Source: Alphaproteobacteria bacterium (GTDB lineage Bacteria; Pseudomonadota; Alphaproteobacteria; Rs-D84). From it: a stretch of DNA of 64,000 nt. Within the stretch, counting starts at the first letter, position 1. The number at the start of each line of letters is the position of its first letter. The DNA is taken from contig SUUN01000001.1 of NCBI GenBank assembly GCA_015062495.1, positions 19,881 to 83,880 on the forward strand, given 5' to 3'. Below, in pieces: positions 1 through 64,000 of the stretch. The notes under the pieces were generated by a model that searched no databases, was not told where the DNA came from, and saw nothing but the letters and a program-made list of their open reading frames with translations. The position numbers and the translations under genes are program-made.

Positions 1-577
1 TGGTTGAATTGCATTTGACGCAAATTTTTTCGTTACCTATTGTGCCTATTCCCTGGGATGCATTGGTGGGACATTCGATGCATGTGTTTGATGTCTTGCT
101 TTCATATGCCATGTTGCCATCGGTTGCGCCACATGGTTCGATACATACGCCATTGCGTTTGATGTATGGGGCGGTGCAATTGGTTGGTTCGGTACAGGGT
201 TCACCACTGATTTCGCCACATGCATTGGTGGTTTGGACATATGTGCATGTGCCACCGTTGGCCAGTTGTACTGTTATGGTTTCGGATGTTTCCCATTTGG
301 ATGCTTCTACGAAATATCCAGTTTCGGTCAAAGTACCATCGCAGCACCATGCAGTAACCGATCCATATGAGAATTTTTCCCCGTGAACCAGTGGATATAC
401 ATTATGTTTGTTTTTCATTTTTTGTTTGCATTTGCGATTGTGTTTGCCACAGAACCAAGCGCTGTCGCGTTTGTGGGTTTCAATATAACATTCTTTTTGG
501 TCGCCAAATCCATCTTGGACAGCAAATGCAACGTTTGTGCATAGAATCATAGAAATTGCGGTAATGATTTTTTTCAT
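1..577 (-). CDS. Secreted Cys-rich protein, N-terminal part only (runs off the window start)
   Basis: Not in the ORF track. Manual translation from ATG at 577 gives MKKIITAISMILCTNVAFAVQDGFGDQKECYIETHKRDSAWFCGKHNRKCKQ..., a signal peptide followed by Cys-rich sequence. RBS-like GGGGGA lies upstream. Confidence 0.8.
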   Translation of the reverse strand, partial: MKKIITAISMILCTNVAFAVQDGFGDQKECYIETHKRDSAWFCGKHNRKCKQKMKNKHNVYPLVHGEKFSYGSVTAWCCDGTLTETGYFVEASKWETSETITVQLANGGTCTYVQTTNACGEISGEPCTEPTNCTAPYIKRNGVCIEPCGATDGNMAYESKTSNTCIECPTNASQGIGTIGNEKICVKCNST

Positions 578-597
578 TTTGTCCCCCGTTTTTGCAA

Positions 598-806
598 GAA
601 AAAACCGTCACAGAAATGACGGTCGGGGTGTTAGAAAAATCAGTCATTTGGTGATTCCTGTTGCCTTCGATATATAACAACAGCACCCCGACATGCGTGG
701 GGTAAAAATAACGGTGCAATAGACACCGATATCATCGGATTACGATGCAATTGCACCGAAATGACTGGGCTTTCTAAGGCCCCGAACAAACATCCCTGTT
801 CATTCA
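598..806 (-). promoter_or_regulatory. Structured leader/attenuator copy L1 (long type)
   Basis: Promoter TTGCAA-17-TAAAAT (841-813). Sense strand contains ACAGGGATG, TTCGGGGCCTTAGAAA, GTCGGGGTG and TTTCTAACACCCCGAC. Terminator ACCGTCA-TTTCTG-TGACGGT plus U-tract. Confidence 0.8.
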
Positions 807-850
807 GTGTTTATTTTATGTAATTTTAGATATTTTTGCAATATAAAAAC

Positions 851-876
851 ATCCCCGCCCAAAAAGGTGCGGGGAT
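851..876 (-). terminator. Intrinsic terminator after the small Cys-rich ORF
   Basis: ATCCCCGC...GCGGGGAT hairpin followed by GTTTTT on the minus strand. Confidence 0.65.
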
Positions 877-885
877 TGGTGGATT

Positions 886-993
886 TTATTTATCACAGTC
901 TTTTTTGTTCATTTCGGGCTTTTTATTGCAACCGCCGTCATGTGTGTTTGAACAGTTTTTACATTTGCCTGATTTGTTTTCAGATTTTGACAT
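886..993 (-). CDS. 35-aa Cys/His/Lys-rich small protein (possible metal-binding peptide)
   Basis: Manual translation MSKSENKSGKCKNCSNTHDGGCNKKPEMNKKDCDK*. AAGGA RBS upstream and a terminator directly downstream. Confidence 0.6.
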   Translation of the reverse strand: MSKSENKSGKCKNCSNTHDGGCNKKPEMNKKDCDK

Positions 994-1138
994 TTTTCAT
1001 CCTTTTGTTAATGTTTGTTTTTGTTGTGTCCGGACGTAAAAATAATATCGTGCGGGGGGCAATATCACAATACGCGTGTTTTCCCAAAAAAAGTATTTGT
1101 AATTTTAGTGAATGTACATTAATATCAATGGCGTTGTT

Positions 1139-1215
1139 CGGGGTGTAGCTCAGCCTGGTAGAGTACTTGCATGGGGTGCAAGGGGTCGCAGGTTCGATTC
1201 CTGTCACCCCGACCA
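1139..1215 (+). tRNA. tRNA-Pro(GGG)
   Basis: Cloverleaf CGGGGTG...CACCCCG-A-CCA; anticodon arm CTTGC-ATGGGGT-GCAAG. Confidence 0.95.
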
Positions 1216-1223
1216 TAAAAATT

Positions 1224-1250
1224 AAACCGTCGCGTTTGCGACGGTTTTTT
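1224..1250. terminator. Bidirectional intrinsic terminator (tRNA-Pro / rne)
   Basis: AAACCGTCGC-GTTT-GCGACGGTTT flanked by A and T tracts between convergent genes. Confidence 0.85.
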
Positions 1251-1251
1251 C

Positions 1252-3045
1252 TTAACTGACCAATTTTTGCCAGAAAGTTTTCTTTTGTGGTTGTTTTTTG
1301 CGTTTGCGACGTTGGGCATTGACTGTGGTCCGTTTTGCATCAACGTGCTGGGCATTTTTGCGTTTTGCATCGGTTGATGGTGCGTATGCCCCCAGCAAAT
1401 CTTCGGTTTTATTCTGTTCAGGTGCAACACGCTGAATCGAATATTGGTCAATGTTCATCAGGCTGTCATCGCCAACAATCACAATTTCGGTTTCGAATTT
1501 GGATTCCATTTCGGCCAATTCGGCACGTTTGTGGTTCAACAGATATACTGCGACATCGGTTGGGACGGTCATGATGATTTTCTGAGCCGCCTTGGCTAAT
1601 AATTTTTCTTGCAAGTGGCGGAACAGAATAATCGCGGCCGTCTGAATCGATGGTACAACACCCGCACCCATACAGTGTGGACATGCGACGTATGATGATT
1701 CCATGAAACTGCTGCGCAGGCGTTGACGCGACAACATCAATACACCAAAGTTGTTGATTTTTGCAACCTGGGTGCGGGCGCGATCGCGTTTCATAACTTC
1801 GCGCATTTTCAGTTCCAATTTGCGGTTGTTCTTTTCTTCTTCCATGTCGATAAAGTCAATCGCAACAATGCCGGCCAAATCGCGCAGACGCAATTGCAGG
1901 GCGATTTCTTCGGCCGCTTCCAGATTAGTGTTCAGGGCCGTTTGTTCAATATCTTTTTCCTTGATCGCGCGGGACGAATTAACGTCGATTGTTACCATGG
2001 CTTCGGTCTGGTTGATAACCAGTGAACCGCCCGATGGTAATTGGACGTATGGCCCGTGTAGACCTTCGAGTTGTTTTTCAACGCCGGCCTTGACCATTAA
2101 TGGAACGCCGGCATCTTTGTAGTGTACCAACTGTTTGCGGGGTGCGCGGCCGTACATTTGGATAAAATGCTGTTTAGCGGCATCAAATGCTTCTTCGCCC
2201 TGGATAATCAGTACGTCTTCTTTGTCGCTTAGAAAATCACGAACGACACGGCGCAACAGGGAATCTTCGGTGTGAATTGTGACCGGGGCGACTGATTCCA
2301 GTGTTGTTTTGCGGATTTCATTCCACAAATTTACCAGGTAATCATAGTCGGCGGCAATGTCGGCCGATGCCGCGCCCATGGCGGCGGTACGCAGAACAAC
2401 GGTCATGCCCTTGGGGATTTTCAGACCGTGCAGAACATCGCGCAGACGGGCACGTTCAGATTTATCAGAAATTTTCTTGGAAATGCCATAACTGTTGCGT
2501 TTACGTGAATTTGGCATCAGAACCGCGAAACGACCCGCCAATGACAGATATGTTGTCATTGATGCACCCTTTTGACCGCGTTCTTCTTTGACGCCCTGGA
2601 CCAGCAAGATTTGTTTTGGTTTGATAACGTCCTGGATTTTGAATTCACGTGCGCGTTTGGCAAATTCTTTGTTGTCTTCGCCGGCACTGTGGTCGTCATA
2701 TTCGGCGACTTCGTCTTCTTCGTCGTTTGGATCGTCGTCGTCGTCAACAATGTTGGCGTGCGCCAATTCCAGCAGTTTCTTTTTCTGTTCAGCAGTTACC
2801 TGGTAATAATCAGGGTGAATTTCAGAGAATGGTAAAAATCCATTTTTCCCAGTCCCATAATCAACAAATGCAGCCTGTAAAGATGGTTCAACGCGAATAA
2901 CCTTGGCCAGATAGATGTTGCCCTTAATCTGGGGTTTGGTGGTGGTTTCAACGTCAAAGTCTGATACGCGGTTAGTTGATGTATCGACAACTACGACACG
3001 TGTTTCTTCCGGGTGGACTGCATCCACATATATTTTTTTTGACAT
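1252..3045 (-). CDS. rne: Ribonuclease E/G family (catalytic domain, short C-terminus)
   Basis: KGNIYLAKVIRVEPSLQAAFVDYG S1 domain with an acidic insert, DFIDM catalytic motif and CPHC Zn-link. Start moved to MSKKIY at 3045. Confidence 0.95.
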   Translation of the reverse strand: MSKKIYVDAVHPEETRVVVVDTSTNRVSDFDVETTTKPQIKGNIYLAKVIRVEPSLQAAFVDYGTGKNGFLPFSEIHPDYYQVTAEQKKKLLELAHANIVDDDDDPNDEEDEVAEYDDHSAGEDNKEFAKRAREFKIQDVIKPKQILLVQGVKEERGQKGASMTTYLSLAGRFAVLMPNSRKRNSYGISKKISDKSERARLRDVLHGLKIPKGMTVVLRTAAMGAASADIAADYDYLVNLWNEIRKTTLESVAPVTIHTEDSLLRRVVRDFLSDKEDVLIIQGEEAFDAAKQHFIQMYGRAPRKQLVHYKDAGVPLMVKAGVEKQLEGLHGPYVQLPSGGSLVINQTEAMVTIDVNSSRAIKEKDIEQTALNTNLEAAEEIALQLRLRDLAGIVAIDFIDMEEEKNNRKLELKMREVMKRDRARTQVAKINNFGVLMLSRQRLRSSFMESSYVACPHCMGAGVVPSIQTAAIILFRHLQEKLLAKAAQKIIMTVPTDVAVYLLNHKRAELAEMESKFETEIVIVGDDSLMNIDQYSIQRVAPEQNKTEDLLGAYAPSTDAKRKNAQHVDAKRTTVNAQRRKRKKQPQKKTFWQKLVS

Positions 3046-3250
3046 TTTGTAATCCTTTTGTTTTGGCGTTGTATGCAATGGCAACAATCCGTCCCCGTGG
3101 GGCGTCCAAGCCCATGCCAAGGGATTGCGCCACGATAACCATCAGCGCCATGCGAATTGTTGAAAATAGTGATAATACAAACACTTATTATAGCCCCATA
3201 TTCATACACGGGTTTTATTCTAACATGCCATTATATAGTTCGCAAGGTAT

Positions 3251-4273
3251 TTATTTTCTGACGCGTATTTCAGATTTTATACGGTTGATTTTTGCAGGTA
3301 TTTTTTCTTTGGCTTCGTTCAGCCAACGTTTCATACGGGAACGCAACCAGCGTTCATAGATAAAGAACAAACTGCCCATGCCAATCAGTGGCAAAACATA
3401 ATAAATTATGCGATATGCCAACAGTGCGCCAAATATGTTAGCCTTGTCCACGGTGTCGGGCAGGGCGACCAAAAATACCGTTTCAAATACGCCGATGCCA
3501 CCGGGAACTTGGCTGAAAACGCCGGTCGATTGGGCAATGGCAAACAGTCCCATAAATACAACAAACGGTATTTTTACAAATGGGGTCAGACAGAAATAAA
3601 GTACCAGACCGGCCAGAATACTGTCTGTTATGCCCAGGATTGTTTGTGTAAATGCCATGCGTGTTGATGGTATCTGGAATTTTAATTGTCCGATTTTTAT
3701 GCTTTTTTTATGAAAGAATATTGTGGTCGCAAAATATACCAACAATGTGACCAAACAAAATATAAATAATGCGTTGATGCCAATACTGGCGCCGACCGAG
3801 TTCTGAAACAGCGCATGTGGGACCAAGAAATAACTGATGACCACAATGGCGGATGCCCCCAGGAAATATGTAAAGCCCGATATAGTCAGCATTTTTACAA
3901 TGTCGCCACCGCGAATGCGCCACCGTGTATACAGACGATATCGAATTGCGCCGCCACTGACCACGGCGTGGCCGGCGTTGTTGCTGATTGCAAAGCCCAG
4001 CATCCCCGCCAACATCCATTTCCACCATGAAACGCGTCCGCCAACATAGTTTAACGCTAAATAATCATACAGGGACAGCGTCAAATACCCCAGCATACAT
4101 GCCACGCATGCCATCGCCAGGTTCATAAATGGAATATCTAATATTGCGTGTGCGATGTCGGACAGACTGTAATCACGCAATTGCCACCACAGCATACCGG
4201 CGGCCAATATAAAAAAGAAAATGCCTGAGTAACTGATTACCTTTTTAATCAGGCGTTTTGTCTGTGCTGACAT
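3251..4273 (-). CDS. Lysylphosphatidylglycerol synthase TM / MprF flippase-like membrane protein (UPF0104)
   Basis: Multi-TM protein with SGGAIRYRLY and QVPGGIGVFE...LLAYRIIYY motifs. Start MSAQTK at 4273. No synthase domain. Confidence 0.85.
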   Translation of the reverse strand: MSAQTKRLIKKVISYSGIFFFILAAGMLWWQLRDYSLSDIAHAILDIPFMNLAMACVACMLGYLTLSLYDYLALNYVGGRVSWWKWMLAGMLGFAISNNAGHAVVSGGAIRYRLYTRWRIRGGDIVKMLTISGFTYFLGASAIVVISYFLVPHALFQNSVGASIGINALFIFCLVTLLVYFATTIFFHKKSIKIGQLKFQIPSTRMAFTQTILGITDSILAGLVLYFCLTPFVKIPFVVFMGLFAIAQSTGVFSQVPGGIGVFETVFLVALPDTVDKANIFGALLAYRIIYYVLPLIGMGSLFFIYERWLRSRMKRWLNEAKEKIPAKINRIKSEIRVRK

Positions 4274-4415
4274 TAAAATCCTTTTACAAGTGTAATAGGA
4301 TAACAATTTTATAAACAAAATCAATCTATAAATAAAATCTGGTGGGGGATTGGGCGGTTGCTTTTTATTTATCAAAGCAATTGAATATACCAAAATTATT
4401 GTGTATAATGTGTTG

Positions 4416-4555
4416 GCATTGGGAAACTGGTGTGAGGGTTCAAAGCCTCGTAAGGGATACTCCAACATTGGTTGGAGGGTTGTGAATATATTGAATAAGC
4501 ACACTATTACTCTTAATAGCTTTGAACCTCCAACCGCCTTTTGTGCGGTTTTTTA
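4416..4555 (+). promoter_or_regulatory. Structured leader/attenuator copy L2 (compact type)
   Basis: Promoter TTGAAT-17-TATAAT (4381-4409). Segments GAGGGTTCAAAGC (4434), CTCCAAC (4460), GGTTGGAGGGTT (4470) and GCTTTGAACCTCCAACC (4519). Terminator ACCGC..GCGGT-TTTTT. Confidence 0.8.
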
Positions 4556-4585
4556 TTTAACAAAATAAAAAAAGGGAGGATTTAA

Positions 4586-4804
4586 ATGGCAACACTGTTG
4601 GTTGATGCGCGATATTTTGGTAATTATTTGCGCATGGCGCGAAATTCAATGAATATCACGCGGTTTGAATGTGCAAAATTATTAGGTGTGTCACATTCAG
4701 AATTGATTAAGATAGAAAACGGCAAGGTTTTAATGCCCGATAAAATAATTCAAAAGGTTATGACGAACGGTATGGCGATGATTTTATGTAAACGACGCAA
4801 TTAA
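4586..4804 (+). CDS. XRE-family helix-turn-helix protein
   Basis: FGNYLRMARNSMNITRFECAKLLGVSHSELIKIENGK fits the XRE HTH pattern. Strong GGGAGG RBS. Confidence 0.85.
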   Translation: MATLLVDARYFGNYLRMARNSMNITRFECAKLLGVSHSELIKIENGKVLMPDKIIQKVMTNGMAMILCKRRN

Positions 4805-4830
4805 AAATCCCGCCATTTGGCGGGATTTTT
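4803..4830. terminator. Bidirectional intrinsic terminator
   Basis: AAAAATCCCGCC-ATTT-GGCGGGATTTTT between convergent genes. Confidence 0.85.
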
Positions 4831-6241
4831 AATTCTGAAAGAAACGGTTAAATATTTTTTCGTTTACTTCAATTGGATATTCACGCATCAGGAATGAATT
4901 GTAATCATCCATTATGCCTGATTTTGACATGGTTTGCATTTCATTGCGCAAATCAGCCATCTTTTTTGTGTCCATTTTTGGCGCAATTGAATCTTTGATA
5001 TTCAATACATAGAATGCGTCCGATGATGGAACAATTGATTTTTCGCCCGCGTCGCCACGGAATGCGGCAACCAACACGTCGGTTGGTGCGCCCGATGTAC
5101 GTGACACAGTTGCGGATTTTCCGTTTGCCAATTTTCCGTTTGATTTAAAGTCTGTTAAAACTTCGTTGGCGCGGACGTATGCCTGTTTTTTCTGTTCGGC
5201 GCGTTTCCAATCACCCGTCAATGATTTTTTGACAGATTCAAATTCCGCCGTGTGTGATGGCGTAATTTTGTTTACGCGCAAGAATACAAAACCATCCTTG
5301 GTTTCAATCATTTCACTTTCCAGTTCGGCGTCCATATCAAATATTTTTGCCATCATTGTATCCGTCAGAACTTTGTCCACAGGGCGATGGTCGCGATCAA
5401 ATGTGCCCAGGTCAACATATTTTGCGCCATGCGTCTTGGCGGCGTCCGCCATTGGTTCGCCGGCGATGATATCGTCTTCGAATTTAATGGCGATGGCATA
5501 GCCTGCATCATATTTGTCTGGTTGTGACATTTCAGCCGGAATAATCACATACGACACATTGCGTGTTTCTGGGACGATTTGTGGGTTTTGTTTGTAATAT
5601 TCGGCCAATTGTTCATCCAAAGGTGCGGCAACATCAAAATCTGAATATTTAATTGTTGCGTATTCGATTTCGCGTTCCCCATAACGTGCATCGTATGCCG
5701 CACGCACTGCAAATTCAGGCACAGGTACATCAACCCCGACCGCGCCCAATACCATAGAACGCAATACATTGCCACGCAGGACGTCGGCAAAGGCAGCCTC
5801 GGAATAGCCGGAATTGTTTAAAACCGTGTCGAATGCCAGGGTGGAAAATTCGCCGTTGACCTGAAATTCTGGGAATGAACGAATTTCGTGGGCAATGCGT
5901 TTGTCGCTGACCACGAACCCCAGGTCATCTGCGCGGTTTTCCGCCATCTGTTGGGTTGTCATTTTTGTCAAAATTTGTTTGGAAAAAGCGTTTTGGGTTG
6001 CGGTGTCTGTATAGATTGCGCGTTGTTCGTCCCGGCTTAACTGGGCCAGGGCACGCGATTTTTCCAGGTTAAATTCCTGGGCGGAAATTTCTGTGTCGCC
6101 AACGTGGACCAGTGTGTTATCGTTTACAACGTTGCCAAAAATCCATTCGGCAACACCCCAACCAACGAATGAAAATGCCAAAATGCTGATTAAAATCTTG
6201 GCAACTGGTTTTTCTGATGCATTTCTTAAATATTCTAGCAT
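4829..6241 (-). CDS. SurA N-terminal domain / PpiD-like periplasmic chaperone
   Basis: MLEYLRNASEKPVAKILISILAFSFVGWGV N-terminal anchor and SurA_N-type helical domain. Adjacent to tpiA, as is common in Alphaproteobacteria. Confidence 0.8.
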   Translation of the reverse strand: MLEYLRNASEKPVAKILISILAFSFVGWGVAEWIFGNVVNDNTLVHVGDTEISAQEFNLEKSRALAQLSRDEQRAIYTDTATQNAFSKQILTKMTTQQMAENRADDLGFVVSDKRIAHEIRSFPEFQVNGEFSTLAFDTVLNNSGYSEAAFADVLRGNVLRSMVLGAVGVDVPVPEFAVRAAYDARYGEREIEYATIKYSDFDVAAPLDEQLAEYYKQNPQIVPETRNVSYVIIPAEMSQPDKYDAGYAIAIKFEDDIIAGEPMADAAKTHGAKYVDLGTFDRDHRPVDKVLTDTMMAKIFDMDAELESEMIETKDGFVFLRVNKITPSHTAEFESVKKSLTGDWKRAEQKKQAYVRANEVLTDFKSNGKLANGKSATVSRTSGAPTDVLVAAFRGDAGEKSIVPSSDAFYVLNIKDSIAPKMDTKKMADLRNEMQTMSKSGIMDDYNSFLMREYPIEVNEKIFNRFFQN

Positions 6242-6310
6242 TTGTTCCCCTTTTGCGATACCATAGCAAAACGATATGACAAAAAGCAATTAAAAAAAAG
6301 GGAATTTCAA

Positions 6311-7015
6311 ATGAAAATTATTGCTGGAAATTGGAAAATGAACGGGTCGCGCGCAGGGTTGGATGCGATGTTGCGTGATCTGGAAAATCTTGATACAGAA
6401 AATACAGTTATTCTGTGTGTGCCATATACTATGTTGCGTGCGGGAAATGCACGCGTGGCGATTGGTGCACAGGATGTGAGTCAACATACACACGGCGCAT
6501 ATACGGGTTCTGTGTCGGCCCAGATGGTTGCAGATGCGGGTGCAAAATATGTAATTGTTGGGCACAGTGAATGTCGTCAGTATAACGGGGATACGAATTC
6601 GATCGTGCGACAAAAGGCGGCCCAGGTTTTGGCCAATGGGATGATTCCAATTATCTGTGTTGGCGAAACAATGGATGAAAAGCAGGCCGGTAAAACCATG
6701 GCGGTGATTGAATCTGGGGTGCGTGAATCAATTCCATCGGATGTTGGCACACCGATTATTATTGCGTATGAGCCACGGTGGGCAATTGGGGCGGGTTTGA
6801 CGCCCACGGCGGATGAAATTGCGTGTGCGCATACACTGATTGCCAATACGCTGGCGGAGATGGGATTGGCGGGGACGCCGGTTCTGTATGGTGCGTCGGT
6901 CAAGGGTTCGAATGCCGCAGAAATTATGTCGATTCCAAACGTTGATGGGGTGTTGGTTGGTGGTGCGTCCTTGAAAAGTGATGATTTCATACCTATAATA
7001 ACCAGTGTAAAATAA
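6311..7015 (+). CDS. tpiA: Triosephosphate isomerase
   Basis: AGNWKMN, GHSECR, AYEPRWAIG and LVGGASL motifs. Confidence 0.98.
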   Translation: MKIIAGNWKMNGSRAGLDAMLRDLENLDTENTVILCVPYTMLRAGNARVAIGAQDVSQHTHGAYTGSVSAQMVADAGAKYVIVGHSECRQYNGDTNSIVRQKAAQVLANGMIPIICVGETMDEKQAGKTMAVIESGVRESIPSDVGTPIIIAYEPRWAIGAGLTPTADEIACAHTLIANTLAEMGLAGTPVLYGASVKGSNAAEIMSIPNVDGVLVGGASLKSDDFIPIITSVK

Positions 7016-7034
7016 TTATATAGTATGAACAAAA

Positions 7035-7553
7035 ATGGAAGACGGTATGAATAACGAAGATAAAGAAGTTCAGGTAGAGGCAGTGTCTGTTGATGATGCG
7101 CCGGTCGTGGACACACCACAGCAAGAATCAGATGTTGAAAAATTAACCGCCCAGTTGGCGGAAATGAATGACAAATATCTGCGTATGGCGGCGGAACTGG
7201 AAAATACGCGTCGTCGGGCGGCGTTGGATGCGGAATCGCGTGCGCGGACGCGTTCGATGGGGGTGGCGGAAAAAATCTTGCCGGTGATGGATGCGGTGGA
7301 TTCTGCGTTAAAGCATGCCCCCGATGATGCAGGGATTCAGTCGATGGCGCGTGCGCTGGAATCTGCATTTGCCCAGATTGGGATTGTAAAAATTGAATCT
7401 GTGGGCCAGGCGTTGAACCCGATGTTTCATAATGCGATTCAGGTTGTGGAATCTGGGGATGCAGCGTCCGGCACGATTGTCGAAGAAATGCAGACCGGGT
7501 ATATGTTTGGCGATACCGTGCTGCGAACTGCAATGGTTGTTGTCGCAAAATAA
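7035..7553 (+). CDS. grpE: Nucleotide exchange factor GrpE
   Basis: YLRMAAELENTRRR, ILPVMDAV, NPMFHNAI and GYMFGDTVLRTAMVVV motifs. Confidence 0.95.
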   Translation: MEDGMNNEDKEVQVEAVSVDDAPVVDTPQQESDVEKLTAQLAEMNDKYLRMAAELENTRRRAALDAESRARTRSMGVAEKILPVMDAVDSALKHAPDDAGIQSMARALESAFAQIGIVKIESVGQALNPMFHNAIQVVESGDAASGTIVEEMQTGYMFGDTVLRTAMVVVAK

Positions 7554-7557
7554 TCCC

Positions 7558-7581
7558 ACCGCCCAGATGGGCGGTTTTTTT
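7558..7581 (+). terminator. Intrinsic terminator after grpE
   Basis: ACCGCCCA-GA-TGGGCGGT followed by a T-tract. Confidence 0.8.
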
Positions 7582-7632
7582 GTTTGCCAAAAAAATATAA
7601 ATTTTTGTATTTTTTTGTGATATAATACCAGT

Positions 7633-7806
7633 GACGCAGGCGACTGTGTTGGGGCGTAAGAACCTCGAAATTTGTGGTGTCCGTGGGGACAAAAAATACC
7701 TCCAACAAATTGGTTGGAGGGTCGCGAATATATTGAATAAGCGCGCTATTTTCCACAAGTTATAGTTCTTAACCTCCAACCGTCTGCTTTGTGACGGTTA
7801 TTTTTT
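7633..7806 (+). promoter_or_regulatory. Structured leader/attenuator copy L3 (compact type)
   Basis: Extended -10 TGA-TATAAT (7618-7626). Segments GTTGGGGCGTAAGAAC (7648), CCTCCAAC (7699), GGTTGGAGGGT (7712) and GTTCTTAACCTCCAACC (7765). Terminator AACCGTC..GACGGTT-ATTTTTT. Confidence 0.8.
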
Positions 7807-7825
7807 ACAAAAAGGGAATACAAAT

Positions 7826-8716
7826 ATGCGATTAACATTTGGGGTTTTAATGTCGCTGATGGTGGGGGCGGCGCATGCAAACACCGACCTGGCCGCGGCG
7901 ATTGAAAATGTCCGCACCGCATGCGGAAACATCAGTGTGGAATTATCGGACATGAAAAAAATGGCGGGTATAACAACCGCCGTCACCGGTGTTGGCACGG
8001 TCGCTGGTGGCGTTGCACTGGGGACAGGTATTGCCAAGGCGGGTGTTGATAAGGAAATAGAGGCCATGGAAAAATTACCTTTATTGACAATTGCAAATGA
8101 GAATGAGTTTGAAACCGCTGTGTTAAATTATGCCAAATCAATAAATCACTCGGTCAATACGGCAATAGGGCATGCTGAAAAGAAATCAAAACAACTGGGC
8201 AATGTTCGTACGGGAACATTGGCAACATCAACAGTTGCCAATATCGCGGGTGCGATTATGTCGGGTACAAATCGGGTAAAGGGTGATTTGAAACAACAAA
8301 TTGATGAATGCTTGGCATCGGTTAAAATATTATCAAATGTTCGTATGCAGGCGCGTATTTCCAAAACTGTCACGGATGCTGATTTGGCACGTGCGGAAAA
8401 TATCATTCATGCATGCGATGCATGGACCACGGTTGATATCAGTTCAATCAATAAACGTTCAACGGGCGCAACCGTATCATCGGGCATTGGTGCGGGGTTG
8501 GGGCTGGCCGGCACAATAACATCTGCATCGGCAAATTCAGACGGTGTTCGTGATGGTGATGCCGACAAAGAAAAGAAATTAAACGCCGCGGCAAATGTGT
8601 TGGCGGGGGGCACAACGGCGGCGGGATTGTCCGCCACAATATTTAACGCAACACAAATAAGTGCAATTAAACGTGCGGCAACGGTTGCCGATGAATGCGA
8701 GGGGGCGCTGAAGTAA
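7826..8716 (+). CDS. Secreted hypothetical protein with Gly/Ala-rich hydrophobic helices
   Basis: Signal peptide ending AHA. Several GxxxG-rich segments (TTAVTGVGTVAGGVALGTG; SSGIGAGLGLAGTIT). Four Cys. Confidence 0.8.
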   Translation: MRLTFGVLMSLMVGAAHANTDLAAAIENVRTACGNISVELSDMKKMAGITTAVTGVGTVAGGVALGTGIAKAGVDKEIEAMEKLPLLTIANENEFETAVLNYAKSINHSVNTAIGHAEKKSKQLGNVRTGTLATSTVANIAGAIMSGTNRVKGDLKQQIDECLASVKILSNVRMQARISKTVTDADLARAENIIHACDAWTTVDISSINKRSTGATVSSGIGAGLGLAGTITSASANSDGVRDGDADKEKKLNAAANVLAGGTTAAGLSATIFNATQISAIKRAATVADECEGALK

Positions 8717-8717
8717 A

Positions 8718-9425
8718 ATGAAAAAAATAGCTTTGTTTTTCTTAACTTTTATATTTTCAACTAATGTGTTTGCGAGTCAACAAACCAGTAACGAAATAGA
8801 ATTAAATACCCCTGTACGTTGGTATGCCAAGGCCTTGAGTAATGCCATATTCAAAATGGTTTATCAATCCAATCAGGATGCAGATGGGGCAGAACATGCC
8901 TCCGCAATCAGAAGTGAATTTTTGCAAACCTTGGATGTAAAAGATGGTGTTGTACTGATTAGCCCTGCTGAATTTATAGATAAATGTATGTCTGTATATC
9001 AAGCGTTTGATGCATCTACAAAATGTTCGAATGCGTTGATGGATGCTGTTCATTTTCATAACGAACTTGTCCAATCGTTTGCGAACGCAAATGCGCTGAA
9101 TGATAGAAATACAAAAATAGAGTGGCAATTCCGGGTTTGGTATAGTGCATTAAGCGTCGTTCTTGATTTGGATTTAGATCCGTTAGTGAATATATTTAGC
9201 GATTATATGAATACTGTTAACAATACAGCCTCGTTAAATGAGTGGTTGTCAGAGTGTAATAGAGCCATGCAATTTATTTCTTCAAGCAATACACCGTATC
9301 ATAAAGATGCCGTTGTTAGAATGCAATCTCATGACTTTTCGTGTCAAAAATATATAGAAGCGCTGGAGCAAAAATACAATGAATTTAGGGCGGCATATCA
9401 TACTGAAACAACGATAAAATTATAA
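8718..9425 (+). CDS. Secreted hypothetical protein
   Basis: MKKIALFFLTFIFSTNVFA signal peptide; starts 1 nt after the upstream stop codon. Confidence 0.75.
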   Translation: MKKIALFFLTFIFSTNVFASQQTSNEIELNTPVRWYAKALSNAIFKMVYQSNQDADGAEHASAIRSEFLQTLDVKDGVVLISPAEFIDKCMSVYQAFDASTKCSNALMDAVHFHNELVQSFANANALNDRNTKIEWQFRVWYSALSVVLDLDLDPLVNIFSDYMNTVNNTASLNEWLSECNRAMQFISSSNTPYHKDAVVRMQSHDFSCQKYIEALEQKYNEFRAAYHTETTIKL

Positions 9426-9437
9426 GGAGCTGAAAAA

Positions 9438-9731
9438 ATGAACAAAAATGATTTAGAAAATTTAGTGGAAGACTATGGTTATTTTGATGCGTTTCCCGGT
9501 GGTGCACCCGCGGGGCGTGCGTCACAGGCGGTGGAATATATGGCCGTCCTGCCCAAGCGGGGTAAAAAACAGGCCCTGATTGACGGGGCGGCACGTATTG
9601 GGGTTTTATTACAAACCGCACGCAAACGATTCCCGGACGGCAAAACACACGAATGTTTGACATTTCCAACGGCATATCAGCAGAAATTCAAACAACAAAT
9701 TCGTGATGTTGTAAAAGCACGTGAAAAATAA
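9438..9731 (+). CDS. Hypothetical protein (97 aa)
   Basis: AAGGAG RBS; followed by terminator CACCGCCCA-TC-TGGGCGGTG-TTTTT (9735-9760). Confidence 0.7.
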   Translation: MNKNDLENLVEDYGYFDAFPGGAPAGRASQAVEYMAVLPKRGKKQALIDGAARIGVLLQTARKRFPDGKTHECLTFPTAYQQKFKQQIRDVVKAREK

Positions 9732-9877
9732 CCCCACCGCCCATCTGGGCGGTGTTTTTTTGGGGGGGGGAGAAAGAAAATGTTGTAGCGCGACTTGACA
9801 AATATAAATGTTGTGTTATATATGTGTGATACGGAGAGTGAGCCGTATCATGAACAGCATAACCAAGAGGTGCTATC

Positions 9878-11428
9878 ATGACAAACGTAAAAACAAACCT
9901 TCCTCAAACATCCCTAGTCAGTAAGACGGCAAATATCATTTCTGAAACACGTCGTCCAGATGGTTCTTTGGCCACGCAGATATTAACAATCGGATTCGAC
10001 AAATATTTAATTCAATATGATTCCCAGGGTCAGGTTGTGTTCAAAGAAAAAATGGGCGAGTTATTCTTTAATGAAAAAGACATAACTTATAATAATGGTT
10101 GCGTTGCATCAATTACACGTCGTGATTATAGGGGCAACAGGGCCATTTCTCAATACGATGAAAATGGTCATATTATTGCGACTATAAATGCTAATAAAAA
10201 CGATATTGTAAACTTTGCGCCATCAGGATATGTCCGGTCTGTTATTAAACATTTGTCAGAATACGGTGATTTTGGCAAAACAACTGAAATCGAAGAAATC
10301 ACATTTAATGATTTCGGACATATAGTATCTTCTGCACACAAGGTGAAAATGACAGATTTGTTTGGCCCAGGACGTGATAAATGGATGACAACAGACACCA
10401 AGCAATATTATCCAAATGGGCAAATGGCCAGTCATATCACGTATAAGCAAAAAACAAAACGTACAGGCAGATGGACATCTGAAAATCAAGAAGACGAAGC
10501 GGCATCGTATATTTCATCAATCACTCAATATAGTGAAAAAGGCAAGTTGCAGGTGTCTGCACAACTGGGCGAATATGATGAAATAAACTTTAACGGCGAT
10601 AAAGTTGCGTGTATAACCAGACGTGTAAAGAAAGGTGACAGCCTGGAAACAATGTCCCAAACAACATATTATCCATCTGGAAATTTGTGCACAATAACAA
10701 CATACCAAGATGGCAGGGTTGTGTCTTCTGTGACTTATGATGAACAGGGCAAGCCACAAAGTAGTGCCCAGCAAGGAACAGAAAATTATCAGGATATATA
10801 TCAGAACGCACAGCAGACACGCCAAAACACACAGAACATTAAGTCTTTTGCCAAGATTGGCATGACGCCACAGCAGGCGGCCAGCATTTTGGGTGTGTCC
10901 TTAAGTGCAACCGAACAGGAAGTAAAAGTGGCATATCGTAAACTGTGTAAAATCTGGCATCCGGACAGAAACCAAGGAAATGAAGAGGTGGCTAAGCGCA
11001 AAATGCAACAAATCAATGAAGCGTACAGCGTTATGTCACAATACATCAGGAACCGCGGTGGTCAATCTCGTCCTGAACAGCCACAACAACCGCGACCTGA
11101 ACACATTAACCGAATGCAGCAGGCATGGAATAAACTACAACAGGCTATTCGTGATTATGACTATGCCGTAGATAGGTTAAAAGCCGCCACGGCAGAAAAA
11201 GAAAGAATCAGAAGCGAATATGTCAGAACAGCAGCAAATGATCAAAAGAAACGAAAATTGGAACAGCAATTAAGAAAGGCTGAGATTGCTTGGTCAGCGT
11301 GTGTTAACAACAAAATCCGGGCACAGGCATATAAAGATAAATGTGAACGTGAATATAATATGTTGCGCATGCAAAAATATACGAAAATGTATCAACAAAA
11401 ATGTTGTGAATATCAACGTGCTGCATAA
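9878..11428 (+). CDS. J-domain (DnaJ-like) protein with N-terminal YwqK/MORN-variant-like beta repeats and C-terminal coiled coil
   Basis: AASILGVSLSATEQEVKVAYRKLCKIWHPDRN..MQQINEAYSVM is a J-domain with HPD. Repeats such as QYYPNGQMAS and TYYPSGNLCT precede it. Confidence 0.85.
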   Translation: MTNVKTNLPQTSLVSKTANIISETRRPDGSLATQILTIGFDKYLIQYDSQGQVVFKEKMGELFFNEKDITYNNGCVASITRRDYRGNRAISQYDENGHIIATINANKNDIVNFAPSGYVRSVIKHLSEYGDFGKTTEIEEITFNDFGHIVSSAHKVKMTDLFGPGRDKWMTTDTKQYYPNGQMASHITYKQKTKRTGRWTSENQEDEAASYISSITQYSEKGKLQVSAQLGEYDEINFNGDKVACITRRVKKGDSLETMSQTTYYPSGNLCTITTYQDGRVVSSVTYDEQGKPQSSAQQGTENYQDIYQNAQQTRQNTQNIKSFAKIGMTPQQAASILGVSLSATEQEVKVAYRKLCKIWHPDRNQGNEEVAKRKMQQINEAYSVMSQYIRNRGGQSRPEQPQQPRPEHINRMQQAWNKLQQAIRDYDYAVDRLKAATAEKERIRSEYVRTAANDQKKRKLEQQLRKAEIAWSACVNNKIRAQAYKDKCEREYNMLRMQKYTKMYQQKCCEYQRAA

Positions 11429-11583
11429 TTTGACTGAATGTGTAAAAACTCGTCATTTTGGCGAGTTTTTTATATAAAAAAGTTCGTAAATGTGTGAAAC
11501 GGTGGTGCTTTTGACGTACGATTTACGAACCGATGAAAGTATTGGAAAACAAAGAAAACCACCAAAAGGTCGGTTGTTATTTG

Positions 11584-11782
11584 GGCAGCCCCAACATCGC
11601 TCCTCGATACGCAATAAATAAAATCAAAAAAATCTCCCTTGGTCGATTTTTTAAGATTTTTCTAATTGTGTATTCTCGTATTCGCCATGCGCAACTGGGG
11701 TTGCTCTGGCGTATCCGGTTGTGGCGTTATAGCAAAATAAAAAAATCGGGAAAACCCCGATTTGTTTATTTTGGCAGCCCCA
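11584..11782. repeat. Left direct repeat of the tRNA-Glu trailer unit
   Basis: Starts with GGCAGCCCCAACATCGC (same as 13373-13389). Ends with a 70-bp near-identical copy (11713-11782) of 13551-13620 that includes the tRNA-Glu 3' end TTGGCAGCCCCA. Confidence 0.9.
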
Positions 11783-11876
11783 GCTGGACGGCTTTCGAAC
11801 TTTACTGCTGCGCGACTATGACGAAATAGTCAGAAATATCAACGAACTTTCAGAATGGGTTGAAAATAACAAGTGA
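11772..11876 (+). pseudogene. Possible C-terminal remnant of a large serine recombinase overlapping the att core
   Basis: Frame reads WQPQLDGFRTLLLRDYDEIVRNINELSEWVENNK*, resembling the WxxxxDxxRT tails of tRNA-targeting serine integrases. Pattern recall only. Confidence 0.35.
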
Positions 11877-11891
11877 TAATTTTAGCTTGAT

Positions 11892-12224
11892 TTATACTGT
11901 CAGCAGAAAAATATATCCCACAGTAAGCAAACTTGGCCAAATGGCGTACCAAATAGCTTTGCATTGTTTTTGTCTGCTGACTTCAATTATTGACCTGTAT
12001 ATAAAAAACACGTCTAAGCACCCCAATAGTATCAGGCTTGTAAAAAAAGCGACCGCAGATGAGCGAATAAATCCGAAAGCCTCGGCTCCCCAATGGCATC
12101 CGCCCATTTCTGCGCAATTATAAAAACAAATATCAATAATTGTGTCTGCTATCATATACAGCAAAAACAGGTTCCATATCAAGAATAAGACAAATATTGT
12201 ATAAAATGCAAACTTTTTTATCAT
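11892..12224 (-). CDS. Small membrane protein, candidate immunity protein
   Basis: 110 aa with about 3 hydrophobic helices; begins 8 nt after the stop of the Tlde1-like gene. Confidence 0.65.
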   Translation of the reverse strand: MIKKFAFYTIFVLFLIWNLFLLYMIADTIIDICFYNCAEMGGCHWGAEAFGFIRSSAVAFFTSLILLGCLDVFFIYRSIIEVSRQKQCKAIWYAIWPSLLTVGYIFLLTV

Positions 12225-12232
12225 ATTATCAT

Positions 12233-13228
12233 CTAATATTTTACGTGCAGTATAACATCTTTTTTGTTTTGCTCAAACCATTTTATAAAATCACTTATTT
12301 CTGTTCGTAAGTCAATACAGCCGGCAGAGCCGAAAGCAACGCCGCCATGTATAGAAAATTTGTCTCTCCCGAATGTGTTAGTTTCTTTTGCAGGTTCTAA
12401 CCATACTCTGTGGTCTCCCCAGGAAGCATAACCGCCTGGCCATCCTGTTATTTTCCCTTTTGTAGAATATTTATCTCTATGTTGGGCATTTATTTGTCGT
12501 ATCACATATATTCCTTCTGGCAAAGGCCCTTTATCTTTCTCTTTTTGCATATCTTTGCCCTGATAACTTGGCATACCAGACATTGCGCCCCAATATCCTG
12601 TTCTTTTATCATTCGTATTTACCGTCAGGGCTACCCCATCAAATACTGCAACTTGATTTTTGTTTGTATTGACCGGATATTCAAATTTTGCGCCATGTGA
12701 TTCAAACTTCGTATTCAACACGCGTTCTGTTTCGTCACCCGATGATATGCGCCCGGTTATTGGTAAATTGTTATCGCGTTGAAAATCCTTAATCGCTGTA
12801 ATCAGTTCTGTGTTTGCGTATTTGTGAAATTGCCCGTCAGGCTCGCTACGCTCATTGGGCTTATAGTAATTCATTTTATACAGGTTCTTTTTCAGTTTTA
12901 TAACATCGTCTTCATTTGTTGCGTTATTGGCCGATACTGTGCCACTCAGGCTAAAATCTTTTTCTTTGGTTTTGTCTTCTTTTTTATCCTTATTTTCTGG
13001 TTTTTGTCCGTTATAGTGATATGGGCAAATACGCTCGTATGGTGCAACTTCGGTACCATCGGCACGTGTGTATCCGGATACTTGAATAATTCCGTCGCAT
13101 TGTTCGGTGGAATCACGACCATTATTTGCACCTTGTTGTCCTTTCAGTTTTGCGTATATGTTGGCCAGTGTGCCTGTGGCCTGAACCCAATCTTTGGTTC
13201 GCATAGATGTGTATTCTTTTAATGACAT
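12233..13228 (-). CDS. Peptidoglycan-binding domain + DUF2778/Tlde1 (L,D-transpeptidase fold) protein
   Basis: PG-binding segment DDVIKLKKNL..AIKDFQRDNNLPITG; C-terminal GPLPEGIY, WGDHRVWL and FSIHGG..GSAGCIDL. Start MSLKEY at 13228 with AAGGA RBS. Confidence 0.8.
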   Translation of the reverse strand: MSLKEYTSMRTKDWVQATGTLANIYAKLKGQQGANNGRDSTEQCDGIIQVSGYTRADGTEVAPYERICPYHYNGQKPENKDKKEDKTKEKDFSLSGTVSANNATNEDDVIKLKKNLYKMNYYKPNERSEPDGQFHKYANTELITAIKDFQRDNNLPITGRISSGDETERVLNTKFESHGAKFEYPVNTNKNQVAVFDGVALTVNTNDKRTGYWGAMSGMPSYQGKDMQKEKDKGPLPEGIYVIRQINAQHRDKYSTKGKITGWPGGYASWGDHRVWLEPAKETNTFGRDKFSIHGGVAFGSAGCIDLRTEISDFIKWFEQNKKDVILHVKY

Positions 13229-13372
13229 ATTTAATCCTTTGGTAAAAAAACACCCGCATATGCGGGCAATAAAAAAGACGACCAAATGTCGTCTGCTGAA
13301 TGTGTGTATTATACCATAATATACGAATTTTTTCAATAAAAAATCCGCCCAAATGGACGGAAAATCAGATTT

Positions 13373-13620
13373 GGCAGCCCCAACATCGCCCCTTGACAAC
13401 CAATAACCAAACCTAGACGCAAAAACTCTATTAACCATATCCGTTTTTGCAGGTTTGCTAATTGTTTGTCTGCGTATTGGTCATGCGCGCCACCTGTCAC
13501 GTAAACTTTGTTTACGTGTGGCACATAAATGTGCCTGGGCGCTCTGACCGATCCGGTTGTGGCGTTTTAGCAAAATAAAAAAATCGGGTAAAACCCGATT
13601 TGTTTATTTTGGCAGCCCCA
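13373..13620. repeat. Right direct repeat of the tRNA-Glu trailer unit
   Basis: Homologous to 11584-11782 and ends inside the tRNA-Glu 3' end. Includes the terminator AAATCGGG..CCCGATTT. Confidence 0.9.
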
Positions 13621-13685
13621 ACCGGATTCGAACCGGTGTTCTCGCCTTGAAAGGGCGGTGTCCTAGGCCTCTAGACGATGGGGCC
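13610..13685 (-). tRNA. tRNA-Glu(TTC)
   Basis: GGCCCCATCGTCTAGAGGCCTAGGACACCGCC-CTTTCAA-GGCGA...GGTTCGAATCC..GCCA. Confidence 0.95.
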
Positions 13686-13763
13686 AAAACTGCCATGTTC
13701 ATAACTGAACGCCGGCAAATTATACATGTTGTTTGCCGGCTTGTCAAGTGATTATCAATGATT

Positions 13764-14195
13764 TTATTCCGATGTGGTTTCGGAATCTGCCACAGGGGCA
13801 GCGGTGTCTTCGATTTGGGTAAAGATAATTTCTTTGCCGTCAGATGCAATCAATGTTAATTTGCCGTCGCCCAATTCATATGTTTCAACCGTTGGCATGA
13901 ACTCAAAGTATTCACGTTCGGTTTCCATGGCCTCAGCATCGCCCATCATCATTGTGGATGCAAAGCCTTCGAATTTAATGTTGTTGCCGTCCGCAGTATA
14001 ACCGCCGTTATAGCGATTTACAACGCCGCCAAATACGCGCATTTCAACCGGGTCAAATGACAATGTAATGTCAACGCCAGGCTGGGCGGATATAAAGTTT
14101 GCGCCCTTTAACAATTCGGGGTTCTGGGTGTCGTCCGCGCCACAGGCCGCCAATGCCAGGGCACATGCGCCAATTGCGAATAATTTGAATTTCAT
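13764..14195 (-). CDS. META domain lipoprotein (HslJ-like)
   Basis: Lipobox LAAC; GVVNRYNGGY, FASTMMMG and YELGDGKLTL match the META domain. Confidence 0.85.
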   Translation of the reverse strand: MKFKLFAIGACALALAACGADDTQNPELLKGANFISAQPGVDITLSFDPVEMRVFGGVVNRYNGGYTADGNNIKFEGFASTMMMGDAEAMETEREYFEFMPTVETYELGDGKLTLIASDGKEIIFTQIEDTAAPVADSETTSE

Positions 14196-14322
14196 GTGTT
14201 TTCTCCTTTGGTATTTATATCATGGTTCGATTATAGAACATTATTTTCAATAATAAACAAGAAAATACACCGCGTATTATGCAAGGCTTGACAATAATTG
14301 TGTTTGTGTTAACTTTGTCTTT

Positions 14323-15492
14323 GTGACAGATAAAGATGATGTGATTTTAATTTCGAATGCTGATAACAGGGCAAAGCCAAGTTTTGCCCAGCGTTTTCGT
14401 GAACGCTTGGTATATCCGTTCCAGAAACGGCGTTTTTATGCCCAATGGGAAAACGCACCAATGGATATGCGGTTTCGTCTGACTAATAAATGTAATGAAA
14501 ACTGTGCGCGTTGTTTCGAGTGTTCGGGCCCAGATAAACCGTTAAACATCGTTCCTGTGGATGATATTTCGTTTTATGTTAATCGGTCGGGGGCGAATTT
14601 TACAGGCATTTATATGACGGGTGGGGAATGGTCGCTGATATACGATATTCGGCCACACTATATGCGTGAAATATTTGATAAACTGGATTTATCCAGGTCA
14701 GATGAATACACCATTCAGACCAATGCACGATGGGTGCGCGGGGTGCATCGGGATGAAATACTGGGGGATATAAAATATATTCAGTCGAAATTGCGGGGGC
14801 AAAATCGCGGGCTGAAATTAGATATGTCGGTGGATCGGTATCGCAGTGCGCAAAGTATCGACTGTGTGCGCGATGTTGTTGCTGCGGTTGCGTCGGATGG
14901 GGATTTTGATAATACTAAAATTCGGTTAATGTCGTGCGCGTTGGATGCCAAAATGGCAAATGAACGGGTTTTAATTCCTGAATTCTTTGCGGCACGTGGG
15001 ATAGAGTTAAAGTTTGAAAACCGTTCGTGGTTTAATCCATATTTCCAGGTGTGCTATGCCAACAATACACGCATTGTTATTCACGAAGAAGGGCCAACTA
15101 TGCGTATCGGGCGTGCCCGGCAAAATGGTATTGGGTATAAAATTTATTATCCGCAATTACAGTGTGGCGGTCTGCAACGTGAAAATACATTGATGGAACT
15201 GTCGCTGCGCGAAGATGGTATGATAAAATGGCATAATTGGTACGATTGGGATATAATGACCCCATACCGTGATGCCAATGGTGGGTATAAGTCCATGGGG
15301 CAAATTCGGGCGGAACTGGTGGATATGGTATGGCCGCGTTTGCTGCGTCATAATATAAAAAATACAGTACTGAATCTGTTGCCAATATATGGCGATATTC
15401 GTCAGATTTATATCAATAATCAAATCCAAAAAACATACGAAGAAAACAGAAAACAATTTGTACACATCGCCACGCCGATTAAGGAATTGTAA
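14323..15492 (+). CDS. Radical SAM protein
   Basis: CNENCARC (CxxxCxxC), TGGE, QTNA and MSVD motifs. GTG start uncertain. Confidence 0.85.
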   Translation: MTDKDDVILISNADNRAKPSFAQRFRERLVYPFQKRRFYAQWENAPMDMRFRLTNKCNENCARCFECSGPDKPLNIVPVDDISFYVNRSGANFTGIYMTGGEWSLIYDIRPHYMREIFDKLDLSRSDEYTIQTNARWVRGVHRDEILGDIKYIQSKLRGQNRGLKLDMSVDRYRSAQSIDCVRDVVAAVASDGDFDNTKIRLMSCALDAKMANERVLIPEFFAARGIELKFENRSWFNPYFQVCYANNTRIVIHEEGPTMRIGRARQNGIGYKIYYPQLQCGGLQRENTLMELSLREDGMIKWHNWYDWDIMTPYRDANGGYKSMGQIRAELVDMVWPRLLRHNIKNTVLNLLPIYGDIRQIYINNQIQKTYEENRKQFVHIATPIKEL

Positions 15493-15574
15493 TACCTGTC
15501 GCGGGGCAGGGGACAAAAACGCACCATTTGGTGCTTTTTTTTGCGGTTTGCGTGTGATGGGGGTGATTGTCCGT

Positions 15575-15591
15575 GACCTACTGATTACAAA
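15575..15591. repeat. att-like 17-bp copy of the tRNA-Thr anticodon arm
   Basis: GACCTACTGATTACAAA is identical to 18360-18376. A copy of the tRNA terminator (CGCACC..GGTGC) lies at 15514-15540. Confidence 0.75.
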
Positions 15592-15860
15592 CCGCCCAAA
15601 CGAGTGTTGAATAACGTTTGTCAACGTTGAATTTTGCTTAGTATTCTGGGCTTTACAGCGGATTTTAAATTTATTATACTTAAATAAAAATCGGTAGCAA
15701 AAACTAAAATTTCATACCTGCGTGGCGAAGATCCGTCGGCCGAACGTCGTGATGTGCTGCGTGACATGACCCCGCGCCGCCCCATGATAATGAAACGGTC
15801 GCAACCACGTCGCCAACATTTAGCTTCGCAGGTTTTATGCCCATGTCTGTCCCCTTGATT

Positions 15861-16217
15861 TTATCTTATAATCGTGTGCTTGAACCACTGTTCTTGGAAA
15901 GCGGTTTTTTGTTCAATATATTCGTTTGTTGGATTTTGTCCGTCTGGCACAACAATCAGTTTATCGTCGTTGTCATTTGTGCGATGAATAATCGCAACGC
16001 ATTTTCCAGAAAATGTTGCCAATGGTGTATCGATGCCCAATACATATGCGTCTAATTCTTCGCCATCGCCCGATATGGTGTTTGGGATAAATCCATAATT
16101 CACTTCGTATGTAAAGCCGTGTTTTGGATGTTTGCTGCCCAGTGGTCTGTCCATTTGTACATTGACGATTTTACCCAGAAAATCACGTGCATTTACGATG
16201 TTGGAATTTGTGGACAT
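15861..16217 (-). CDS. Small family-I inorganic pyrophosphatase-like protein
   Basis: YEVNYGFIPNTISGDGEELDAYVLG and DNDDKLIVVP motifs. Confidence 0.85.
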   Translation of the reverse strand: MSTNSNIVNARDFLGKIVNVQMDRPLGSKHPKHGFTYEVNYGFIPNTISGDGEELDAYVLGIDTPLATFSGKCVAIIHRTNDNDDKLIVVPDGQNPTNEYIEQKTAFQEQWFKHTIIR

Positions 16218-16303
16218 TTTATATCCTTATGGTTGGGATTATAGAATCAGTATAGATTACAATATTTATGTTGTCAAAGTTTATGTATGCTGATTTTTTG
16301 CAG

Positions 16304-16333
16304 CATACAATCCTTTTTGACATCTGTTGAATT
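16304..16333. repeat. 30-bp direct repeat, left of the AIPR-like gene
   Basis: CATACAATCCTTTTTGACATCTGTTGAATT, identical at 18144-18173. Confidence 0.9.
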
Positions 16334-16753
16334 TGGGTGAGCATTGAATTGCGGGATAACAAAAGATTCTTATCGGTTGCGCAATATTTTCTGCTTGTGT
16401 AATTCTGCGCGTATACGAGATTTTGGACCACACATACGAAATCCAATTACGTGTCCACGACGATATGCACTGGGGACCAGTATCAGACCTGCCATCCCAC
16501 CCACAATTACTGGCGGATTTAATCGTGTCGGAAAGTTTGCACAAGTCCCAGAAAAAATTTATGTGTCTAACTATTAATATTGGATAAAAATCGTATAAAA
16601 TTCTTGACTTGTTCTAAATCTGTACTAAACTTAATGGCGAGAGATACCCGGATGGGTGTTTTATTTGTGGCCGGACGGCTGCAGCGGGCTGTATTTGATC
16701 ATAGATATGGTTGAATATGATATTAATAACAGGCAGAACAAAGGTAAAAAAAG

Positions 16754-18109
16754 ATGTCTGATAATAAAAACAGCGTTACGGTACGCTTTATGAAACCGGT
16801 TGTAAAACAAACAATTCCAGAAACTAATATTTCAAGAATCGTAGGGTTTATTGACCCGTTATCTTTTATTCGCTTATATAGAGCTGGTGGAATGGAAGCC
16901 AATCCTCGTGTGCCAAAGGAATCGCAAATTACAAAAGCGATTATAGACACAATAGAAAATCAACCAGACTTATTCCCCTTTAAAACCAAAGGCGTATTGT
17001 TTGGGGCAACGAAATGTATAGAGTTAGAACGCGAAAGGTATGAAGTATCGTTCGACGGTGAAAAAGATCGTCTAGGCGTATTGGATGGTGGGCACAACAC
17101 CTTTGCTATTATTAAATATTTATGTGGTTTGCTTGATGATGTTGATGTGCGATTTAAGAAGAAAGATGACATGCAAGATTTTTTTGATGCACATTATCAT
17201 GATCTGGTGAATAAGTTGCAACAGTTGAAATCAGAAGATGATATATCTGTAAAGTTTGGCATTCCTGTAGAAATTATAATGCCTACAAACTCAGAAGACA
17301 AACAAACACTACAAGATTTCTTTGATAACTTGGTTGATATATGTCAGGCGCGTAATAAAAATCAATCATTGAAAGAGGAAGCTTTAGATAACAAGGAAGG
17401 CATTTATGATTTTATCAAAGATGAAGTTTTGCCCCATGAAGTCTCAAAACGTATCATTTGGAAGACGAACGAAGAAGGCGATATCCCGTCTACGGATATA
17501 ATTGCGTTTGCGTGGGCTTTTTTACAAGATTTTGAAAAACCGATGTCGTTAACGCAAATTTATTCGTCTAAGGGTGCGTGCGTAAAGGGGTTTGGAAACC
17601 TAGTAAAAAAACGCGATGAAAACGGCCGTTATATTTATGTTGAACAGACACCAGATGCTAAATTAAAAATTACTGATAAGCAACTGCTGTCGGCGCTGAG
17701 TTTGATGCGAGTGTTTCCTCGTATATACGATAATGTTTACAAAAAGTTCCCAGAAGCATATAACGCATCTGGTGGATCGTTTGGACGTATAAACGGAGTT
17801 AAACGAATAGCTGCCGGTAAAAATCGTAGTTATTTAACCAAGTTTTATAATGAGCCTTGTGATTATTCGTATCCAGATGGTTTTATCGTTCCTTTAATTT
17901 GTGGCGCAATTGCCGCTTTAATAACACGTGATGATAACGGTATGTATGCGTGGAAAGTAGACCCGGTTCAGTTTTTTGACGATCATTTAAATGATTTGTT
18001 GAAAGTTTATAAGGGGTTAATAGATATGGCGAAATGGAATCCTCAGAATGTTGGAAAAAATTCGTCTACCTATTCAACCATACAGGCTATTGTACCCGCA
18101 TATCTTTAA
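16754..18109 (+). CDS. AIPR-like (abortive infection / ParB-DndB-type fold) protein
   Basis: EANPR, LGVLDGGHNTFAI and ICQARNKNQSLKEEALDN motifs recalled from AIPR-family proteins. AT-rich, atypical codon usage. Confidence 0.55.
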   Translation: MSDNKNSVTVRFMKPVVKQTIPETNISRIVGFIDPLSFIRLYRAGGMEANPRVPKESQITKAIIDTIENQPDLFPFKTKGVLFGATKCIELERERYEVSFDGEKDRLGVLDGGHNTFAIIKYLCGLLDDVDVRFKKKDDMQDFFDAHYHDLVNKLQQLKSEDDISVKFGIPVEIIMPTNSEDKQTLQDFFDNLVDICQARNKNQSLKEEALDNKEGIYDFIKDEVLPHEVSKRIIWKTNEEGDIPSTDIIAFAWAFLQDFEKPMSLTQIYSSKGACVKGFGNLVKKRDENGRYIYVEQTPDAKLKITDKQLLSALSLMRVFPRIYDNVYKKFPEAYNASGGSFGRINGVKRIAAGKNRSYLTKFYNEPCDYSYPDGFIVPLICGAIAALITRDDNGMYAWKVDPVQFFDDHLNDLLKVYKGLIDMAKWNPQNVGKNSSTYSTIQAIVPAYL

Positions 18110-18143
18110 CAATAACCGCCCCCATGTGGGCGGTTCTTTTATC

Positions 18144-18173
18144 CATACAATCCTTTTTGACATCTGTTGAATT
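18144..18173. repeat. 30-bp direct repeat, right of the AIPR-like gene
   Basis: Identical to 16304-16333. Confidence 0.9.
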
Positions 18174-18331
18174 CGGTTTATACTGATTCCCGGAATGGTG
18201 GGATGGGGTTGGAATTGTGCGCCCCGAATAAAATAAAAACCATCCGCCCCACACGACTTCGCCACCCGACACAAACCCCAACAGTGCAAAGAAACTAAAC
18301 AAAAAACGCACCGTTTGGTGCGTTTTAAAAC

Positions 18332-18407
18332 TGGTGCCGGTTGTCGGACTTGAACCAACGACCTACTGATTACAAATCAGCCGCTCTACCAGCTGAGCTA
18401 AACCGGC
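18332..18407 (-). tRNA. tRNA-Thr(TGT)
   Basis: GCCGGTT...GCTGA-TTTGTAA-TCAGT...GGTTCAAGTCC..AACCGGC-A-CCA. Confidence 0.95.
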
Positions 18408-18606
18408 AATGCCATGCAATTATACATATCTGGGCGCGCAACGCAAGCAAAAAAATCACAAATGGGTGAAAAATATTAGCGCTGGGGTTGGGAGATGTGT
18501 CGTGCAATCTGTTATGCGTGTCGATAAGAATGTTTGCCTATGGCATAAGAGTCGGATTTTATGCATAATTTATGGCATGTGTTTAACAATAACAAGGGGC
18601 GCTTTT

Positions 18607-18888
18607 ATGATAACCCACCAGGATATTTGGAGTGCGATTGATGCAGTGGCGGTTAGTCATAAAATTACACCATCGCGTATGGCAATTAATTGTGGGCTGG
18701 ATGCGACCACATTTAATAAAAGCAAGCGTCTGGATTCGTATGGGAAACTGCGTTGGCCGTCATCTGAAACAATTGCCAAGATTCTTAATCGGCATAATAT
18801 TACCATGACGGAATTTGGGTGTATGTGTGATAAGTGCGCCACAGAGCGTATCAAACGCGAGCAACAGCAGGGTGGAGAAAGTATGTGA
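18607..18888 (+). CDS. Alphaproteobacterial HTH regulator (N-terminal domain of S24-repressor type, no peptidase domain)
   Basis: THQDIWSAIDAVA..GLDATTFNKSKR..RWPSSETIAKIL is a widespread alphaproteobacterial HTH signature. Start at 18607. Confidence 0.8.
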   Translation: MITHQDIWSAIDAVAVSHKITPSRMAINCGLDATTFNKSKRLDSYGKLRWPSSETIAKILNRHNITMTEFGCMCDKCATERIKREQQQGGESM

Positions 18889-18947
18889 ACACAAGTGCTG
18901 GATATTTTGTCCTTGCCTTTGGGTTTATTTAGGGCAGAATAGGGGGT

Positions 18948-20207
18948 ATGAAAAACGTAAAATTACCAGAATTGTTGGCACCGGCGGGGACGTTGGACGC
19001 CTTTAAAACCGCCATTTTATATGGTGCGGATGCGATTTATGCGGGATTGCCCGGGTTTTCAATGCGCGCGCGTGCAAAGATTGATGTCGAAGGGGTGCGC
19101 CAGGGTATTGAGTTGGCGCATGCGGCGGGGAAAAAAGTCTATTTGGCATTTAACCTGTTCGCGCATGATTATGAGTATGCAAATATGCCACGAGTGGCAG
19201 AGATTATTCGGCATCTAAATCCGGATGCGTTAATTGTATCTGATCCGGGGATTGTTATGTGGGTGCGGGAAAATTTCCCCAATATGCCGATACACATTTC
19301 AACCCAGGCAAATATTTGTTCGGCAAAAACGGTGAAATTCTGGCAAAATGCGGGGGCGAAGTTGTGCGTCCTGGCGCGCGAGGTGTCGCACAATGAATTT
19401 AAAAACATCCGTGCAGAATGTCCAGATGTCGGTCTGGAAATATTTGTCCATGGGGCGATGTGCATGTCGTATTCGGGGCGGTGTTTGCTGTCGAACTTTA
19501 TAACAGGGCGACCGGCAAACCGTGGTGCGTGTGCGCAACTGTGTCGGTGGAAGTATGATGTAATCTTGCGTGAGCGCGAATCTGGCGTTGAAATGCCAAT
19601 CGAAGAAGACGCGCGTGGTGCGTATATCATGAATTCCAAAGATTTGTGCCTGATGCCGCGGTTGGCAGATGTTGTGGCGGCAGGGCCAGATTCATTAAAA
19701 ATCGAAGGACGCAATCGGTCGGAATACTATGTGGGGTCGGTTGTTCATGCGTATCGTTGCGCGTTGGATGCGTATGCGGCCAATCCAGATAATTTTGATC
19801 CTGCGCCGTTTATGGACAGTTTGAACCGGTTGGAAACACGCGGGTATACAACGGCATTCTTTGACGGGCCGGTTGGGGCGGATGCGCATAACTATGAAAC
19901 AACACGCAGTACGTCGAACTGGCACGCGGCGGGTGTGATTGTGGCGACGGATGATGAAAATATAACGTTTGAGTTACGTAATGAAACGCGCGTGGGCGAT
20001 GAAATCACATTTATTTTACCAGGGACGATGGATTCTGTGACGGTTAAATTGACCGAATTAATCAACGCCAAGAATGGTGAACGTGTGGAAAAGTTGGCGG
20101 CCGGTATGGGCAATTCGATTTTGATTCCGCGGACGTGGTTGGGGGATGCGCATGCGGATAAATTTGTACCATATGTTTTGGCGTACAAGGCCAAGTATCG
20201 TAAATAA
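18948..20207 (+). CDS. trhP: Peptidase U32 family, TrhP/YegQ-like tRNA hydroxylation protein
   Basis: PELLAPAG, EIFVHGAMCMSYSGRCLLS, NRGACAQLCRW and SLKIEGR motifs. Confidence 0.85.
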   Translation: MKNVKLPELLAPAGTLDAFKTAILYGADAIYAGLPGFSMRARAKIDVEGVRQGIELAHAAGKKVYLAFNLFAHDYEYANMPRVAEIIRHLNPDALIVSDPGIVMWVRENFPNMPIHISTQANICSAKTVKFWQNAGAKLCVLAREVSHNEFKNIRAECPDVGLEIFVHGAMCMSYSGRCLLSNFITGRPANRGACAQLCRWKYDVILRERESGVEMPIEEDARGAYIMNSKDLCLMPRLADVVAAGPDSLKIEGRNRSEYYVGSVVHAYRCALDAYAANPDNFDPAPFMDSLNRLETRGYTTAFFDGPVGADAHNYETTRSTSNWHAAGVIVATDDENITFELRNETRVGDEITFILPGTMDSVTVKLTELINAKNGERVEKLAAGMGNSILIPRTWLGDAHADKFVPYVLAYKAKYRK

Positions 20208-20231
20208 AAAGACCGCCGTTTGGCGGTTTTG

Positions 20232-20972
20232 TTATTGTTGCCCCGCATAACTGCATGGGCTGTCCAATTCGAACGAACCAATATCGTCCCAGTATGTGCC
20301 CGCAGGCATAATGCATGCGGTTATTTTTATTGCGCCGATTCCAGTTGTAGTGCCATATGCGGGTGTTTTTTTATCGTCGCTATAATGACCCGAAATTTCG
20401 GGGCATCGTACGCATTTGTCGGAATCCATATAATATCCAATGTCGCAACCGCATGCAGACCAGGTATTCAGGTCGGGGGTGGTCGAATTGGCGATTGTGC
20501 ATTTTGTGCATGTGTTATAGTATTTATAATATCCCGCCTTGCATGCGGTAAAGGTTTTTAGAGGGGGGCTTTTGGTGGCGTCGTATTCAAAATATCCGAC
20601 GTCGTTTAAACCATAATATATGGCGTCTGGCAGATAGCATTGGTCGGCATTGGTGGCGCCGATGTTGCTGGTTTTGTATGCGATTTTGTCGCGCGCCGCG
20701 TTGGTGTATAACGTGTTGTTGTCAATGGTTGCGGCGGGACATTTTTCGCATGTTTTTGTGCCATAATATCCGGTATTGCACTTTAATCCCGCTGTATTTG
20801 AACAGGTGTCGTAAGTGGTGTAATCTGTGGGGCATTTTATGCATTCGTATTCTTTGGATTGTTCTGTTTCGAAATATGGGAAATATCCATCATTGCATTC
20901 TACGCTAAAGCCCGTTGCGTCGGTTATGCCGATGCACATTATTATGCCGATAATGGTGGCTGTGATTTTCAT
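20232..20972 (-). CDS. Secreted Cys-rich protein (GCC2/GCC3 / ephrin-receptor-like repeats)
   Basis: Signal peptide; CxxGYY..CxxCP repeats; C-terminal ITACIMPAG..D.GSF..C.Y module. Confidence 0.85.
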   Translation of the reverse strand: MKITATIIGIIMCIGITDATGFSVECNDGYFPYFETEQSKEYECIKCPTDYTTYDTCSNTAGLKCNTGYYGTKTCEKCPAATIDNNTLYTNAARDKIAYKTSNIGATNADQCYLPDAIYYGLNDVGYFEYDATKSPPLKTFTACKAGYYKYYNTCTKCTIANSTTPDLNTWSACGCDIGYYMDSDKCVRCPEISGHYSDDKKTPAYGTTTGIGAIKITACIMPAGTYWDDIGSFELDSPCSYAGQQ

Positions 20973-20998
20973 GTGTCGTCCCCCCGTGGTTGGTTGTT

Positions 20999-21237
20999 AA
21001 ACAAAACCACCAAAAAACTGTATGGTGGTCGGGGTGTTAGAAAAATCATGAAAAAGAGTGATCCCGTCGGCCTTTGGGGCGAAACGCCCCTGTGGTATAA
21101 CCGACGGCACCCCGACAATACGACGGGAAAGACACAAACAATTTTGTGTTTGCGTGTATATGGATTACAGTATTTGTTATCATACCGCTTTTTCATAGGC
21201 TTTTCTAAGGCCCCGAATACACATCCCTGTATATTCA
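20999..21237 (-). promoter_or_regulatory. Structured leader/attenuator copy L4 (long type)
   Basis: Promoter TTGCAC-17-TATACT. Sense strand contains ACAGGGATG, TTCGGGGCCTTAGAAAA, GTCGGGGTG and TTTTCTAACACCCCGAC. Terminator ACCACCA..TGGTGGT-TTTGTTT. Confidence 0.8.
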
Positions 21238-21338
21238 TAAGTAAGTATAATTTATAAAAAGCCCCAGTGCAATTACTTTGCTAAATAAATGTTTAGCAAA
21301 GTAAATACGGAATAAAAAATCCCCCAAACGGGGGATTT

Positions 21339-23552
21339 TTATTCGGAATAGTGGCAGTTTTCGCCATATTCCCAATTGCCGGTGTCATCGGATTCCGAAT
21401 AGCCCGCCGGGATAAAGCAATCGGTGATGGCGGCTGGGGTGTTGGTGGCTTGATCAAATGTTGTATGGGCAACAAATCCGCCCGATGTTGGGCACAGTTC
21501 TGCGCCTGCACCAATCCAATAGGTGGCGGTGCTTCTGTTTGAACCATCAAAAATTATATTTACTGCATCGGCGATGGTATATGTCCCGCCCGGGCAATAA
21601 TATCCATTTGGGCATGGAAAACATGGTTGTAGCCAAGAACCATATGTACTTGTGTTAAGCGCGGCAAAAGTTCCGGGTTGGCATGTGATTGCTGCGGATG
21701 ATACATAACATGATGAACTGCTGCCCATATTCCCGGGACATATAGCGCAAGAAGCGGTCCCAGCCCTGCCAAATGTATTGTAATATGCCCCTTCGGTATA
21801 TACACCGTTGGTTGGCAGTGTTACGGTGCATGGCAGGCATGCATCCACCGATGTTGCGCCGGTTGTGCTGTTATATGTGCCCGCGGGACATGGATACATG
21901 CCGAACATGCCAACCGTTTCGAAAAATTGTGAAACACCGGGGCAATAATATCCCTTGGGACAGGTGTCGCATTTGGCGTCGGTGGTAGAGTTTGATTTGT
22001 AAAAATACGTTCCGGCGGCACAGGTTGTGACGCTGGTGGCGGCGACACAGGTGTTGCCACTTTTTACATATCCATCGTCACAGGTAAAGTATAAGGTTGT
22101 GCCACAATCGCATCCGGACGAGCATGAATAACAGTCGCTTTTGCTGTCTGAACCGGTGGGTGAAGTTCCCGTGTCGCAAATATAATAACAGTCATGTGCA
22201 TTGTCGGGACATGTGGCGGTTTTTTGCATGGTTGAATATCCGCAACTTTTCCGTCCCTGAAAGGTATCGCCACCAACGGTGTATGTTACGCCGGGACAGT
22301 AATAGCCCGCATCACATTCATCGCAACTTTCGCTGCCATCATAATAGTATTTGCCGGCGGGGCATGTGCCGGTTGTTGGCTCGGTTTCGTCGGCTGTCCA
22401 ATTGGCATAGTATGTTTTGTTGCCGGTTGTGCTGGTTGAAATGCTTGTTGCCTTGGTTGAACCGGTGGATGTTGTGTACCAACCATCAAATGTATAGCCC
22501 GAACAAGATGCCGGGGTTGGCAATGTGACTGGCAGGCTGGATGCCGTATATGTTGTCGGGGTCAGGCCGGATACCGAACATGACGATGGTGCGCCAGACT
22601 GTTTGGAATATGTGATGGTGTACGATGTTTCAACAGCCTGGCATGCAGTAGAAGTTGTTGTCGTAGAACCGCCCGCCAGACCTGTTGTTGTATAGCCAGA
22701 ATTACATGTACACGATGTTGCCGTTGCTGATGATGCAGATGAATTGCTGGGGCAAGTTTTACATGTGCCACTGGACAGAAATTGAGTTGTACTGGTACAC
22801 GATGTGTATGTCTTTGTGCCATCGTCGGTATCGTAAGTAAAAGCACCCGTACTATCTGTGCCATATGCTGTGCCACCGGCTGGTATGCTGCATGCGGCAC
22901 TGGATGTTGCGCCCGTGGATGATGTTGTGGTGTAAAATGGTGATTGATAGGCGTTTGTTGTGTACAGCAGGTTTCCTTCGTCATCTTCTGCCTGGGGACA
23001 ACGAGTACATCCATAATAATTACTGGACGTGCCTATTATTAGGTTTCTGTAATAGCCCTTGGCACAGGTAAGTGTTGAACCCGAGCATGTCGCATAAGAA
23101 CCAGATGATGGACATGGTGCGCATATGTTGTTATATTTATAATAGCCAGAGTTACAGGTGAATGTTGAACTATTGCCACCCGGACATGTTGCATTGTCGG
23201 GACATTTGGTACAGCCAGATGTTCCAGACGAGTTCGCCGTACCGTAATAACCACTGGCACATTTATATGTTGGGGCCCCCAAGGAACACGAACATTGAAA
23301 TTTTGTAGTGCCATTACAGAAATAGCCCGGTTCATTTACGGTGGTTGCCACATAGCCGCCAAGTGTAGTGGTTGTCGTTACGCAAGTGTTGCAGAAATCA
23401 TCGTTGCAATAATAATCATCAGGGGTCGCGTTTGGGCAACCGCTTAGTCCCGCATTCGCACCCGTTAATGGATAGCAAACGGTTGATGCGCCCCATGCCG
23501 TTGTGCCAAGGCAAATTGCCAATGTGGTGAATAGTATGGAAAGTTTTTTCAT
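21339..23552 (-). CDS. Secreted Cys/Thr-rich protein with ephrin-receptor-like repeats and an InlB B-repeat (Listeria-Bacteroides repeat)
   Basis: Signal peptide AWG; many CPAGxY repeats; YTFDGWYTT...NKTYYANW B-repeat; C-terminal ITDCFIPAG..DDTGNW..C.Y. Confidence 0.85.
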   Translation of the reverse strand: MKKLSILFTTLAICLGTTAWGASTVCYPLTGANAGLSGCPNATPDDYYCNDDFCNTCVTTTTTLGGYVATTVNEPGYFCNGTTKFQCSCSLGAPTYKCASGYYGTANSSGTSGCTKCPDNATCPGGNSSTFTCNSGYYKYNNICAPCPSSGSYATCSGSTLTCAKGYYRNLIIGTSSNYYGCTRCPQAEDDEGNLLYTTNAYQSPFYTTTSSTGATSSAACSIPAGGTAYGTDSTGAFTYDTDDGTKTYTSCTSTTQFLSSGTCKTCPSNSSASSATATSCTCNSGYTTTGLAGGSTTTTSTACQAVETSYTITYSKQSGAPSSCSVSGLTPTTYTASSLPVTLPTPASCSGYTFDGWYTTSTGSTKATSISTSTTGNKTYYANWTADETEPTTGTCPAGKYYYDGSESCDECDAGYYCPGVTYTVGGDTFQGRKSCGYSTMQKTATCPDNAHDCYYICDTGTSPTGSDSKSDCYSCSSGCDCGTTLYFTCDDGYVKSGNTCVAATSVTTCAAGTYFYKSNSTTDAKCDTCPKGYYCPGVSQFFETVGMFGMYPCPAGTYNSTTGATSVDACLPCTVTLPTNGVYTEGAYYNTFGRAGTASCAICPGNMGSSSSCYVSSAAITCQPGTFAALNTSTYGSWLQPCFPCPNGYYCPGGTYTIADAVNIIFDGSNRSTATYWIGAGAELCPTSGGFVAHTTFDQATNTPAAITDCFIPAGYSESDDTGNWEYGENCHYSE

Positions 23553-23582
23553 CTCTTTTAACCCTCGTGTTTTTTTTGTTGT

Positions 23583-23829
23583 AAAACATGGCCACCAAAT
23601 GTGGTGGTTGGGTCATCAGAAAAATTATGAAAAAGAACATCAACGACGGTGTATAAAATCAACCGTGTGATTTTTTATAATCAACAACATTCCCCCGATA
23701 AGCACGTCGGGGCAAAATACAAACGTTCGCATGCGCGTAACGATTGCGTGTGTGGATTCCAGTACTTGTTATCATACCGCTTTTTCATAGGCTTTTCTAA
23801 GGCCCTGAATGCATGTCCCCATGCACTCG
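23583..23829 (-). promoter_or_regulatory. Structured leader/attenuator copy L5 (long type, weaker terminator)
   Basis: Promoter TTGTTT-17-TATACT. A 40-nt block (23766-23805) is identical to L4 (21174-21213). CCCCGA..TCGGGG hairpin; terminator CCACCA-CATT-TGGTGG. Confidence 0.75.
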
Positions 23830-23889
23830 GTATTCAGTATAATTTATAAAATGGATAAAAACAAGGGTAAAAATTACCCTTGTTATCTT

Positions 23890-25059
23890 TTATTTGTTTT
23901 CCAGGATTGCAATGCCGGGCAGGGTGCGACCTTCGATAAATTCCAGGAATGCGCCACCGCCGGTGGATACATATGTTATATCGCCTTTTACCCCACATGC
24001 GGACAGGGCTGCGACCGTGTCTCCACCGCCGACGATACTGGTTAATTTGCCGGCGCGGGTTTGTTCGGCAATCGCGCGCGCCAATGCAAATGATCCGTAT
24101 GACCATGTTGGTGACCATTCCGCCATGCCAACTGTGCCGTTCCAGATTACTGTTTTCGCGTTGCGAATGGCCGCAACGTCGCGTTCGGTGGTCTGGATGC
24201 CGGCATCAATAATTACGTCGTCATCTTCGATTTGTGTAAAGTCTTTGTTGGTGCGGGCGGCGTCGCGTTCAAATGTTTTTGCGACCCCCTTGTCCAATGG
24301 TAATAATACATCGCAGTTGTTCTGTTTGGCGTATTCCAAAATTTCCAGGGCGGTGTCACGCTGGTCCGCTTCGTACAGGGAATTACCAACACGGCCGCCG
24401 GTTGCATAGTTGAACGTTGTGCCCAATGCACCGCCGATAATTAAGGTGTCGGACAGTTTGGCCAGGGCCTTTAATACGCCGATTTTGGTGGAAACCTTGC
24501 TGCCGGCGACAATGGATAATAATGGGCGTGATGGGTTTTCCATAACTGCGGTCAGGTGTTCAATTTCAGATGCCAACAATTTCCCCGCATATGACGGCAG
24601 GATTTCTGCCACACCAACAGTACTGGCGTGGGCGCGGTGTGATACCGCAAATGCATCGTTTACAAATATATCAAATCCCCGTGCCAGGTCGGCGGAAAAC
24701 GCAGGGTCGTTGGATTCTTCGCCTGCATAAAAGCGCACATTTTCCAGTAATACCACGTCGCCGTCGTGCATTTCGGTCATAAATGATTTATCCAGACAAT
24801 CAGGGATTAATTTAATTCCCATATAATCTGCGATTGGTTGCAGGGTGTATTCCATATTACGCGCACCCCGTGGGCGACCGCGGTGGGCAACAATCGCGAT
24901 GCGCGCGCCCAACGCACGCAGGGCGTTGATGGTTGGCATACTTTCGTCAATTCTGAACGGTTCGGTAATTGTGCCGTCTACGATTTGTACGTTAAAGTCG
25001 TCGCGCAGTAATACATATTTACCGCGTAAATCCAGATTTTCAATTGTGCGAAGTTTCAT
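23890..25059 (-). CDS. pgk: Phosphoglycerate kinase
   Basis: DFNV, AHRGRP, LLENVRF, NDAFAVSHRAHAS and STGGGAFLE motifs. Confidence 0.98.
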   Translation of the reverse strand: MKLRTIENLDLRGKYVLLRDDFNVQIVDGTITEPFRIDESMPTINALRALGARIAIVAHRGRPRGARNMEYTLQPIADYMGIKLIPDCLDKSFMTEMHDGDVVLLENVRFYAGEESNDPAFSADLARGFDIFVNDAFAVSHRAHASTVGVAEILPSYAGKLLASEIEHLTAVMENPSRPLLSIVAGSKVSTKIGVLKALAKLSDTLIIGGALGTTFNYATGGRVGNSLYEADQRDTALEILEYAKQNNCDVLLPLDKGVAKTFERDAARTNKDFTQIEDDDVIIDAGIQTTERDVAAIRNAKTVIWNGTVGMAEWSPTWSYGSFALARAIAEQTRAGKLTSIVGGGDTVAALSACGVKGDITYVSTGGGAFLEFIEGRTLPGIAILENK

Positions 25060-25666
25060 TCTTTATCCTTTCCTTAATCGGGCCAAAACTTTTTCGATAA
25101 TGTTCATTTATACCATATTGGTCAATCGCCTGCAAATGTGATTTCGTGGGGTATCCTGCGTTTTTGTCCCAGCCGTATTGGGGAAAACGCGTGGATAGGT
25201 CGTGCATTGTGCGGTCACGTGTTTCCTTGGCAATAATGGATGCGGCGGCGATTGATAATGATTTTGCGTCGCCACGGACGACGGCTGTGCCGACTAAATC
25301 GCGCGGCAATCTGTTCCCGTCGATTAAACAGTGGTCGGGCTTTGAATTTAATTTATCAATTGCACGCTTCATGGCGGTCATAGATGCCCACAGTATATTT
25401 AATTCGTCGATTTCAGCCGGACTGCATTCGGCAACCGCCCAGATTGTGTTCTGGGTTATCCAGTCGTATGCACGGGCGCGCATGGATGCGGTCATCTGTT
25501 TTGAATCGCGGATTATAACGGGAATTTCAATGTCATAGCGTGGGAAAATTACCGCCGCCGCCACAACCGGCCCACACAGGGGGCCACGGCCCGCTTCGTC
25601 CACGCCGGCAACCAATTTTGCACCACATGCGATTTCTAATGAAAAGTCAGGTGTTTGTATACTCAT
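25040..25666 (-). CDS. rnhB: Ribonuclease HII
   Basis: GVDEAGRGPLCGPVVAAAV, DSK, DGN and AAASIIAKETRD motifs. Start MSIQTP at 25666; overlaps the pgk start. Confidence 0.97.
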   Translation of the reverse strand: MSIQTPDFSLEIACGAKLVAGVDEAGRGPLCGPVVAAAVIFPRYDIEIPVIIRDSKQMTASMRARAYDWITQNTIWAVAECSPAEIDELNILWASMTAMKRAIDKLNSKPDHCLIDGNRLPRDLVGTAVVRGDAKSLSIAAASIIAKETRDRTMHDLSTRFPQYGWDKNAGYPTKSHLQAIDQYGINEHYRKSFGPIKERIKNETSHN

Positions 25667-25795
25667 GCCTGGAACAATAGCAAGAAACGCGCAGAAAATA
25701 AAATACTTTTTTGTTGACAAAAATAGCGTTTTGGAATATTGTCGTAGGCAATATAAAAAGCAGATTGATAACAATCAAAAACAAAGGTAAATATA

Positions 25796-26092
25796 ATGAC
25801 GCCAAAGCAAGAACTGATTAAATCAACAGAAGAATTGATAAAAAAATCGCAGGACAGTGAACGTGTGTCCCGGGTGGTTGGATATGGTGGTGTTGCAATT
25901 GGTGGTGCATGTATGTTGGCTGCAATTGCGATGGCAATTCGGGAAAATTATGATTGGACAGTAATTAATGGTTTGGTTGGGGCGTTGAACCTGTATCTGG
26001 GGGGCGCAAATATTCAGCGTGCCAAGACGTGCCGTGGTAATATTCAAAAACTGATTAAGTCAAAGCAGGAATTGGAAAAAATTAAATGGTAG
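25796..26092 (+). CDS. Small membrane protein (2 TM)
   Basis: Two hydrophobic Gly-rich helices; stop codon overlaps the start of the next radical SAM gene. Confidence 0.75.
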   Translation: MTPKQELIKSTEELIKKSQDSERVSRVVGYGGVAIGGACMLAAIAMAIRENYDWTVINGLVGALNLYLGGANIQRAKTCRGNIQKLIKSKQELEKIKW

Positions 26093-27117
26093 ATTCTTAT
26101 TCCAAGCGTATATCAGATATTATATATGATACGAAAAATTACGAGATTGAGGTACTGTTTTATTTAACCCAGCATTGTAATTTGGGGTGTCGTGGGTGTT
26201 ATATGCGTTCGTCGCCAAATGCACCCCGGAACGTGTTGCCGTATGATGATTTGGATTTTTATTTGAATCAATTTGATAATGTTCCAAATTTTACAAATAT
26301 GGTTACTTTTTCGGGCGGGGAAATTTTTACCGCGCCAATAAACTATGTGCGGACGTGTGCGAATATGGTTCTGGACCGTGGGTGGGGATTGCAGTTAAAG
26401 ACAAATGGTGCATGGGTTATGGATACACAAAAATGCGCCGATGTTATGAATATGTTGCAAAATTTGCAACCTGGGCGCGGAATGGTGGCCGACGAAAAAC
26501 AAATCCATGATTTCTTGCGCCGATATCCAAAATGGCTGTTGCGGGTTTGTGGTCGGTGGTTGTTGATGCGGAAAATGCCCACCACGTCAATGTTAAGTAT
26601 GGCGGTGTCTGTGGATGATAAATTGCACCCCGTCCAATCGGCGGATTGGTTTGTGAAAATTGCTGATCTGATTACAAACGACAAGAAATTGCGCAACAGG
26701 GTGAATTTAAAGACGTTCACAGTTGCAGATTCTGTGCCATTACTGGAATCACGTGTATTGAATAATCCAGATTTGAATGTGCAAAATTTTCAAAAAATGC
26801 CGGGTAAATGGGCCGCAAAATACAAGATAAATGGTGCGACGGTCGAATCGTATGTGGGGGATTTCGTGGATGTTGGTAATGTGCCAATGGAAAAAAAGTT
26901 GACCGAAATTGTTGTGCCACCATTGGGCGGGTCGCGTGGGCGTGTTGTTTATTGCTTTTACCCCGATGGTACGGTTGGGTTTGATTGTAATTATCTGGAA
27001 TCGGTTGGACGCGTTCCGTTCAAGACAGATACAGGAACATATAAATCATTTGCGCAAATTCAACATGATATACATGAAAAATTGGTTTCTGATTATGCAC
27101 GTGTAATTCAAAAATAA
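26086..27117 (+). CDS. Radical SAM protein (paralog of 14323-15492)
   Basis: CNLGCRGC, FSGGE, KTNG and VSVDD motifs. Confidence 0.85.
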   Translation: MVDSYSKRISDIIYDTKNYEIEVLFYLTQHCNLGCRGCYMRSSPNAPRNVLPYDDLDFYLNQFDNVPNFTNMVTFSGGEIFTAPINYVRTCANMVLDRGWGLQLKTNGAWVMDTQKCADVMNMLQNLQPGRGMVADEKQIHDFLRRYPKWLLRVCGRWLLMRKMPTTSMLSMAVSVDDKLHPVQSADWFVKIADLITNDKKLRNRVNLKTFTVADSVPLLESRVLNNPDLNVQNFQKMPGKWAAKYKINGATVESYVGDFVDVGNVPMEKKLTEIVVPPLGGSRGRVVYCFYPDGTVGFDCNYLESVGRVPFKTDTGTYKSFAQIQHDIHEKLVSDYARVIQK

Positions 27118-27150
27118 AACCCGCAGTTGCGGGTTTTATTTTTTTTTGGT

Positions 27151-27609
27151 TTAGAACGGTATGTCGTCACCAATGTCAGCCACAGAAATTTCTTCGCGTG
27201 GGGCAGATGCCGGGGTGGCGGATGCCGCATATTCAGAACCCGCGCCGTCCATAGATTTTGCACCGCTTAAAATAACCATCTGGCCGCCAAATGGGTTCAA
27301 GACAACTTCGGTTGTATAAACGTCTGCGCCGGATTGGTTTTGCCATTTGCGTGTGCGCAGAGAGCCTTCAAGATACAGTTTTGTGCCTTTCTGCAACATG
27401 CGTTCGGCAACCTCGACCAAATTGGGGTTAAAGATTACAACGCGATGCCATTCGGTTTGTTCTTTTTGTTCGCCGGTTGCGCGGTCGCGCCAACGATCAG
27501 ATGTCGCCAGGGAAAAACTGACCACCTTTTGACCGCTGCCCATGGTGCGAACCTGGGGTTCTTGGCCGATGTTTCCAACCAGTATGACTTTATTAATGCT
27601 TCCTGCCAT
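27151..27609 (-). CDS. ssb: Single-stranded DNA-binding protein
   Basis: [19 protein letters not shown] and C-terminal DDIPF. Confidence 0.98.
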
Positions 27610-27741
27610 GTCACTTTCCTTTTAGTTTTTATTCATATGTTTGATTTGAGCAATTATAACCCTAAAAAGCAAGTCTTTTTTATATAGGACAAGAATGTCA
27701 AGAATACACACGTAAGCCAAATAAAAACAAGGAGATATAAA

Positions 27742-28383
27742 ATGATTTACGGCTATATACGTGTGTCAACAGACCATCAAACAACAGAAAACCAGCGTTT
27801 CGAAATCAAGCGTTTTTGCGAAAAACAAGATCTGGTCATAGATTGCTGGATAGAAGAGACGATTTCATCAACCAAGGATTTGAGCAAGCGAAAATTGGGA
27901 CGATTGCTGCGCCGGATTCAAAAAGATGACCTGATTATTGCGTCTGAATTGTCGCGATTGGGGCGTAATTTATTGCAAGTAATGAGTATTTTGCATCATT
28001 GTATGGATGTTGGGGCAAAAATCTGGACGATTAAGGATAATTACAGGCTGGGGGCTGATATTACGTCCAAAGTGTTGGCGTTTGCGTTCGGGTTGTCTGC
28101 GGAAATTGAACGAAATCTGATTTCGCAACGAACCAAAGAAGCGATTGCGCGTGTCAGGGCCGAAGGAAAACGTGTGGGACGGCCGCTGGGCAGTCGCAAT
28201 ACATATAAATTAGAGGGGCGCGAAAGATACATATCGCAAAAATTAGGTGATGGGCGTTCACGGTATGAAATCGCACGACGTCTGCGGGTGCATCGTGATA
28301 CATTGGCCCGGTTTATCGAAGACCGAGAAATTCAGCCAGAATGTAGTGTCGAACAAAACCAAACGCCGGTCTTAAAACTGTAA
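27742..28383 (+). CDS. mpi: Serine recombinase of the Mpi (master DNA invertase) family
   Basis: MIYGYIRVSTDHQTTENQRFEI, SELSRLGRNL, WTIKDNYRLG.DI.SKVLAFAFGLSAEIERNLISQRTKEA match the Bacteroides Mpi pattern closely. C-terminal HTH. Confidence 0.85.
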   Translation: MIYGYIRVSTDHQTTENQRFEIKRFCEKQDLVIDCWIEETISSTKDLSKRKLGRLLRRIQKDDLIIASELSRLGRNLLQVMSILHHCMDVGAKIWTIKDNYRLGADITSKVLAFAFGLSAEIERNLISQRTKEAIARVRAEGKRVGRPLGSRNTYKLEGRERYISQKLGDGRSRYEIARRLRVHRDTLARFIEDREIQPECSVEQNQTPVLKL

Positions 28384-30213
28384 TTTGGTTTTTGCCAGGA
28401 CGTAAATTTCATCTGTGCCAAATGGATTATCAACAAATCCAGCGGTCATGAATTTATATGATGCAGATATCTCGACAGATGGGCGGGTTGCCATGTCAAT
28501 AGTATGGTTTGCGAATGTGTATTCGCCATTAACGCGACGACCAGTTGGTGTGCGCAGGTACATGTTGCCGCCAATGATTGTGTCGGGTGTGCCAATAGTG
28601 AATGTCCAATTATTATGTTTTACACCCATGGTAATAGAACCGGTCATAATGTCTGAAAAGCCATTAATCATAGATTCTGTGGATGCGGTTGGGTTCATTG
28701 TGCCAATTGTTGTGCGACCAAATAATGTTGTGTTGCCCAATTGGACTTCATTGTTTAACCCAATAAAAGTAATTGTATTTTGTGAATCTGTGGCCAGGAA
28801 TCCATCACTGCTTAATAATTCGCTGTTTTTAAAGCCAAATTCGATGTTGCCAAAATGCATACGTGTTTCGTTGTTGTCGCGCAGACGTTCAAAACCAATA
28901 CCGCGATTCTTGATTTCGATATTATCGTTCAGGTTTGTGTTAAATGCGCGACCATAGCTGTCAACAAATGCGAATTTAATATTTTCTGATTTTACATTGT
29001 GTGCAATCGTGCCCGACATGCGTGCGGTCTGTAATGGTACGGTTGTGCCATTGGCCAAAGGTACTAGTTCTGCGCCAACTGGGCGGGTTGCGCGTTCCAG
29101 GTCCAACATGCCGTGTCCATATACATTATCAACGCCCACTGCGCCAATATCGCGCGCGGTTTCGAACAATAATGCGGTAATTTGATTGGATTTTAGGTAT
29201 GGAAAGGCTTCGCGAATGACGGAAATTGCGGCGGATACGATTGGGGCTGCAAAACTGGTGCCGTCGATGATTTCGTCTGATGCGGGGGCGTTAATATTAC
29301 TGCCGGGGGCGGTAATACAATAGTTTTTTGTTATTCCACATTGATTGCTGTAATATGCCAATTCGCCGGTTTCGCTGTCCCAGGCAACAACATTTACAAA
29401 GTGACCGTTCAGTTCAGGTACGTGCAGCGGTAATGCCGACATGGCACTGGATTGGCTGTTGCCATCGTTGCCAGCCGCCCAAACAAATATAGCGTCGTTT
29501 TTTTTGGTTGCGTCTGTTAATGCGCCAATAAAGTTTCGGTCTGTTAATTGTTCCATGTGATAGCGGGAATAAACCTGGTTGGCAAAGATGTCCATAGACC
29601 AACTGAAATTATAAATGTTCGCGCCGTCCGATGTGGCGGTTCGGATTGTATTGCCAATTTTATTAAATGAATCAAAGTCGCGGTGTGAACGCGCAACGGT
29701 GTAAATGTTTACGTCTGCATCAGGGGCAATTGTTCCACCCGCCAGGGCCGCGACATTTGCGCCGTGTGATGTGGTGTTGTCTGAATCAAATACCGCAACA
29801 TATGAATTTTTACCTGTGTATCCACGGGCCAATGAATATGCAACACGAATGTCGTTATATTGACTGGCGTTATTATTGTAGTTCGTTGTATTAAATATAG
29901 ATGCCAGGTGAACAGAATCTACGTCGCCACCAACCATTGTATAGGTTGGCAGGGTGGGGCGGGATGTGCCGTCAGAACCGCTGTCGGATGAAGACGCGCC
30001 AAATAATGCGATTGCACCACCAATCAATGCCGCAGCCCCCGATGCAACGCCGACGGTTGTTGCAAATGAAAAACCGTCGCCAGCCAAATCGGATGCGCAT
30101 TTGTCTGGGTTATAACGGCGATACATTGCGTTGTCGCAATTGTTGGCCACGGCCGGTGCGCAACACAGTGCGGCCGATAAAAAGGCAACAAATATATTCT
30201 TGTACGTCGTCAT
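28372..30213 (-). CDS. S8 (subtilisin-like) serine peptidase with C-terminal beta-rich region (autotransporter-like)
   Basis: Catalytic triad VAVFD, HGANVA, GTSFAAP; oxyanion AAGND; terminal Phe (TKLQF). Start MTTYKN at 30213. Confidence 0.9.
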   Translation of the reverse strand: MTTYKNIFVAFLSAALCCAPAVANNCDNAMYRRYNPDKCASDLAGDGFSFATTVGVASGAAALIGGAIALFGASSSDSGSDGTSRPTLPTYTMVGGDVDSVHLASIFNTTNYNNNASQYNDIRVAYSLARGYTGKNSYVAVFDSDNTTSHGANVAALAGGTIAPDADVNIYTVARSHRDFDSFNKIGNTIRTATSDGANIYNFSWSMDIFANQVYSRYHMEQLTDRNFIGALTDATKKNDAIFVWAAGNDGNSQSSAMSALPLHVPELNGHFVNVVAWDSETGELAYYSNQCGITKNYCITAPGSNINAPASDEIIDGTSFAAPIVSAAISVIREAFPYLKSNQITALLFETARDIGAVGVDNVYGHGMLDLERATRPVGAELVPLANGTTVPLQTARMSGTIAHNVKSENIKFAFVDSYGRAFNTNLNDNIEIKNRGIGFERLRDNNETRMHFGNIEFGFKNSELLSSDGFLATDSQNTITFIGLNNEVQLGNTTLFGRTTIGTMNPTASTESMINGFSDIMTGSITMGVKHNNWTFTIGTPDTIIGGNMYLRTPTGRRVNGEYTFANHTIDMATRPSVEISASYKFMTAGFVDNPFGTDEIYVLAKTKLQF

Positions 30214-30364
30214 GTTTTTCCTTTTGTTCCCGTGTGGACAACCCACACACTATTAATATAGTACAAAGCCTTTGTTTGTCAATGCGAAATGCGGTTTTTT
30301 TCTTATGCGGGATGATGATGATTTTTTTATATTTTTACTTGATTTTTTGATTGGTTTTGGTTAT

Positions 30365-30480
30365 TATCGGGGCACGCACTTGGTGCGAAGAACACAGCCG
30401 TTCTGTTAAATTTGTGTCCAAATCATTGGTTTGGGTTTCCACAGACGGCGAGGATAACAACACAAAAAAGGATAAAAATC
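30365..30480 (+). promoter_or_regulatory. Possible rpsB 5' leader (S2 autoregulatory RNA)
   Basis: Structured about 120-nt UTR with GGGGCAC and GAGGATAAC elements, reminiscent of rpsB leaders. Confidence 0.35.
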
Positions 30481-31332
30481 ATGGCATTGCCAACATTTAC
30501 AATGAAACAGTTGATGGAAGCGGGTGTTCATTTCGGTCACCACACACGTCGCTGGAATCCATTGATGACACCATATGTTTATGGCGTAAAAGATAAAATT
30601 CATATCATTAATTTGAACAAGACTGCGCCTTTGTTGCACCGTTCTCTGGTTGCGTTGGAAGCAATCGCGGCCGCCGGTGGCAAGGTTCTGTTTGTTGCGA
30701 CCAAGCATCAGGCAAAAGATATTGTGAAAGATGCAGCAGAACGTTGTGGTCAGTACTATGTTAACAACCGCTGGTTGGGTGGTATGTTGACAAACTGGAC
30801 AACAGTTTCACAGTCAATTCGTCGTCTGAAGAAAATGGAAGCGGATATCGCAAATGCTGACAAATTGGGTCTGACCAAGAAAGAAGTCGGCGTTATGACC
30901 AAAGAAGTTGAAAAACTGCGCGATATTTTCGGTGGTATCTTGGATATGCACGGCGTTCCACAGGCGATGATTGTTATTGATGTGCCACGTGAAATGAACG
31001 CGGTTCGTGAAGCGAAAAACCTGGATATCCCAACAATCGCGATTTGCGATACAAATGCAAATCCAGAAATGGTCGACTATCCAGTCCCAGGTAATGATGA
31101 CGCGGCACGCGCAACACAGTTGTACTGTGACCTGTTCGTGGATGCGATTTTGTCGGGTATCGAAAAACGTTTGGGCGGGGCGGCCGGTAAAAAGGTCGAA
31201 TCTGATATGCGTGCAGATGCAGCCGATGAATTAGAAGATGAAATCAAGGAAAAAGAAGCCAAGATTAAGTCAAAAACATCTGAAGCCCGCGCAGAACGTC
31301 GTGGTAAATTGGCAGATAAAGCCGATAAATAA
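30481..31332 (+). CDS. rpsB: 30S ribosomal protein S2
   Basis: MKQLMEAGVHFGH, RWLGGMLTNW and PGNDDA motifs. Start at 30481. Confidence 0.98.
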   Translation: MALPTFTMKQLMEAGVHFGHHTRRWNPLMTPYVYGVKDKIHIINLNKTAPLLHRSLVALEAIAAAGGKVLFVATKHQAKDIVKDAAERCGQYYVNNRWLGGMLTNWTTVSQSIRRLKKMEADIANADKLGLTKKEVGVMTKEVEKLRDIFGGILDMHGVPQAMIVIDVPREMNAVREAKNLDIPTIAICDTNANPEMVDYPVPGNDDAARATQLYCDLFVDAILSGIEKRLGGAAGKKVESDMRADAADELEDEIKEKEAKIKSKTSEARAERRGKLADKADK

Positions 31333-31347
31333 TACTGGGGTTGTGTT

Positions 31348-31620
31348 ATGGGTAAAAACGATAAAACACAAGAACAGTTAATTAAAACATCCGTCGGAAA
31401 CCAGTATATGGCAACATATGCTGGGGTTCTGGGGGATGCGAAATACTATGAGTGCAAAGATCCGGTAAACGGTAAAACCGTTGGTTTTGTTGCGACAATT
31501 ATTCCGGGTAAGTTTGGGCCAATGTGTTTGGACTATATTGCGGCGTCGAAACGTGCGCGCAATATCGTAGACAGTACTGGGTCATGGTGGACACGGATAT
31601 TGTTTGCAAGACAGAGATAA
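31348..31620 (+). CDS. Hypothetical protein (90 aa) between rpsB and tsf
   Basis: Fills the gap exactly, has a GGGG RBS-like motif and typical codon usage. Confidence 0.7.
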   Translation: MGKNDKTQEQLIKTSVGNQYMATYAGVLGDAKYYECKDPVNGKTVGFVATIIPGKFGPMCLDYIAASKRARNIVDSTGSWWTRILFARQR

Positions 31621-31648
31621 TAAACTTTAAACAAATGGGGGATTCAAA

Positions 31649-32518
31649 ATGGCAGAAATTACAGCAAAATTGATTCAGGAACTGCGCGAAAAAACAGCCG
31701 CAGGTATGATGGATTGTAAAAAAGCCCTGGTTGAAAATAATGGTGATATCGAAGCCGCAGCAGATTGGTTGCGTCAAAAAGGTATCGTAAAAGCAGCGTC
31801 CAAGGCGGGCCGTGTTGCAGCGTCTGGTTTGGTGACGGTTGTGAAATGTGACGATATGGGCTGTGTCGTTGAATTGAATGCAGAAACAGATTTTGTTGCG
31901 AAAAATGAAAAATTCCAGAAGCTGGTTGCCGATGTCGCAAACAAGGCAATGGAATTAAAGGGTGATTTTGATGCAACAATGAGTGCGGTTAAAGATGATA
32001 TCGCGGCGACTATTTCCACAATTGGTGAAAATATGAATCTGCGTCGTATTGCCAGTGTTCAAGGCGATAAAATCTTTACATATATTCATAACGCATTGGT
32101 TCCAGGTATGGGCCAGATTGGTGTTGCGGTTGCAATTAATGGTGATGATGCAAAAATCGATGAAATTGGTTCAAAAATCGCAATGCATATTGCAGCGAAC
32201 AAGCCTGAATTTATGACAATTGCAGATGTTGATCCGGTTGCGGTTGAACGCGAAAAGAAAGTGTTCATCGAATCGGGTGCGACGGCGGGCAAACCAGAAA
32301 ACATTGTCGAAAAGATGGTTGAAGGTCGTATCAAGAAGTACTATGGCGAATCCGTTCTGGAAGAACAGCCATTCGTTTTGGACCCTTCCAAGGCAGTTAA
32401 GGATGTTGTTGCCGAAGCTGGCGGTAAGTTGGCTGGCTTTGCGTTCTTTGTACTGGGTGAAGGTATCGAAAAACGTGAAGACAACCTGGCCGATGAAGTG
32501 GCAAAAATGTTGAAGTAA
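31649..32518 (+). CDS. tsf: Elongation factor Ts
   Basis: LREKTAAGMMDCKKAL, ELNAETDFVAKN and KIAMHIAA motifs. Confidence 0.98.
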   Translation: MAEITAKLIQELREKTAAGMMDCKKALVENNGDIEAAADWLRQKGIVKAASKAGRVAASGLVTVVKCDDMGCVVELNAETDFVAKNEKFQKLVADVANKAMELKGDFDATMSAVKDDIAATISTIGENMNLRRIASVQGDKIFTYIHNALVPGMGQIGVAVAINGDDAKIDEIGSKIAMHIAANKPEFMTIADVDPVAVEREKKVFIESGATAGKPENIVEKMVEGRIKKYYGESVLEEQPFVLDPSKAVKDVVAEAGGKLAGFAFFVLGEGIEKREDNLADEVAKMLK

Positions 32519-32583
32519 TAAAAAATCCCCCGTTTGGGGGATTTTTATTTGAATTTTTTTTATCTTTATATTATAATCTGCCT

Positions 32584-32839
32584 TGAACCAACAGGGATGT
32601 TGGGTCAGGGACGTAAGAAATCCTTTATCATTGCGATGTTCTTTGGGGCATTGAATCCGACTTTGGCAAAATAAATAAACCAGGGCGCGGATGCGCTTTT
32701 TATTTTGCAAAAATTCGCCCGATTTTTGTCGGGGGGTCCGTGGCTATACAACAGCGCATACGCGTAAAGGCCACGGAGGTCATTCAATGATATGATTTTC
32801 TTAACCCCCTGACCGTCATTTCCATGACGGTTTTTGTTT
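32584..32839 (+). promoter_or_regulatory. Structured leader/attenuator copy L6 (long type)
   Basis: Promoter TTGAAT-17-TATAAT (32549-32577). ACAGGGATG (32591), TCAGGGACGTAAGAAA (32605), GTCGGGGGGT (32728), TTTCTTAACCCCCTGAC (32797). Terminator ACCGTCA..TGACGGT-TTTT. Confidence 0.8.
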
Positions 32840-32864
32840 AATTAAACGAAAAAGGGAAAAGAAA

Positions 32865-34529
32865 ATGAAAAAACACTTTATTTTAACTTCGTTGGTTGCA
32901 ATTGCCATGTCTTGCCCAGCCGTGGCGGCAACAGATGTTACATTCAGTGGTATGTATAACGGTGACGCATCAAAGATTGCCGATGGTGTTGCAGATACGA
33001 CATATGATTACGTAAAATCAGACGGTACAACAGCGTCGGGTGTTGCGTATGATGCAAACCCGGTGTTGACCGATTTTACATATCAGGATGTTGATGGGGC
33101 AATCAAAAGCCTGGCCGACGGAACGCCAGATATATCGGTATATACCGGCACAACAACCGCGTCGGGCGATATCGTGAGCACACAGACAGTCGCCGCAGGG
33201 GAAACAGCAAGCCGTGATAATTACACCTATAAAAACGGTGCGGGTGAAGTTGTAACACTGGGCGAAAATGCACAGGATATGGTTGCAACGCATACTCTGT
33301 CCGATTATGCAGGTGGTGCAGTTGCCACGATTACAAATGGTACATCTGATACAGCAATTGATGGTTCAATGTATTCGTTTGAATATGAAGGTCAAACCTT
33401 AAAATTATCATCGGATGGGACACAATATACACTGAATGGTATCCCCCAGGAAGAACCAACCTCAGGCGCATTGTTTGATTTGTTGACAGAAGTTCGTGGT
33501 GCATTTGATAACGATAAGACAGCAATTGAAAATGCAAAAACCACAACAGCTGATAATTGGACAACAGAACAAACCAACTTTGACGCAGCAAATGATGTGT
33601 TTGTCGCAGATAGCAATAAAATTGCGGAACTGAATGGTTATTTCGAAACTGTTGGTGCTGCAACTGATGCGTTGGAAGCAGCCAAGACAGCCCAACAGGT
33701 GGCGGCAGATAAATACGCAGAAAACGGTGCATTGTTCCAGGCGGCGAAAGACGTCTATGATGCGCCAATTCTGGAAACAATCACAAATGGTGCGAATGAA
33801 GCAATTGATGACGCGTTGGCCGAAGGTGGTGCAATCCGTTCTGAATTGGATGTAAACGCAACAGCAATTGCAGACAATAAAACTGCAATTGAAACTAACG
33901 CTGCGAATATTGAAGTAAACGCGACAAATATTGCTGCAAATAAAACTGCAATTGAAACTAATGCTGCGAATATTGAAGTAAACGCGACAGCAATTGCAGA
34001 CAATAAAACTGCAATTGAAACTAATGCTGCGAATATTGAAGTAAACGCGACAAATATTGCTGCAAATAAAACTGCAATTGAATCCGAAGTTGCACGCGCA
34101 ACAGCGGCTGAAATCGAATTGGATGGAAAAATTGCCCAAAATACATCAGCAATTGAAGAAGAAGTTGCAAATCGTATCGCGGGTGATGAAATGACATTGG
34201 CATCGGCCAAGGCATATGTCGATTCCAAGAACGAATTGGCATTAAAGTCTGCATATGATTATACAGACAGCAAGGTTGACGCATTGGAAGATGAACTGTC
34301 GGCCGGTATTGCCAGTGCCGCGGCGATGTCTTCGGTTGCGGTGTCTGGCGTAGGCAAGGGTGAAGTGTCTGTTGGTGGTGGCTATGGCTATTACAACAGT
34401 CAATCCGCGATTGCATTGGGTGCGGCGATGGGGCTGACCGATAACTGGTCTGTGAATGCAGCGGCCGGTTTGGCAGATTCAAATGTCACATTCCGTGCAG
34501 GAACAAATTACAAGTTCAAATTGTTTTAG
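32865..34529 (+). CDS. Trimeric autotransporter adhesin (YadA-like C-terminal anchor)
   Basis: Signal peptide; coiled-coil stalk; anchor AGIASAAAM..SVGGGYGYYNSQSAIALG..RAGTNYKFKLF. Confidence 0.9.
   Translation: MKKHFILTSLVAIAMSCPAVAATDVTFSGMYNGDASKIADGVADTTYDYVKSDGTTASGVAYDANPVLTDFTYQDVDGAIKSLADGTPDISVYTGTTTASGDIVSTQTVAAGETASRDNYTYKNGAGEVVTLGENAQDMVATHTLSDYAGGAVATITNGTSDTAIDGSMYSFEYEGQTLKLSSDGTQYTLNGIPQEEPTSGALFDLLTEVRGAFDNDKTAIENAKTTTADNWTTEQTNFDAANDVFVADSNKIAELNGYFETVGAATDALEAAKTAQQVAADKYAENGALFQAAKDVYDAPILETITNGANEAIDDALAEGGAIRSELDVNATAIADNKTAIETNAANIEVNATNIAANKTAIETNAANIEVNATAIADNKTAIETNAANIEVNATNIAANKTAIESEVARATAAEIELDGKIAQNTSAIEEEVANRIAGDEMTLASAKAYVDSKNELALKSAYDYTDSKVDALEDELSAGIASAAAMSSVAVSGVGKGEVSVGGGYGYYNSQSAIALGAAMGLTDNWSVNAAAGLADSNVTFRAGTNYKFKLF
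33852..34082 (+). repeat. Coding tandem repeat, 63-bp unit x about 3.7 (126-bp higher-order repeat)
   Basis: VNATAIADNKTAIETNAANIE alternating with VNATNIAANKTAIETNAANIE. Confidence 0.9.
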
Positions 34530-34607
34530 TTGAATAAATCCCGCCAAATGGCGGGATTTTTTTAAGAGCAAATAGCAAAGCGCAAATAGCAATTAAATAT
34601 TAAGACT

Positions 34608-34777
34608 CGTCATTCCCGCTTGGTTTCACCCACGCAAACATTTGTTTGCGCAGGGCCCGGGGCGGGAATCCACTGCGTCGCAGACATTTTTATGCAGTCC
34701 CTGCGGGGCAATAGATACCTGCCTGGTATCACCCACAAAAATTTTCAATTTTTGCGGGGCCCGAAGCGGGTATGACG
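34608..34777. repeat. REP/RPE-like palindromic element with nested inserts
   Basis: CGTCATTCCCGC..GCGGGAATCCA ... GATACCTGC..GCGGGTATGACG. Each arm holds a TGGT(T/A)TCACCCAC-hairpin-GGGCCC insert. Confidence 0.75.
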
Positions 34778-34855
34778 ATTTTATTTTTTTACTTAAATAA
34801 ACTTTTATTTATCTAAGTAATTGAATTTATAACAACTATAGCGTATAATTGTTTT

Positions 34856-35085
34856 GTTGCCGGGTGTTCCGGTGATGGGGTGTCGAAACCCTTGCTCTAA
34901 GCGTCTGTGATATTAATTGCACGCCGGGTGGCGTGTTTTTATGCTGTGGACGAGAATTTATAACTCCTGGTCTTTGCTGGTCAGGAGGGTTGTGAATAAT
35001 GCGCGCCTTGTGCGCAAAATAAGCACACAATTCTTAGAGATTGTTTCGAACCTCCTGACCGTCTGATTATTGACGGTTTTTTATT
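34856..35085 (+). promoter_or_regulatory. Structured leader/attenuator copy L7 (compact-type core)
   Basis: Promoter TTGAAT-17-TATAAT (34821-34849). GGGGTGTCGAAAC (34877), CTCCTGGTC (34964), GGTCAGGAGGGTT (34979), GTTTCGAACCTCCTGACC (35043). Terminator ACCGTC..GACGGT-TTTTT. Confidence 0.8.
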
Positions 35086-35111
35086 AACAAAATTAAACAG
35101 GAGTTTGAACA

Positions 35112-35822
35112 ATGAAAAAAATTTTAATACCAATATTTTTATTTGCACCAATGGTTGCAAATGCGGCGACGACGGCTGTGTGTGTGTCGACAACGTGTCC
35201 GTCTTCTTCGTCCACGGCAACAATTTATGATTTGCCGGACCCGGGATGTGGTACATATACAACGAAATGTCTAAGGCGTCAGGTAGGTACATCTGGTCTT
35301 ACATCAGATTATGTATATCTGCGGTACAAAGATTGCACCGCTTGCAAAAGTGCTGCTACAATGGTAACCCAAAATATATCAACTGGAACTAATCTTATTA
35401 GGTATCAGCAGGCGTGTGGTGAAACAACGTCGATGACGACGCGAAATGAGTGTTCATGTGGAACGCAATGTGATTCTGCGTACTGTTTGATTATGTGGAC
35501 GCCTTGGTCCACGGTCAAGACGGGGTATCAAGAACGCACCAAGTCGGCGTGTAATGCATCAACGAATTGTGCATGCGCTGTTGTGGAAAGAGAGGTTCGA
35601 TGTGCCGCGGGATACTATGGTACTGCCAGTTATGGTATGCTTGCCGATGGTACATATGGGTATTCCGGTTGTTCACGATGTCCATCATCGGGTGGGGTCT
35701 ATGGCACAAGTGTTGCGGGCAGTACCGCGATAACATCATGCTATATACCCGCGGGTGATATATCGTGGACCGATAATACAGGCACCTATGTATGTGGTGA
35801 AGATTCTTTTTATGTAAAATAA
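35112..35822 (+). CDS. Secreted Cys-rich protein
   Basis: Signal peptide ANA; CAAGYYGTAS..SGCSRCP; C-terminal AITSCYIPAG..DNTGTY module. Confidence 0.85.
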   Translation: MKKILIPIFLFAPMVANAATTAVCVSTTCPSSSSTATIYDLPDPGCGTYTTKCLRRQVGTSGLTSDYVYLRYKDCTACKSAATMVTQNISTGTNLIRYQQACGETTSMTTRNECSCGTQCDSAYCLIMWTPWSTVKTGYQERTKSACNASTNCACAVVEREVRCAAGYYGTASYGMLADGTYGYSGCSRCPSSGGVYGTSVAGSTAITSCYIPAGDISWTDNTGTYVCGEDSFYVK

Positions 35823-35846
35823 AATGGGGGTGTCCCCCCAGTTTTG

Positions 35847-38615
35847 TTATTTGCCCCATGTGGTGCCAATTGTAAATTCGGCCACCAATGGAATGGATAA
35901 CTGGGTTATATTTTCCATGGCGAATTTTATTTTGTGCGCGAATTCATCGGCAAATTCAGATTTACATTCAAATACGATTTCATCGTGCACCTGCATAATC
36001 ATGCGGATTTTGTCGGCATTGGGGTGCATGATATTTTTATCAATTTCAACCATGGCGCGCCGCATCAGGTCGGCTTCGAATCCCTGGATTGGGGCGTTGA
36101 TGGCCGCACGCATTGCATAGGCGCGCATGCGCGGATTTTTGACGTCTGGTAATTCAATTCGCCGTCCCCATGGGGTGTACACACAGGCGTTTGCCAATGC
36201 AAATTCTTTGGTTTTATCAATATATTCCCGAATTTCGGGCAGGCCAGCCATATATGTGTTTATGATATTTTGCGCATCCCCACGCGATACACCCAGTTGC
36301 GACGCTAGACCAAACGATGATATCCCATAAATAATGGAAAAGTTCACGGTTTTTGCCGCGCGGCGTAAATCACGTGGGACCGGTTGGTCGGTGGGGATAT
36401 TAAATATCTTGCGCGCGGTTTGTTCGTGGATGTCTGCGTTATTATTAAATGTTTCTTTGAATGTGTGGACGTTTGCCATGTCCGCCAACAGGCGCAACTG
36501 AATCTGGGAATAGTCAACTGATATCAGCGTATGGCCCGGGGCGGCGATAAAGCATTTGCGGATTTCTTCGCCCAGTTCGGTTTTAATCGGTATGTTTTGC
36601 AGGTTCGGATCGCGACTGGACAGGCGGCCGGTGTTGGTGCTGGTCTGTAAATAGGTGGTGTGGATGCGACCGTCGGATGCAATTTGGCGCGGCAATGCGT
36701 CTGCGTATGTGCCAGCCAGTTTTGCGATTGAACGCCAATTTAGTATTTTTTCAATGATTTCGTGCGCGTCGATTAAATCGTTTAATGCATCGGCGTCGGT
36801 GGAACGCTTTTTATTCGCGGGCAGGTTCAGTTCATCGAATAAAACGCAGCCCAGTTGTTTGGGACTGGCGATATTAAATTCGTGGCCGGCCAATGTCCAG
36901 ATTTCAGATTGTAATTTTCCCAGTTGTTCGTGGAATATGGCGGACAGGTGTTGCAATTTTGCCCGATCGGCCAGAACGCCAGCGCGTTCCATTTGCATTA
37001 ATATCGGCATCAGGGGTAAATCGCATGTTTCGTATAATTCGCGTAATTTGTTGTTTGCATTCAGTTCAGGACGCATTAAATCGTACAATGCGCGACAGAT
37101 ACAGGCATCTTCGGCGGCGTACAGGCATGCGTCTGCGACGGTCAGGGTGTCAAAGCGCATGTCAGCGTCGCGGGTTTTGGGCGGAAACAGGGATGAAAAT
37201 TTTATGTTTTCGTGCCCCAGGTACATTAATGCCAATTCATCCAGCCCGTGGCCGTGGCGCGTGCCGTGCAAGGCATATGACAACAGCATTGTGTCGTCGA
37301 TTGGGCGAATTAGTGTTGTATCCCAACCCTCGTTAGCCATAATATGTAAATCATATTTCAGGTTATGACCAATTTTTATAATGTCTGGGTTTGTTAGTAT
37401 GGGCCACAATTTTTCCCGTACAATTTCAATTGGGATTTGATTTGGCGCGATATTGTCACCCCCAAACAGGTCGGGTGTGCCACACCGATGACGGATTGGG
37501 ATATATGCCCCATGTGTGTCGTCAATCGCCAATGATATGCCGACGATTTTATCGGATATATGATTTAAACCGGTTGTTTCGGTGTCAATTGCCAATATTT
37601 TATCGATACGTCCCAGATATTTTTCCAGTGCTGATACGGTTGTAATTGTTTCGCATTTGATTTCGCGTTTTTTTGCAGGCGCGGGGGCAGGGGACGCGTC
37701 GGGTACATCACACGCGTTGCCGGGAAACGAAAATTCAGTTGCAGCGGGTGAATTTTGTTCGACTGGAAACAGTTTTTCGATTTTTGCAATCAGCGAATTG
37801 CTTTCGATATTTTTGCGAATAAATTCCAGTGCGCCCGGTGTGTTAAATCGAAATGGGGTAATCGTTAATCCCGATAAATCGACATCTGTCTTTAATGTGA
37901 CCAGTTGTTTGGAAATGTACGCCATTTCACGGTTGTCGCGCAACAGACCGCGAATGCGTTCGTTTTGAACCGCGTCCAGGTTTGCATACAGGTTGTCCAG
38001 GCTGCCGAACTGGTTGATAAGTTCCGCCGCCTTTTTCGGGCCAATACCGGGCACGCCGGGAACGTTATCGGACGAATCGCCCATCAGGGATTGAACGTCG
38101 ATAACCTGGTGCGGTTTGACACCGAATTTTTCCAGGACGGCGTCTTCGTGGATTTCGCGATTTTTCATGCCGTCGTATAAAAAGACGCAGTCGGATACCA
38201 GTTGCATCAGGTCTTTGTCACTGGTGATAATTCGGGTGGCGTTTGTTGATGTACAGTTTTGGTGCGCCAGGGTGGCGATTACATCGTCGGCTTCGACCCC
38301 GGGAACGCACAAGACCGGCATTCCCAATGACATCAGGCCAGATTGAATCATTTGGCCCTGGGCGATTAAGTCCGCCGGTGTGGCCGCGCGGTTCATTTTG
38401 TATTCGGGGTATATATCCTGGCGAAATGTGATGCGGGATGCGTCGAATACGCATATAAATGCATCGTCGGGTTTTGCGGATGCCAATATGGGTAAAATCA
38501 TATTGAAAAATCCGTACACTGCACCGGTCGGTGTGCCGTCGGCACGGGTCAGGCGACTGTGCACGCCATAGTAGGCACGAAACAAAAGCGAATTTCCGTC
38601 AATCAGTGTCAGCAT
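35847..38615 (-). CDS. polA: DNA polymerase I
   Basis: IDGNSLLFRAY 5'-3' exonuclease; IDTETTGL 3'-5' exonuclease; DYSQIQLR, AKTVNFSIIYG and QVHDE polymerase motifs. Confidence 0.98.
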   Translation of the reverse strand: MLTLIDGNSLLFRAYYGVHSRLTRADGTPTGAVYGFFNMILPILASAKPDDAFICVFDASRITFRQDIYPEYKMNRAATPADLIAQGQMIQSGLMSLGMPVLCVPGVEADDVIATLAHQNCTSTNATRIITSDKDLMQLVSDCVFLYDGMKNREIHEDAVLEKFGVKPHQVIDVQSLMGDSSDNVPGVPGIGPKKAAELINQFGSLDNLYANLDAVQNERIRGLLRDNREMAYISKQLVTLKTDVDLSGLTITPFRFNTPGALEFIRKNIESNSLIAKIEKLFPVEQNSPAATEFSFPGNACDVPDASPAPAPAKKREIKCETITTVSALEKYLGRIDKILAIDTETTGLNHISDKIVGISLAIDDTHGAYIPIRHRCGTPDLFGGDNIAPNQIPIEIVREKLWPILTNPDIIKIGHNLKYDLHIMANEGWDTTLIRPIDDTMLLSYALHGTRHGHGLDELALMYLGHENIKFSSLFPPKTRDADMRFDTLTVADACLYAAEDACICRALYDLMRPELNANNKLRELYETCDLPLMPILMQMERAGVLADRAKLQHLSAIFHEQLGKLQSEIWTLAGHEFNIASPKQLGCVLFDELNLPANKKRSTDADALNDLIDAHEIIEKILNWRSIAKLAGTYADALPRQIASDGRIHTTYLQTSTNTGRLSSRDPNLQNIPIKTELGEEIRKCFIAAPGHTLISVDYSQIQLRLLADMANVHTFKETFNNNADIHEQTARKIFNIPTDQPVPRDLRRAAKTVNFSIIYGISSFGLASQLGVSRGDAQNIINTYMAGLPEIREYIDKTKEFALANACVYTPWGRRIELPDVKNPRMRAYAMRAAINAPIQGFEADLMRRAMVEIDKNIMHPNADKIRMIMQVHDEIVFECKSEFADEFAHKIKFAMENITQLSIPLVAEFTIGTTWGK

Positions 38616-38669
38616 ATAATTTTTCCCCAGGTTGTTAGTTTGGGGGGCAAATGCCCCCCCGATTGTTAT

Positions 38670-39221
38670 TTAAAAGACATAACGCAGTTTTACGCGACCT
38701 TCGTATTGTAACAGGTCTGGTTCTGTGTCTGTTGCTTTGAAAATGTCTGGGGCGTACAGGACGCGACCTTCGACGTCGATGTTAAATGGAATTACCGGTA
38801 TGTCCAGTGTGATTCCCAACATGCCCTGGTATACCAAGGTATCTTCGATATCAATTGTGGCCAGATTTTTGGGTTCGTATTTGCTGTCGAATGTAGAGCC
38901 AATACCAACGCCGATGTATGGTTTTACAATTGGGGTGGGTAATTTAAAGTACGCATTAACCAACCCCAGGTTTGCGGTTATGGCATCTGCGTCCAGATAG
39001 TTGTATTCCAATTCAACGCGGAACAATGGAATATCCATACCCAGAACCGCACCATATGATTGTGATGATTTAGAAATATCGTTGTCGTCTGCGAACAGGG
39101 TATAACCACCAATGCCGTATGTTGCGCCGGCATAGATATCAAACAGCATATTTGCGTTCGCCGCGCCCGCGGACATCATAATTGTGGTCGCAGTTAAAAT
39201 AGCAAAAGATTTTATGTTCAT
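38670..39221 (-). CDS. Small outer-membrane beta-barrel protein (OmpA/Opa-like, about 8 strands)
   Basis: Signal peptide; FRVELEYNY and KPYIGVGIG strands; terminal LRYVF. Confidence 0.85.
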   Translation of the reverse strand: MNIKSFAILTATTIMMSAGAANANMLFDIYAGATYGIGGYTLFADDNDISKSSQSYGAVLGMDIPLFRVELEYNYLDADAITANLGLVNAYFKLPTPIVKPYIGVGIGSTFDSKYEPKNLATIDIEDTLVYQGMLGITLDIPVIPFNIDVEGRVLYAPDIFKATDTEPDLLQYEGRVKLRYVF

Positions 39222-39267
39222 GTTTTCTCCTTTCTGTGATAGTATAATAAAAAAAAGAGTGGTAAAT

Positions 39268-39789
39268 ATGCAAGAAAATAAACCTTGTTTAGTCGTTGGA
39301 TTGGGGAATCCCGGGGCGCAGTATGCGAATACGCGTCATAATGTTGGTTTTATGGCGGTTGATTACCTGGCGGGGGTGGGGGCGACGTGGAAAAATGAAA
39401 AAGACGCGCTAACCACGCGTGCGGAAATTGATGGGCGACGCGTGATTTTTGTAAAACCCCAGACGTTTATGAACAACAGTGGTGTGGCGGTTGGGGCATT
39501 GATGACATTTTATAAAATACCGTTGGAAAATTTGATTGTAATTCATGATGATATGGATATTACGGTTGGTGATTGCCGCGAAAAAATCGGCGGGGGCAGT
39601 GCCGGACACAATGGTATTCGTTCGATTGATGCGCACGTTGGACGCGATTATCGTCGGATTCGTATTGGAATTGGACATCCGCGTGACTTTGATTTGCCGA
39701 TAGATCCGGCGGATTGGGTTCTGGGGAAATTTGGTACGGCGCAGTTGGTTTTGATTGACAGTGCAATTGGCAAAATAAAATTGTGGTAG
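39268..39789 (+). CDS. pth: Peptidyl-tRNA hydrolase
   Basis: VGLGNPGAQYANTRHNVGF, KPQTFMNNSG, HDD and AGHNGIRSI motifs. Start at 39268. Confidence 0.97.
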   Translation: MQENKPCLVVGLGNPGAQYANTRHNVGFMAVDYLAGVGATWKNEKDALTTRAEIDGRRVIFVKPQTFMNNSGVAVGALMTFYKIPLENLIVIHDDMDITVGDCREKIGGGSAGHNGIRSIDAHVGRDYRRIRIGIGHPRDFDLPIDPADWVLGKFGTAQLVLIDSAIGKIKLW

Positions 39790-39823
39790 TTGATAAAATA
39801 AATCCCGGTTGTCCCGGGATTTA

Positions 39824-41107
39824 TTAGTTGTTTCCACCGTGATAATATATTTTTGTTGTTCCGGGTAATGTAAATTCATTATCGGCTGCGTCCAAAATTA
39901 TTGTTGTGCCCCCAACCATATAGCATTGGGTTATTGCGGTTGATTTAGCGTCGGATGTCGAACCCGCGGGGCATTCGTTGTCTGTACTGATATCTGGACA
40001 GTAATAGCCCGCCGGACATTCGGCCCATTGGGCGGTTAATGTCATATCGTTGCCACCAGATATATCGTTGATGTCTGTGTTCGGGGATATTATGGTGTTG
40101 CTGTCATTGCAACCGGATGTGCATTTCCAGCCATTGAATAAATAACCGTTGTATGTACAGCCATTTGGTATATTGGGGGCAGAACATTTTTTGCCGTATG
40201 TACAGGATGGTGGGTTCGCGGGTTGGCATGTCGTGCCCGCGTCGCCAACCTGATATGTTATCTTAAATGATTTAGCGGACCATTGGGCCTTTAATTCAAT
40301 ATCGGTGGTATATGTATACTGAAATGTGCCACCCGCCGGCGTGATGTCCAAGGGAAGCGCATCATTTTTCCAACCTGTTAATGTATGACCCGTATTGCTG
40401 AATGTTTGGTCACCCAGGGTGGTGACAGTTGAGTCGTAACTGACGTTTTTCTGTGTTGTTGTTTGGTCTGTTCCGTTATTGGCGCGATATGTTATGGTGT
40501 ATGTGTTTATTACGCAATCGTCCCCATTTGCGACCGTGTCGCTGTTTGTGCCACCAATGATGTGATAATTCGGCCGGCAGTCACAGCCCAGGCCGTTACT
40601 GCTGGTTGTTGAGTTTGCGCCGCATCGGGCACAGGCTTTGTCTGTATTGATAGCGCTGTTGATATCGCCCCATGTTCCATTTATTGTGTATCCGGATTCC
40701 CTGGTGCCGTAATAATATATACCCTGTAATGCATTGTTTTTTGATGAACAGGCGTTGCACCCCCACCCCCAGGAGTTACCATTAGTAAATGCCTGGGCGG
40801 CTTTGCATTGTGCTGTAAATGCGCATGCGTCTTGGGATGTTTGGCCGGTTGAGGTCTTTGACCATTCGGTGTTAGAGTTGGCGTCCCATGTGCCACAGGA
40901 AAAGCAAGCAGTTGCGTTTTCGCCAAGCGTACCATCATTATATGTTCCGACAGGACACTTGGCACATGAAGTCAAATGTGTTTGCCAATAGCACCCGGGG
41001 GTGGTGTTGCAAGTTGCCTTTGACAGGGTTGTGCAATCTGTATCAGCGGCATGTGCCACGCACGCGCAGAATGTTAATAAAAATGCAGTGGTAATAAATT
41101 TCCTCAT
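39824..41107 (-). CDS. Secreted Cys-rich protein with two InlB B-repeats
   Basis: Signal MRKFITTAFLL..AHA (start 41107); CPVGTY and CPAGYYC repeats; GHTLTGWK..LKAQW and GYLFNGWK..LTAQW; C-terminal AITQCY. Confidence 0.85.
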   Translation of the reverse strand: MRKFITTAFLLTFCACVAHAADTDCTTLSKATCNTTPGCYWQTHLTSCAKCPVGTYNDGTLGENATACFSCGTWDANSNTEWSKTSTGQTSQDACAFTAQCKAAQAFTNGNSWGWGCNACSSKNNALQGIYYYGTRESGYTINGTWGDINSAINTDKACARCGANSTTSSNGLGCDCRPNYHIIGGTNSDTVANGDDCVINTYTITYRANNGTDQTTTQKNVSYDSTVTTLGDQTFSNTGHTLTGWKNDALPLDITPAGGTFQYTYTTDIELKAQWSAKSFKITYQVGDAGTTCQPANPPSCTYGKKCSAPNIPNGCTYNGYLFNGWKCTSGCNDSNTIISPNTDINDISGGNDMTLTAQWAECPAGYYCPDISTDNECPAGSTSDAKSTAITQCYMVGGTTIILDAADNEFTLPGTTKIYYHGGNN

Positions 41108-41181
41108 CCTGAGAGATATGCTAGAAAAAAGGGGGCGATAAAGCAATAAAAAAATCCGACGCATGTCGGATTTTATATGTT

Positions 41182-41613
41182 TTATCGTTGGTTGTCCGTG
41201 GCCAATTGTGCGTTAATTGTCCAACCGTTTTGAACATACCACAGGCTGTCTTCGGGGACTTTGCTGGCTTCGCCTGGTTCAAAGTCGAAGTTGCCACGCC
41301 CGCGAATCTTTGGTGACAGTTCTATTCTGGGTTCAAGTTGCAACATGCGGAAATTACGAATCGATACGCGATTCCAATGATTGTAATAGCCAACTGGAAC
41401 CATGTATACATAACGAACGTCAGGTTGGGCGGCGGCCTTTTCCAGTGCGAAGTATGTCAGGTTGGTCAGATCGTATTCGGAAAACTTAAACTCAATATCG
41501 CGGGTGGGTATTGGTTCTTCTTTTTCACAGGATGTGAAAATTGTTGCGCCGGCCAATCCCAGGATGGGCAGTGCGCGTTTCAGGTAATATGGTAATGTTT
41601 TTGTTAGTTTCAT
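41182..41613 (-). CDS. Putative lipoprotein
   Basis: Basic N-terminus, hydrophobic stretch and FTS-C-EKEE lipobox. Confidence 0.75.
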   Translation of the reverse strand: MKLTKTLPYYLKRALPILGLAGATIFTSCEKEEPIPTRDIEFKFSEYDLTNLTYFALEKAAAQPDVRYVYMVPVGYYNHWNRVSIRNFRMLQLEPRIELSPKIRGRGNFDFEPGEASKVPEDSLWYVQNGWTINAQLATDNQR

Positions 41614-41659
41614 AGTTTAATCCTTTTTTGTTGGGGTGGGAATGTTTTCCTGGGGTATA

Positions 41660-41862
41660 AACAAAAAATCCGGCAAAAAGTCCGGATTTTTAGCGTTTAT
41701 ATCGTTGATAAAAAACCAATTTACAGATGGGGTGTTGGTCGTGGTGGCACAGGGCACACCGTCAACCGCCCGCCATGGGTGGGTGGTATTGCGCCAAATC
41801 CCGATATGTATATTGGTTGTATTCATGTTATGGATTCTAGCGCAGGTTTATTGGTGTGTCAA
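41660..41862 (-). promoter_or_regulatory. sigma70 promoter plus structured leader with terminator (different from L1-L7)
   Basis: TTGACA-17-TAGAAT (41862-41834); basal stem AACCAATATACA/TGTAAATTGGTT; terminator ATCCGG..CCGGAT-TTTTT before the RBS. Confidence 0.6.
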
Positions 41863-41904
41863 GAATATATGCAAAAAACAATATGTTGTTTGTTATGCGC
41901 GTGT

Positions 41905-44900
41905 TTAGGGGCATATGTTGCTGAATTCGATTGACCATTTGTCGGGTTCGGCGCAATCGGCACCACCGCATGTTTTCCATGATTGACCATTATATACACA
42001 GGTGTCAGTGGCGGTTTTATAATATGATGATACACCTTTATTATTTGTCGGGTCTAAATAGTGACCATCGTCGTCAATTAATACCAATTTGCCATTGCAT
42101 TGCACCGATTTGCCATATGGATAGTTGTCGTCCGCTGTGCCCGTCCAGTTAACCGTGCCCAAACACACCAGGTTATAGTATGTGCCGTTGTCGGTATAGC
42201 GAACAATCAGGTTTGTGTATTGCACGCCACTGGTTATACAGACATCGTTCCCGCCAATATCGTTTGTGCCAAAATATGTATCCTTTGTGACCTTGACCGA
42301 TTGTGTCACATCCGATTGGCAACAATTGCGGGCTGTGCCATTTATGTTTTCATATTGGTTATTGTCACCACAACAATTGCGAGTGTTTGCGTTGTCGGCG
42401 AATACGCTGAATTGGCGGTCGCCACAAAGGGTGTTCGTGATGTCCATGCTGCCTGGTGGGACGCACATTCCGTCGGAATATGTAAAGCCAGGGCGGCAAC
42501 TGGTGTCGCGACAACTGTCGGGAGCGTCGGACGTGCCGGTGTTTTTTGCAAACCATGCCAACAGTGTATCATATGTGTTGCCGGATTGATCTGTTGCCCT
42601 GATACGGTTGTGATATGTAATGGATGCACTTAGGTTTGTTTTTGCGGGCGCTTCGCAATTGCCCCAAATGCGTTCCGCCAGGCGGCATGCATAGCATTTG
42701 GCGGATACTGGGGTATCGGCAGCTGAATTAAGGCATTCCGTTTCACAAATACTGTTAACACAGTTTGAACCTTTCATATCCGAACTTATGCAGGCGTTTG
42801 TTTGGGTGGTGTTAGGTTCTATGGTGATGTTGGACCATCCATCAGGTTTTATGCCGTACATTTTGCCATAGAATGTGCGGAAAATATTCGGGCGTGTTTC
42901 AGTGTCACCTGTGTCTGCGTCGGCGGTTTCGACGCCTGCGTCTGGGGTATCATTTTTAATCGTGTCCAGTGGGTGCAGTTCTTGAATCCGGTTCAGGGCA
43001 TCGTCGCCGGCACTGGCAACACATTCAACAACATCGTCCCAACATGCAGTGCGATTGATGATTGATTTGCGGTTAATGGATGTGTCTATGTTTTCACACA
43101 GGCCAAAGTTTCCAGTTACAGATGTACAGGCCTGGATAATGCAGGCGCGTCCAACCTCGCGACAGGTTTGCAGGATTGTTTCGTACGTTTTTTCGGTTGA
43201 TATGTCGGTTATGCCTGTTTGCCAGTTTTCGCCACCACCAGATGTCTGCATTAATGCGGTGCATGCGGTTTGAACATCTGCACACATCGCATTTACCGTT
43301 TGGTCAACCGCAACACCAAAGATAGATAGCGCGCGTGCGTCAAATTCGGTAATGGAATCATATGTTTCGTCCAAGCATTGTGCCGTCAGGGTGGTACAGG
43401 ATTGACGTACTTCTTCTAACTTGGATTCCTGGGCCAATTTGATTTGGGCCAGCGCGTCGTCAATAAAGCCGTCCCAAACATAATCTGATATGTCCTGGCA
43501 ATTTTCCATGGCGGGTTCTAGGAATTTCTTTTTAGAATTTAAAAATGTTATAAACCGATCGTTGCCCGGGGCAGTGCGCCATGTTTGGCCCGATTCAGGA
43601 CGCGATATTAATGATGCCAGGTTATACAGTTCGGTGGTTAAAAACGCCGTGCCCGTTGTGGGGTCAATATAGCGGCCGGTTGTGTCCAGACATTTGCCCA
43701 TGTCGGCACCACATACGGTCGAATCGGTTAACATGTCCAGCATTTTGCGTTTGCAGGTTAAAATGTCGTCAGAATTGCGTTTCTGGTGTATGTCCAGGCG
43801 CGACATGTCCAACAGTGCGCCCGATTCGAATACCTGGGTGCGGGCCTGGTCAACCTGGGTCTGGTATGATTTTTTGACGGTGTTGCAATCAGATTCAATC
43901 GCCATTTGATAACTGCTTTCTGCGATGGCCAGGTCGTCGGTGCTGCAAACCTCCATCGCCATTTCGCGACATACCGGCAGGGCAGATACATATAAGTCTG
44001 TGCCGGATTTCGCCGTTGTGGATGCGCCCGCCATGGAATCAATCGTGTCAAATGCAGAATCCATATTTAATGATAATGATATGGCGTTCAGGCTTTGGTC
44101 AAAGTTGCTGTCATTAAAACTGGTGTTTAATTTTTTGGCAATTTCATCCAGCATTTTTTTTGAAGCGGATGTGTCGTCGGCCGCATATGCCAATTCACCT
44201 TCGGTTGGTTTGTATAATGCTTCGGCGTCTTCGCGTTCCATGTTGACGGTTATCAGGCGTTGACTGAAATCCATCAGTTTTTCTTCGACGTTGGCCAGGT
44301 TCTGTTTCGTGCCGTCAAATTCGTGTATGCGTGAAGAACAGGCGCAACGTTTAAGTTGTGCGTCCTTGTTCGCGCAGAATTCATCCATACAATCATAAAA
44401 TACCGTGCGACATTTGGAAAAATCACGGTTCAGCATGTCGGACGCAGTTGTTGCAGTTGCGGTTGCAGTGCGGGCGCGTGTTGGTTGCGTGGCTGTACGT
44501 GATTTGTTTGATGTGCGTGTAGTGGGCGCGCCGGTGCGCGCGGTCGTCGCCATGGTGCGCGATTGTGTGGTCTTGATTGTGCGTGGCGCAACCGTTGCAG
44601 TGCGTGCCGATACGCGTTTTGTTTCCGGGGTGGATGCCATGCGTGTGATGGTTGTGCCGGTGCGCGGTGTTGTGGTTGTCGTTTGTGTGCGTTCGCGCAC
44701 AGTCGCGCCCGATTTGCCAATATTTGTTGCACGGGATGCGGTGGTTGCCTTTTTCGCGGGCGTTGTGGTCGGTTTTTGACGATTTGTTGTTATTGGGGTT
44801 GATGCGCTGCGTCGCGTGGCCGCACGCGCGATGTCAGATGCATCATCAGCAGCCGCCTGAAACGCAAGCGGCGCAAGCAATACAGCCAAAAGCAGTTTAA

Positions 44901-44910
44901 TTCCCTTCAT
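41905..44910 (-). CDS. Large secreted Cys-rich protein of unknown function (paralog of 57119-59722)
   Basis: Signal peptide, Thr/Arg/Ala low-complexity region, then a Cys-patterned domain CMDEFC..RCAC, MAIESDCNTV, VCG..KCLD. Confidence 0.85.
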   Translation of the reverse strand: MKGIKLLLAVLLAPLAFQAAADDASDIARAATRRSASTPITTNRQKPTTTPAKKATTASRATNIGKSGATVRERTQTTTTTPRTGTTITRMASTPETKRVSARTATVAPRTIKTTQSRTMATTARTGAPTTRTSNKSRTATQPTRARTATATATTASDMLNRDFSKCRTVFYDCMDEFCANKDAQLKRCACSSRIHEFDGTKQNLANVEEKLMDFSQRLITVNMEREDAEALYKPTEGELAYAADDTSASKKMLDEIAKKLNTSFNDSNFDQSLNAISLSLNMDSAFDTIDSMAGASTTAKSGTDLYVSALPVCREMAMEVCSTDDLAIAESSYQMAIESDCNTVKKSYQTQVDQARTQVFESGALLDMSRLDIHQKRNSDDILTCKRKMLDMLTDSTVCGADMGKCLDTTGRYIDPTTGTAFLTTELYNLASLISRPESGQTWRTAPGNDRFITFLNSKKKFLEPAMENCQDISDYVWDGFIDDALAQIKLAQESKLEEVRQSCTTLTAQCLDETYDSITEFDARALSIFGVAVDQTVNAMCADVQTACTALMQTSGGGENWQTGITDISTEKTYETILQTCREVGRACIIQACTSVTGNFGLCENIDTSINRKSIINRTACWDDVVECVASAGDDALNRIQELHPLDTIKNDTPDAGVETADADTGDTETRPNIFRTFYGKMYGIKPDGWSNITIEPNTTQTNACISSDMKGSNCVNSICETECLNSAADTPVSAKCYACRLAERIWGNCEAPAKTNLSASITYHNRIRATDQSGNTYDTLLAWFAKNTGTSDAPDSCRDTSCRPGFTYSDGMCVPPGSMDITNTLCGDRQFSVFADNANTRNCCGDNNQYENINGTARNCCQSDVTQSVKVTKDTYFGTNDIGGNDVCITSGVQYTNLIVRYTDNGTYYNLVCLGTVNWTGTADDNYPYGKSVQCNGKLVLIDDDGHYLDPTNNKGVSSYYKTATDTCVYNGQSWKTCGGADCAEPDKWSIEFSNICP

Positions 44911-45047
44911 CCTTGTTTATTAAAGTTTAGCAAATTTATAAAAAGCCAGGCAAGGGGAAAATGTGGTATGAGACAGGGCTGTTTGGTTCTTTCAGTCCGT
45001 CTGCGCTGACGCTACGCCGAGACGTTGAATAACCGTTGGTTCTTGCC

Positions 45048-45114
45048 GTCCGTCGGTGCAAAGCACCGCCGAGACACTCAAATTTTCAACGCGCGCTGCG
45101 CTTGCTTGAAAATT
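45048..45114. repeat. Palindromic tRNA-trailer repeat, copy 1
   Basis: About 67 bp, near-identical to 56769-56834. Hairpins AAATTTTCAA..TTGAAAATTT and CGGTGC..GCACCG. Confidence 0.85.
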
Positions 45115-45199
45115 TGGTGCGACCAGGGGGAATCGAACCCCCAAGGGTTGCCCCACAGCATCCTTAGTGCTGCGCGTATACCAGTTCCGCCATGGTCGC
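45115..45199 (-). tRNA. tRNA-Leu(AAG)
   Basis: GCGACCA/TGGTCGC acceptor, A73, long variable arm; anticodon arm CAGCA-CTAAGGA-TGCTG gives A34-A35-G36 and G37. Confidence 0.9.
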
Positions 45200-45204
45200 A
45201 TATG

Positions 45205-45234
45205 TGAGACATGAGACATGAGACATGAGACATG
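45205..45234. repeat. Heptamer tandem repeat (TGAGACA)x4
   Basis: Read directly, just upstream of tRNA-Leu(AAG). Confidence 0.9.
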
Positions 45235-45325
45235 TCGCGGTGATATATTTTTGCAATATGAAATTTGTTTTTCAACCTTTTTTATGATAAAATTGTTTTC
45301 AAAGGACTCAAGGAAAGGGCGTCAT

Positions 45326-46924
45326 ATGAAATTTTTGCCACGATTTTTGTTTAATTGTTCGGCGTTGCTGCTGATGTCGGCGGCGGCGAATGCAGCGGGT
45401 ACATACTATACGGGTAATTATCAGTCCCCACAACGTGGATACGCCACGCAATCGTATGCACAACGTGCACGGACAAATACATCAAACTATTCGTCCCAGG
45501 GTGTGTCGGCATATAATCGTAATCAGTATGCAAATGCGGGATATACAAATTCGCGTGCGGGTGTTGCATCGCAACCACAGCAACAGCAAACACGTGCGGC
45601 AACACAATCCAGTAAACGCGGATTCAGTCTGGATGCCGGATTGTCCAAGCAGGTGGCAATGTGGGATTTTGAAATGAATACCGCAGGGTCGAAATTACAC
45701 TATGATAATATTGATTGGTTGGTGTTTGATGCAGCGGGTAAATATGTGTTTGATGTCGGAAATACAACACTGCAAATTGGTGCGGGATTGCAATACGGTA
45801 TGCAGATGGGCGAATCCACAATGATTGACGATGATATTAGCCATGGCGGGTATCCAAATGGCGCATATGTTGGTGAATACAATAATCAACGGTATTATGG
45901 TGAAAAGATAGGTCATGCATTATCCATTGGGTCAAGCAAAGATGGCAGCATGTTTGGATTTAATGTTGGTGTTGGGTTGACTGATTTTTGGAAGTGGGGA
46001 AATGTGAAAATTACACCGTCGGTCGGATGGCGTTATTTGAAATATAAATTAGAAACGTCGGACAACAAGGGTAGTGTTATCGTCAGTGCCGATTATGGTA
46101 ATGAATGCGTTCTTTTTGATGATGGTTCAACACAGTGTGGGCCGGTGGTGACGTTGTCTAATGGATATACACCTGGGGAATTACATGTGTATCCGGGATA
46201 TACGTATTTTGATGCGAATGGCGTGGTTTTGGATATTAATGAAAATGGTAATTTTGTGTATCCTGGCACAACAAATTTAGCCGAACCAGCATATGCCGCA
46301 GTTCTGGTAGATGGGTGGCGTTACGCCGAAGCGGACGGGACGTACTATTTTGAACAACCGGGGGTCAGCCATTCGTATGATGTTGAATGGTCCGGGCCAT
46401 ATATTGGGTTGGATATGCAATATGATATTAACCAGTATAATGTTGTGACGGCGAATGTTGAATTGGGGTTGCCGTCATATACGGCAACGGGTGACCAGCC
46501 GTATCGTTTTGATTGGCAACATCCAAAGTCGGTTCAGGACAAGGGTGGTATTGGCAGTGGTTTCCACTTTGGCGCGGGTGCAAATTGGCGTACGGCAATT
46601 ACAGACAGTGTTGCGTTGTCAATTGGTGTGACATATGATTATTATTCTGTATCGGATGCAGATGCGACGACGTTTTGGGACCCGGTATATGGGGAACAGG
46701 AATATAAATATGCACTGGAATGGTGGATGGATGAGTATGGCTTAACCCAGGAATTGGCAGAGCAATATATGTTAACAGGCATGACGACATCTGACGGTGA
46801 AAAGATTCCGGCCGAAGGTATTGCGGTGGCCCGTGCAAATAACTGGGAAGACAAGGTTGATGGCGAAATTGAATCGTTCTATAAATCGTTGGGTGTTCGT
46901 ATTGGTATAAATGCAAGGTTCTGA
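45326..46924 (+). CDS. Large outer-membrane beta-barrel protein
   Basis: Signal peptide (start MKFLPR at 45326); Tyr/Gln-rich N-terminus; alternating beta strands; terminal IGINARF. Confidence 0.8.
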   Translation: MKFLPRFLFNCSALLLMSAAANAAGTYYTGNYQSPQRGYATQSYAQRARTNTSNYSSQGVSAYNRNQYANAGYTNSRAGVASQPQQQQTRAATQSSKRGFSLDAGLSKQVAMWDFEMNTAGSKLHYDNIDWLVFDAAGKYVFDVGNTTLQIGAGLQYGMQMGESTMIDDDISHGGYPNGAYVGEYNNQRYYGEKIGHALSIGSSKDGSMFGFNVGVGLTDFWKWGNVKITPSVGWRYLKYKLETSDNKGSVIVSADYGNECVLFDDGSTQCGPVVTLSNGYTPGELHVYPGYTYFDANGVVLDINENGNFVYPGTTNLAEPAYAAVLVDGWRYAEADGTYYFEQPGVSHSYDVEWSGPYIGLDMQYDINQYNVVTANVELGLPSYTATGDQPYRFDWQHPKSVQDKGGIGSGFHFGAGANWRTAITDSVALSIGVTYDYYSVSDADATTFWDPVYGEQEYKYALEWWMDEYGLTQELAEQYMLTGMTTSDGEKIPAEGIAVARANNWEDKVDGEIESFYKSLGVRIGINARF

Positions 46925-46928
46925 TAGG

Positions 46929-47543
46929 ATGTTGAAAATACGTTCGTTTTTTGTTGGGGTTGTATTGTGCCTGTGTTCTGTGTCGGTGTGGGCGGTTGAT
47001 TTGAGTGGATCAGCGGCCGTGAGTATCACCAGTGATACCGCCGCAAATGCAAAGACTATGGCCTTTGACGAGGCGCGGCGACAAATTATTGGTGATTCAC
47101 TGCGGCAATATGTTGACGTGGATACCGTGGCGGTGGCATTGCAAAATGCAAAAAATTCAGAATTGGCCAATTTGGTGGCAACGTCCAGTATCGATGGGGA
47201 AAAGGTGTCGGATACAACGTATTCTGCGAATATTACAATGACGTTGGATTCAAATGCGGCGCGGACATGGTTGGAAAATAATAATGTGCAACATTGGTTG
47301 CCAGACGAATCCAAACGTGATGTGTTTGTTGTGTCGGTAAAACTGTCAGATCCGATTGCAGATTGGATTCAATTAAATCAGATTGCACGAAATGAACGGA
47401 TTGATTTGGGAACACAGTCGATTTCGGGGGATATGGTGACGCTGGAATTGCCGGTGTCGGCGCGTGGTAAATTTACAATCGCGGTGCGCGAAGGTGGATG
47501 GCGGTACGCCAGTAGTGATGGGGTATTAAAAATTTGGAAATAG
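46929..47543 (+). CDS. Secreted hypothetical protein
   Basis: Signal peptide VWA; start at 46929 with AGGA RBS. Confidence 0.75.
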   Translation: MLKIRSFFVGVVLCLCSVSVWAVDLSGSAAVSITSDTAANAKTMAFDEARRQIIGDSLRQYVDVDTVAVALQNAKNSELANLVATSSIDGEKVSDTTYSANITMTLDSNAARTWLENNNVQHWLPDESKRDVFVVSVKLSDPIADWIQLNQIARNERIDLGTQSISGDMVTLELPVSARGKFTIAVREGGWRYASSDGVLKIWK

Positions 47544-47555
47544 TGGGGTGTTGAA

Positions 47556-48416
47556 TTGAAAAAAATATCGTGGGTTGCATTATTGGGTTTGTTGCCGGGT
47601 ATGGCGTTGGCGGATGATGCAGTGGCGGACAAAGGAAAATTGACATTGGCGGTGCGTCGAATTGGACTGGAATGGTCGCAGACGGATGTAAAAAATGCCG
47701 ATGTGTATGAAGATTCGCCGGTATCTGCGCTGAAAGCAGACAGTCAGACATTTATGAAGGGTGTTTTTGATACGGCACTGGAATACAGCAAGAATCGATT
47801 TCAGTGGGATAATTCACTGTTCATGGAATATGGTGAAACCAAATTGAAACCATCTGACGAGCCTGAAACAGTCAGTGAAAACGCCGATGATATTTTGTTG
47901 AGTTCGAATTTGTCATATGCGTGCTGGGAATTTTCAGGGTTCAAGTTTGGTCCAACGGTTCGTGGCGCGTATGATACAGAATTCAAGACCACCGACGGTA
48001 CACCGCGCCAGAATATTCTGCGTACAAATGCGGGTATTTCGCTGTTTGATAATGAAATTGTGAAAAGTCTGTATTTGACCGGGGTGTATGAATATGACTT
48101 TACATATGCCGGCGAACAGACCAGTAAATTGGCGGCGGAAATCGGTTGGCGTTTAGAATATCAAATTCGCGAAGGGGTAAAATTGTCGTCCAATGGATAC
48201 TATCGTGAATATCTAAGTTATTCTGAATTTGTTCCGACAGACCTGGAACGTGATTTAAGTGCGGTTCTGCGTCTGGATACGAATTTGTGGGGTGATTTGA
48301 CGATGGGGCCATATGTGCAATATCGTCGCGCCCGCGCCCGTGGGGTTGATGTTTATGGCAGCAACTTTATCATGGGAATCTCTTTCAACTATATCACGTC
48401 CTTTGGATTGATATAG
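47556..48416 (+). CDS. Putative outer-membrane beta-barrel (DUF3078-like)
   Basis: TTG start, signal peptide ALA, alternating aromatic strands, WDNSLFMEYG motif. Confidence 0.7.
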   Translation: MKKISWVALLGLLPGMALADDAVADKGKLTLAVRRIGLEWSQTDVKNADVYEDSPVSALKADSQTFMKGVFDTALEYSKNRFQWDNSLFMEYGETKLKPSDEPETVSENADDILLSSNLSYACWEFSGFKFGPTVRGAYDTEFKTTDGTPRQNILRTNAGISLFDNEIVKSLYLTGVYEYDFTYAGEQTSKLAAEIGWRLEYQIREGVKLSSNGYYREYLSYSEFVPTDLERDLSAVLRLDTNLWGDLTMGPYVQYRRARARGVDVYGSNFIMGISFNYITSFGLI

Positions 48417-48465
48417 AAAACCAGTTCCTTTCTTGTCTTGAAAATCCCGCCAATGGCGGGATTTT

Positions 48466-49188
48466 TTATTTTAACTTTTTGGTCCAGGTGTTGTCTGGAA
48501 AATTTAATTTTAACATTTCGGCATATCCGTGCGCCTGGTCGGGCAGGCCGATGGCGGTGTATGCCTCGGTCAGGCGGTACAGGGCCTCGGGCGTCATGAC
48601 GGTGTCCTGTGCGTCGCGGACGACGGTTTGCAATTGATTTATTGCACTGGGCCAATTTTCAACGCGCATGTCGTTGCGGGCGGAATACATCACTTTGCCT
48701 GCGATATAGTTCTTTAATATATTAATTTTGTTTTCGGCGTTTTTTGCATATTCGCTGGTTGGAAAGCGTTGAACCAATGCCTGAAACTGCGTCAATGCGT
48801 ACGCGGACATGCCGGGTTCGCGGCGAACATCGCTGACCTGGCGATAATAGCACATGCCGCGCAGGTACATTACATATGGCACATCGCGGTGGCCGGGATG
48901 AAATCGCATAAATCGGTCGGTTGCCAACAGTGCGCCCGCAAAGTCGCCATCCATATAATGTGAATATGCCGCCATTATTAATGCGTCGGCGGCCCAAGGA
49001 CTGGCCGGGTGCTGGGTTTCAGCGCGCAGGAATTCCATGGCGGCGGCTTCGTAATCTTCGTCGTTAAATTCCGCGTATGCCATTTCGTATATTTCCGGCA
49101 GGGATTGTTCCGCCACGATTTCGTTATCTGAACCGGCGCAGCCCGCCAAAATTGCCAAAATTCCAATCAAAGCCAATTGTTTTTTCAT
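48466..49188 (-). CDS. bamD: Outer membrane protein assembly factor BamD
   Basis: Lipobox LAGC (start 49188); TPR segments HPASPWA, FHPGHRDVPYVMYLRG and RFPTSEYA. Confidence 0.92.
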   Translation of the reverse strand: MKKQLALIGILAILAGCAGSDNEIVAEQSLPEIYEMAYAEFNDEDYEAAAMEFLRAETQHPASPWAADALIMAAYSHYMDGDFAGALLATDRFMRFHPGHRDVPYVMYLRGMCYYRQVSDVRREPGMSAYALTQFQALVQRFPTSEYAKNAENKINILKNYIAGKVMYSARNDMRVENWPSAINQLQTVVRDAQDTVMTPEALYRLTEAYTAIGLPDQAHGYAEMLKLNFPDNTWTKKLK

Positions 49189-49240
49189 GTCTTGATTCCT
49201 GTCTTGATTTTTTATTGCTGATGGCAGTATAATCGAAAAC

Positions 49241-50704
49241 ATGAAACTGGGCAAACATATTTTTGGCGTTGGTGCAATGACTGGCATCAGTCGTATTTTC
49301 GGATTTGTGCGCGATATGCTGATTGCGCGCGTGCTGGGGGCGGGGCGATTATCTGATATATTTCTGGCGGCGTTCAAGTTGCCGAATTTGTTCCGCGACC
49401 TGTTGGGCGAAGGGGCGTTGTCTGCAATCTTTATTCCGATGTATACGGATTCAAAAAAAGATGAATCATTTGCACGAAATGTGTTTTCGTGGCTGATGGT
49501 TGGTTTGCTGGGGATAACGATATTGTTTGAAATATTTATGCCGTTGATTGTGTGGGTGTTGGCGCCGGGGTTTGATGCAGTGCCGGGCAAAATGGAAATG
49601 ACGGTTGTTATATCGCGGATAATGTTCGTCTATGTGATTTTTGTATGTGGGGCGGCATTTTTATCGGCAATATTGAATGCTTTTTCACGGTTCTTGTTGG
49701 CGGCGTTTATGCCAGTGTTGCTGAATATTATGTTGATTGGGGCGTTGCTGATTGCGATGGCCTGGGGTACGACGCATGTTCTGTATTTAATGGCGGGGAC
49801 GGTCGTTTTATCGGGAATTATTCAGTTCGCTGTGCTGTGGGGGCGGATTCGTCGTCGGCATTTTGGGCTGCGGCTGGTTGTGCCACGGTGGACACCACGG
49901 ATGAAGTCTTTGTTCAAGCGTCTGGGGGTCAGTATTGTTGGCAGTGGGTTCTATCAGATTACGATAATTGTTGGGACGTTGGTTGCCAGTTTTCAAAGTG
50001 GGGCGGTGTCGTGGCTGTATTATTCGGATCGTATTGTTCAGTTGCCGTTCGCGATGATTGGGTTGGCGGTGGGAACGGTTCTGATGTCGTCGATTTCAAA
50101 TGCGTTGGCGGAAAAAAATATGCGCAGTGTGTATATTCAGCAAAATTCGTCAATGCGGCGGTCGTTGATGCTGATATTGCCGTGTGTGGCGGGGCTGGTT
50201 GTGTTGGCAGAACCGATAATTCGATACCTGTTTGAATATGGCGCGTGGACGGCGGAATCAACGCGGGCGGTTGCGCACGCTATTATGATTCAGGCGTTGG
50301 TGTTGCCGGCCATGCTGGTCAGTCAGATTTACAGTAAAACCCTGTACGCGTCCCAGGATGTTAAGACCCCGGTCAAGACCAGTATGGTGTCTTTGGGGGT
50401 GGCGGCGGTGCTGTATTTGACATTATTCCCGTTTGTTGGATATTTGGCTGTGCCGATTGGTGTGGTGGTCAGTGGATATCTGAAAAATTATTTGTTGGGG
50501 CGGGCGTGTCGTGCGCGGGCGTTGGTAAATCACGATGGGCGCACAATGCGCGCGGTTGTGGCGTTCGGTTTGTGGGCGGCGATTTTGGGCGTGTTGATGT
50601 CGTGCGTTGAAATTGACAGTATCTGGATGCTGGGGTTTGTAATCGCGGGGTATGGGATGCTGTATCTGCCGCTGGCATATCTGATTGATAGGCGTATTAA
50701 ATAG
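49241..50704 (+). CDS. murJ: Lipid II flippase MurJ
   Basis: SRIFGFVRD, AAFKLPNLFRDLLGEGA, DRIVQLP and QDVKTPV motifs. Confidence 0.95.
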   Translation: MKLGKHIFGVGAMTGISRIFGFVRDMLIARVLGAGRLSDIFLAAFKLPNLFRDLLGEGALSAIFIPMYTDSKKDESFARNVFSWLMVGLLGITILFEIFMPLIVWVLAPGFDAVPGKMEMTVVISRIMFVYVIFVCGAAFLSAILNAFSRFLLAAFMPVLLNIMLIGALLIAMAWGTTHVLYLMAGTVVLSGIIQFAVLWGRIRRRHFGLRLVVPRWTPRMKSLFKRLGVSIVGSGFYQITIIVGTLVASFQSGAVSWLYYSDRIVQLPFAMIGLAVGTVLMSSISNALAEKNMRSVYIQQNSSMRRSLMLILPCVAGLVVLAEPIIRYLFEYGAWTAESTRAVAHAIMIQALVLPAMLVSQIYSKTLYASQDVKTPVKTSMVSLGVAAVLYLTLFPFVGYLAVPIGVVVSGYLKNYLLGRACRARALVNHDGRTMRAVVAFGLWAAILGVLMSCVEIDSIWMLGFVIAGYGMLYLPLAYLIDRRIK

Positions 50705-50779
50705 TATAAAATAAATTTGAAACGGGGACTGATTTATGATAAAATTATAATCATAAAAGAATGTAAGGAGTCCCAAATT

Positions 50780-51664
50780 ATGAAAAAAATAGTTTCCTTG
50801 GCGGTGTTGGCCGCAATGTTGGCGGGGTGTGCAGATCTGAGCACGACTGGCAATAATACAAGTTATGGTGATGGCTTTGGCGAAGAACCATTGGCAGCCG
50901 CCCCAGCACAGAGTTTGAATGATTCTTATTTATTGGCGGCAGCACCAAAGTACTATATTGGTACTGCGTACAAAGTTGATGATGTTCAATATATCCCAGT
51001 CGAAGATATGACATATAATCAGACCGGTGTTGCGGGGATTATTCCGACGGAATTAAATGGCACAAAAACCAGTAACGGCGAAGTCTTTGATATTAACCAA
51101 ATGGTCGCAACCAGCAAGACGTTGCCATTGCCAACAATTGCCCGTGTGACAAATTTGGATAATGGTCAGTCTGTTGTGGTTCGTATAAATAATCGTGGGC
51201 CGTTTGTAAATACGCGTTTGATGGATTTGTCGCCAGCTGCCGCCCAGAAAATTGGCTTGAATGGCCAGGGCAAGGTTCAAATTCAGGTTATGGGCGATCA
51301 ATCGATTGCAGTTAAAAATGCGACACTGGGCGCAGCCGCACCAGTAGTTGTGGAAACAACAACTGCAGTTGTTGAGCCACAACCTGTGGCACAGCCTGCA
51401 CCTGTTGCAACTGCCCCAGTTTCGGGTGATTACAGTGTACAGGTTGCCGCGTTTTATGCCCAGGATAGTGCAGATTCATTGGCGCAGCGTATGAAAGCAT
51501 ATGGTGATGCAGTTGTCGTTAACGAAGGTGACATGTTCAAGGTTCGTATCGTAAACCTGGATGCGGCGCAGGCACGTGGTGTGATTGATGCGTTGCGTAA
51601 CAGCGAAGGTATGGCGCCGGGACTGTTGAAAAATGGTCGTTGGGTCAATGCGGACAGTATTTAA
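50780..51664 (+). CDS. rlpA: RlpA-like septal ring lytic transglycosylase lipoprotein with SPOR domain
   Basis: Lipobox LAGC; DPBB motif KTLPLPTIARVTNLDNGQSVVVRIN.RGPF..DLS; SPOR YSVQVAAF. Confidence 0.85.
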   Translation: MKKIVSLAVLAAMLAGCADLSTTGNNTSYGDGFGEEPLAAAPAQSLNDSYLLAAAPKYYIGTAYKVDDVQYIPVEDMTYNQTGVAGIIPTELNGTKTSNGEVFDINQMVATSKTLPLPTIARVTNLDNGQSVVVRINNRGPFVNTRLMDLSPAAAQKIGLNGQGKVQIQVMGDQSIAVKNATLGAAAPVVVETTTAVVEPQPVAQPAPVATAPVSGDYSVQVAAFYAQDSADSLAQRMKAYGDAVVVNEGDMFKVRIVNLDAAQARGVIDALRNSEGMAPGLLKNGRWVNADSI

Positions 51665-51803
51665 AAAAATCCCCCGTCTGGGGGATTTTTTTATGGGTTG
51701 GCAGAAAACACAACGGCAATAATCCAGGTAATTAAATTCACTGTTGAAAATTATTAAATTCGGTATAATATATAGGTCATATTTAGATATAGGGGTGAAT
51801 ATT

Positions 51804-53165
51804 ATGCCGGCAAAAACAGTAAATGATATTGTTGCGTTATGTAAACGTCGTGGTTTTATTTTTACAGGGTCTGAAATCTATGGCGGTTTGGGTGGTGCAT
51901 ATGACTATGGTCCGTATGGCGTTGAATTGATGAAAAATATCCGCAATGCGTGGTGGAATGCCATGATTTATTCGCGTGATGATATCGAAGGACTGGATGC
52001 GGCATTGATTTCAAACCGTTTATTGTGGAAATATTCTGGGCACGAGGCAGGATTTTCAGATCCATTGGTGGAATGCAAAAAATGCGGCACACGTATGCGC
52101 CAGGATAAAATGAAAGACCCAACCAAATGTGATAATTGTGGCAGTACGGATATTACCGAACCGCGTGCATATCAGTTGATGATGGGGCTGTCCATTGGGG
52201 CGACGGCGGATGGGGCGGTTAATGCGTACCTGCGTCCGGAAACGGCGACAACAACATATACTAATTTCAAAAATGTTTTGGATGCAAAACCGCACAAGTT
52301 GCCGTTTGGTATTGCCCAAATCGGCAAGGCGTTCCGGAATGAAATTTCCCCACGTGGATTTGTGTTCCGTATGCGTGAATTTGAACAAGCGGAAATGCAG
52401 TACTTTGTAAATCCGGCGGACGATGAAAAATATCATCAGATGTGGATGGAAACGCGCATGGCGTGGTGGATTGATGTGCTGGGGATTCCGGCGAATAAGT
52501 TGCGTTTCCTGCCACATGAAAAGTTGGCGCATTATGCCAAGGCTGCGGTTGATATTGAATATGAATTTCCAGATGGGTTTGACGAAGTCGAAGGGATTCA
52601 TAACCGCCAGGATTTTGACCTGGGGTCGCATACCAAAGGACAGAAAGATTTCAAAATTAACGCAAATGTGTTGGAAAACAAAGACAGTACAACCAAATTG
52701 TCTTATTCTGACCCGCAATCAGGTGAAAACTTTATCCCATATGTAATTGAAACGGCGATGGGTGTTAATCGTGCGATGTTGGCGGTTATGATAGAAGCGT
52801 ACGAAGAAGAAGACCTGGGCGACGGTAAAACGCGTACTGTGTTAAAGTTAAAGCCACAGTTATCGCCGGTCAAGGCGGCGGTTATTCCGTTGGCGCGTAA
52901 TGTGCCAGAATTGCTGGATATTTCAAATGATGTGGTGTCGAAACTGCGCAAAATGGGAATTGGTCGCATTGAACTGGAAAATTCGGGGAATATTGGGAAA
53001 AACTATCGCCGTCATGACGAAATCGGTACGCCAGTATGTATCACAGTTGATCACCAGACAATGGAAGATGGCACAGTGACACTGCGTCATCGCGACACGA
53101 TGGCCCAGGAACGCGTTGCAATCGCAGATGTGCCGGGGCGCGTGCTGGAAATTGTTAATGGATAA
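51804..53165 (+). CDS. glyQS: Glycine--tRNA ligase, alpha2 (homodimeric) type
   Basis: LCKRRGFIF..SEIYGG, YLRPETA, GKAFRNEI, FRMREFEQAE and YRRHDEIGTP motifs. Start at 51804. Confidence 0.95.
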   Translation: MPAKTVNDIVALCKRRGFIFTGSEIYGGLGGAYDYGPYGVELMKNIRNAWWNAMIYSRDDIEGLDAALISNRLLWKYSGHEAGFSDPLVECKKCGTRMRQDKMKDPTKCDNCGSTDITEPRAYQLMMGLSIGATADGAVNAYLRPETATTTYTNFKNVLDAKPHKLPFGIAQIGKAFRNEISPRGFVFRMREFEQAEMQYFVNPADDEKYHQMWMETRMAWWIDVLGIPANKLRFLPHEKLAHYAKAAVDIEYEFPDGFDEVEGIHNRQDFDLGSHTKGQKDFKINANVLENKDSTTKLSYSDPQSGENFIPYVIETAMGVNRAMLAVMIEAYEEEDLGDGKTRTVLKLKPQLSPVKAAVIPLARNVPELLDISNDVVSKLRKMGIGRIELENSGNIGKNYRRHDEIGTPVCITVDHQTMEDGTVTLRHRDTMAQERVAIADVPGRVLEIVNG

Positions 53166-53202
53166 TTTGGAAACGCCCCATGTGGGCGTTTTTTGTACAA
53201 AT

Positions 53203-53856
53203 ATGAAAAAATACATAGATGCGCATTGTCATTTGTTTGATGAAAATTTGCCCAATAATATTGGGGCGATTGTTAATGCAACGCGCCCGTCCGAATGGTG
53301 CGATGTGATTGCCGGGGCAGAAAAAAATCCTAATGTTTTCGCGGCGATTGGTGTACACCCGTGGTTTGTTGGCGAACTGGGGGCGGGGTGGGATGCGCAG
53401 ATGTGTGAATTGTTGGCACAAAATCCCGGGGTGACGATTGGTGAAATTGGTCTGGATAAGCATAAGCCCGATATGGATACGCAAATAAACGTATTTGTGT
53501 GTCAGATGGATTTGGCGGTGGAATTGGGGCGTGGGGTACATGTGCACTGTGTTGGTGCATGGGATAAAATGTTCGCCGTATTAAAGAAATATAAATCACA
53601 GCAACCGCCATTTATTTTATTTCACCGTTTTTCGGGAAATGCGATGGATGTGGCACGATTGGTTGCGGACTATAATGCGTACTTTTCATTTTCTGGGACG
53701 CGGCGCATAATTGCGGATGTGCCACGGGACAGAATACTGGTTGAAACAGATTCAAATAACCCAACGGGGATTATTAGGGTTGCGGAACAGATTGCCGCGA
53801 TTTGTCCGGATTGTGATTTTTATAAAAATACAATGGGGATGTTGAAACATGGATAG
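53203..53856 (+). CDS. TatD-family hydrolase
   Basis: DAHCHL, GVHP, IGEIGLD and ETD motifs. Start at 53203. Confidence 0.9.
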   Translation: MKKYIDAHCHLFDENLPNNIGAIVNATRPSEWCDVIAGAEKNPNVFAAIGVHPWFVGELGAGWDAQMCELLAQNPGVTIGEIGLDKHKPDMDTQINVFVCQMDLAVELGRGVHVHCVGAWDKMFAVLKKYKSQQPPFILFHRFSGNAMDVARLVADYNAYFSFSGTRRIIADVPRDRILVETDSNNPTGIIRVAEQIAAICPDCDFYKNTMGMLKHG

Positions 53857-54529
53857 ATTACACAGAACACGTTTGTTGTTTGGCGATGCAGGAATTGAAA
53901 AACTGAAAAAATCAACGGTTATGGTTGTTGGCTGTGGCGCGGTGGGTTCGTTCGCGATTGAGGCCCTGGCGCGCAGTGGTGTTGGACATTTAGTGGTTGT
54001 GGACTTTGATACGGTGGAAGAATCAAATATAAATCGCCAGTTGTTTGCACTGACATCGACCATTGGCCGGCCCAAGGTTGATGTTGCCGCGACGCGCGTG
54101 CGTGATATAAACCCAGATATTATGGTTGATGCGCTGAATATCCGTTGGGATGAAAATACAGATGTTAAAATTATACCGGACTTTGTCATTGATGCGATTG
54201 ACAGTGTGGAATCCAAGGTTGCATTATATAAATGGGCGGATGCGCATAATGTGCCACTGATTACCAGTATGGGTGCGGCGTCCAAGACCGACCCGGCCCA
54301 GATTAAAATTGCGCCGATTTCCCGCACAACGGTGTGTCCGTTGGCGGCGCGTGTGCGGCGTATGGTGCGTGGGGCGGGGTTGTCGGATTTCCCAGCCGTT
54401 TATTCGACCGAGTCGCCTGCGCCGGTCGTTGGACATGCAAAAAACCTGGGGTCGATTATATGTGTGACGGGGGTGTTTGGGTTGATGATGGCGAACTGGG
54501 TGATTGGGAAAATTGTTCGCAATATTTAA
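53849..54529 (+). CDS. tcdA: tRNA threonylcarbamoyladenosine dehydratase (ThiF/E1-like)
   Basis: GCGAVGS, VDFDTV..SNINRQ, DAIDS, SMGAA and CPLAARVR motifs. Confidence 0.88.
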   Translation: MDRLHRTRLLFGDAGIEKLKKSTVMVVGCGAVGSFAIEALARSGVGHLVVVDFDTVEESNINRQLFALTSTIGRPKVDVAATRVRDINPDIMVDALNIRWDENTDVKIIPDFVIDAIDSVESKVALYKWADAHNVPLITSMGAASKTDPAQIKIAPISRTTVCPLAARVRRMVRGAGLSDFPAVYSTESPAPVVGHAKNLGSIICVTGVFGLMMANWVIGKIVRNI

Positions 54530-54585
54530 CTTTGACATATGGCGCGCATTTTATTACATTATAATAGGTGGCAGGGAGGATATTC

Positions 54586-55332
54586 ATGAAAATTACACAG
54601 AAATTAAAGTCTATGTCCGGTGTTTGGATGGTTGTATTGGCGATTGGAATTGCGCTGGGCGGGTATTTTATTGGTGATGGGATTTATCGCGCGATGTCAG
54701 GTCGTACCGTTACGGTCAAGGGGTTGGCCGAACGTGATGTTGTGGCTGATACCGCGGTGTGGAATATTAAAATTAACGGTGTTGGTGGTGATTTGACTGA
54801 ACTGCAACAGCGTATTGATAATGATTTAACAGAAATTAATGCGTTTTTAATTGATGCCGGTTTTGCGCCGGGTGATATTCAAAAACTGCGTGTTCAGGTA
54901 CGTGATAAATATGCGGGATATACCGATTCGGAATTAAAGAATCAGCAAAATGATGGTCGCTATGTCATTGAAACGGGTGTTATGGTGCGGTCGCATGATG
55001 TTGCGTTGGTTGACAGTGTATCGCGCAGAATGGGTGAACTGGTGCGGCGTGGGATTACGATTACCGAAGATTATTCAGGGCCAATTTATATATTTAACGG
55101 ATTGAATGATATTAAAATTTCGATGATTGAGCAAGCAACCAAGAATGCAACGGCGGCTGGGGAACAGTTTGCCAAAGATGCAGACGCGCGTCTGGGCAAG
55201 ATTAAAAGTGCAAATCAGGGTGTTTTCAGTATCGAATCACGTGATCCGACCGACAGTTGGTCATCCAATGAACGTCAGGCAATAAATAAAAAAGTTCGCG
55301 TGGTTGCAACTATAACATTCTATTTGAAATAA
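54586..55332 (+). CDS. SIMPL (DUF541) domain protein
   Basis: RTVTVKGLAERDVVAD, LGKIKSANQGVFSI and KKVRVVATITFYL motifs. Confidence 0.9.
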   Translation: MKITQKLKSMSGVWMVVLAIGIALGGYFIGDGIYRAMSGRTVTVKGLAERDVVADTAVWNIKINGVGGDLTELQQRIDNDLTEINAFLIDAGFAPGDIQKLRVQVRDKYAGYTDSELKNQQNDGRYVIETGVMVRSHDVALVDSVSRRMGELVRRGITITEDYSGPIYIFNGLNDIKISMIEQATKNATAAGEQFAKDADARLGKIKSANQGVFSIESRDPTDSWSSNERQAINKKVRVVATITFYLK

Positions 55333-55411
55333 ATATCCTCGGAAACGGGGATTTTTATTTGTTGCAGCAAGTGTATAATCAAAAACACCCCAAACGGGGT
55401 GTTTTTATTTG

Positions 55412-55488
55412 TGGTGGATGTGATTGGACTCGAACCAACGACCTCTTCGATGTGAACGAAGCGCTCTAACCAACTGAGCTACACATCC
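55412..55488 (-). tRNA. tRNA-Val(CAC)
   Basis: Anticodon arm CTTCG-TTCACAT-CGAAG; CCA end. Confidence 0.95.
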
Positions 55489-55576
55489 AAAACAGTGGGT
55501 GTATTATAAGAATAAAACAGTGGCGGTTCAAGTTTTTATTTTGGCGTTTTTGGGGAAAATGTTATAATGCAGTGGT

Positions 55577-56584
55577 ATGATAAAAATCGGATTGTTTTTT
55601 ATTGTGATCTTATGCGGGATTCCGGTTGGGGCTGTGACGGCGTCACTGTTGCGTCCGACGCAGTTCCCAACAACATCGGCGGACGCTTCTTTTGTAGAAC
55701 GTATGGAAAACCTGGCCGATGGGTACGAGCCGTATGCCGGAATGAGTGCGTATCAAATAATGGAATTTGAAGAAATGGAAGATTATGCCCAGCGCGCAAT
55801 CGAGGCAGAATTACATGCCGCAGGTATCCCAGTGTGTGATGGATGTGATGAAAATGGAAAACCACCCGCCCAGGATGGCAGTACGATTGTACCAGATAAA
55901 CCACAGCAATCGCCGGTCGTGGCGACAGATGTGCCCGCGCCGGCTGTGTCGTCTGGTGGTGTGGCCAATGGGTATTGCAGTATGCGTAATCCCAATTTGC
56001 TCAGTGGTCAATCCATACCGTTTGGCTTGCCAGTGAATACGGCGGATTTGTCCAGTGATATATCAGACAGGACAAAAAAAATAGCACGCAATACGGATAA
56101 AGGGTTGTTTTGTGCCCCGTATGGGTGCGACCGTGGTCGCCCGCACGAAGGGATTGATATCGGGTGTGATGCGGGATTCTATCAGATGCCAATTTATGCA
56201 ACCGCGGATGGTGTGGTGGATTATCTGGTGCGCGCGGGTAATAATGCGTCGGCGGGAAACTATATTCGAATTAATCATGGTAATGGTTGGGCCACACAGT
56301 ATATGCATTTGGATGAAATATTTGTTACACAGGGGCAACGTGTTCAGTCTGGATGTTTAATTGGATTAATGGGGCACACAGGCGGAAATCGTGACCAGAA
56401 AGTGCGTCAGATGTCCCGGGATTTGACGCATTTGCATTATGAAATTATATATTCTGGGCGCGCGTCCTATGTTATGGCACCAAATGGTAATAAAATCCCG
56501 ATTATACGTGGTTGTACTCGGCTGGGGCCGTGTGGGGATTTTAAAAGTAAAATCTATCCTAATGAGATTATGGTGTATGAATAA
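55577..56584 (+). CDS. M23-family metallopeptidase
   Basis: HEGID (HxxxD) and YMHL (HxH) Zn motifs, GNYIRINH; N-terminal hydrophobic signal. Confidence 0.9.
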   Translation: MIKIGLFFIVILCGIPVGAVTASLLRPTQFPTTSADASFVERMENLADGYEPYAGMSAYQIMEFEEMEDYAQRAIEAELHAAGIPVCDGCDENGKPPAQDGSTIVPDKPQQSPVVATDVPAPAVSSGGVANGYCSMRNPNLLSGQSIPFGLPVNTADLSSDISDRTKKIARNTDKGLFCAPYGCDRGRPHEGIDIGCDAGFYQMPIYATADGVVDYLVRAGNNASAGNYIRINHGNGWATQYMHLDEIFVTQGQRVQSGCLIGLMGHTGGNRDQKVRQMSRDLTHLHYEIIYSGRASYVMAPNGNKIPIIRGCTRLGPCGDFKSKIYPNEIMVYE

Positions 56585-56616
56585 AAAACGACCAAGAATT
56601 TGGTCGTTAATTTTTG

Positions 56617-56703
56617 TGGTGGGGATAGTGGGACTCGAACCCACACGGTCGCAATGACCAAAGGATTTTAAGTCCTCAGCGTCTACCATTCCGCCATATC
56701 CCC
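56617..56703 (-). tRNA. tRNA-Leu(TAA)
   Basis: Anticodon arm GAGGA-CTTAAAA-TCCTT; long variable arm; CCA end. Confidence 0.95.
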
Positions 56704-56768
56704 GAAGACTTTTAATAATGCCGCATTCCCGCGGCATTGAATATATTTTTACAAATTTGAGCTTTCTT

Positions 56769-56834
56769 GTCCGTCGGTGCAAGCACCGCCGAGACACTCA
56801 AATTTTCAACGCGCGCTATGCTTGCTTGAAAATT
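56769..56834. repeat. Palindromic tRNA-trailer repeat, copy 2
   Basis: Near-identical to 45048-45114; abuts the tRNA-Ala CCA end. Confidence 0.85.
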
Positions 56835-56910
56835 TGGTGGAGCTGATGGGACTCAAACCCACGACCTCTACGATGCGAACGTAGCGCTCTATCAACTGAG
56901 CTACAACCCC
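56835..56910 (-). tRNA. tRNA-Ala(CGC)
   Basis: G3.U70 identity pair; anticodon arm CTACG-TTCGCAT-CGTAG. Confidence 0.93.
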
Positions 56911-56915
56911 AAAAC

Positions 56916-57002
56916 TGGTGCGGATAAGAAGACTCGAACTTCCAAGGTATTGCTACCACTAGTACCTGAAACTAGCGCGTCTACCAATTCCGCCATATCC
57001 GC
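56916..57002 (-). tRNA. tRNA-Leu(CAG)
   Basis: Anticodon arm CTAGT-TTCAGGT-ACTAG; long variable arm; CCA end. Confidence 0.95.
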
Positions 57003-57118
57003 AGGCGACAGGTATAATATATTAATTTTCAAATCTTTGCAACAAGAAAAATAGGTTTTTTTGTTGTTATTATTCGCTTGCACGGGAAATCGCAAATTTG
57101 CTAGACTTTTTATCAGAG

Positions 57119-59722
57119 ATGAAGAGAGTTCTGGTTTTTCTTGCAAATCTGTTGGTTTGCGTTGGTATCGCAAATGCCGCTGTTCGTGATGGAACGGCTG
57201 TTTCGCGCGCAAAATCAGACAAGAATACTGTGGCAACCCAGGCGCGCAGTGCGACCGTTGTAAAGCGTGAAACACCACGTACAAGTGTTTTGTCGGCGCG
57301 TAGTGCAACAAATTCTGTTCAAAATCGGTCTGGGTCAGTGGCGCGTACCGCTGTTGCGCGGCCGGCCAGTGTGCGGACGGATAAAAATATCAATACCAAG
57401 CGTAATATGACGCCAATTGTTGCGCGTGCGGGTTCGGATACGTCGTCGGGGGTGATGTTGTCAACGCGTACGGGCGCAGAATATGAACAGTGTAAGAATA
57501 CATACTTTTCGTGTATGGATCAGTTTTGTATGCTGAAAAATGATGATTACAGACGATGTTCGTGCAATGATCGTGTGTTTGCATTGGACGAAGTTCGCGA
57601 TGTATTGGAACAGGCGGGCGAAAAGCTGACCGTGTTTACAGAAAGTTTGGATGTGGTTGGTATGACAGCCGCGCAAGCCACAGCAATGCGCACCCAGTCC
57701 GAGGGTGAAGCCGCCTTGACGGGCGATAGTTCAGCGTCCAAGGCATTGTTGCAGGCAATTATGAATTCTATTCGCGGTGAAGACAGCACCGTTGGTGGTA
57801 AATATGCAGATTTGAACAGTATTAATATGTCGTTTGATACAGTTAATGCCTTTGGTATGGTTGACGCAGGCCAGGCGATTGCGGCATATAATGGTAATGC
57901 GTTGTACAGTGCGGTTTTCCCGCAATGTCGTGATGCGGTGCGGGCGGATTGTAATGATGCGTCATTGCAACGTGCAATAACAGCATATCTGATGGCGATT
58001 GAACAGGACTGTAACACGGTGCAAACCGCAATGGAACAGACACAACAAAAAATGAAGGCCGCCATACGCGAAGGGGGGGCAATGTTGGACCTGGCGCGGG
58101 TGGAAAATCGGCAAAAACATAATTCGTCTGATATAACAACCTGTATTAACGAGGTTGAATCTGCAATTTTAAGTGAACAGGTATGTGGGGCAAACTATCA
58201 TAAATGTCTGGATAATGGTCAATATATTGATGTTTCTACGGGCAAACCAATTGTTGGTGTCAAAGATTTTTATAAATTGGAACAAATGTTGGTGTTCAGC
58301 GATGGGGTAGAGGCAGCGCATCAAAAACTGGCCAAGAATTCCAGCAATCGTGGATTTGTTCAAAATTTTGAAAACAGGGTAAAAAAATTTGCGCAACCGG
58401 CATTGGATAAATGTGTGGAAAACGCAGATGTTGTGTGGGCTGAATATCTGGACAAGGCCATGTTGTCAATATACTATGCCCAGAAATCTAAAGTGGCCGA
58501 GATTAAGCAGGGATGTTTTGATTATGTGTCCAGTTGTTATATGAATGGTGATGCGGCGATAACGGCTGCTATGAAAGAATTGACCGGCAGCAGTGGTGTC
58601 GTATTACAGCCGGACAAGGTGGTATTGAATGCACAGATGTGTTCTGATTATGTGATTTCGTGCGATAATATGTTTGATGGAAATATTGTTGCGCAGTACA
58701 TTGACAATATTAAAAATACAGATACTTTGACGGCGTGTCGTGCGGTTGTGAAGCAGTGCTTTGATAAATATGGCGGGACGAACTATGAAAATTTCTATTA
58801 TCCGTACAGTGGATTGTTCCCGGCAAATTCTGATCGGGCCCCGGATTGGTTCGCATTGTATGAATACAATAACAAGGGAGAGCGGATAAAAAACGATGAT
58901 GGTACGTGGGCGTATAAATCAGAGTGCGCCAAACAGTTGCAGGGTATAGCAGCATGCAGCGATTCCGATATGATAGAACAGGCGTTCGGTGGATTTGATG
59001 TGGTGCAAGCAGAGCGGAGGAGAAATAATGAATATGGTCAATTCGTGTACACATTGCCGAATGACGATACAACGGGCGATTTGTTTGTCAGGTACGGTTT
59101 GATAGATGATTCTGATAATACTACATTGAAACATCGCTATACGCGCTCGACAGGTGTCGCAACCGAAGTTTATAATCAGATTATATCCGTTTTATCAACG
59201 CAGTGTATGAACCTGCAGGGGCGGTTTATGGAATATCAGTTCTTTGATGATGGTGCATATGATGCGGATAATTTGTGTAAATCTAATTTTGCGGATTCGC
59301 GTTATGGGGATAAGAAGATACTGGGGACTTCGTTGGTTGATTTGTACGGTGTTGGTGATGGCGAAGATATGTGCCCACGCGATTATAATTTGGGTGTTGC
59401 AACGCAGTCGTGGGGGGCGTGTCTGTGCTGGGAAAATGGTGCACGACGCAGCAAATGGGGCAAGTCTGCAAAATGTGTGGCCGCAGTGCCAAACGTATCC
59501 GCAGCGGATGCAATATGTTCTGGCGGTTCTGTTGAAACGGCGACAGATGATTTGACCGAAAATGATTGGTGTACCGTGGGGCGGATTTCAGATTTGAACC
59601 AGGCATGTGCGCCGGGTATGACATTGGGGCACGATGATGGTGATTATGAAACCAAATACTGTATATATAATAATGATACAAATAATGATACATTTGGTGA
59701 TTTGCCCAAGGGGATAGAGTAA
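57119..59722 (+). CDS. Large secreted Cys-rich protein of unknown function (paralog of 41905-44910)
   Basis: Signal MKRVLVFL..ANA; Arg/Thr/Ala-rich linker; CMDQFC..RCSC, MAIEQDCNTV and VCG..KCLD motifs. Confidence 0.85.
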   Translation: MKRVLVFLANLLVCVGIANAAVRDGTAVSRAKSDKNTVATQARSATVVKRETPRTSVLSARSATNSVQNRSGSVARTAVARPASVRTDKNINTKRNMTPIVARAGSDTSSGVMLSTRTGAEYEQCKNTYFSCMDQFCMLKNDDYRRCSCNDRVFALDEVRDVLEQAGEKLTVFTESLDVVGMTAAQATAMRTQSEGEAALTGDSSASKALLQAIMNSIRGEDSTVGGKYADLNSINMSFDTVNAFGMVDAGQAIAAYNGNALYSAVFPQCRDAVRADCNDASLQRAITAYLMAIEQDCNTVQTAMEQTQQKMKAAIREGGAMLDLARVENRQKHNSSDITTCINEVESAILSEQVCGANYHKCLDNGQYIDVSTGKPIVGVKDFYKLEQMLVFSDGVEAAHQKLAKNSSNRGFVQNFENRVKKFAQPALDKCVENADVVWAEYLDKAMLSIYYAQKSKVAEIKQGCFDYVSSCYMNGDAAITAAMKELTGSSGVVLQPDKVVLNAQMCSDYVISCDNMFDGNIVAQYIDNIKNTDTLTACRAVVKQCFDKYGGTNYENFYYPYSGLFPANSDRAPDWFALYEYNNKGERIKNDDGTWAYKSECAKQLQGIAACSDSDMIEQAFGGFDVVQAERRRNNEYGQFVYTLPNDDTTGDLFVRYGLIDDSDNTTLKHRYTRSTGVATEVYNQIISVLSTQCMNLQGRFMEYQFFDDGAYDADNLCKSNFADSRYGDKKILGTSLVDLYGVGDGEDMCPRDYNLGVATQSWGACLCWENGARRSKWGKSAKCVAAVPNVSAADAICSGGSVETATDDLTENDWCTVGRISDLNQACAPGMTLGHDDGDYETKYCIYNNDTNNDTFGDLPKGIE

Positions 59723-59734
59723 TTAAAAGAGAAA

Positions 59735-59941
59735 TTATTTACGAGTGGCCCAGAATAAAGACCACAGCCAGCCGATAATTGACCAGCCGAAAATCCAACT
59801 GGCTAGTCTGACGGCGTGCATGTCGGGTTTGCCTTGGTTATTTTGGCGGGCAACCCATGCGGGCGCAAAGATAATGCCGATGGTCAGCAATGCGCACAGT
59901 GCGTATTTTATTACCAGTACAAAATCAATGTTGTTCAGCAT
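59735..59941 (-). CDS. Superinfection immunity protein-like small membrane protein
   Basis: FAPAWVARQ..WIFGWSIIGWLWSLFWA resembles the Imm_superinfect pattern (P..IA..R..GWT.IGW..AL.WA). Confidence 0.7.
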   Translation of the reverse strand: MLNNIDFVLVIKYALCALLTIGIIFAPAWVARQNNQGKPDMHAVRLASWIFGWSIIGWLWSLFWATRK

Positions 59942-59992
59942 CTTATTTATATAAAGGGGGACAGATGCCCCCCGTTTGTTATTCCGCGATGA

Positions 59993-61273
<1,281 letters not shown>

Positions 61274-61364
61274 TCATCTGATAATGTAGACAATTTCATC
61301 TTGCCATAGTAAAATGAAATGTGCCATAATATAATCACAATTGTGATGGGAAGGAAACATAAAA

Positions 61365-64000
61365 ATGATAAAAAAGTTATTGTCCTTGGTTTGTTGTGTT
61401 TTGCCAATGGGGGTGCGGGCCGCACCACAGGAAATTGCGCCAATTGGTGCAGATGCGGCGGTGGCCACCACATATGACGCGTGGCAGTCGGCCATAGCCG
61501 GCGGACAATCAATTGTTGTCAGTGGCGGAAATGGTATTAATGCGACCGGTGGTCAGACGACGGGTGGTGTTGATGTTGCGCCTGGGTTTGATGTGACGAA
61601 TAACATGATTGTTGGATTAGATTTGAATCCAGGGACAAACGATGCGACACCGAATGGGGCGGTTAATAATTTATATGTTCTAAATAGTGCAAGCAGTCCA
61701 TTTACCGTAATTTCAACCGGTGATATTTCAATTGGGTCAATGTTACAGGTATTGAATGGGGTAAATTTGGGATTCAAGACGTCTGACACAAATCCAGAAA
61801 AGTTTAGCGTGGATGTTGGCGCAGATGGGATAAAAATAGGTGACGCAATAAATACGGCAGCGTTGACATTGGATAACATTAATGTATTAGATGTGGCGGG
61901 GTCTGTTATTGCGTATGGGGATTTTTCGGTTGATGCAAATTCGGTGAATGTTACAGGTGGTGTTAATCTGTATAACGGCACGATGAACATTGATTCCGCG
62001 GGTGCGGTGACACTGGGGGAATTGATTGCGAATGATAATGTGGTTGGGACAGCTGTGTCTGGGCAAACAATCACGGTTAGTGGGGATGTGTCTAATCAGG
62101 GTGGCGATATGGAATTAATCGCCGAAGATGATGTTAATATTACCGGTAGTTTGGAAAATTCGGTGGCATCGAATTTAAGTGTGTCTGGTGCTGATTTGGT
62201 TGTGACGGGGACAGTAAAGAATGATGAAACCGATGGTGGTACATTGACGCTGAATGTTGATTCGTGGCGCATTAATGGTGGTAATCAGAATACGTATTCA
62301 CTTGTTAATAATGGTAATTTGTATGCGACTGTTGATGGGGAAACCTATATGGAATATGGGTTGAACCTGACGGGGATGGGCACAGATAACGAATTTAGTT
62401 TAACAACGGGTACTTTGGTGTTTGGGGCGAATGCTGATTCTGATAAGTGGTTCGGTGCGTTCGCAAATAATTTGAATAAATTTAATGTTAATATCACAGG
62501 GGGCGACCTGGATAATTTAACGACTGTATTAAATGGTGCGAATGGTAATACAAATGCAACAATGACGGTTGCAGCCCAAAATATAGTTGCGGATTCTGTT
62601 CAGAATGATGCGACGTCATTAACAATGAATGCGCAACAGAATATGACGATAAATGGTGCGGTTCAGGGGAATGCTGGGACAACGAAATTAGTCGCTGCAA
62701 ACACTTTGAGTGTTGTTGGGGCGGTATCGAATAGTGCGAATACGGTGTTAAATGGAAATGTTGTAAATGTTGCTTCGTTGTCTAATTCGGGTGTGGGGGC
62801 GGAATTGACGGTGTCTTCGTTGACAGAAGCAAGCGGCACGGTTAATGTGTCGGGCGATATTACAAATACAGCGGGCACAACAACAGTATGGGCAAAAAAT
62901 GTTGATATTGATGGAACGGTGACAAATAACAGTGGTACGACGACGATTCGTGGGTCTAATGCGAATGGTGGGGCGGTTGCCGTCGGTGGGATTGATGCAG
63001 CGGGTGGTGCGATTGATTTAATTGCACTTGCTGGAAATATGGCGATTGATAATAATTTGGCTGTATCTAATGGTGTGCTGAATATAGACAGCAGTTTGCG
63101 TAATTTAACCGTTGGTGGAACTGTGCAGATTGCGGGTAATATGAATGTGGGCGCGGGTGGCGCGTCGGCTGCGGGTGATATGAATATTGTGCGCAGTGAT
63201 GCGTCGCAGTTTGCCATGACGTCATATAATGCAATTTTAATTAGTGGTGATGTGAATGCTGTGGATTCAACGGTGGTTGGTAATGTCGCTTTGGATGCGC
63301 CGATTGTGAATATAACGGGTAATGCAACGGTCGCAAATTCTGGGCATTTGACCCTGGGGACGAAAGCGACGTCTTATATTCGTGTGGCGGGCGATTTGAC
63401 ATTTAATGATGGTGGCATATTTGAAACATATGCCCAAGATTTAGTTGTTGGTACTTTGTCCGGTGATGGTAAATTTATGGCGCATGGCGCGGGTATTACT
63501 GCAAATAATGGAAATATTGATATTGATGGCAATATCTATTTTGATGCGGATAATGATCCTGTTGACCCTTCGTCGGGTATGGTGGTGCACGATACAACGA
63601 CATTAACACTGAAAACAACGCTGGAAGATATGGATATCAGTGTTGGTGCGGTTTCATTGGGCGATGGTAACACATTGGTGTTAAATTCTGCAGATGCACT
63701 TGATATTAATGGCGTGTTGGCCAATAACGGGACACTGGATATTGATGCCGTGGGCGCGGTTGGCGTTGATGGCGCGACAACAAATACGGGGACGTTGGAT
63801 TTGTTGGCGGATAGTGTTTCCATGGTGGGAATTAATAATTCTGGTAATGCCCAGATAGTATCTACAAATGGTGAAATTACAGCGGGTGGTATTACAAATT
63901 CTGGATCGATGGAAATCAATGCGGCGACGGATTTGGTTGCGGGCGTTATAACGCATACGGCCGGGGTGATGGATTTGGATGCGAATTCATTGAGTGCGCA
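61365..64000 (+). CDS. Large secreted beta-helical adhesin / autotransporter passenger (runs off the window end)
   Basis: Not in the ORF track. ATG at 61365 after an AAGGA RBS gives MIKKLLSLVCCVLPMGVRAAPQEIAPIGADAAVATT..., then Gly/Asn/Thr/Val-rich beta-solenoid-like repeats. The many antisense shadow ORFs are consistent with one long open + frame. Confidence 0.8.
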   Translation, partial: MIKKLLSLVCCVLPMGVRAAPQEIAPIGADAAVATTYDAWQSAIAGGQSIVVSGGNGINATGGQTTGGVDVAPGFDVTNNMIVGLDLNPGTNDATPNGAVNNLYVLNSASSPFTVISTGDISIGSMLQVLNGVNLGFKTSDTNPEKFSVDVGADGIKIGDAINTAALTLDNINVLDVAGSVIAYGDFSVDANSVNVTGGVNLYNGTMNIDSAGAVTLGELIANDNVVGTAVSGQTITVSGDVSNQGGDMELIAEDDVNITGSLENSVASNLSVSGADLVVTGTVKNDETDGGTLTLNVDSWRINGGNQNTYSLVNNGNLYATVDGETYMEYGLNLTGMGTDNEFSLTTGTLVFGANADSDKWFGAFANNLNKFNVNITGGDLDNLTTVLNGANGNTNATMTVAAQNIVADSVQNDATSLTMNAQQNMTINGAVQGNAGTTKLVAANTLSVVGAVSNSANTVLNGNVVNVASLSNSGVGAELTVSSLTEASGTVNVSGDITNTAGTTTVWAKNVDIDGTVTNNSGTTTIRGSNANGGAVAVGGIDAAGGAIDLIALAGNMAIDNNLAVSNGVLNIDSSLRNLTVGGTVQIAGNMNVGAGGASAAGDMNIVRSDASQFAMTSYNAILISGDVNAVDSTVVGNVALDAPIVNITGNATVANSGHLTLGTKATSYIRVAGDLTFNDGGIFETYAQDLVVGTLSGDGKFMAHGAGITANNGNIDIDGNIYFDADNDPVDPSSGMVVHDTTTLTLKTTLEDMDISVGAVSLGDGNTLVLNSADALDINGVLANNGTLDIDAVGAVGVDGATTNTGTLDLLADSVSMVGINNSGNAQIVSTNGEITAGGITNSGSMEINAATDLVAGVITHTAGVMDLDANSLSA

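Follow-up and report, generated by a model that had tools for sequence, protein, structure and literature searches.

Exported cysteine-rich proteins encoded in the window

The window (the whole 64,000-nucleotide stretch of Rs-D84 alphaproteobacterial DNA analyzed here) contains genes for five exported proteins, P0001 to P0005, which an earlier sequence-only reading had grouped as one family with a related terminal module in the four complete members. All four complete genes exist where they had been placed: P0001 (20232..20972, minus strand; 246 amino acids [aa]), P0002 (21339..23552, minus strand; 737 aa), P0003 (35112..35822, plus strand; 236 aa), and P0004 (39824..41107, minus strand; 427 aa). 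The fifth gene, P0005 (2..577, minus strand), is cut by the window edge and has a full open reading frame (ORF) of 265 aa. All four complete proteins carry the proposed Sec-type N-terminal signal and are rich in cysteine (6 to 8%); P0005 is likewise exported and Cys-rich. The proposed lack of a transmembrane (TM) anchor or beta-barrel also held, as no hydrophobic segment follows the signal peptide (KD19 ≤1.02) and a Pfam scan gave no barrel match. InlB B-repeats, claimed for two proteins, are found in P0002 (residues 311 to 383, about 22404-22622, minus strand) and twice in P0004, with Flg_new (PF09479/TIGR02543) scores of 40.6 and 36.4 bits, respectively, against a cut-off of 27 bits; P0001, P0003, and P0005 have no Flg_new match.

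The related terminal module is clear in P0001 to P0003, with tail HMM E values of 3e-11 to 9e-14 and matches to our own HMM that end 0 to 2 residues before the stop codon. In P0001 (translation; tail HMM E 3.2e-11), the module (CDIGYY...CVRCP...ITACIMPAGTYWDDIGSFELDSPCSYAGQQ) spans 20235..20447 on the minus strand, with its terminal hairpin at 20235-20324, and the HMM match stops 2 residues short of the stop codon. The P0002 module (ELCPTSGGF...ITDCFIPAGYSESDDTGNWEYGENCHYSE; 21342..21500, minus strand; hairpin, 21342-21428) matches with an E value of 9e-14 and reaches the last residue. P0003, identified from its translation and the tail HMM, ends in a module (RCAAGYYG...CSRCPSSGGVYGTS...ITSCYIPAGDISWTDNTGTYVCGEDSFYVK) at 35598..35819 on the plus strand, with the hairpin at 35730-35819; this tail is a variant with a shifted last cysteine (TYVCGEDSFYVK). 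The end of P0004 (ECPAGYYCP...ITQCYMVGGTTIILDAADNEFTLPGTTKIYYHGGNN; 39827-40021, minus strand) is only a divergent homologue: it has no match to the canonical tail HMM and is related to it by profile-profile alignment (hhalign probability, 94.7%; E 5.9e-8). Tails of this type otherwise occur only in P0004 orthologues and one paralogue, and the relatives of P0004 are annotated publicly as "InlB B-repeat-containing protein." A family of five is overstated, since P0004 has this variant tail and the full ORF of P0005, taken from the genome, ends in ...KNCKITDK and lacks the module.

Internal recurrences of the module, also suggested from the sequence, proved weak. A degenerate copy in P0002 (residues about 163 to 245, about 22818-23066, minus strand) was detected with a 67-position profile only (E 8.2e-6, 26 bits, versus E 1.8e-20, 73 bits, for the terminal copy with the same profile). 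The DQCYLP stretch of P0001 is not significant, with an i-E value of 460 in one tail HMM search and no report in another.

A structured leader RNA, expected ahead of four of the five genes, precedes P0001 (20981..21328, minus strand; nhmmer E 5e-65 and alignment), P0002 (23568..23879, minus strand; E 2e-52), P0005 (582..856, minus strand; E 1.7e-51), and, as a weaker, diverged copy, P0003 (34803..35094, plus strand; E 1.8e-7). Neither alignment nor nhmmer found one upstream of P0004. We counted 19 copies, at least 10 of which precede tail genes. Others lie ahead of genes for a YadA-anchor autotransporter and for a 1061-aa protein whose sequence ends in ...KFRGRF, and ahead of three cytoplasmic-looking genes, which we read, from their N-terminal sequence only, as glycosyltransferases.

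A conserved module at the extreme C terminus of unrelated bodies

The module comprises the last ~65 residues of the protein in two parts. Its front part (C..GYY...C.RCPSSGGVYGT) resembles, weakly and distantly, an Ephrin-receptor/TNFR-like cysteine repeat, and its end part is a lineage-specific, Tyr-rich hairpin, ITSCYIPxGT..D.TG.F.[YF]T..CYY[ST][NE]-stop. A first motif search by regular expression returned 16 matches including noise and was too insensitive, and an iterated HMM was used instead. This HMM found 23 copies in the 0.9-Mb genome, 21 of them ending no more than two residues before the stop codon. Among relatives' loci, retrieved with six close tails as the query, the tail is exactly terminal in 48 of 58 and within 11 residues of the end in all 58. 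Public data hold 1469 representative proteins with the tail, which is exactly terminal in 127 of the best 150 of these; similarly, most tail matches in whole-genome searches run directly into one stop codon. C-terminal enrichment is thus extreme in every data set, and the match to a generic repeat is confined to the front part. A minority of tails are followed by extensions of 6 to 220 residues, and the few internal copies have 60 to 220 residues beyond them.

Only one family of Rs-D84 gut Alphaproteobacteria (the Candidatus Enterousia group) has the tail. Copy numbers range from 0 to 49 per genome, the maximum being reached in a 1-Mb genome, where tail proteins would make up about 5% of genes (an estimate from 49 copies and roughly 900 genes); about 20 to 35% of genomes sampled at the genus or order level have no copy. 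In the source genome, tail proteins account for more than half of the Cys-rich secretome. Some members are cargo-less mini-proteins made up of a signal peptide and the tail. Among the best 150 representatives, 16 are ≤125 aa long, and one mini-protein lies in conserved synteny in 10 loci.

The module stands as a terminal domain of its own, carried by largely unrelated, fast-evolving, disulfide-rich proteins. The bodies do not form one family (detectable similarity in 13 of 210 pairs), and in subfamily alignments identity is 0.4 to 0.76 in the tail versus 0.04 to 0.2 in the body. Relatives' bodies contain assorted small binding-type domains (Ephrin_rec_like, saposin, colipase, CBM14, and Flg_new), and no enzyme domains were found in them. 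Of about 23 tail proteins here, 2 contain Flg_new, as does 1 of 150 relatives; Ephrin_rec_like is present somewhere in the protein in 12 of 150 relatives. Paralogous tails have a synonymous codon identity of 0.40, compared with 0.44 expected from codon usage. Recent gene conversion was rejected as the source of tail conservation because synonymous sites are saturated, and the codon comparison points to purifying selection maintaining the tail.

Predicted fold and database matches of the tail

The tail is predicted to fold as an autonomous disulfide-rich mini-domain. We modeled the mature part (72 aa) of the smallest member (C2:112889-113164), which contains only a signal peptide and the module, with AF2. 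The model (pLDDT 78) has hairpins at residues 16 to 25 and 54 to 63, and its bridges pair C47-Y48 with C68-Y69. The terminal beta-hairpin is modeled as closed by a disulfide that joins its first cysteine to its last, and it is lined with conserved Tyr/Phe residues, which alternate along it. In L042 and L057, the Tyr beside each of the two cysteines has jointly become Cys (CCIP...CCY). A cysteine at HMM column 21 occurs in 6% of 228 tails, as does a serine at column 25, and the two co-occur in the listed tails with a shifted cysteine.

Ephrin_rec_like (PF07699) matches 3 of 22 own tails, the best with an E value of 2.4e-6 and 27.7 bits against a cut-off of 23.1 bits, and the match is limited to module residues 2 to 46, stopping at the cysteine of CYIP. 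Matches of tails to TNFR_ELAPOR1_6th all fall below the cut-off, no Pfam or NCBIfam model matches the last ~25 residues that form the hairpin, and a PDB profile search with the tail found nothing. The top Foldseek matches of the module, the EphA2 cysteine-rich domain and TNFR ELR1, are non-significant (E >3, TM about 0.4). An AF2 model of full-length P0003 (pLDDT 80.6) likewise gave no significant fold match in a Foldseek search of the PDB. The tail is an undescribed, well-delimited new domain family whose members current databases leave unannotated.

Search for a partner or export machinery

The sequence-only reading had further taken the module for a sorting or anchoring domain. Its distinct terminal character stands, but we found neither a conserved neighbor nor a specific co-varying partner. 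Across 65 loci, tail genes have no conserved neighbor or operon partner, with the exception of a 134-aa Cys-rich protein adjoining a mini-protein. Phylogenetic profiling, in which two tail-less genomes and one tail-rich genome were compared, yielded 38 candidate genes and no specific partner that co-varies with the tail. The S8 subtilase encoded in the window was rejected, as 8 tail-rich genomes lack it and 8 tail-less genomes have it. A small outer-membrane protein (C1:271461-272129) gave an odds ratio of 16 for association with the tail; a cytoplasmic control gene gave a similar value (about 11, worked out by hand), indicating that the signal is phylogenetic, and this candidate was also rejected.

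We found a single secretin-type system, a type IVb pilus-like set, with genes for a secretin lipoprotein with TcpQ, T2SSE, T2SSF, and PilO present in the genome. Across the order as a whole, 39 of 41 genomes have the secretin, and it was rejected as a tail-specific machine because this order-wide presence contrasts with the restriction of the tail to one family. The genome also encodes a membrane DsbA-like oxidase. Cargo-less mini-proteins and the few internal copies argue against the tail being a pure signal.

Possible roles of the tail

Our best explanation, to which we give somewhat less than an even chance, is that the tail is a common docking handle for variable binding heads. It would be an autonomous, constant docking domain beneath the heads, attaching them to a conserved constituent of the envelope (a surface glycan or outer-membrane protein) or, alternatively, letting the proteins co-assemble, and it would not be a cleavable linear export signal. 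In favor of the docking handle we counted the terminal position, the predicted fold, the modularity, selection rather than conversion, the leader RNA shared with envelope-type genes, the DsbA-like oxidase, and the lack of both a TM segment and an NCBIfam sorting-domain match. Against it we counted that no neighbor or co-varying partner was found, that mini-proteins with no cargo are odd for an anchor, that about 20 to 35% of genomes are tail-less, and that C-terminal extensions are tolerated. Tail proteins could instead be periplasmic or fully released. We think it unlikely, although worth stating, that an undescribed surface-display system in diderm Alphaproteobacteria uses the tail as its address tag and mounts up to about 50 different animal-like binding heads per 1-Mb genome. 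In such a system, the cystine-hairpin tail would be recognized by an envelope component or co-assemble with other tails, and the heads would form a variable coat on the cell.

Three other roles bear on the same observations. The tail may itself be the working part, a small hairpin of lectin-like or ligand-binding type that exposes an aromatic face and would bind a host, food, or partner-cell molecule, on proteins that are released and not anchored. The common stand-alone mini-proteins, including the one in conserved synteny, the alternating Tyr/Phe residues, and purifying selection on the tail fit this role, but proteins that interact through their head usually pair a hypervariable head with a conserved tail, the heads here look like binding domains, and the tail has no sequence or fold match to known carbohydrate-binding modules; we regard it as improbable. 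A true secretion or sorting tag, in which a folded domain is recognized by a type IX-like outer-membrane translocation or attachment machine, seems quite improbable. Such a tag would account for the Sec signal, the diverse cargo, the conserved extreme C-terminal domain, and the many copies per genome, and the type IVb pilus-like secretin system, whose components are encoded, might serve it. Yet that secretin is order-wide and the tail belongs to one family and is missing from many genomes, tail genes have neither a linked nor a co-varying machinery gene, neither TIGR04183 nor other sorting-domain models match, and both cargo-less mini-proteins and internal copies followed by 60 to 220 further residues exist.

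We are equally doubtful that the tail is a structural end-cap only, that is, the degenerate last half-repeat of a Cys-rich array, inherited by all paralogues and with no interaction of its own. The weak Ephrin_rec_like/TNFR matches of the front half, the C..P.G.[YF]...G...C spacing of such repeats in the hairpin, the degenerate internal copy in P0002, and the top, non-significant fold matches (the EphA2 cysteine-rich domain and a TNFR) all lean toward an end-cap. Against these, the bodies are mutually unrelated and are not repeat arrays, the tail occurs alone in mini-proteins, it is far better conserved than any other part, with saturated synonymous sites, and one 1-Mb genome holds 49 copies.

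The gut bacteria of Candidatus Enterousia and related taxa are uncultured and have genomes of <1 Mb, no respiratory chain, and few transporters (PMC12306168). They therefore probably need contact with a host or with other cells. The heads resemble extracellular binding domains of animals, and the docking target of the tail would reveal how these organisms build an interface with their surroundings. At minimum, the tail adds a domain family of 1469 representative proteins that is unannotated in databases; should the tail prove to be a tag for sorting or anchoring, it could define a new route of protein display in Gram-negative bacteria.

Comparison with known domains and systems

Ephrin_rec_like (PF07699, formerly GCC2_GCC3) and TNFR repeats (PF00020 and PF23091) are also small disulfide-held beta-hairpins with C..G.Y...C..CP spacing. 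The tail differs from them in an end hairpin with a single disulfide, in its strictly C-terminal position, and in its restriction to one bacterial family. Flg_new, the Listeria-Bacteroides repeat, is a body domain of tail proteins and not part of the tail.

The C-terminal domain of type IX secretion in Bacteroidota is alike in its N-terminal Sec signal, diverse cargo, folded domain at the extreme C terminus, and tens of copies per genome, and the surface-display reading would make the tail a functional parallel to it or to an S-layer anchoring domain. However, the tail is predicted to be a cystine-hairpin stack and not a beta-sandwich, its host is alphaproteobacterial, its cargo consists of small disulfide-rich binding-type domains rather than enzymes, and no associated machinery was found. 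Neither TIGR04183/Por_Secre_tail nor any other NCBIfam sorting-domain model matched in scans of P0001 to P0005 (E ≤0.1) and of 22 tails (E ≤10). Signals for sortase, exosortase, or rhombosortase (LPXTG, PEP-CTERM, and GlyGly-CTERM) likewise had no NCBIfam match, and tail proteins lack a TM helix and end 2 residues past C-Y-Y. An autotransporter or other beta-barrel anchor does not fit 65 residues of predicted cystine hairpins with no Pfam barrel match.

Variant-specific surface proteins of Giardia and other protist Cys-rich antigens share with tail proteins the hypervariable, Cys-rich exported heads, the conserved C-terminal end, and the large paralogous repertoires, and one relative matches PF03302. 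In the Giardia variant-specific surface proteins, the anchor is a transmembrane helix at the C terminus that carries a CRGKA tail. In contrast, tail proteins have no TM segment, and their conserved end is predicted to be a folded, soluble domain.

A new C-terminal domain in exported Cys-rich proteins

The window, which is C1:19881-83880 of its genome, contains four complete exported Cys-rich genes, P0001 (20232-20972, minus strand), P0002 (21339-23552, minus), P0003 (35112-35822, plus), and P0004 (39824-41107, minus), and a fifth, P0005 (2-577, minus), that is cut by the window edge; their translations match their description in the sequence-only reading. All five have an N-terminal Sec-type signal peptide and a Cys content of 6 to 8%, and the proposed lack of a transmembrane anchor is borne out, with no further hydrophobic segment after the signal (Kyte-Doolittle mean over 19 residues, at most 1.02). 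Pfam and NCBIfam recognize nothing in these proteins except Flg_new (Listeria-Bacteroides repeat) in P0002 and P0004, the two proteins in which InlB B-repeats had been noted. Neighboring genes include housekeeping genes (PGK, RNase HII, and PolA), an S8 subtilase, a YadA-anchor protein, and a small outer-membrane protein. Two ORFs without any Pfam match adjoin P0004, one of 1001 aa (window 41905-44910, minus) and one of 143 aa (window 41182-41613, minus).

A tail HMM, seeded with 15 C termini and iterated on a six-frame translation of the whole genome (0.9 Mb, three contigs, 45% G+C), identified 23 copies at E <1e-3. As anticipated, the copies are enriched at C termini: 21 of the 23 end 0 to 2 residues before the stop codon, and the remaining two are followed by 60 to 100 more Cys-rich residues. 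Of the four complete genes said to end in a related module, P0001, P0002, and P0003 are among the terminal copies, but P0004 gave no HMM match. Its tail is a divergent homologue of the canonical one (hhalign 94.7%, E 5.9e-8) that only orthologues of P0004 and a single paralogue share. The P0005 ORF, completed from the genome sequence beyond the window edge, lacks the module. At about 65 residues, the conserved unit exceeds the 26 to 30 originally assigned to it; its consensus is C..GYY(G)...C.RCPSSGGVYGT.....ITSCYIPxGT..D.TG.F.[YF]T..CYY[ST][NE]. The smallest tail protein (contig C2:112889-113164) is a mini-protein consisting solely of a signal peptide and this unit. Three proteins carry an internal module (C1:251416-252441, minus; C1:430308-431492, plus; C1:436576-437550, plus), followed in each by a different, extremely Cys-rich extension (e.g., CCCDDTCDAKCSGGQSCVSHSDCASGSC...) that may be an alternative C-terminal module.

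Pfam matches to the tail are confined to its front half, with Ephrin_rec_like found in 3 of 22 own tails (best match, residues 2 to 46, ending at the Cys of CYIP) and TNFR_ELAPOR1_6th, under its cutoff, in 4 of 22. The terminal hairpin is not covered in Pfam, NCBIfam, or PDB sequences, and the tail defines a C-terminal domain family that is new and well delimited. An AF2 model of the mature mini-protein, based on an alignment of 78 tails (pLDDT 78), has two hairpins, with bridges pairing C47-Y48 with C68-Y69. This predicted pairing is supported by two relatives in which both Tyr residues beside the paired Cys are jointly replaced by Cys (ITSCCIP...CCYSN) and by a variant, as in P0003, whose last Cys is moved four positions (6% Cys in column 21, 6% Ser in column 25). 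Foldseek returned no significant match for the module, the best nonsignificant ones being the EphA2 cysteine-rich domain and a TNFR. Full-length P0003 gave a good model (pLDDT 80.6) that matched no solved fold.

Distribution of the tail

The position of the tail is extremely terminal beyond this genome as well. A search of 1.84 billion representative proteins with a profile built from 22 tails found 1469 representatives with E ≤1e-3, of which 209 have E ≤1e-10. Among the best 150 of the 1469, the hairpin HMM reaches the last residue in 127 and ends at most 3 residues from the C terminus in 139 and more than 8 residues from it in 1; mini-proteins (≤125 aa) account for 16. At relatives' loci, 48 of 58 tail copies directly abut the stop codon and all 58 lie within 11 residues of it. 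In independent whole-genome searches, using a model of 89 positions that includes a few extension columns, most of the matches listed cross exactly one stop codon.

The tail is lineage-restricted, with large swings in copy number. In the genus, 97 of the 121 genomes sampled have it (1 to 49 copies, median 3; at least 20 copies in 21 genomes); in the order, 99 of 151 do. Within the family, five additional genera show clear matches; outside it, one genus of another family has a single borderline match (E 9e-4). Literature searches found no description of tail-bearing proteins. The relatives' loci come from metagenome-assembled genomes from deer and yak gut samples, labeled "uncultured Alphaproteobacteria bacterium" or "Candidatus Enterousia sp.," in agreement with published work that describes Enterousia, of order Rs-D84, as gut bacteria with genomes of <1 Mb and no respiratory chain (PMC12306168).

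Unrelated bodies and purifying selection

The tail is attached to unrelated heads. Once signal peptide and tail are removed, similarity between bodies in this genome can be detected in no more than 13 of 210 pairs. An alignment of the subfamily whose tails resemble each other most gives mean pairwise identities of 0.04 to 0.2 along the body and 0.4 to 0.76 in the tail. At identical residues, synonymous codons of paralogous tails agree at 0.40, compared with 0.44 predicted by codon usage, which means that tail conservation reflects old purifying selection rather than recent duplication or gene conversion. A crude filter finds roughly 40 exported Cys-rich ORFs in this genome, some of them spurious; set against the 23 HMM matches, tail proteins make up more than half of the Cys-rich secretome.

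Leader RNA and candidate partners

A structured leader RNA occurs 19 times in the genome, in at least 10 cases upstream of tail genes. It precedes P0001, P0002, P0003, and P0005 and is absent from P0004, consistent with the earlier count of four of five window genes. A strong copy (32533-32855) precedes the YadA-anchor protein (window 32865-34529, plus; 554 aa), a trimeric autotransporter, and another precedes a 1061-aa protein ending ...KFRGRF. Three more precede cytoplasmic-looking genes, putative glycosyltransferases judging from their N-terminal sequence. That envelope genes carry the same leader supports, if only circumstantially, an envelope role of the tail proteins.

No specific partner of the tail emerged from gene-content comparison or genus-wide co-occurrence tests. 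The S8 subtilase (window 28372-30246, minus), at first the most promising candidate, is missing from 8 genomes with ≥8 tails and present in 8 tail-less ones; it is an accessory gene (81 of 121 genus genomes) that does not track the tail family. In this exported 624-aa protein, the last 240 residues or so, ending ...KTKLQF, are unannotated and may form an autotransporter-like barrel. A small outer-membrane protein (C1:271461-272129) occurs in 77 of 97 tail-bearing and 4 of 21 tail-less genomes (OR 16), but a cytoplasmic control gene (DUF2817) gives an OR of about 11, worked out by hand (about 34/97 versus 1/21), so the association mostly reflects shared ancestry and the protein was rejected as a specific partner. 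Type IVb pilus-like genes (T2SSE, T2SSF, PilO, secretin lipoprotein, and TcpQ) lie at C2:221318-227021 and C2:83981-86568 in these bacteria, described as lacking flagella; the secretin is not tail-specific, since 39 of 41 genomes from across the order have it. Beside these genes is a 321-aa protein of outer-membrane-like appearance ending ...LRFEF. A membrane-anchored DsbA-like oxidoreductase (CGYC; C1:9887-10744, plus) is encoded in this organism, which is reported to have no respiratory chain.

Comparison with two tail-less genomes (G164 and G209) and one with 49 tails (G089) gave 38 genes of this genome found in G089 and missing from the other two. A tripartite exporter cluster (C1:91490-97411; HlyD-type adaptor, two ABC-2 permeases, and TolC-like OEP) shows this same pattern. 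Across 65 loci, tail genes have no recurrent neighbor, with the sole exception of a Cys-rich protein beside the mini-protein. This exported 134-aa protein (about 10% Cys; ...CVNYSSSSIGWTGCC...) always precedes the mini-protein, and the pair (C2:112889-113582, minus) is kept across species, in this genome and 10 syntenic loci (e.g., L062).

Possible roles of the tail

The tail may well serve as a common docking or co-assembly handle of the proteins that bear it, a reading we favor tentatively. A secretion tag is improbable: a pure signal fits poorly with cargo-less mini-proteins and with tolerated C-terminal extensions behind the tail, and no machinery linked to, or covarying with, tail genes was found. 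That the tail is a mere structural cap seems equally doubtful, given its strict conservation on unrelated bodies and its coregulation with envelope genes. The tail could instead be the binding unit itself, which we consider unlikely.

Domains in the bodies of the 150 relatives (P0006 to P0155) are scattered, small, disulfide-rich, and of binding type, with no enzyme domains among them: Ephrin_rec_like in 12, saposin B in 2 (E 8e-6), and colipase (colipase N, E 5e-16; colipase C, E 5e-6), CBM14 (chitin-binding peritrophin-A; E 1e-7), Flg_new, and Giardia VSP in 1 each. The animal-type heads (colipase, saposin B, and CBM14) could reflect acquisition from a host or convergence.

What the first reader, a model, noticed from the sequence alone, without database searches (positions are those of the whole stretch)
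27742..28383. Solo Bacteroides-type Mpi DNA invertase in an alphaproteobacterium
Seen: a serine recombinase carrying the Mpi-like signature (QRFEI, WIEETIS, WTIKDNYRLG, SKVLAFAFGLSAEIERNLISQRTKEA). It lies between ssb and an S8 protease with no adjacent transposon or invertible segment. Established: B. fragilis Mpi acts in trans to flip many promoters of capsule and surface loci. Inference: horizontal acquisition from gut Bacteroidales, possibly providing genome-wide phase variation of the many surface genes alongside the leader RNAs. No paired Mpi-type core repeats were found in this window.
Basis: partly seen in the sequence, partly recalled or inferred. Interest (0 to 1): 0.66.

Follow-up and report, generated by a model that had tools for sequence, protein, structure and literature searches.

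The report
Master DNA-flipping enzyme of Enterousia
This gene encodes an intact relative of the Bacteroides "master invertase" Mpi, the only enzyme of its class in this tiny-genome gut alphaproteobacterium. It most likely flips six very short (about 85-base) promoter cassettes elsewhere in the genome to switch secreted surface-protein genes on and off, a known kind of switch in a lineage where it has not been described.

Summary
Window 27742-28383 (+) is an intact 213-aa serine recombinase that passes NCBI's curated Mpi-family model (304.7 bits against a cut-off of 272). It is the only serine recombinase in the 0.9-Mb genome. It lies between ssb and an S8 protease, with no transposon and no target-type repeat pair in the window.

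- **Recent transfer from Bacteroidales: not supported.** The gene has the genome's own GC content. It sits in conserved synteny across the genus and is much better conserved than its neighbour (80-87% against 52-56%). Its clade does nest in a radiation dominated by Bacteroidota, but the donor is unresolved.
- **Genome-wide phase variation: well supported, though indirectly.** The genome holds six inverted pairs of a 32-bp palindromic site (core AAACGGTGGTTT). Each pair brackets a promoter cassette directly in front of cysteine-rich secreted-protein genes.
- **Flipping is seen in nature.** Two of these loci occur flipped in other public runs. A congener's locus occurs in both orientations, with breakpoints inside the 12-bp core.
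- **The window's leader RNAs are not targets.**

That Mpi itself does the flipping is inferred, not shown.

This is a new member of a known kind of system. Its unusual feature is the very short cassette length, quantised at 84-85 bp.

The parts
27742..28383 (+). mpi-family serine recombinase gene (213 aa, stop codon included)
   Evidence: ORF and translation. NCBIfam NF009949 scores 304.7 bits against a cut-off of 272. It is the only Resolvase-domain gene in the genome.
27745..28170 (+). N-terminal catalytic (resolvase) domain, residues 2-143, with the Ser9 nucleophile in YIRVSTD and the SRLGR motif
   Evidence: Pfam PF00239 E=2e-31. In the alignment to Mu Gin invertase (4m6f/3uj3), Ser9 falls on Gin's catalytic serine position; 3uj3 carries Ala there.
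28264..28332 (+). C-terminal helix-turn-helix DNA-binding region (about residues 175-197)
   Evidence: Weak matches to the NinH (E=0.0016) and excisionase-type HTH (E=0.0016) models on residues 175-197. The column pattern L..HR.T is conserved across Mpi-family proteins.
27610..27741 (.). 132-bp divergent intergenic region between ssb and mpi. It must hold the mpi promoter and contains the AAGGAG ribosome-binding site at 27731-27736.
   Evidence: Sequence. The consensus scan found no convincing + strand promoter, so the promoter is unassigned.
27789..27800 (-). AAACGCTGGTTT, one mismatch from the 12-nt target core, inside the mpi gene. It encodes the conserved ENQRFE motif and is probably coincidental.
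   Evidence: It has no partner site.
27151..27609 (-). ssb, upstream neighbour (context only, not part of the system)
   Evidence: Pfam SSB E=6e-33.
28372..30246 (-). S8 subtilase gene, convergent neighbour whose 3' end overlaps that of mpi by 12 nt (context; a conserved syntenic partner)
   Evidence: Pfam Peptidase_S8 E=1e-26. Synteny in 8 of 12 same-genus loci.

Best explanation
The gene encodes the orthologous, vertically inherited 'master' DNA invertase of this genus of reduced-genome gut alphaproteobacteria. Earlier notes of this scan name the genus Candidatus Enterousia, order Rs-D84; my own data show only 'Alphaproteobacteria bacterium' MAGs.

**Shown here**
- It is an intact small serine recombinase of the Mpi family.
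- It is the only serine recombinase in the genome.
- It is not next to any target site.
- The genome carries six dispersed inverted pairs of a 32-bp palindromic site, TGCCGAATCY-AAACGGTGGTTT-RGATTCGGCA. Five pairs are spaced 85 bp start to start and one is spaced 109 bp.
- Each pair encloses a sigma70-type promoter and abuts the ribosome-binding site of a cysteine-rich secreted-protein gene.
- Such cassettes do invert in nature, with the crossover inside the 12-bp core.

**Inferred**
- Mpi dimers bind the two palindromic sites, synapse as a tetramer, cut at the asymmetric centre (GT or GGTG) and rotate subunits. This reverses the cassette, so the promoter reads into the gene (ON) or away from it (OFF).
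- At the 109-bp locus the promoter would be switched between two divergent paralogous genes.
- Acting in trans on all six loci, the enzyme would give each cell a different combination of secreted or surface proteins.
For: **Family and chemistry**
- NF009949 scores 304.7 bits against a cut-off of 272.
- The Resolvase domain is present, and Ser9 aligns with the catalytic serine position of Gin.
- The protein is separated from ordinary resolvase-type outgroups with support 100.

**Sole candidate of its class**
- There is one Resolvase-domain gene in 899,957 bp.

**Targets exist**
- My own inverted-repeat scan and an exact pattern search find six pairs in G000 and none for the reversed control pattern.
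- The pairs are at C1:127359/127444, C1:252419/252504, C1:430188/430273, C2:77544/77653, C2:347412/347497 and C3:3894/3979.
- The inner segments carry TTGACT-N17-CAAAAT or TTGGCA-N17-TAAAAT promoters. The flanking genes encode signal-peptide, cysteine-rich proteins.

**Inversion observed**
- In run X19 one 2339-bp contig aligns +/-/+ across the C2:77534-77674 locus, with joints inside the repeats.
- In run X20 a contig joins the left flank of the C1:127359 locus to the reverse complement of its right end, sharing exactly the 12-nt core.
- In a congener, contigs L148/L152/L153 and L155/L156/L157 have the same flanks. Their 73-bp inner segment is exactly reverse-complemented between the cores.
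- mpi is present without indels in X19.

**Co-occurrence**
- All 15 of 121 order genomes with exact site pairs belong to this genus. All 15 carry a high-scoring Mpi (E<=1e-90), against 42 of 82 genus genomes overall (Fisher p=1e-5, not corrected for phylogeny).

**Selection**
- Mpi is 80-87% identical across species in which the adjacent S8 protease is 52-56% identical.

**Precedent**
- B. fragilis Mpi is the single global invertase for 7 capsule promoters, and deleting it locks their orientation (PMC12632263; bioRxiv 10.1101/2022.10.31.514637).
- Its repeat consensus ARACGTTCGTN (PMC8375218) matches AAACGGTGGTT at 8 of 10 defined positions.
Against: - No experiment or read-level data link this protein to these sites.
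- XerC, XerD and a 406-aa phage-type integrase are also encoded. All 15 site-bearing genomes have XerC and XerD, so a tyrosine recombinase is not excluded.
- The crossover is located only to within the 12-nt core. That fits a 2-bp serine-type stagger but also a 6-8-bp tyrosine-type overlap.
- In seven metagenomes holding this very strain, the assembled contigs show only the reference orientation. So does another assembly pair, L026/L027. Contigs drop minority forms, however.
- All five single-gene cassettes point away from their gene in this assembly. That pattern is expected for a mostly-OFF system, but it also makes the promoter assignment less secure.
- An 85-bp segment is very short for a serine-recombinase synapse.
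- The co-occurrence statistic is confounded by shared ancestry.
Confidence: 0.75

Rival explanations
1. The cassettes are flipped by a tyrosine recombinase (XerC/XerD or the 406-aa integrase at C1:333235). The Mpi-family protein would do something else, for example resolving replicon dimers or acting on other, unidentified sites.
For: Three intact tyrosine recombinases are encoded. XerC and XerD are present in every site-bearing genome. The sites are long palindromes, superficially like dif or lox. Bacteroides also uses tyrosine recombinases for some promoter inversions (reference list of PMC12632263, Weinacht 2004).
Against: - The palindromic arms run to within 2-4 bp of the centre, leaving no 6-8-bp non-palindromic spacer of the dif or lox type.
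- The half-site end AAACG next to the centre resembles the Bacteroides Mpi repeat (PMC8375218).
- A clear phage-type integrase is missing from two site-bearing genomes, G084 and G107.
- Site pairs are found only in genomes with the high-scoring Mpi orthologue.
- No plasmid, transposon or res-like site lies near the gene to give it a resolvase job.
Confidence: 0.12
2. The gene is a recent horizontal arrival from gut Bacteroidales, a passenger of a mobile element with no integrated role in the host.
For: The family is dominated by Bacteroidota in the genome scan. It is rare in Alphaproteobacteria, occurring in 10 of 301 genomes and 8 of 253 genera. Family members sit on plasmids in several phyla.
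Against: GC and GC3 equal the genome average. No mobile-element genes flank it. The same mpi-S8 (and in two loci ssb) arrangement occurs in many species of the genus. The orthologues form their own clade with support 96. The best Bacteroidales identity is only 53-61%.
Confidence: 0.03
3. Mpi's real or additional targets are the roughly 40 copies of the 30-bp palindrome TACTTCGCTAAATAAAAGTTTAGCGAAGTA. Some of these occur in inverted pairs 165-180 bp apart, which is the size of Bacteroides invertons.
For: Seven such inverted pairs exist. Two of them (C2:13585-13796 and C2:75758-75965) enclose the same insert in opposite orientations. Copies sit about 60 bp upstream of leader elements in the window.
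Against: The arms co-vary to keep pairing while their sequence changes, which is the signature of a hairpin rather than of a protein-recognition site. The 6-bp centre is unlike serine-recombinase sites. No locus with the same flanks was seen in both states. The inserts look like nested-palindrome (REP/MITE-like) elements.
Confidence: 0.1

Closest known systems
Mpi (also called FinA or Ssr2), the master DNA invertase of Bacteroides fragilis, with its invertible capsule and surface-protein promoters
   Same: - The protein belongs to the same curated family (NF009949 above cut-off).
- It is a small serine recombinase encoded away from its targets.
- It would act on several dispersed promoter cassettes bounded by short inverted repeats, placed in front of surface or secreted-product genes.
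- The repeat core is similar next to the centre (ARACG...).
- Most cassettes are OFF in the consensus.
   Different: - Identity to named Bacteroidales family members is only 53-61%.
- The host is an alphaproteobacterium with a genome under 1 Mb.
- Each site is a 32-bp near-perfect palindrome.
- The targets are single genes for cysteine-rich secreted proteins rather than polysaccharide operons.
- Dependence on the enzyme is untested here.
Hin/Gin/Cin/Pin invertases (Fis- and enhancer-dependent serine invertases of Salmonella and of phages Mu, P1 and e14)
   Same: Gin is the closest solved structure (4m6f/3uj3, E=6e-14). The catalytic domain and the active-site serine position are the same. The crossover sites are palindromic with a short asymmetric centre.
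   Different: Those enzymes lie next to or inside the single 1-3-kb segment they invert and need an enhancer and Fis. Here the gene is 29 kb or more from the nearest site, there are several targets, and the 73-bp inner segments leave no room for a separate enhancer.
Tn3 / gamma-delta resolvases
   Same: The fold and chemistry are the same (PDB matches 5cy1 and 1zr2 at E=7e-9 to 4e-7).
   Different: There is no transposase, no res site and no directly repeated sites. In the tree the Mpi family separates from the resolvase-type plasmid proteins used as outgroup with support 100.

Membership tests
Mpi family serine recombinase (NCBIfam NF009949 / PRK13413) | Full-length match to the curated family model above its cut-off | tested here: met
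   304.7 bits against a cut-off of 272, residues 1-198 on model positions 1-199 of 203. The six-frame genome search gives 304.3 bits.
Mpi family serine recombinase (NCBIfam NF009949 / PRK13413) | Small serine recombinase architecture: N-terminal catalytic domain with a serine nucleophile and a C-terminal HTH, about 200 aa | tested here: met
   213 aa. Pfam Resolvase on residues 2-143. Ser9 aligns with Gin's catalytic position. Weak HTH matches on residues 175-197.
Mpi family serine recombinase (NCBIfam NF009949 / PRK13413) | Groups with named Mpi-family proteins rather than with ordinary resolvases in a tree | tested here: met
   The query lies in a clade of 11 orthologues (support 96) inside a 48-row clade (support 98) with Bacteroidales, Capnocytophaga and Treponema members. 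The outgroup resolvases split off with support 100. This was a quick tree, with sampling biased towards Parabacteroides-like proteins.
Mpi-type global phase-variation system | Recombinase encoded away from its targets (acts in trans) | tested here: met
   There is no site pair in the 64-kb window. The nearest site is a solo copy at C1:18450, 29 kb from the gene. The six pairs are on three contigs.
Mpi-type global phase-variation system | Several dispersed promoter-bearing segments bounded by a shared inverted repeat, in front of surface or secreted-product genes | tested here: met
   Six pairs share one 32-bp site, carry sigma70-like promoters inside and have cysteine-rich signal-peptide genes outside.
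Mpi-type global phase-variation system | The segments really invert | tested here: met
   Flipped forms of two G000 loci occur in runs X19 and X20. One congener locus occurs in both states with identical flanks. The evidence comes from comparing samples. Mixed orientation within one population was not resolvable from contigs.
Mpi-type global phase-variation system | Inversion depends on this recombinase | not testable with these tools
   Only indirect support: it is the sole serine recombinase and it co-occurs with the sites. A genetic or heterologous assay is needed.
Mpi-type global phase-variation system | Repeat core like the B. fragilis consensus ARACGTTCGTN | tested here: inconclusive
   AAACGGTGGTT matches 8 of 10 defined positions of the consensus quoted in PMC8375218. 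Both are short palindromes around a 2-bp centre. The resemblance is too short to be decisive.
Hin/Gin-type invertase | Gene adjacent to or within its single invertible segment, with a Fis-bound enhancer | tested here: not met
   There is no inverted repeat around or beside the gene. The targets are distant and multiple.
Tn3-family resolvase | Linked transposase and res site | tested here: not met
   The neighbours are ssb, a radical-SAM-like ORF, rnhB, pgk, an S8 protease and rpsB. There is no transposase.

The most novel reading that the evidence does not exclude
A single Mpi orthologue would be the master switch of the secretome in bacteria with genomes under 1 Mb. It would work on the shortest substrates I know of for a serine invertase: cassettes of 83-85 bp start to start, with rare variants one or two helical turns longer (94-96 and 109 bp). 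That would imply an enhancer-free synapse closed over a DNA loop of about 73 bp, whose length is fixed by helical phasing. The 32-bp palindromic sites would also be portable. The same cassette sits at four loci, and a solo site marks a fifth gene, so the enzyme might also shuffle promoters or drive larger rearrangements between loci.
Probability: 0.45. Interest if true: 0.7.

Novelty: new member of a known kind. Interest (0 to 1): 0.5.

Why it matters
These uncultured alphaproteobacteria with genomes of about 0.9 Mb are widespread in animal and human guts. The one paper held here that deals with their biology (PMC12306168) says nothing about recombinases or phase variation.

A conserved, trans-acting invertase with several promoter cassettes suggests that a lineage this reduced still invests in stochastic variation of its secreted cysteine-rich proteins. 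That points to pressure from host immunity, phages or partner cells.

The system also extends the Mpi paradigm outside Bacteroidota. Its tightly quantised cassette of about 85 bp is a compact natural DNA switch. It could inform how small a serine-recombinase inversion substrate can be, and it could serve as a minimal genetic toggle.

Tried and rejected
1. **Contigs of the same strain.** I laid Logan contigs from seven metagenomes holding this strain on three loci. No flipped junction appeared. In X2-X4 the assembly graph breaks exactly at the repeats of the C2:77544 locus. The junction pieces there have lower depth (20.5 and 25) than the middle piece (30.2). This hints at a minority form but proves nothing.
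3. **Exact-protein look-up** of the gene behind the C1:430188 cassette. The two assemblies shown have the reference orientation, and similar places are collapsed.
4. **Metagenome scan for this strain's own cassette** found nothing. The second scan, for the generic site pair, gave the informative congener locus.
5. **C2:347412 locus in X19, X20, X8 and X11.** No flipped form was seen, and the picture is tangled by four copies of the same cassette.
6. **Names for 50%-identity cluster representatives.** None carried a name. Named relatives came from plasmid records and the genome scan instead.
7. **B. fragilis Mpi itself was never retrieved.** Coyne 2003 is not held, so the comparison rests on Parabacteroides, Phocaeicola and Prevotella family members and on a consensus quoted second-hand.
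8. **Inverted pair at window 3472/3563** (AAACGGTATTTT). Rejected because it has 2 mismatches and lies in a stretch that reads like coding sequence.
9. **Excluding tyrosine recombinases by distribution.** This failed for XerC and XerD and gave only a weak result for the integrase.

Full report
**What is there.** Window 27742-28383 (+) is an ATG-started, 213-codon ORF preceded by AAGGAG.
- Pfam places a Resolvase catalytic domain on residues 2-143 (E=2e-31).
- NCBI's curated model for the 'master DNA invertase Mpi family' (NF009949) matches residues 1-198 with 304.7 bits, above its cut-off of 272. The next-best families score under 28 bits.
- The nearest solved structure is phage Mu Gin invertase (4m6f/3uj3, E=6e-14), followed by Tn3 and gamma-delta resolvases. 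Ser9 in YIRVSTD falls on the catalytic serine position, which is Ala in the 3uj3 variant.
- The quoted motifs are invariant or nearly so in an alignment with named family members from Parabacteroides, Phocaeicola, Prevotella, Treponema, Lactococcus and Desulforapulum.

**Setting.** The window is C1:19881-83880 of an assembly of 899,957 bp in three contigs, 97.7% complete and 44.7% GC. Close homologues are annotated only as 'Alphaproteobacteria bacterium' MAGs from guts. Earlier notes of this scan call the organism Candidatus Enterousia (order Rs-D84). That fits the published description of gut bacteria with genomes under 1 Mb (PMC12306168), but I did not verify the name myself.
- The gene lies between ssb (divergent) and an S8 subtilase gene (convergent, with a 12-nt overlap of the 3' ends).
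- Further out are a radical-SAM-like ORF, rnhB and pgk on one side and rpsB and tsf on the other.
- No transposase or phage gene is nearby.
- It is the only Resolvase-domain gene in the genome.
- The genome also encodes XerD-like, XerC-like and 406-aa phage-type tyrosine recombinases, plus one decayed copy.

**Was it recently acquired from Bacteroidales?** A recent transfer is contradicted.
- *Composition.* The gene's GC (45.0%) and GC3 (43.9%) equal the genome average.
- *Synteny.* Of the 12 best-scoring loci from same-genus genomes, 8 have mpi next to the S8 gene in the same convergent arrangement, two of them with ssb as well. Mpi is 80-87% identical across these species while S8 is only 52-56% identical. 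Mpi is therefore a conserved core gene under strong constraint.
- *Order-wide spread.* 98 of 121 sampled genomes of the order have a family match, 53 above the cut-off, with 1 to 8 copies per genome. This genome has one.
- *Class-wide spread.* In an even sample of the class the family is rare. It occurs in 10 of 301 genomes and 8 of 253 genera, all with small genomes of 0.9-2.6 Mb.
- *Outside the class.* The family is broad. Named members on plasmid records are 53-61% identical to the query (Prevotella 61%, Lactococcus 59%, Treponema 58%, Parabacteroides 55%, Phocaeicola 53%). A genome scan returned mostly Bacteroidota, with scattered Verrucomicrobiota, Elusimicrobiota, Bacillota, Acidobacteriota and alphaproteobacterial MAGs.
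- *Tree.* In a tree of 103 proteins the query falls in a clade of 11 syntenic orthologues (support 96). The neighbours of this clade are unresolved: a Muribaculaceae protein, a Pseudomonadota MAG, and a second alphaproteobacterial paralogue clade with an Elusimicrobiota protein. All of this lies inside a 48-row clade (support 98) dominated by Bacteroidota.

An old transfer into the lineage from a Bacteroidota-like donor is plausible. The donor is not identified, and the sampling was biased towards relatives of the Parabacteroides protein.

**Targets.** Genome-wide, my inverted-repeat scan and an exact pattern search find six inverted pairs of one site.
- The pairs are at C1:127359/127444, C1:252419/252504, C1:430188/430273, C2:347412/347497 and C3:3894/3979 (all 85 bp start to start) and at C2:77544/77653 (109 bp).
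- A solo site lies at C1:18450, 1.4 kb before the window starts.
- The 13 sites give the consensus TGCCGAATCC-AAACGGTGGTTT-AGATTCGGCA. This is a 32-bp near-perfect palindrome whose only asymmetry is the centre (GGTG, or GT with 15-nt arms). That layout is typical of small serine-recombinase crossover sites.
- Each inner segment carries a sigma70-like promoter. Four near-identical cassettes have TTGACT-N17-CAAAAT or CAGAAT, one has TTGACT-N17-GACAAT, and the 109-bp cassette has TTGGCA-N17-TAAAAT with a TG extension.
- Each outer half-site is followed within 25-40 bp by a GGGGGA-type ribosome-binding site and the start of a gene for a signal-peptide-bearing, cysteine-rich protein.
- In this assembly the five single-gene cassettes all point away from their gene. 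The 109-bp cassette lies between two divergent paralogues and points at the right-hand one.
- None of these genes has room for the roughly 230-nt leader RNA described in other notes. The leaders and the invertons are therefore separate control systems.

**Do the cassettes flip?** Yes.
1. In run X19 a single 2339-bp contig (about 98% identical to this genome) aligns to the C2:77544 locus as + (700-1037), - (1035-1172) and + (1176-1500). The two 'opposite strands' joints fall inside the repeats. In that population the promoter faces the left-hand gene. The same run carries mpi with about 14 substitutions and no indels.
2. In run X20 a 152-bp contig joins the left flank of the C1:127359 locus (up to the base before the core) to the reverse complement of the right end of the cassette. 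Exactly 12 letters, the core, are shared by both sides. This is the ON junction for the gene at C1:126407-127303.
3. A scan of metagenome contigs for the generic site pair returned one locus in two states. L148, L152 and L153 have the 73-bp inner segment in one orientation. L155, L156 and L157 have its exact reverse complement, between identical flanks and identical 12-nt cores (BLAST 100% over 103 bp on the opposite strand). The flanks of these and of the other contigs returned are 70-88% identical to regions of this genome, so they come from congeners.

The bases immediately outside the core swap partners, so the crossover lies within AAACGGTGGTTT. Contigs from seven samples holding this very strain show only the reference state. 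Assemblies drop minority variants, so this is uninformative about switching within a population.

**Linking enzyme and sites.** This step is inferred. The arguments are:
- It is the only serine recombinase, and the sites have serine-type geometry.
- The family precedent is strong. In B. fragilis one global invertase flips seven capsule promoters, and its deletion locks them (PMC12632263; bioRxiv 10.1101/2022.10.31.514637).
- The Bacteroides repeat consensus ARACGTTCGTN (quoted in PMC8375218) matches AAACGGTGGTT at 8 of 10 defined positions.
- Exact site pairs occur in 15 of 121 order genomes. All 15 are in this genus and all carry the high-scoring orthologue (E<=1e-90), against 42 of 82 genus genomes overall. 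The reversed control pattern gave zero hits (Fisher p=1e-5, not corrected for phylogeny).
- The protein is far better conserved than its neighbour, as expected for an enzyme that must keep recognising many sites.

Against this, XerC and XerD are present in all site-bearing genomes. The phage-type integrase is present in all but two. None of them can be excluded without an experiment.

**An unusual feature.** Across the 41 site pairs found in 15 genomes, the start-to-start spacing is 83 (2 pairs), 84 (18), 85 (16), 94 (2), 96 (2) and 109 (1). Most cassettes therefore have one length, and four of the five exceptions are about one helical turn longer. This suggests that the two sites must face the same side of the helix across a very short loop of about 73 bp. 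The Bacteroides invertons I know of are about twice as long (183-186 bp in B. intestinalis, PMC8375218). The 73-bp inner segment is almost filled by the promoter, so a separate enhancer of the Hin/Gin type is unlikely. This reading is an inference.

**Verdict.** The gene is a bona fide, intact member of the Mpi family, vertically maintained in its genus. It is very probably the trans-acting invertase for six (possibly seven) ultra-short promoter invertons that control secreted cysteine-rich proteins. The kind of system is known. Public annotation already labels the homologues in alphaproteobacterial MAGs with the family name. The papers held here do not mention recombinases or inversion for this lineage. 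I rate it a new member of a known kind with a noteworthy variant feature, the quantised 84-85-bp cassette, and of moderate interest.

Noticed in passing
window 21282-21296 and 34797-34811; about 40 copies genome-wide (e.g. C1:467993-468215, C2:13585-13796, C2:75758-75965): A 30-bp palindrome, TACTTCGCTAAATAAAAGTTTAGCGAAGTA, whose arms co-vary between copies. The window copies lie about 60 bp upstream of leader elements. Seven inverted pairs 165-180 bp apart enclose nested-palindrome (REP/MITE-like) inserts, and two loci hold the same insert in opposite orientations. It could be a hairpin element, an insertion target or a second class of switch.
   Followed up: partly
genome C1:18450-18461, 1.43 kb upstream of the window start: A solo Mpi-type site with a full 32-bp palindrome lies 30 bp in front of a cysteine-rich secreted-protein gene (C1:17533-18420, -). 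It has no partner within 140 bp. It may be a remnant of a cassette or a partner for long-range recombination.
   Followed up: partly
related genomes, table (e.g. G075:C2:151-747, G099:C2:12-605, G014:C7:22-615, G073:C4:8-601): Relatives carry up to 8 Mpi paralogues. Many sit within a few hundred bases of a contig end, and several contain stop codons. This suggests that paralogues lie in repeated or invertible cassettes that break assemblies, and that some are decaying.
   Followed up: no
L119 (G040:C8:40905-41003) compared with G000 C1:18611-19657 and C2:347352-349031: In the closest sampled relative, a cassette of the same family points towards its gene (ON). It sits in a different genomic neighbourhood from any G000 locus, joining regions that are on different contigs in G000. 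Inverton loci may coincide with rearrangement breakpoints.
   Followed up: partly
window 26086-27117 (+): A 343-aa ORF has only sub-threshold radical-SAM and 4Fe-4S matches (22 bits against a cut-off of 29.5) but a CxxxCxxC-like motif (CNLGCRGC). It follows a 98-aa membrane-protein ORF (25796-26092). Its function is unknown.
   Followed up: no
L010 1032-1064 and 1146-1178 (C2:77531-77563 and 77645-77677) in runs X2-X4: The assembly graph breaks exactly at the two repeats. The 33-nt junction pieces have lower depth (20.5 and 25 in X4) than the orientation-neutral middle piece (30.2). This is compatible with a minority flipped subpopulation in the same sample but does not prove it.
   Followed up: partly
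window 28372-28383: The mpi and S8-protease reading frames converge and overlap by 12 nt. No terminator-like hairpin lies between them.
   Followed up: no
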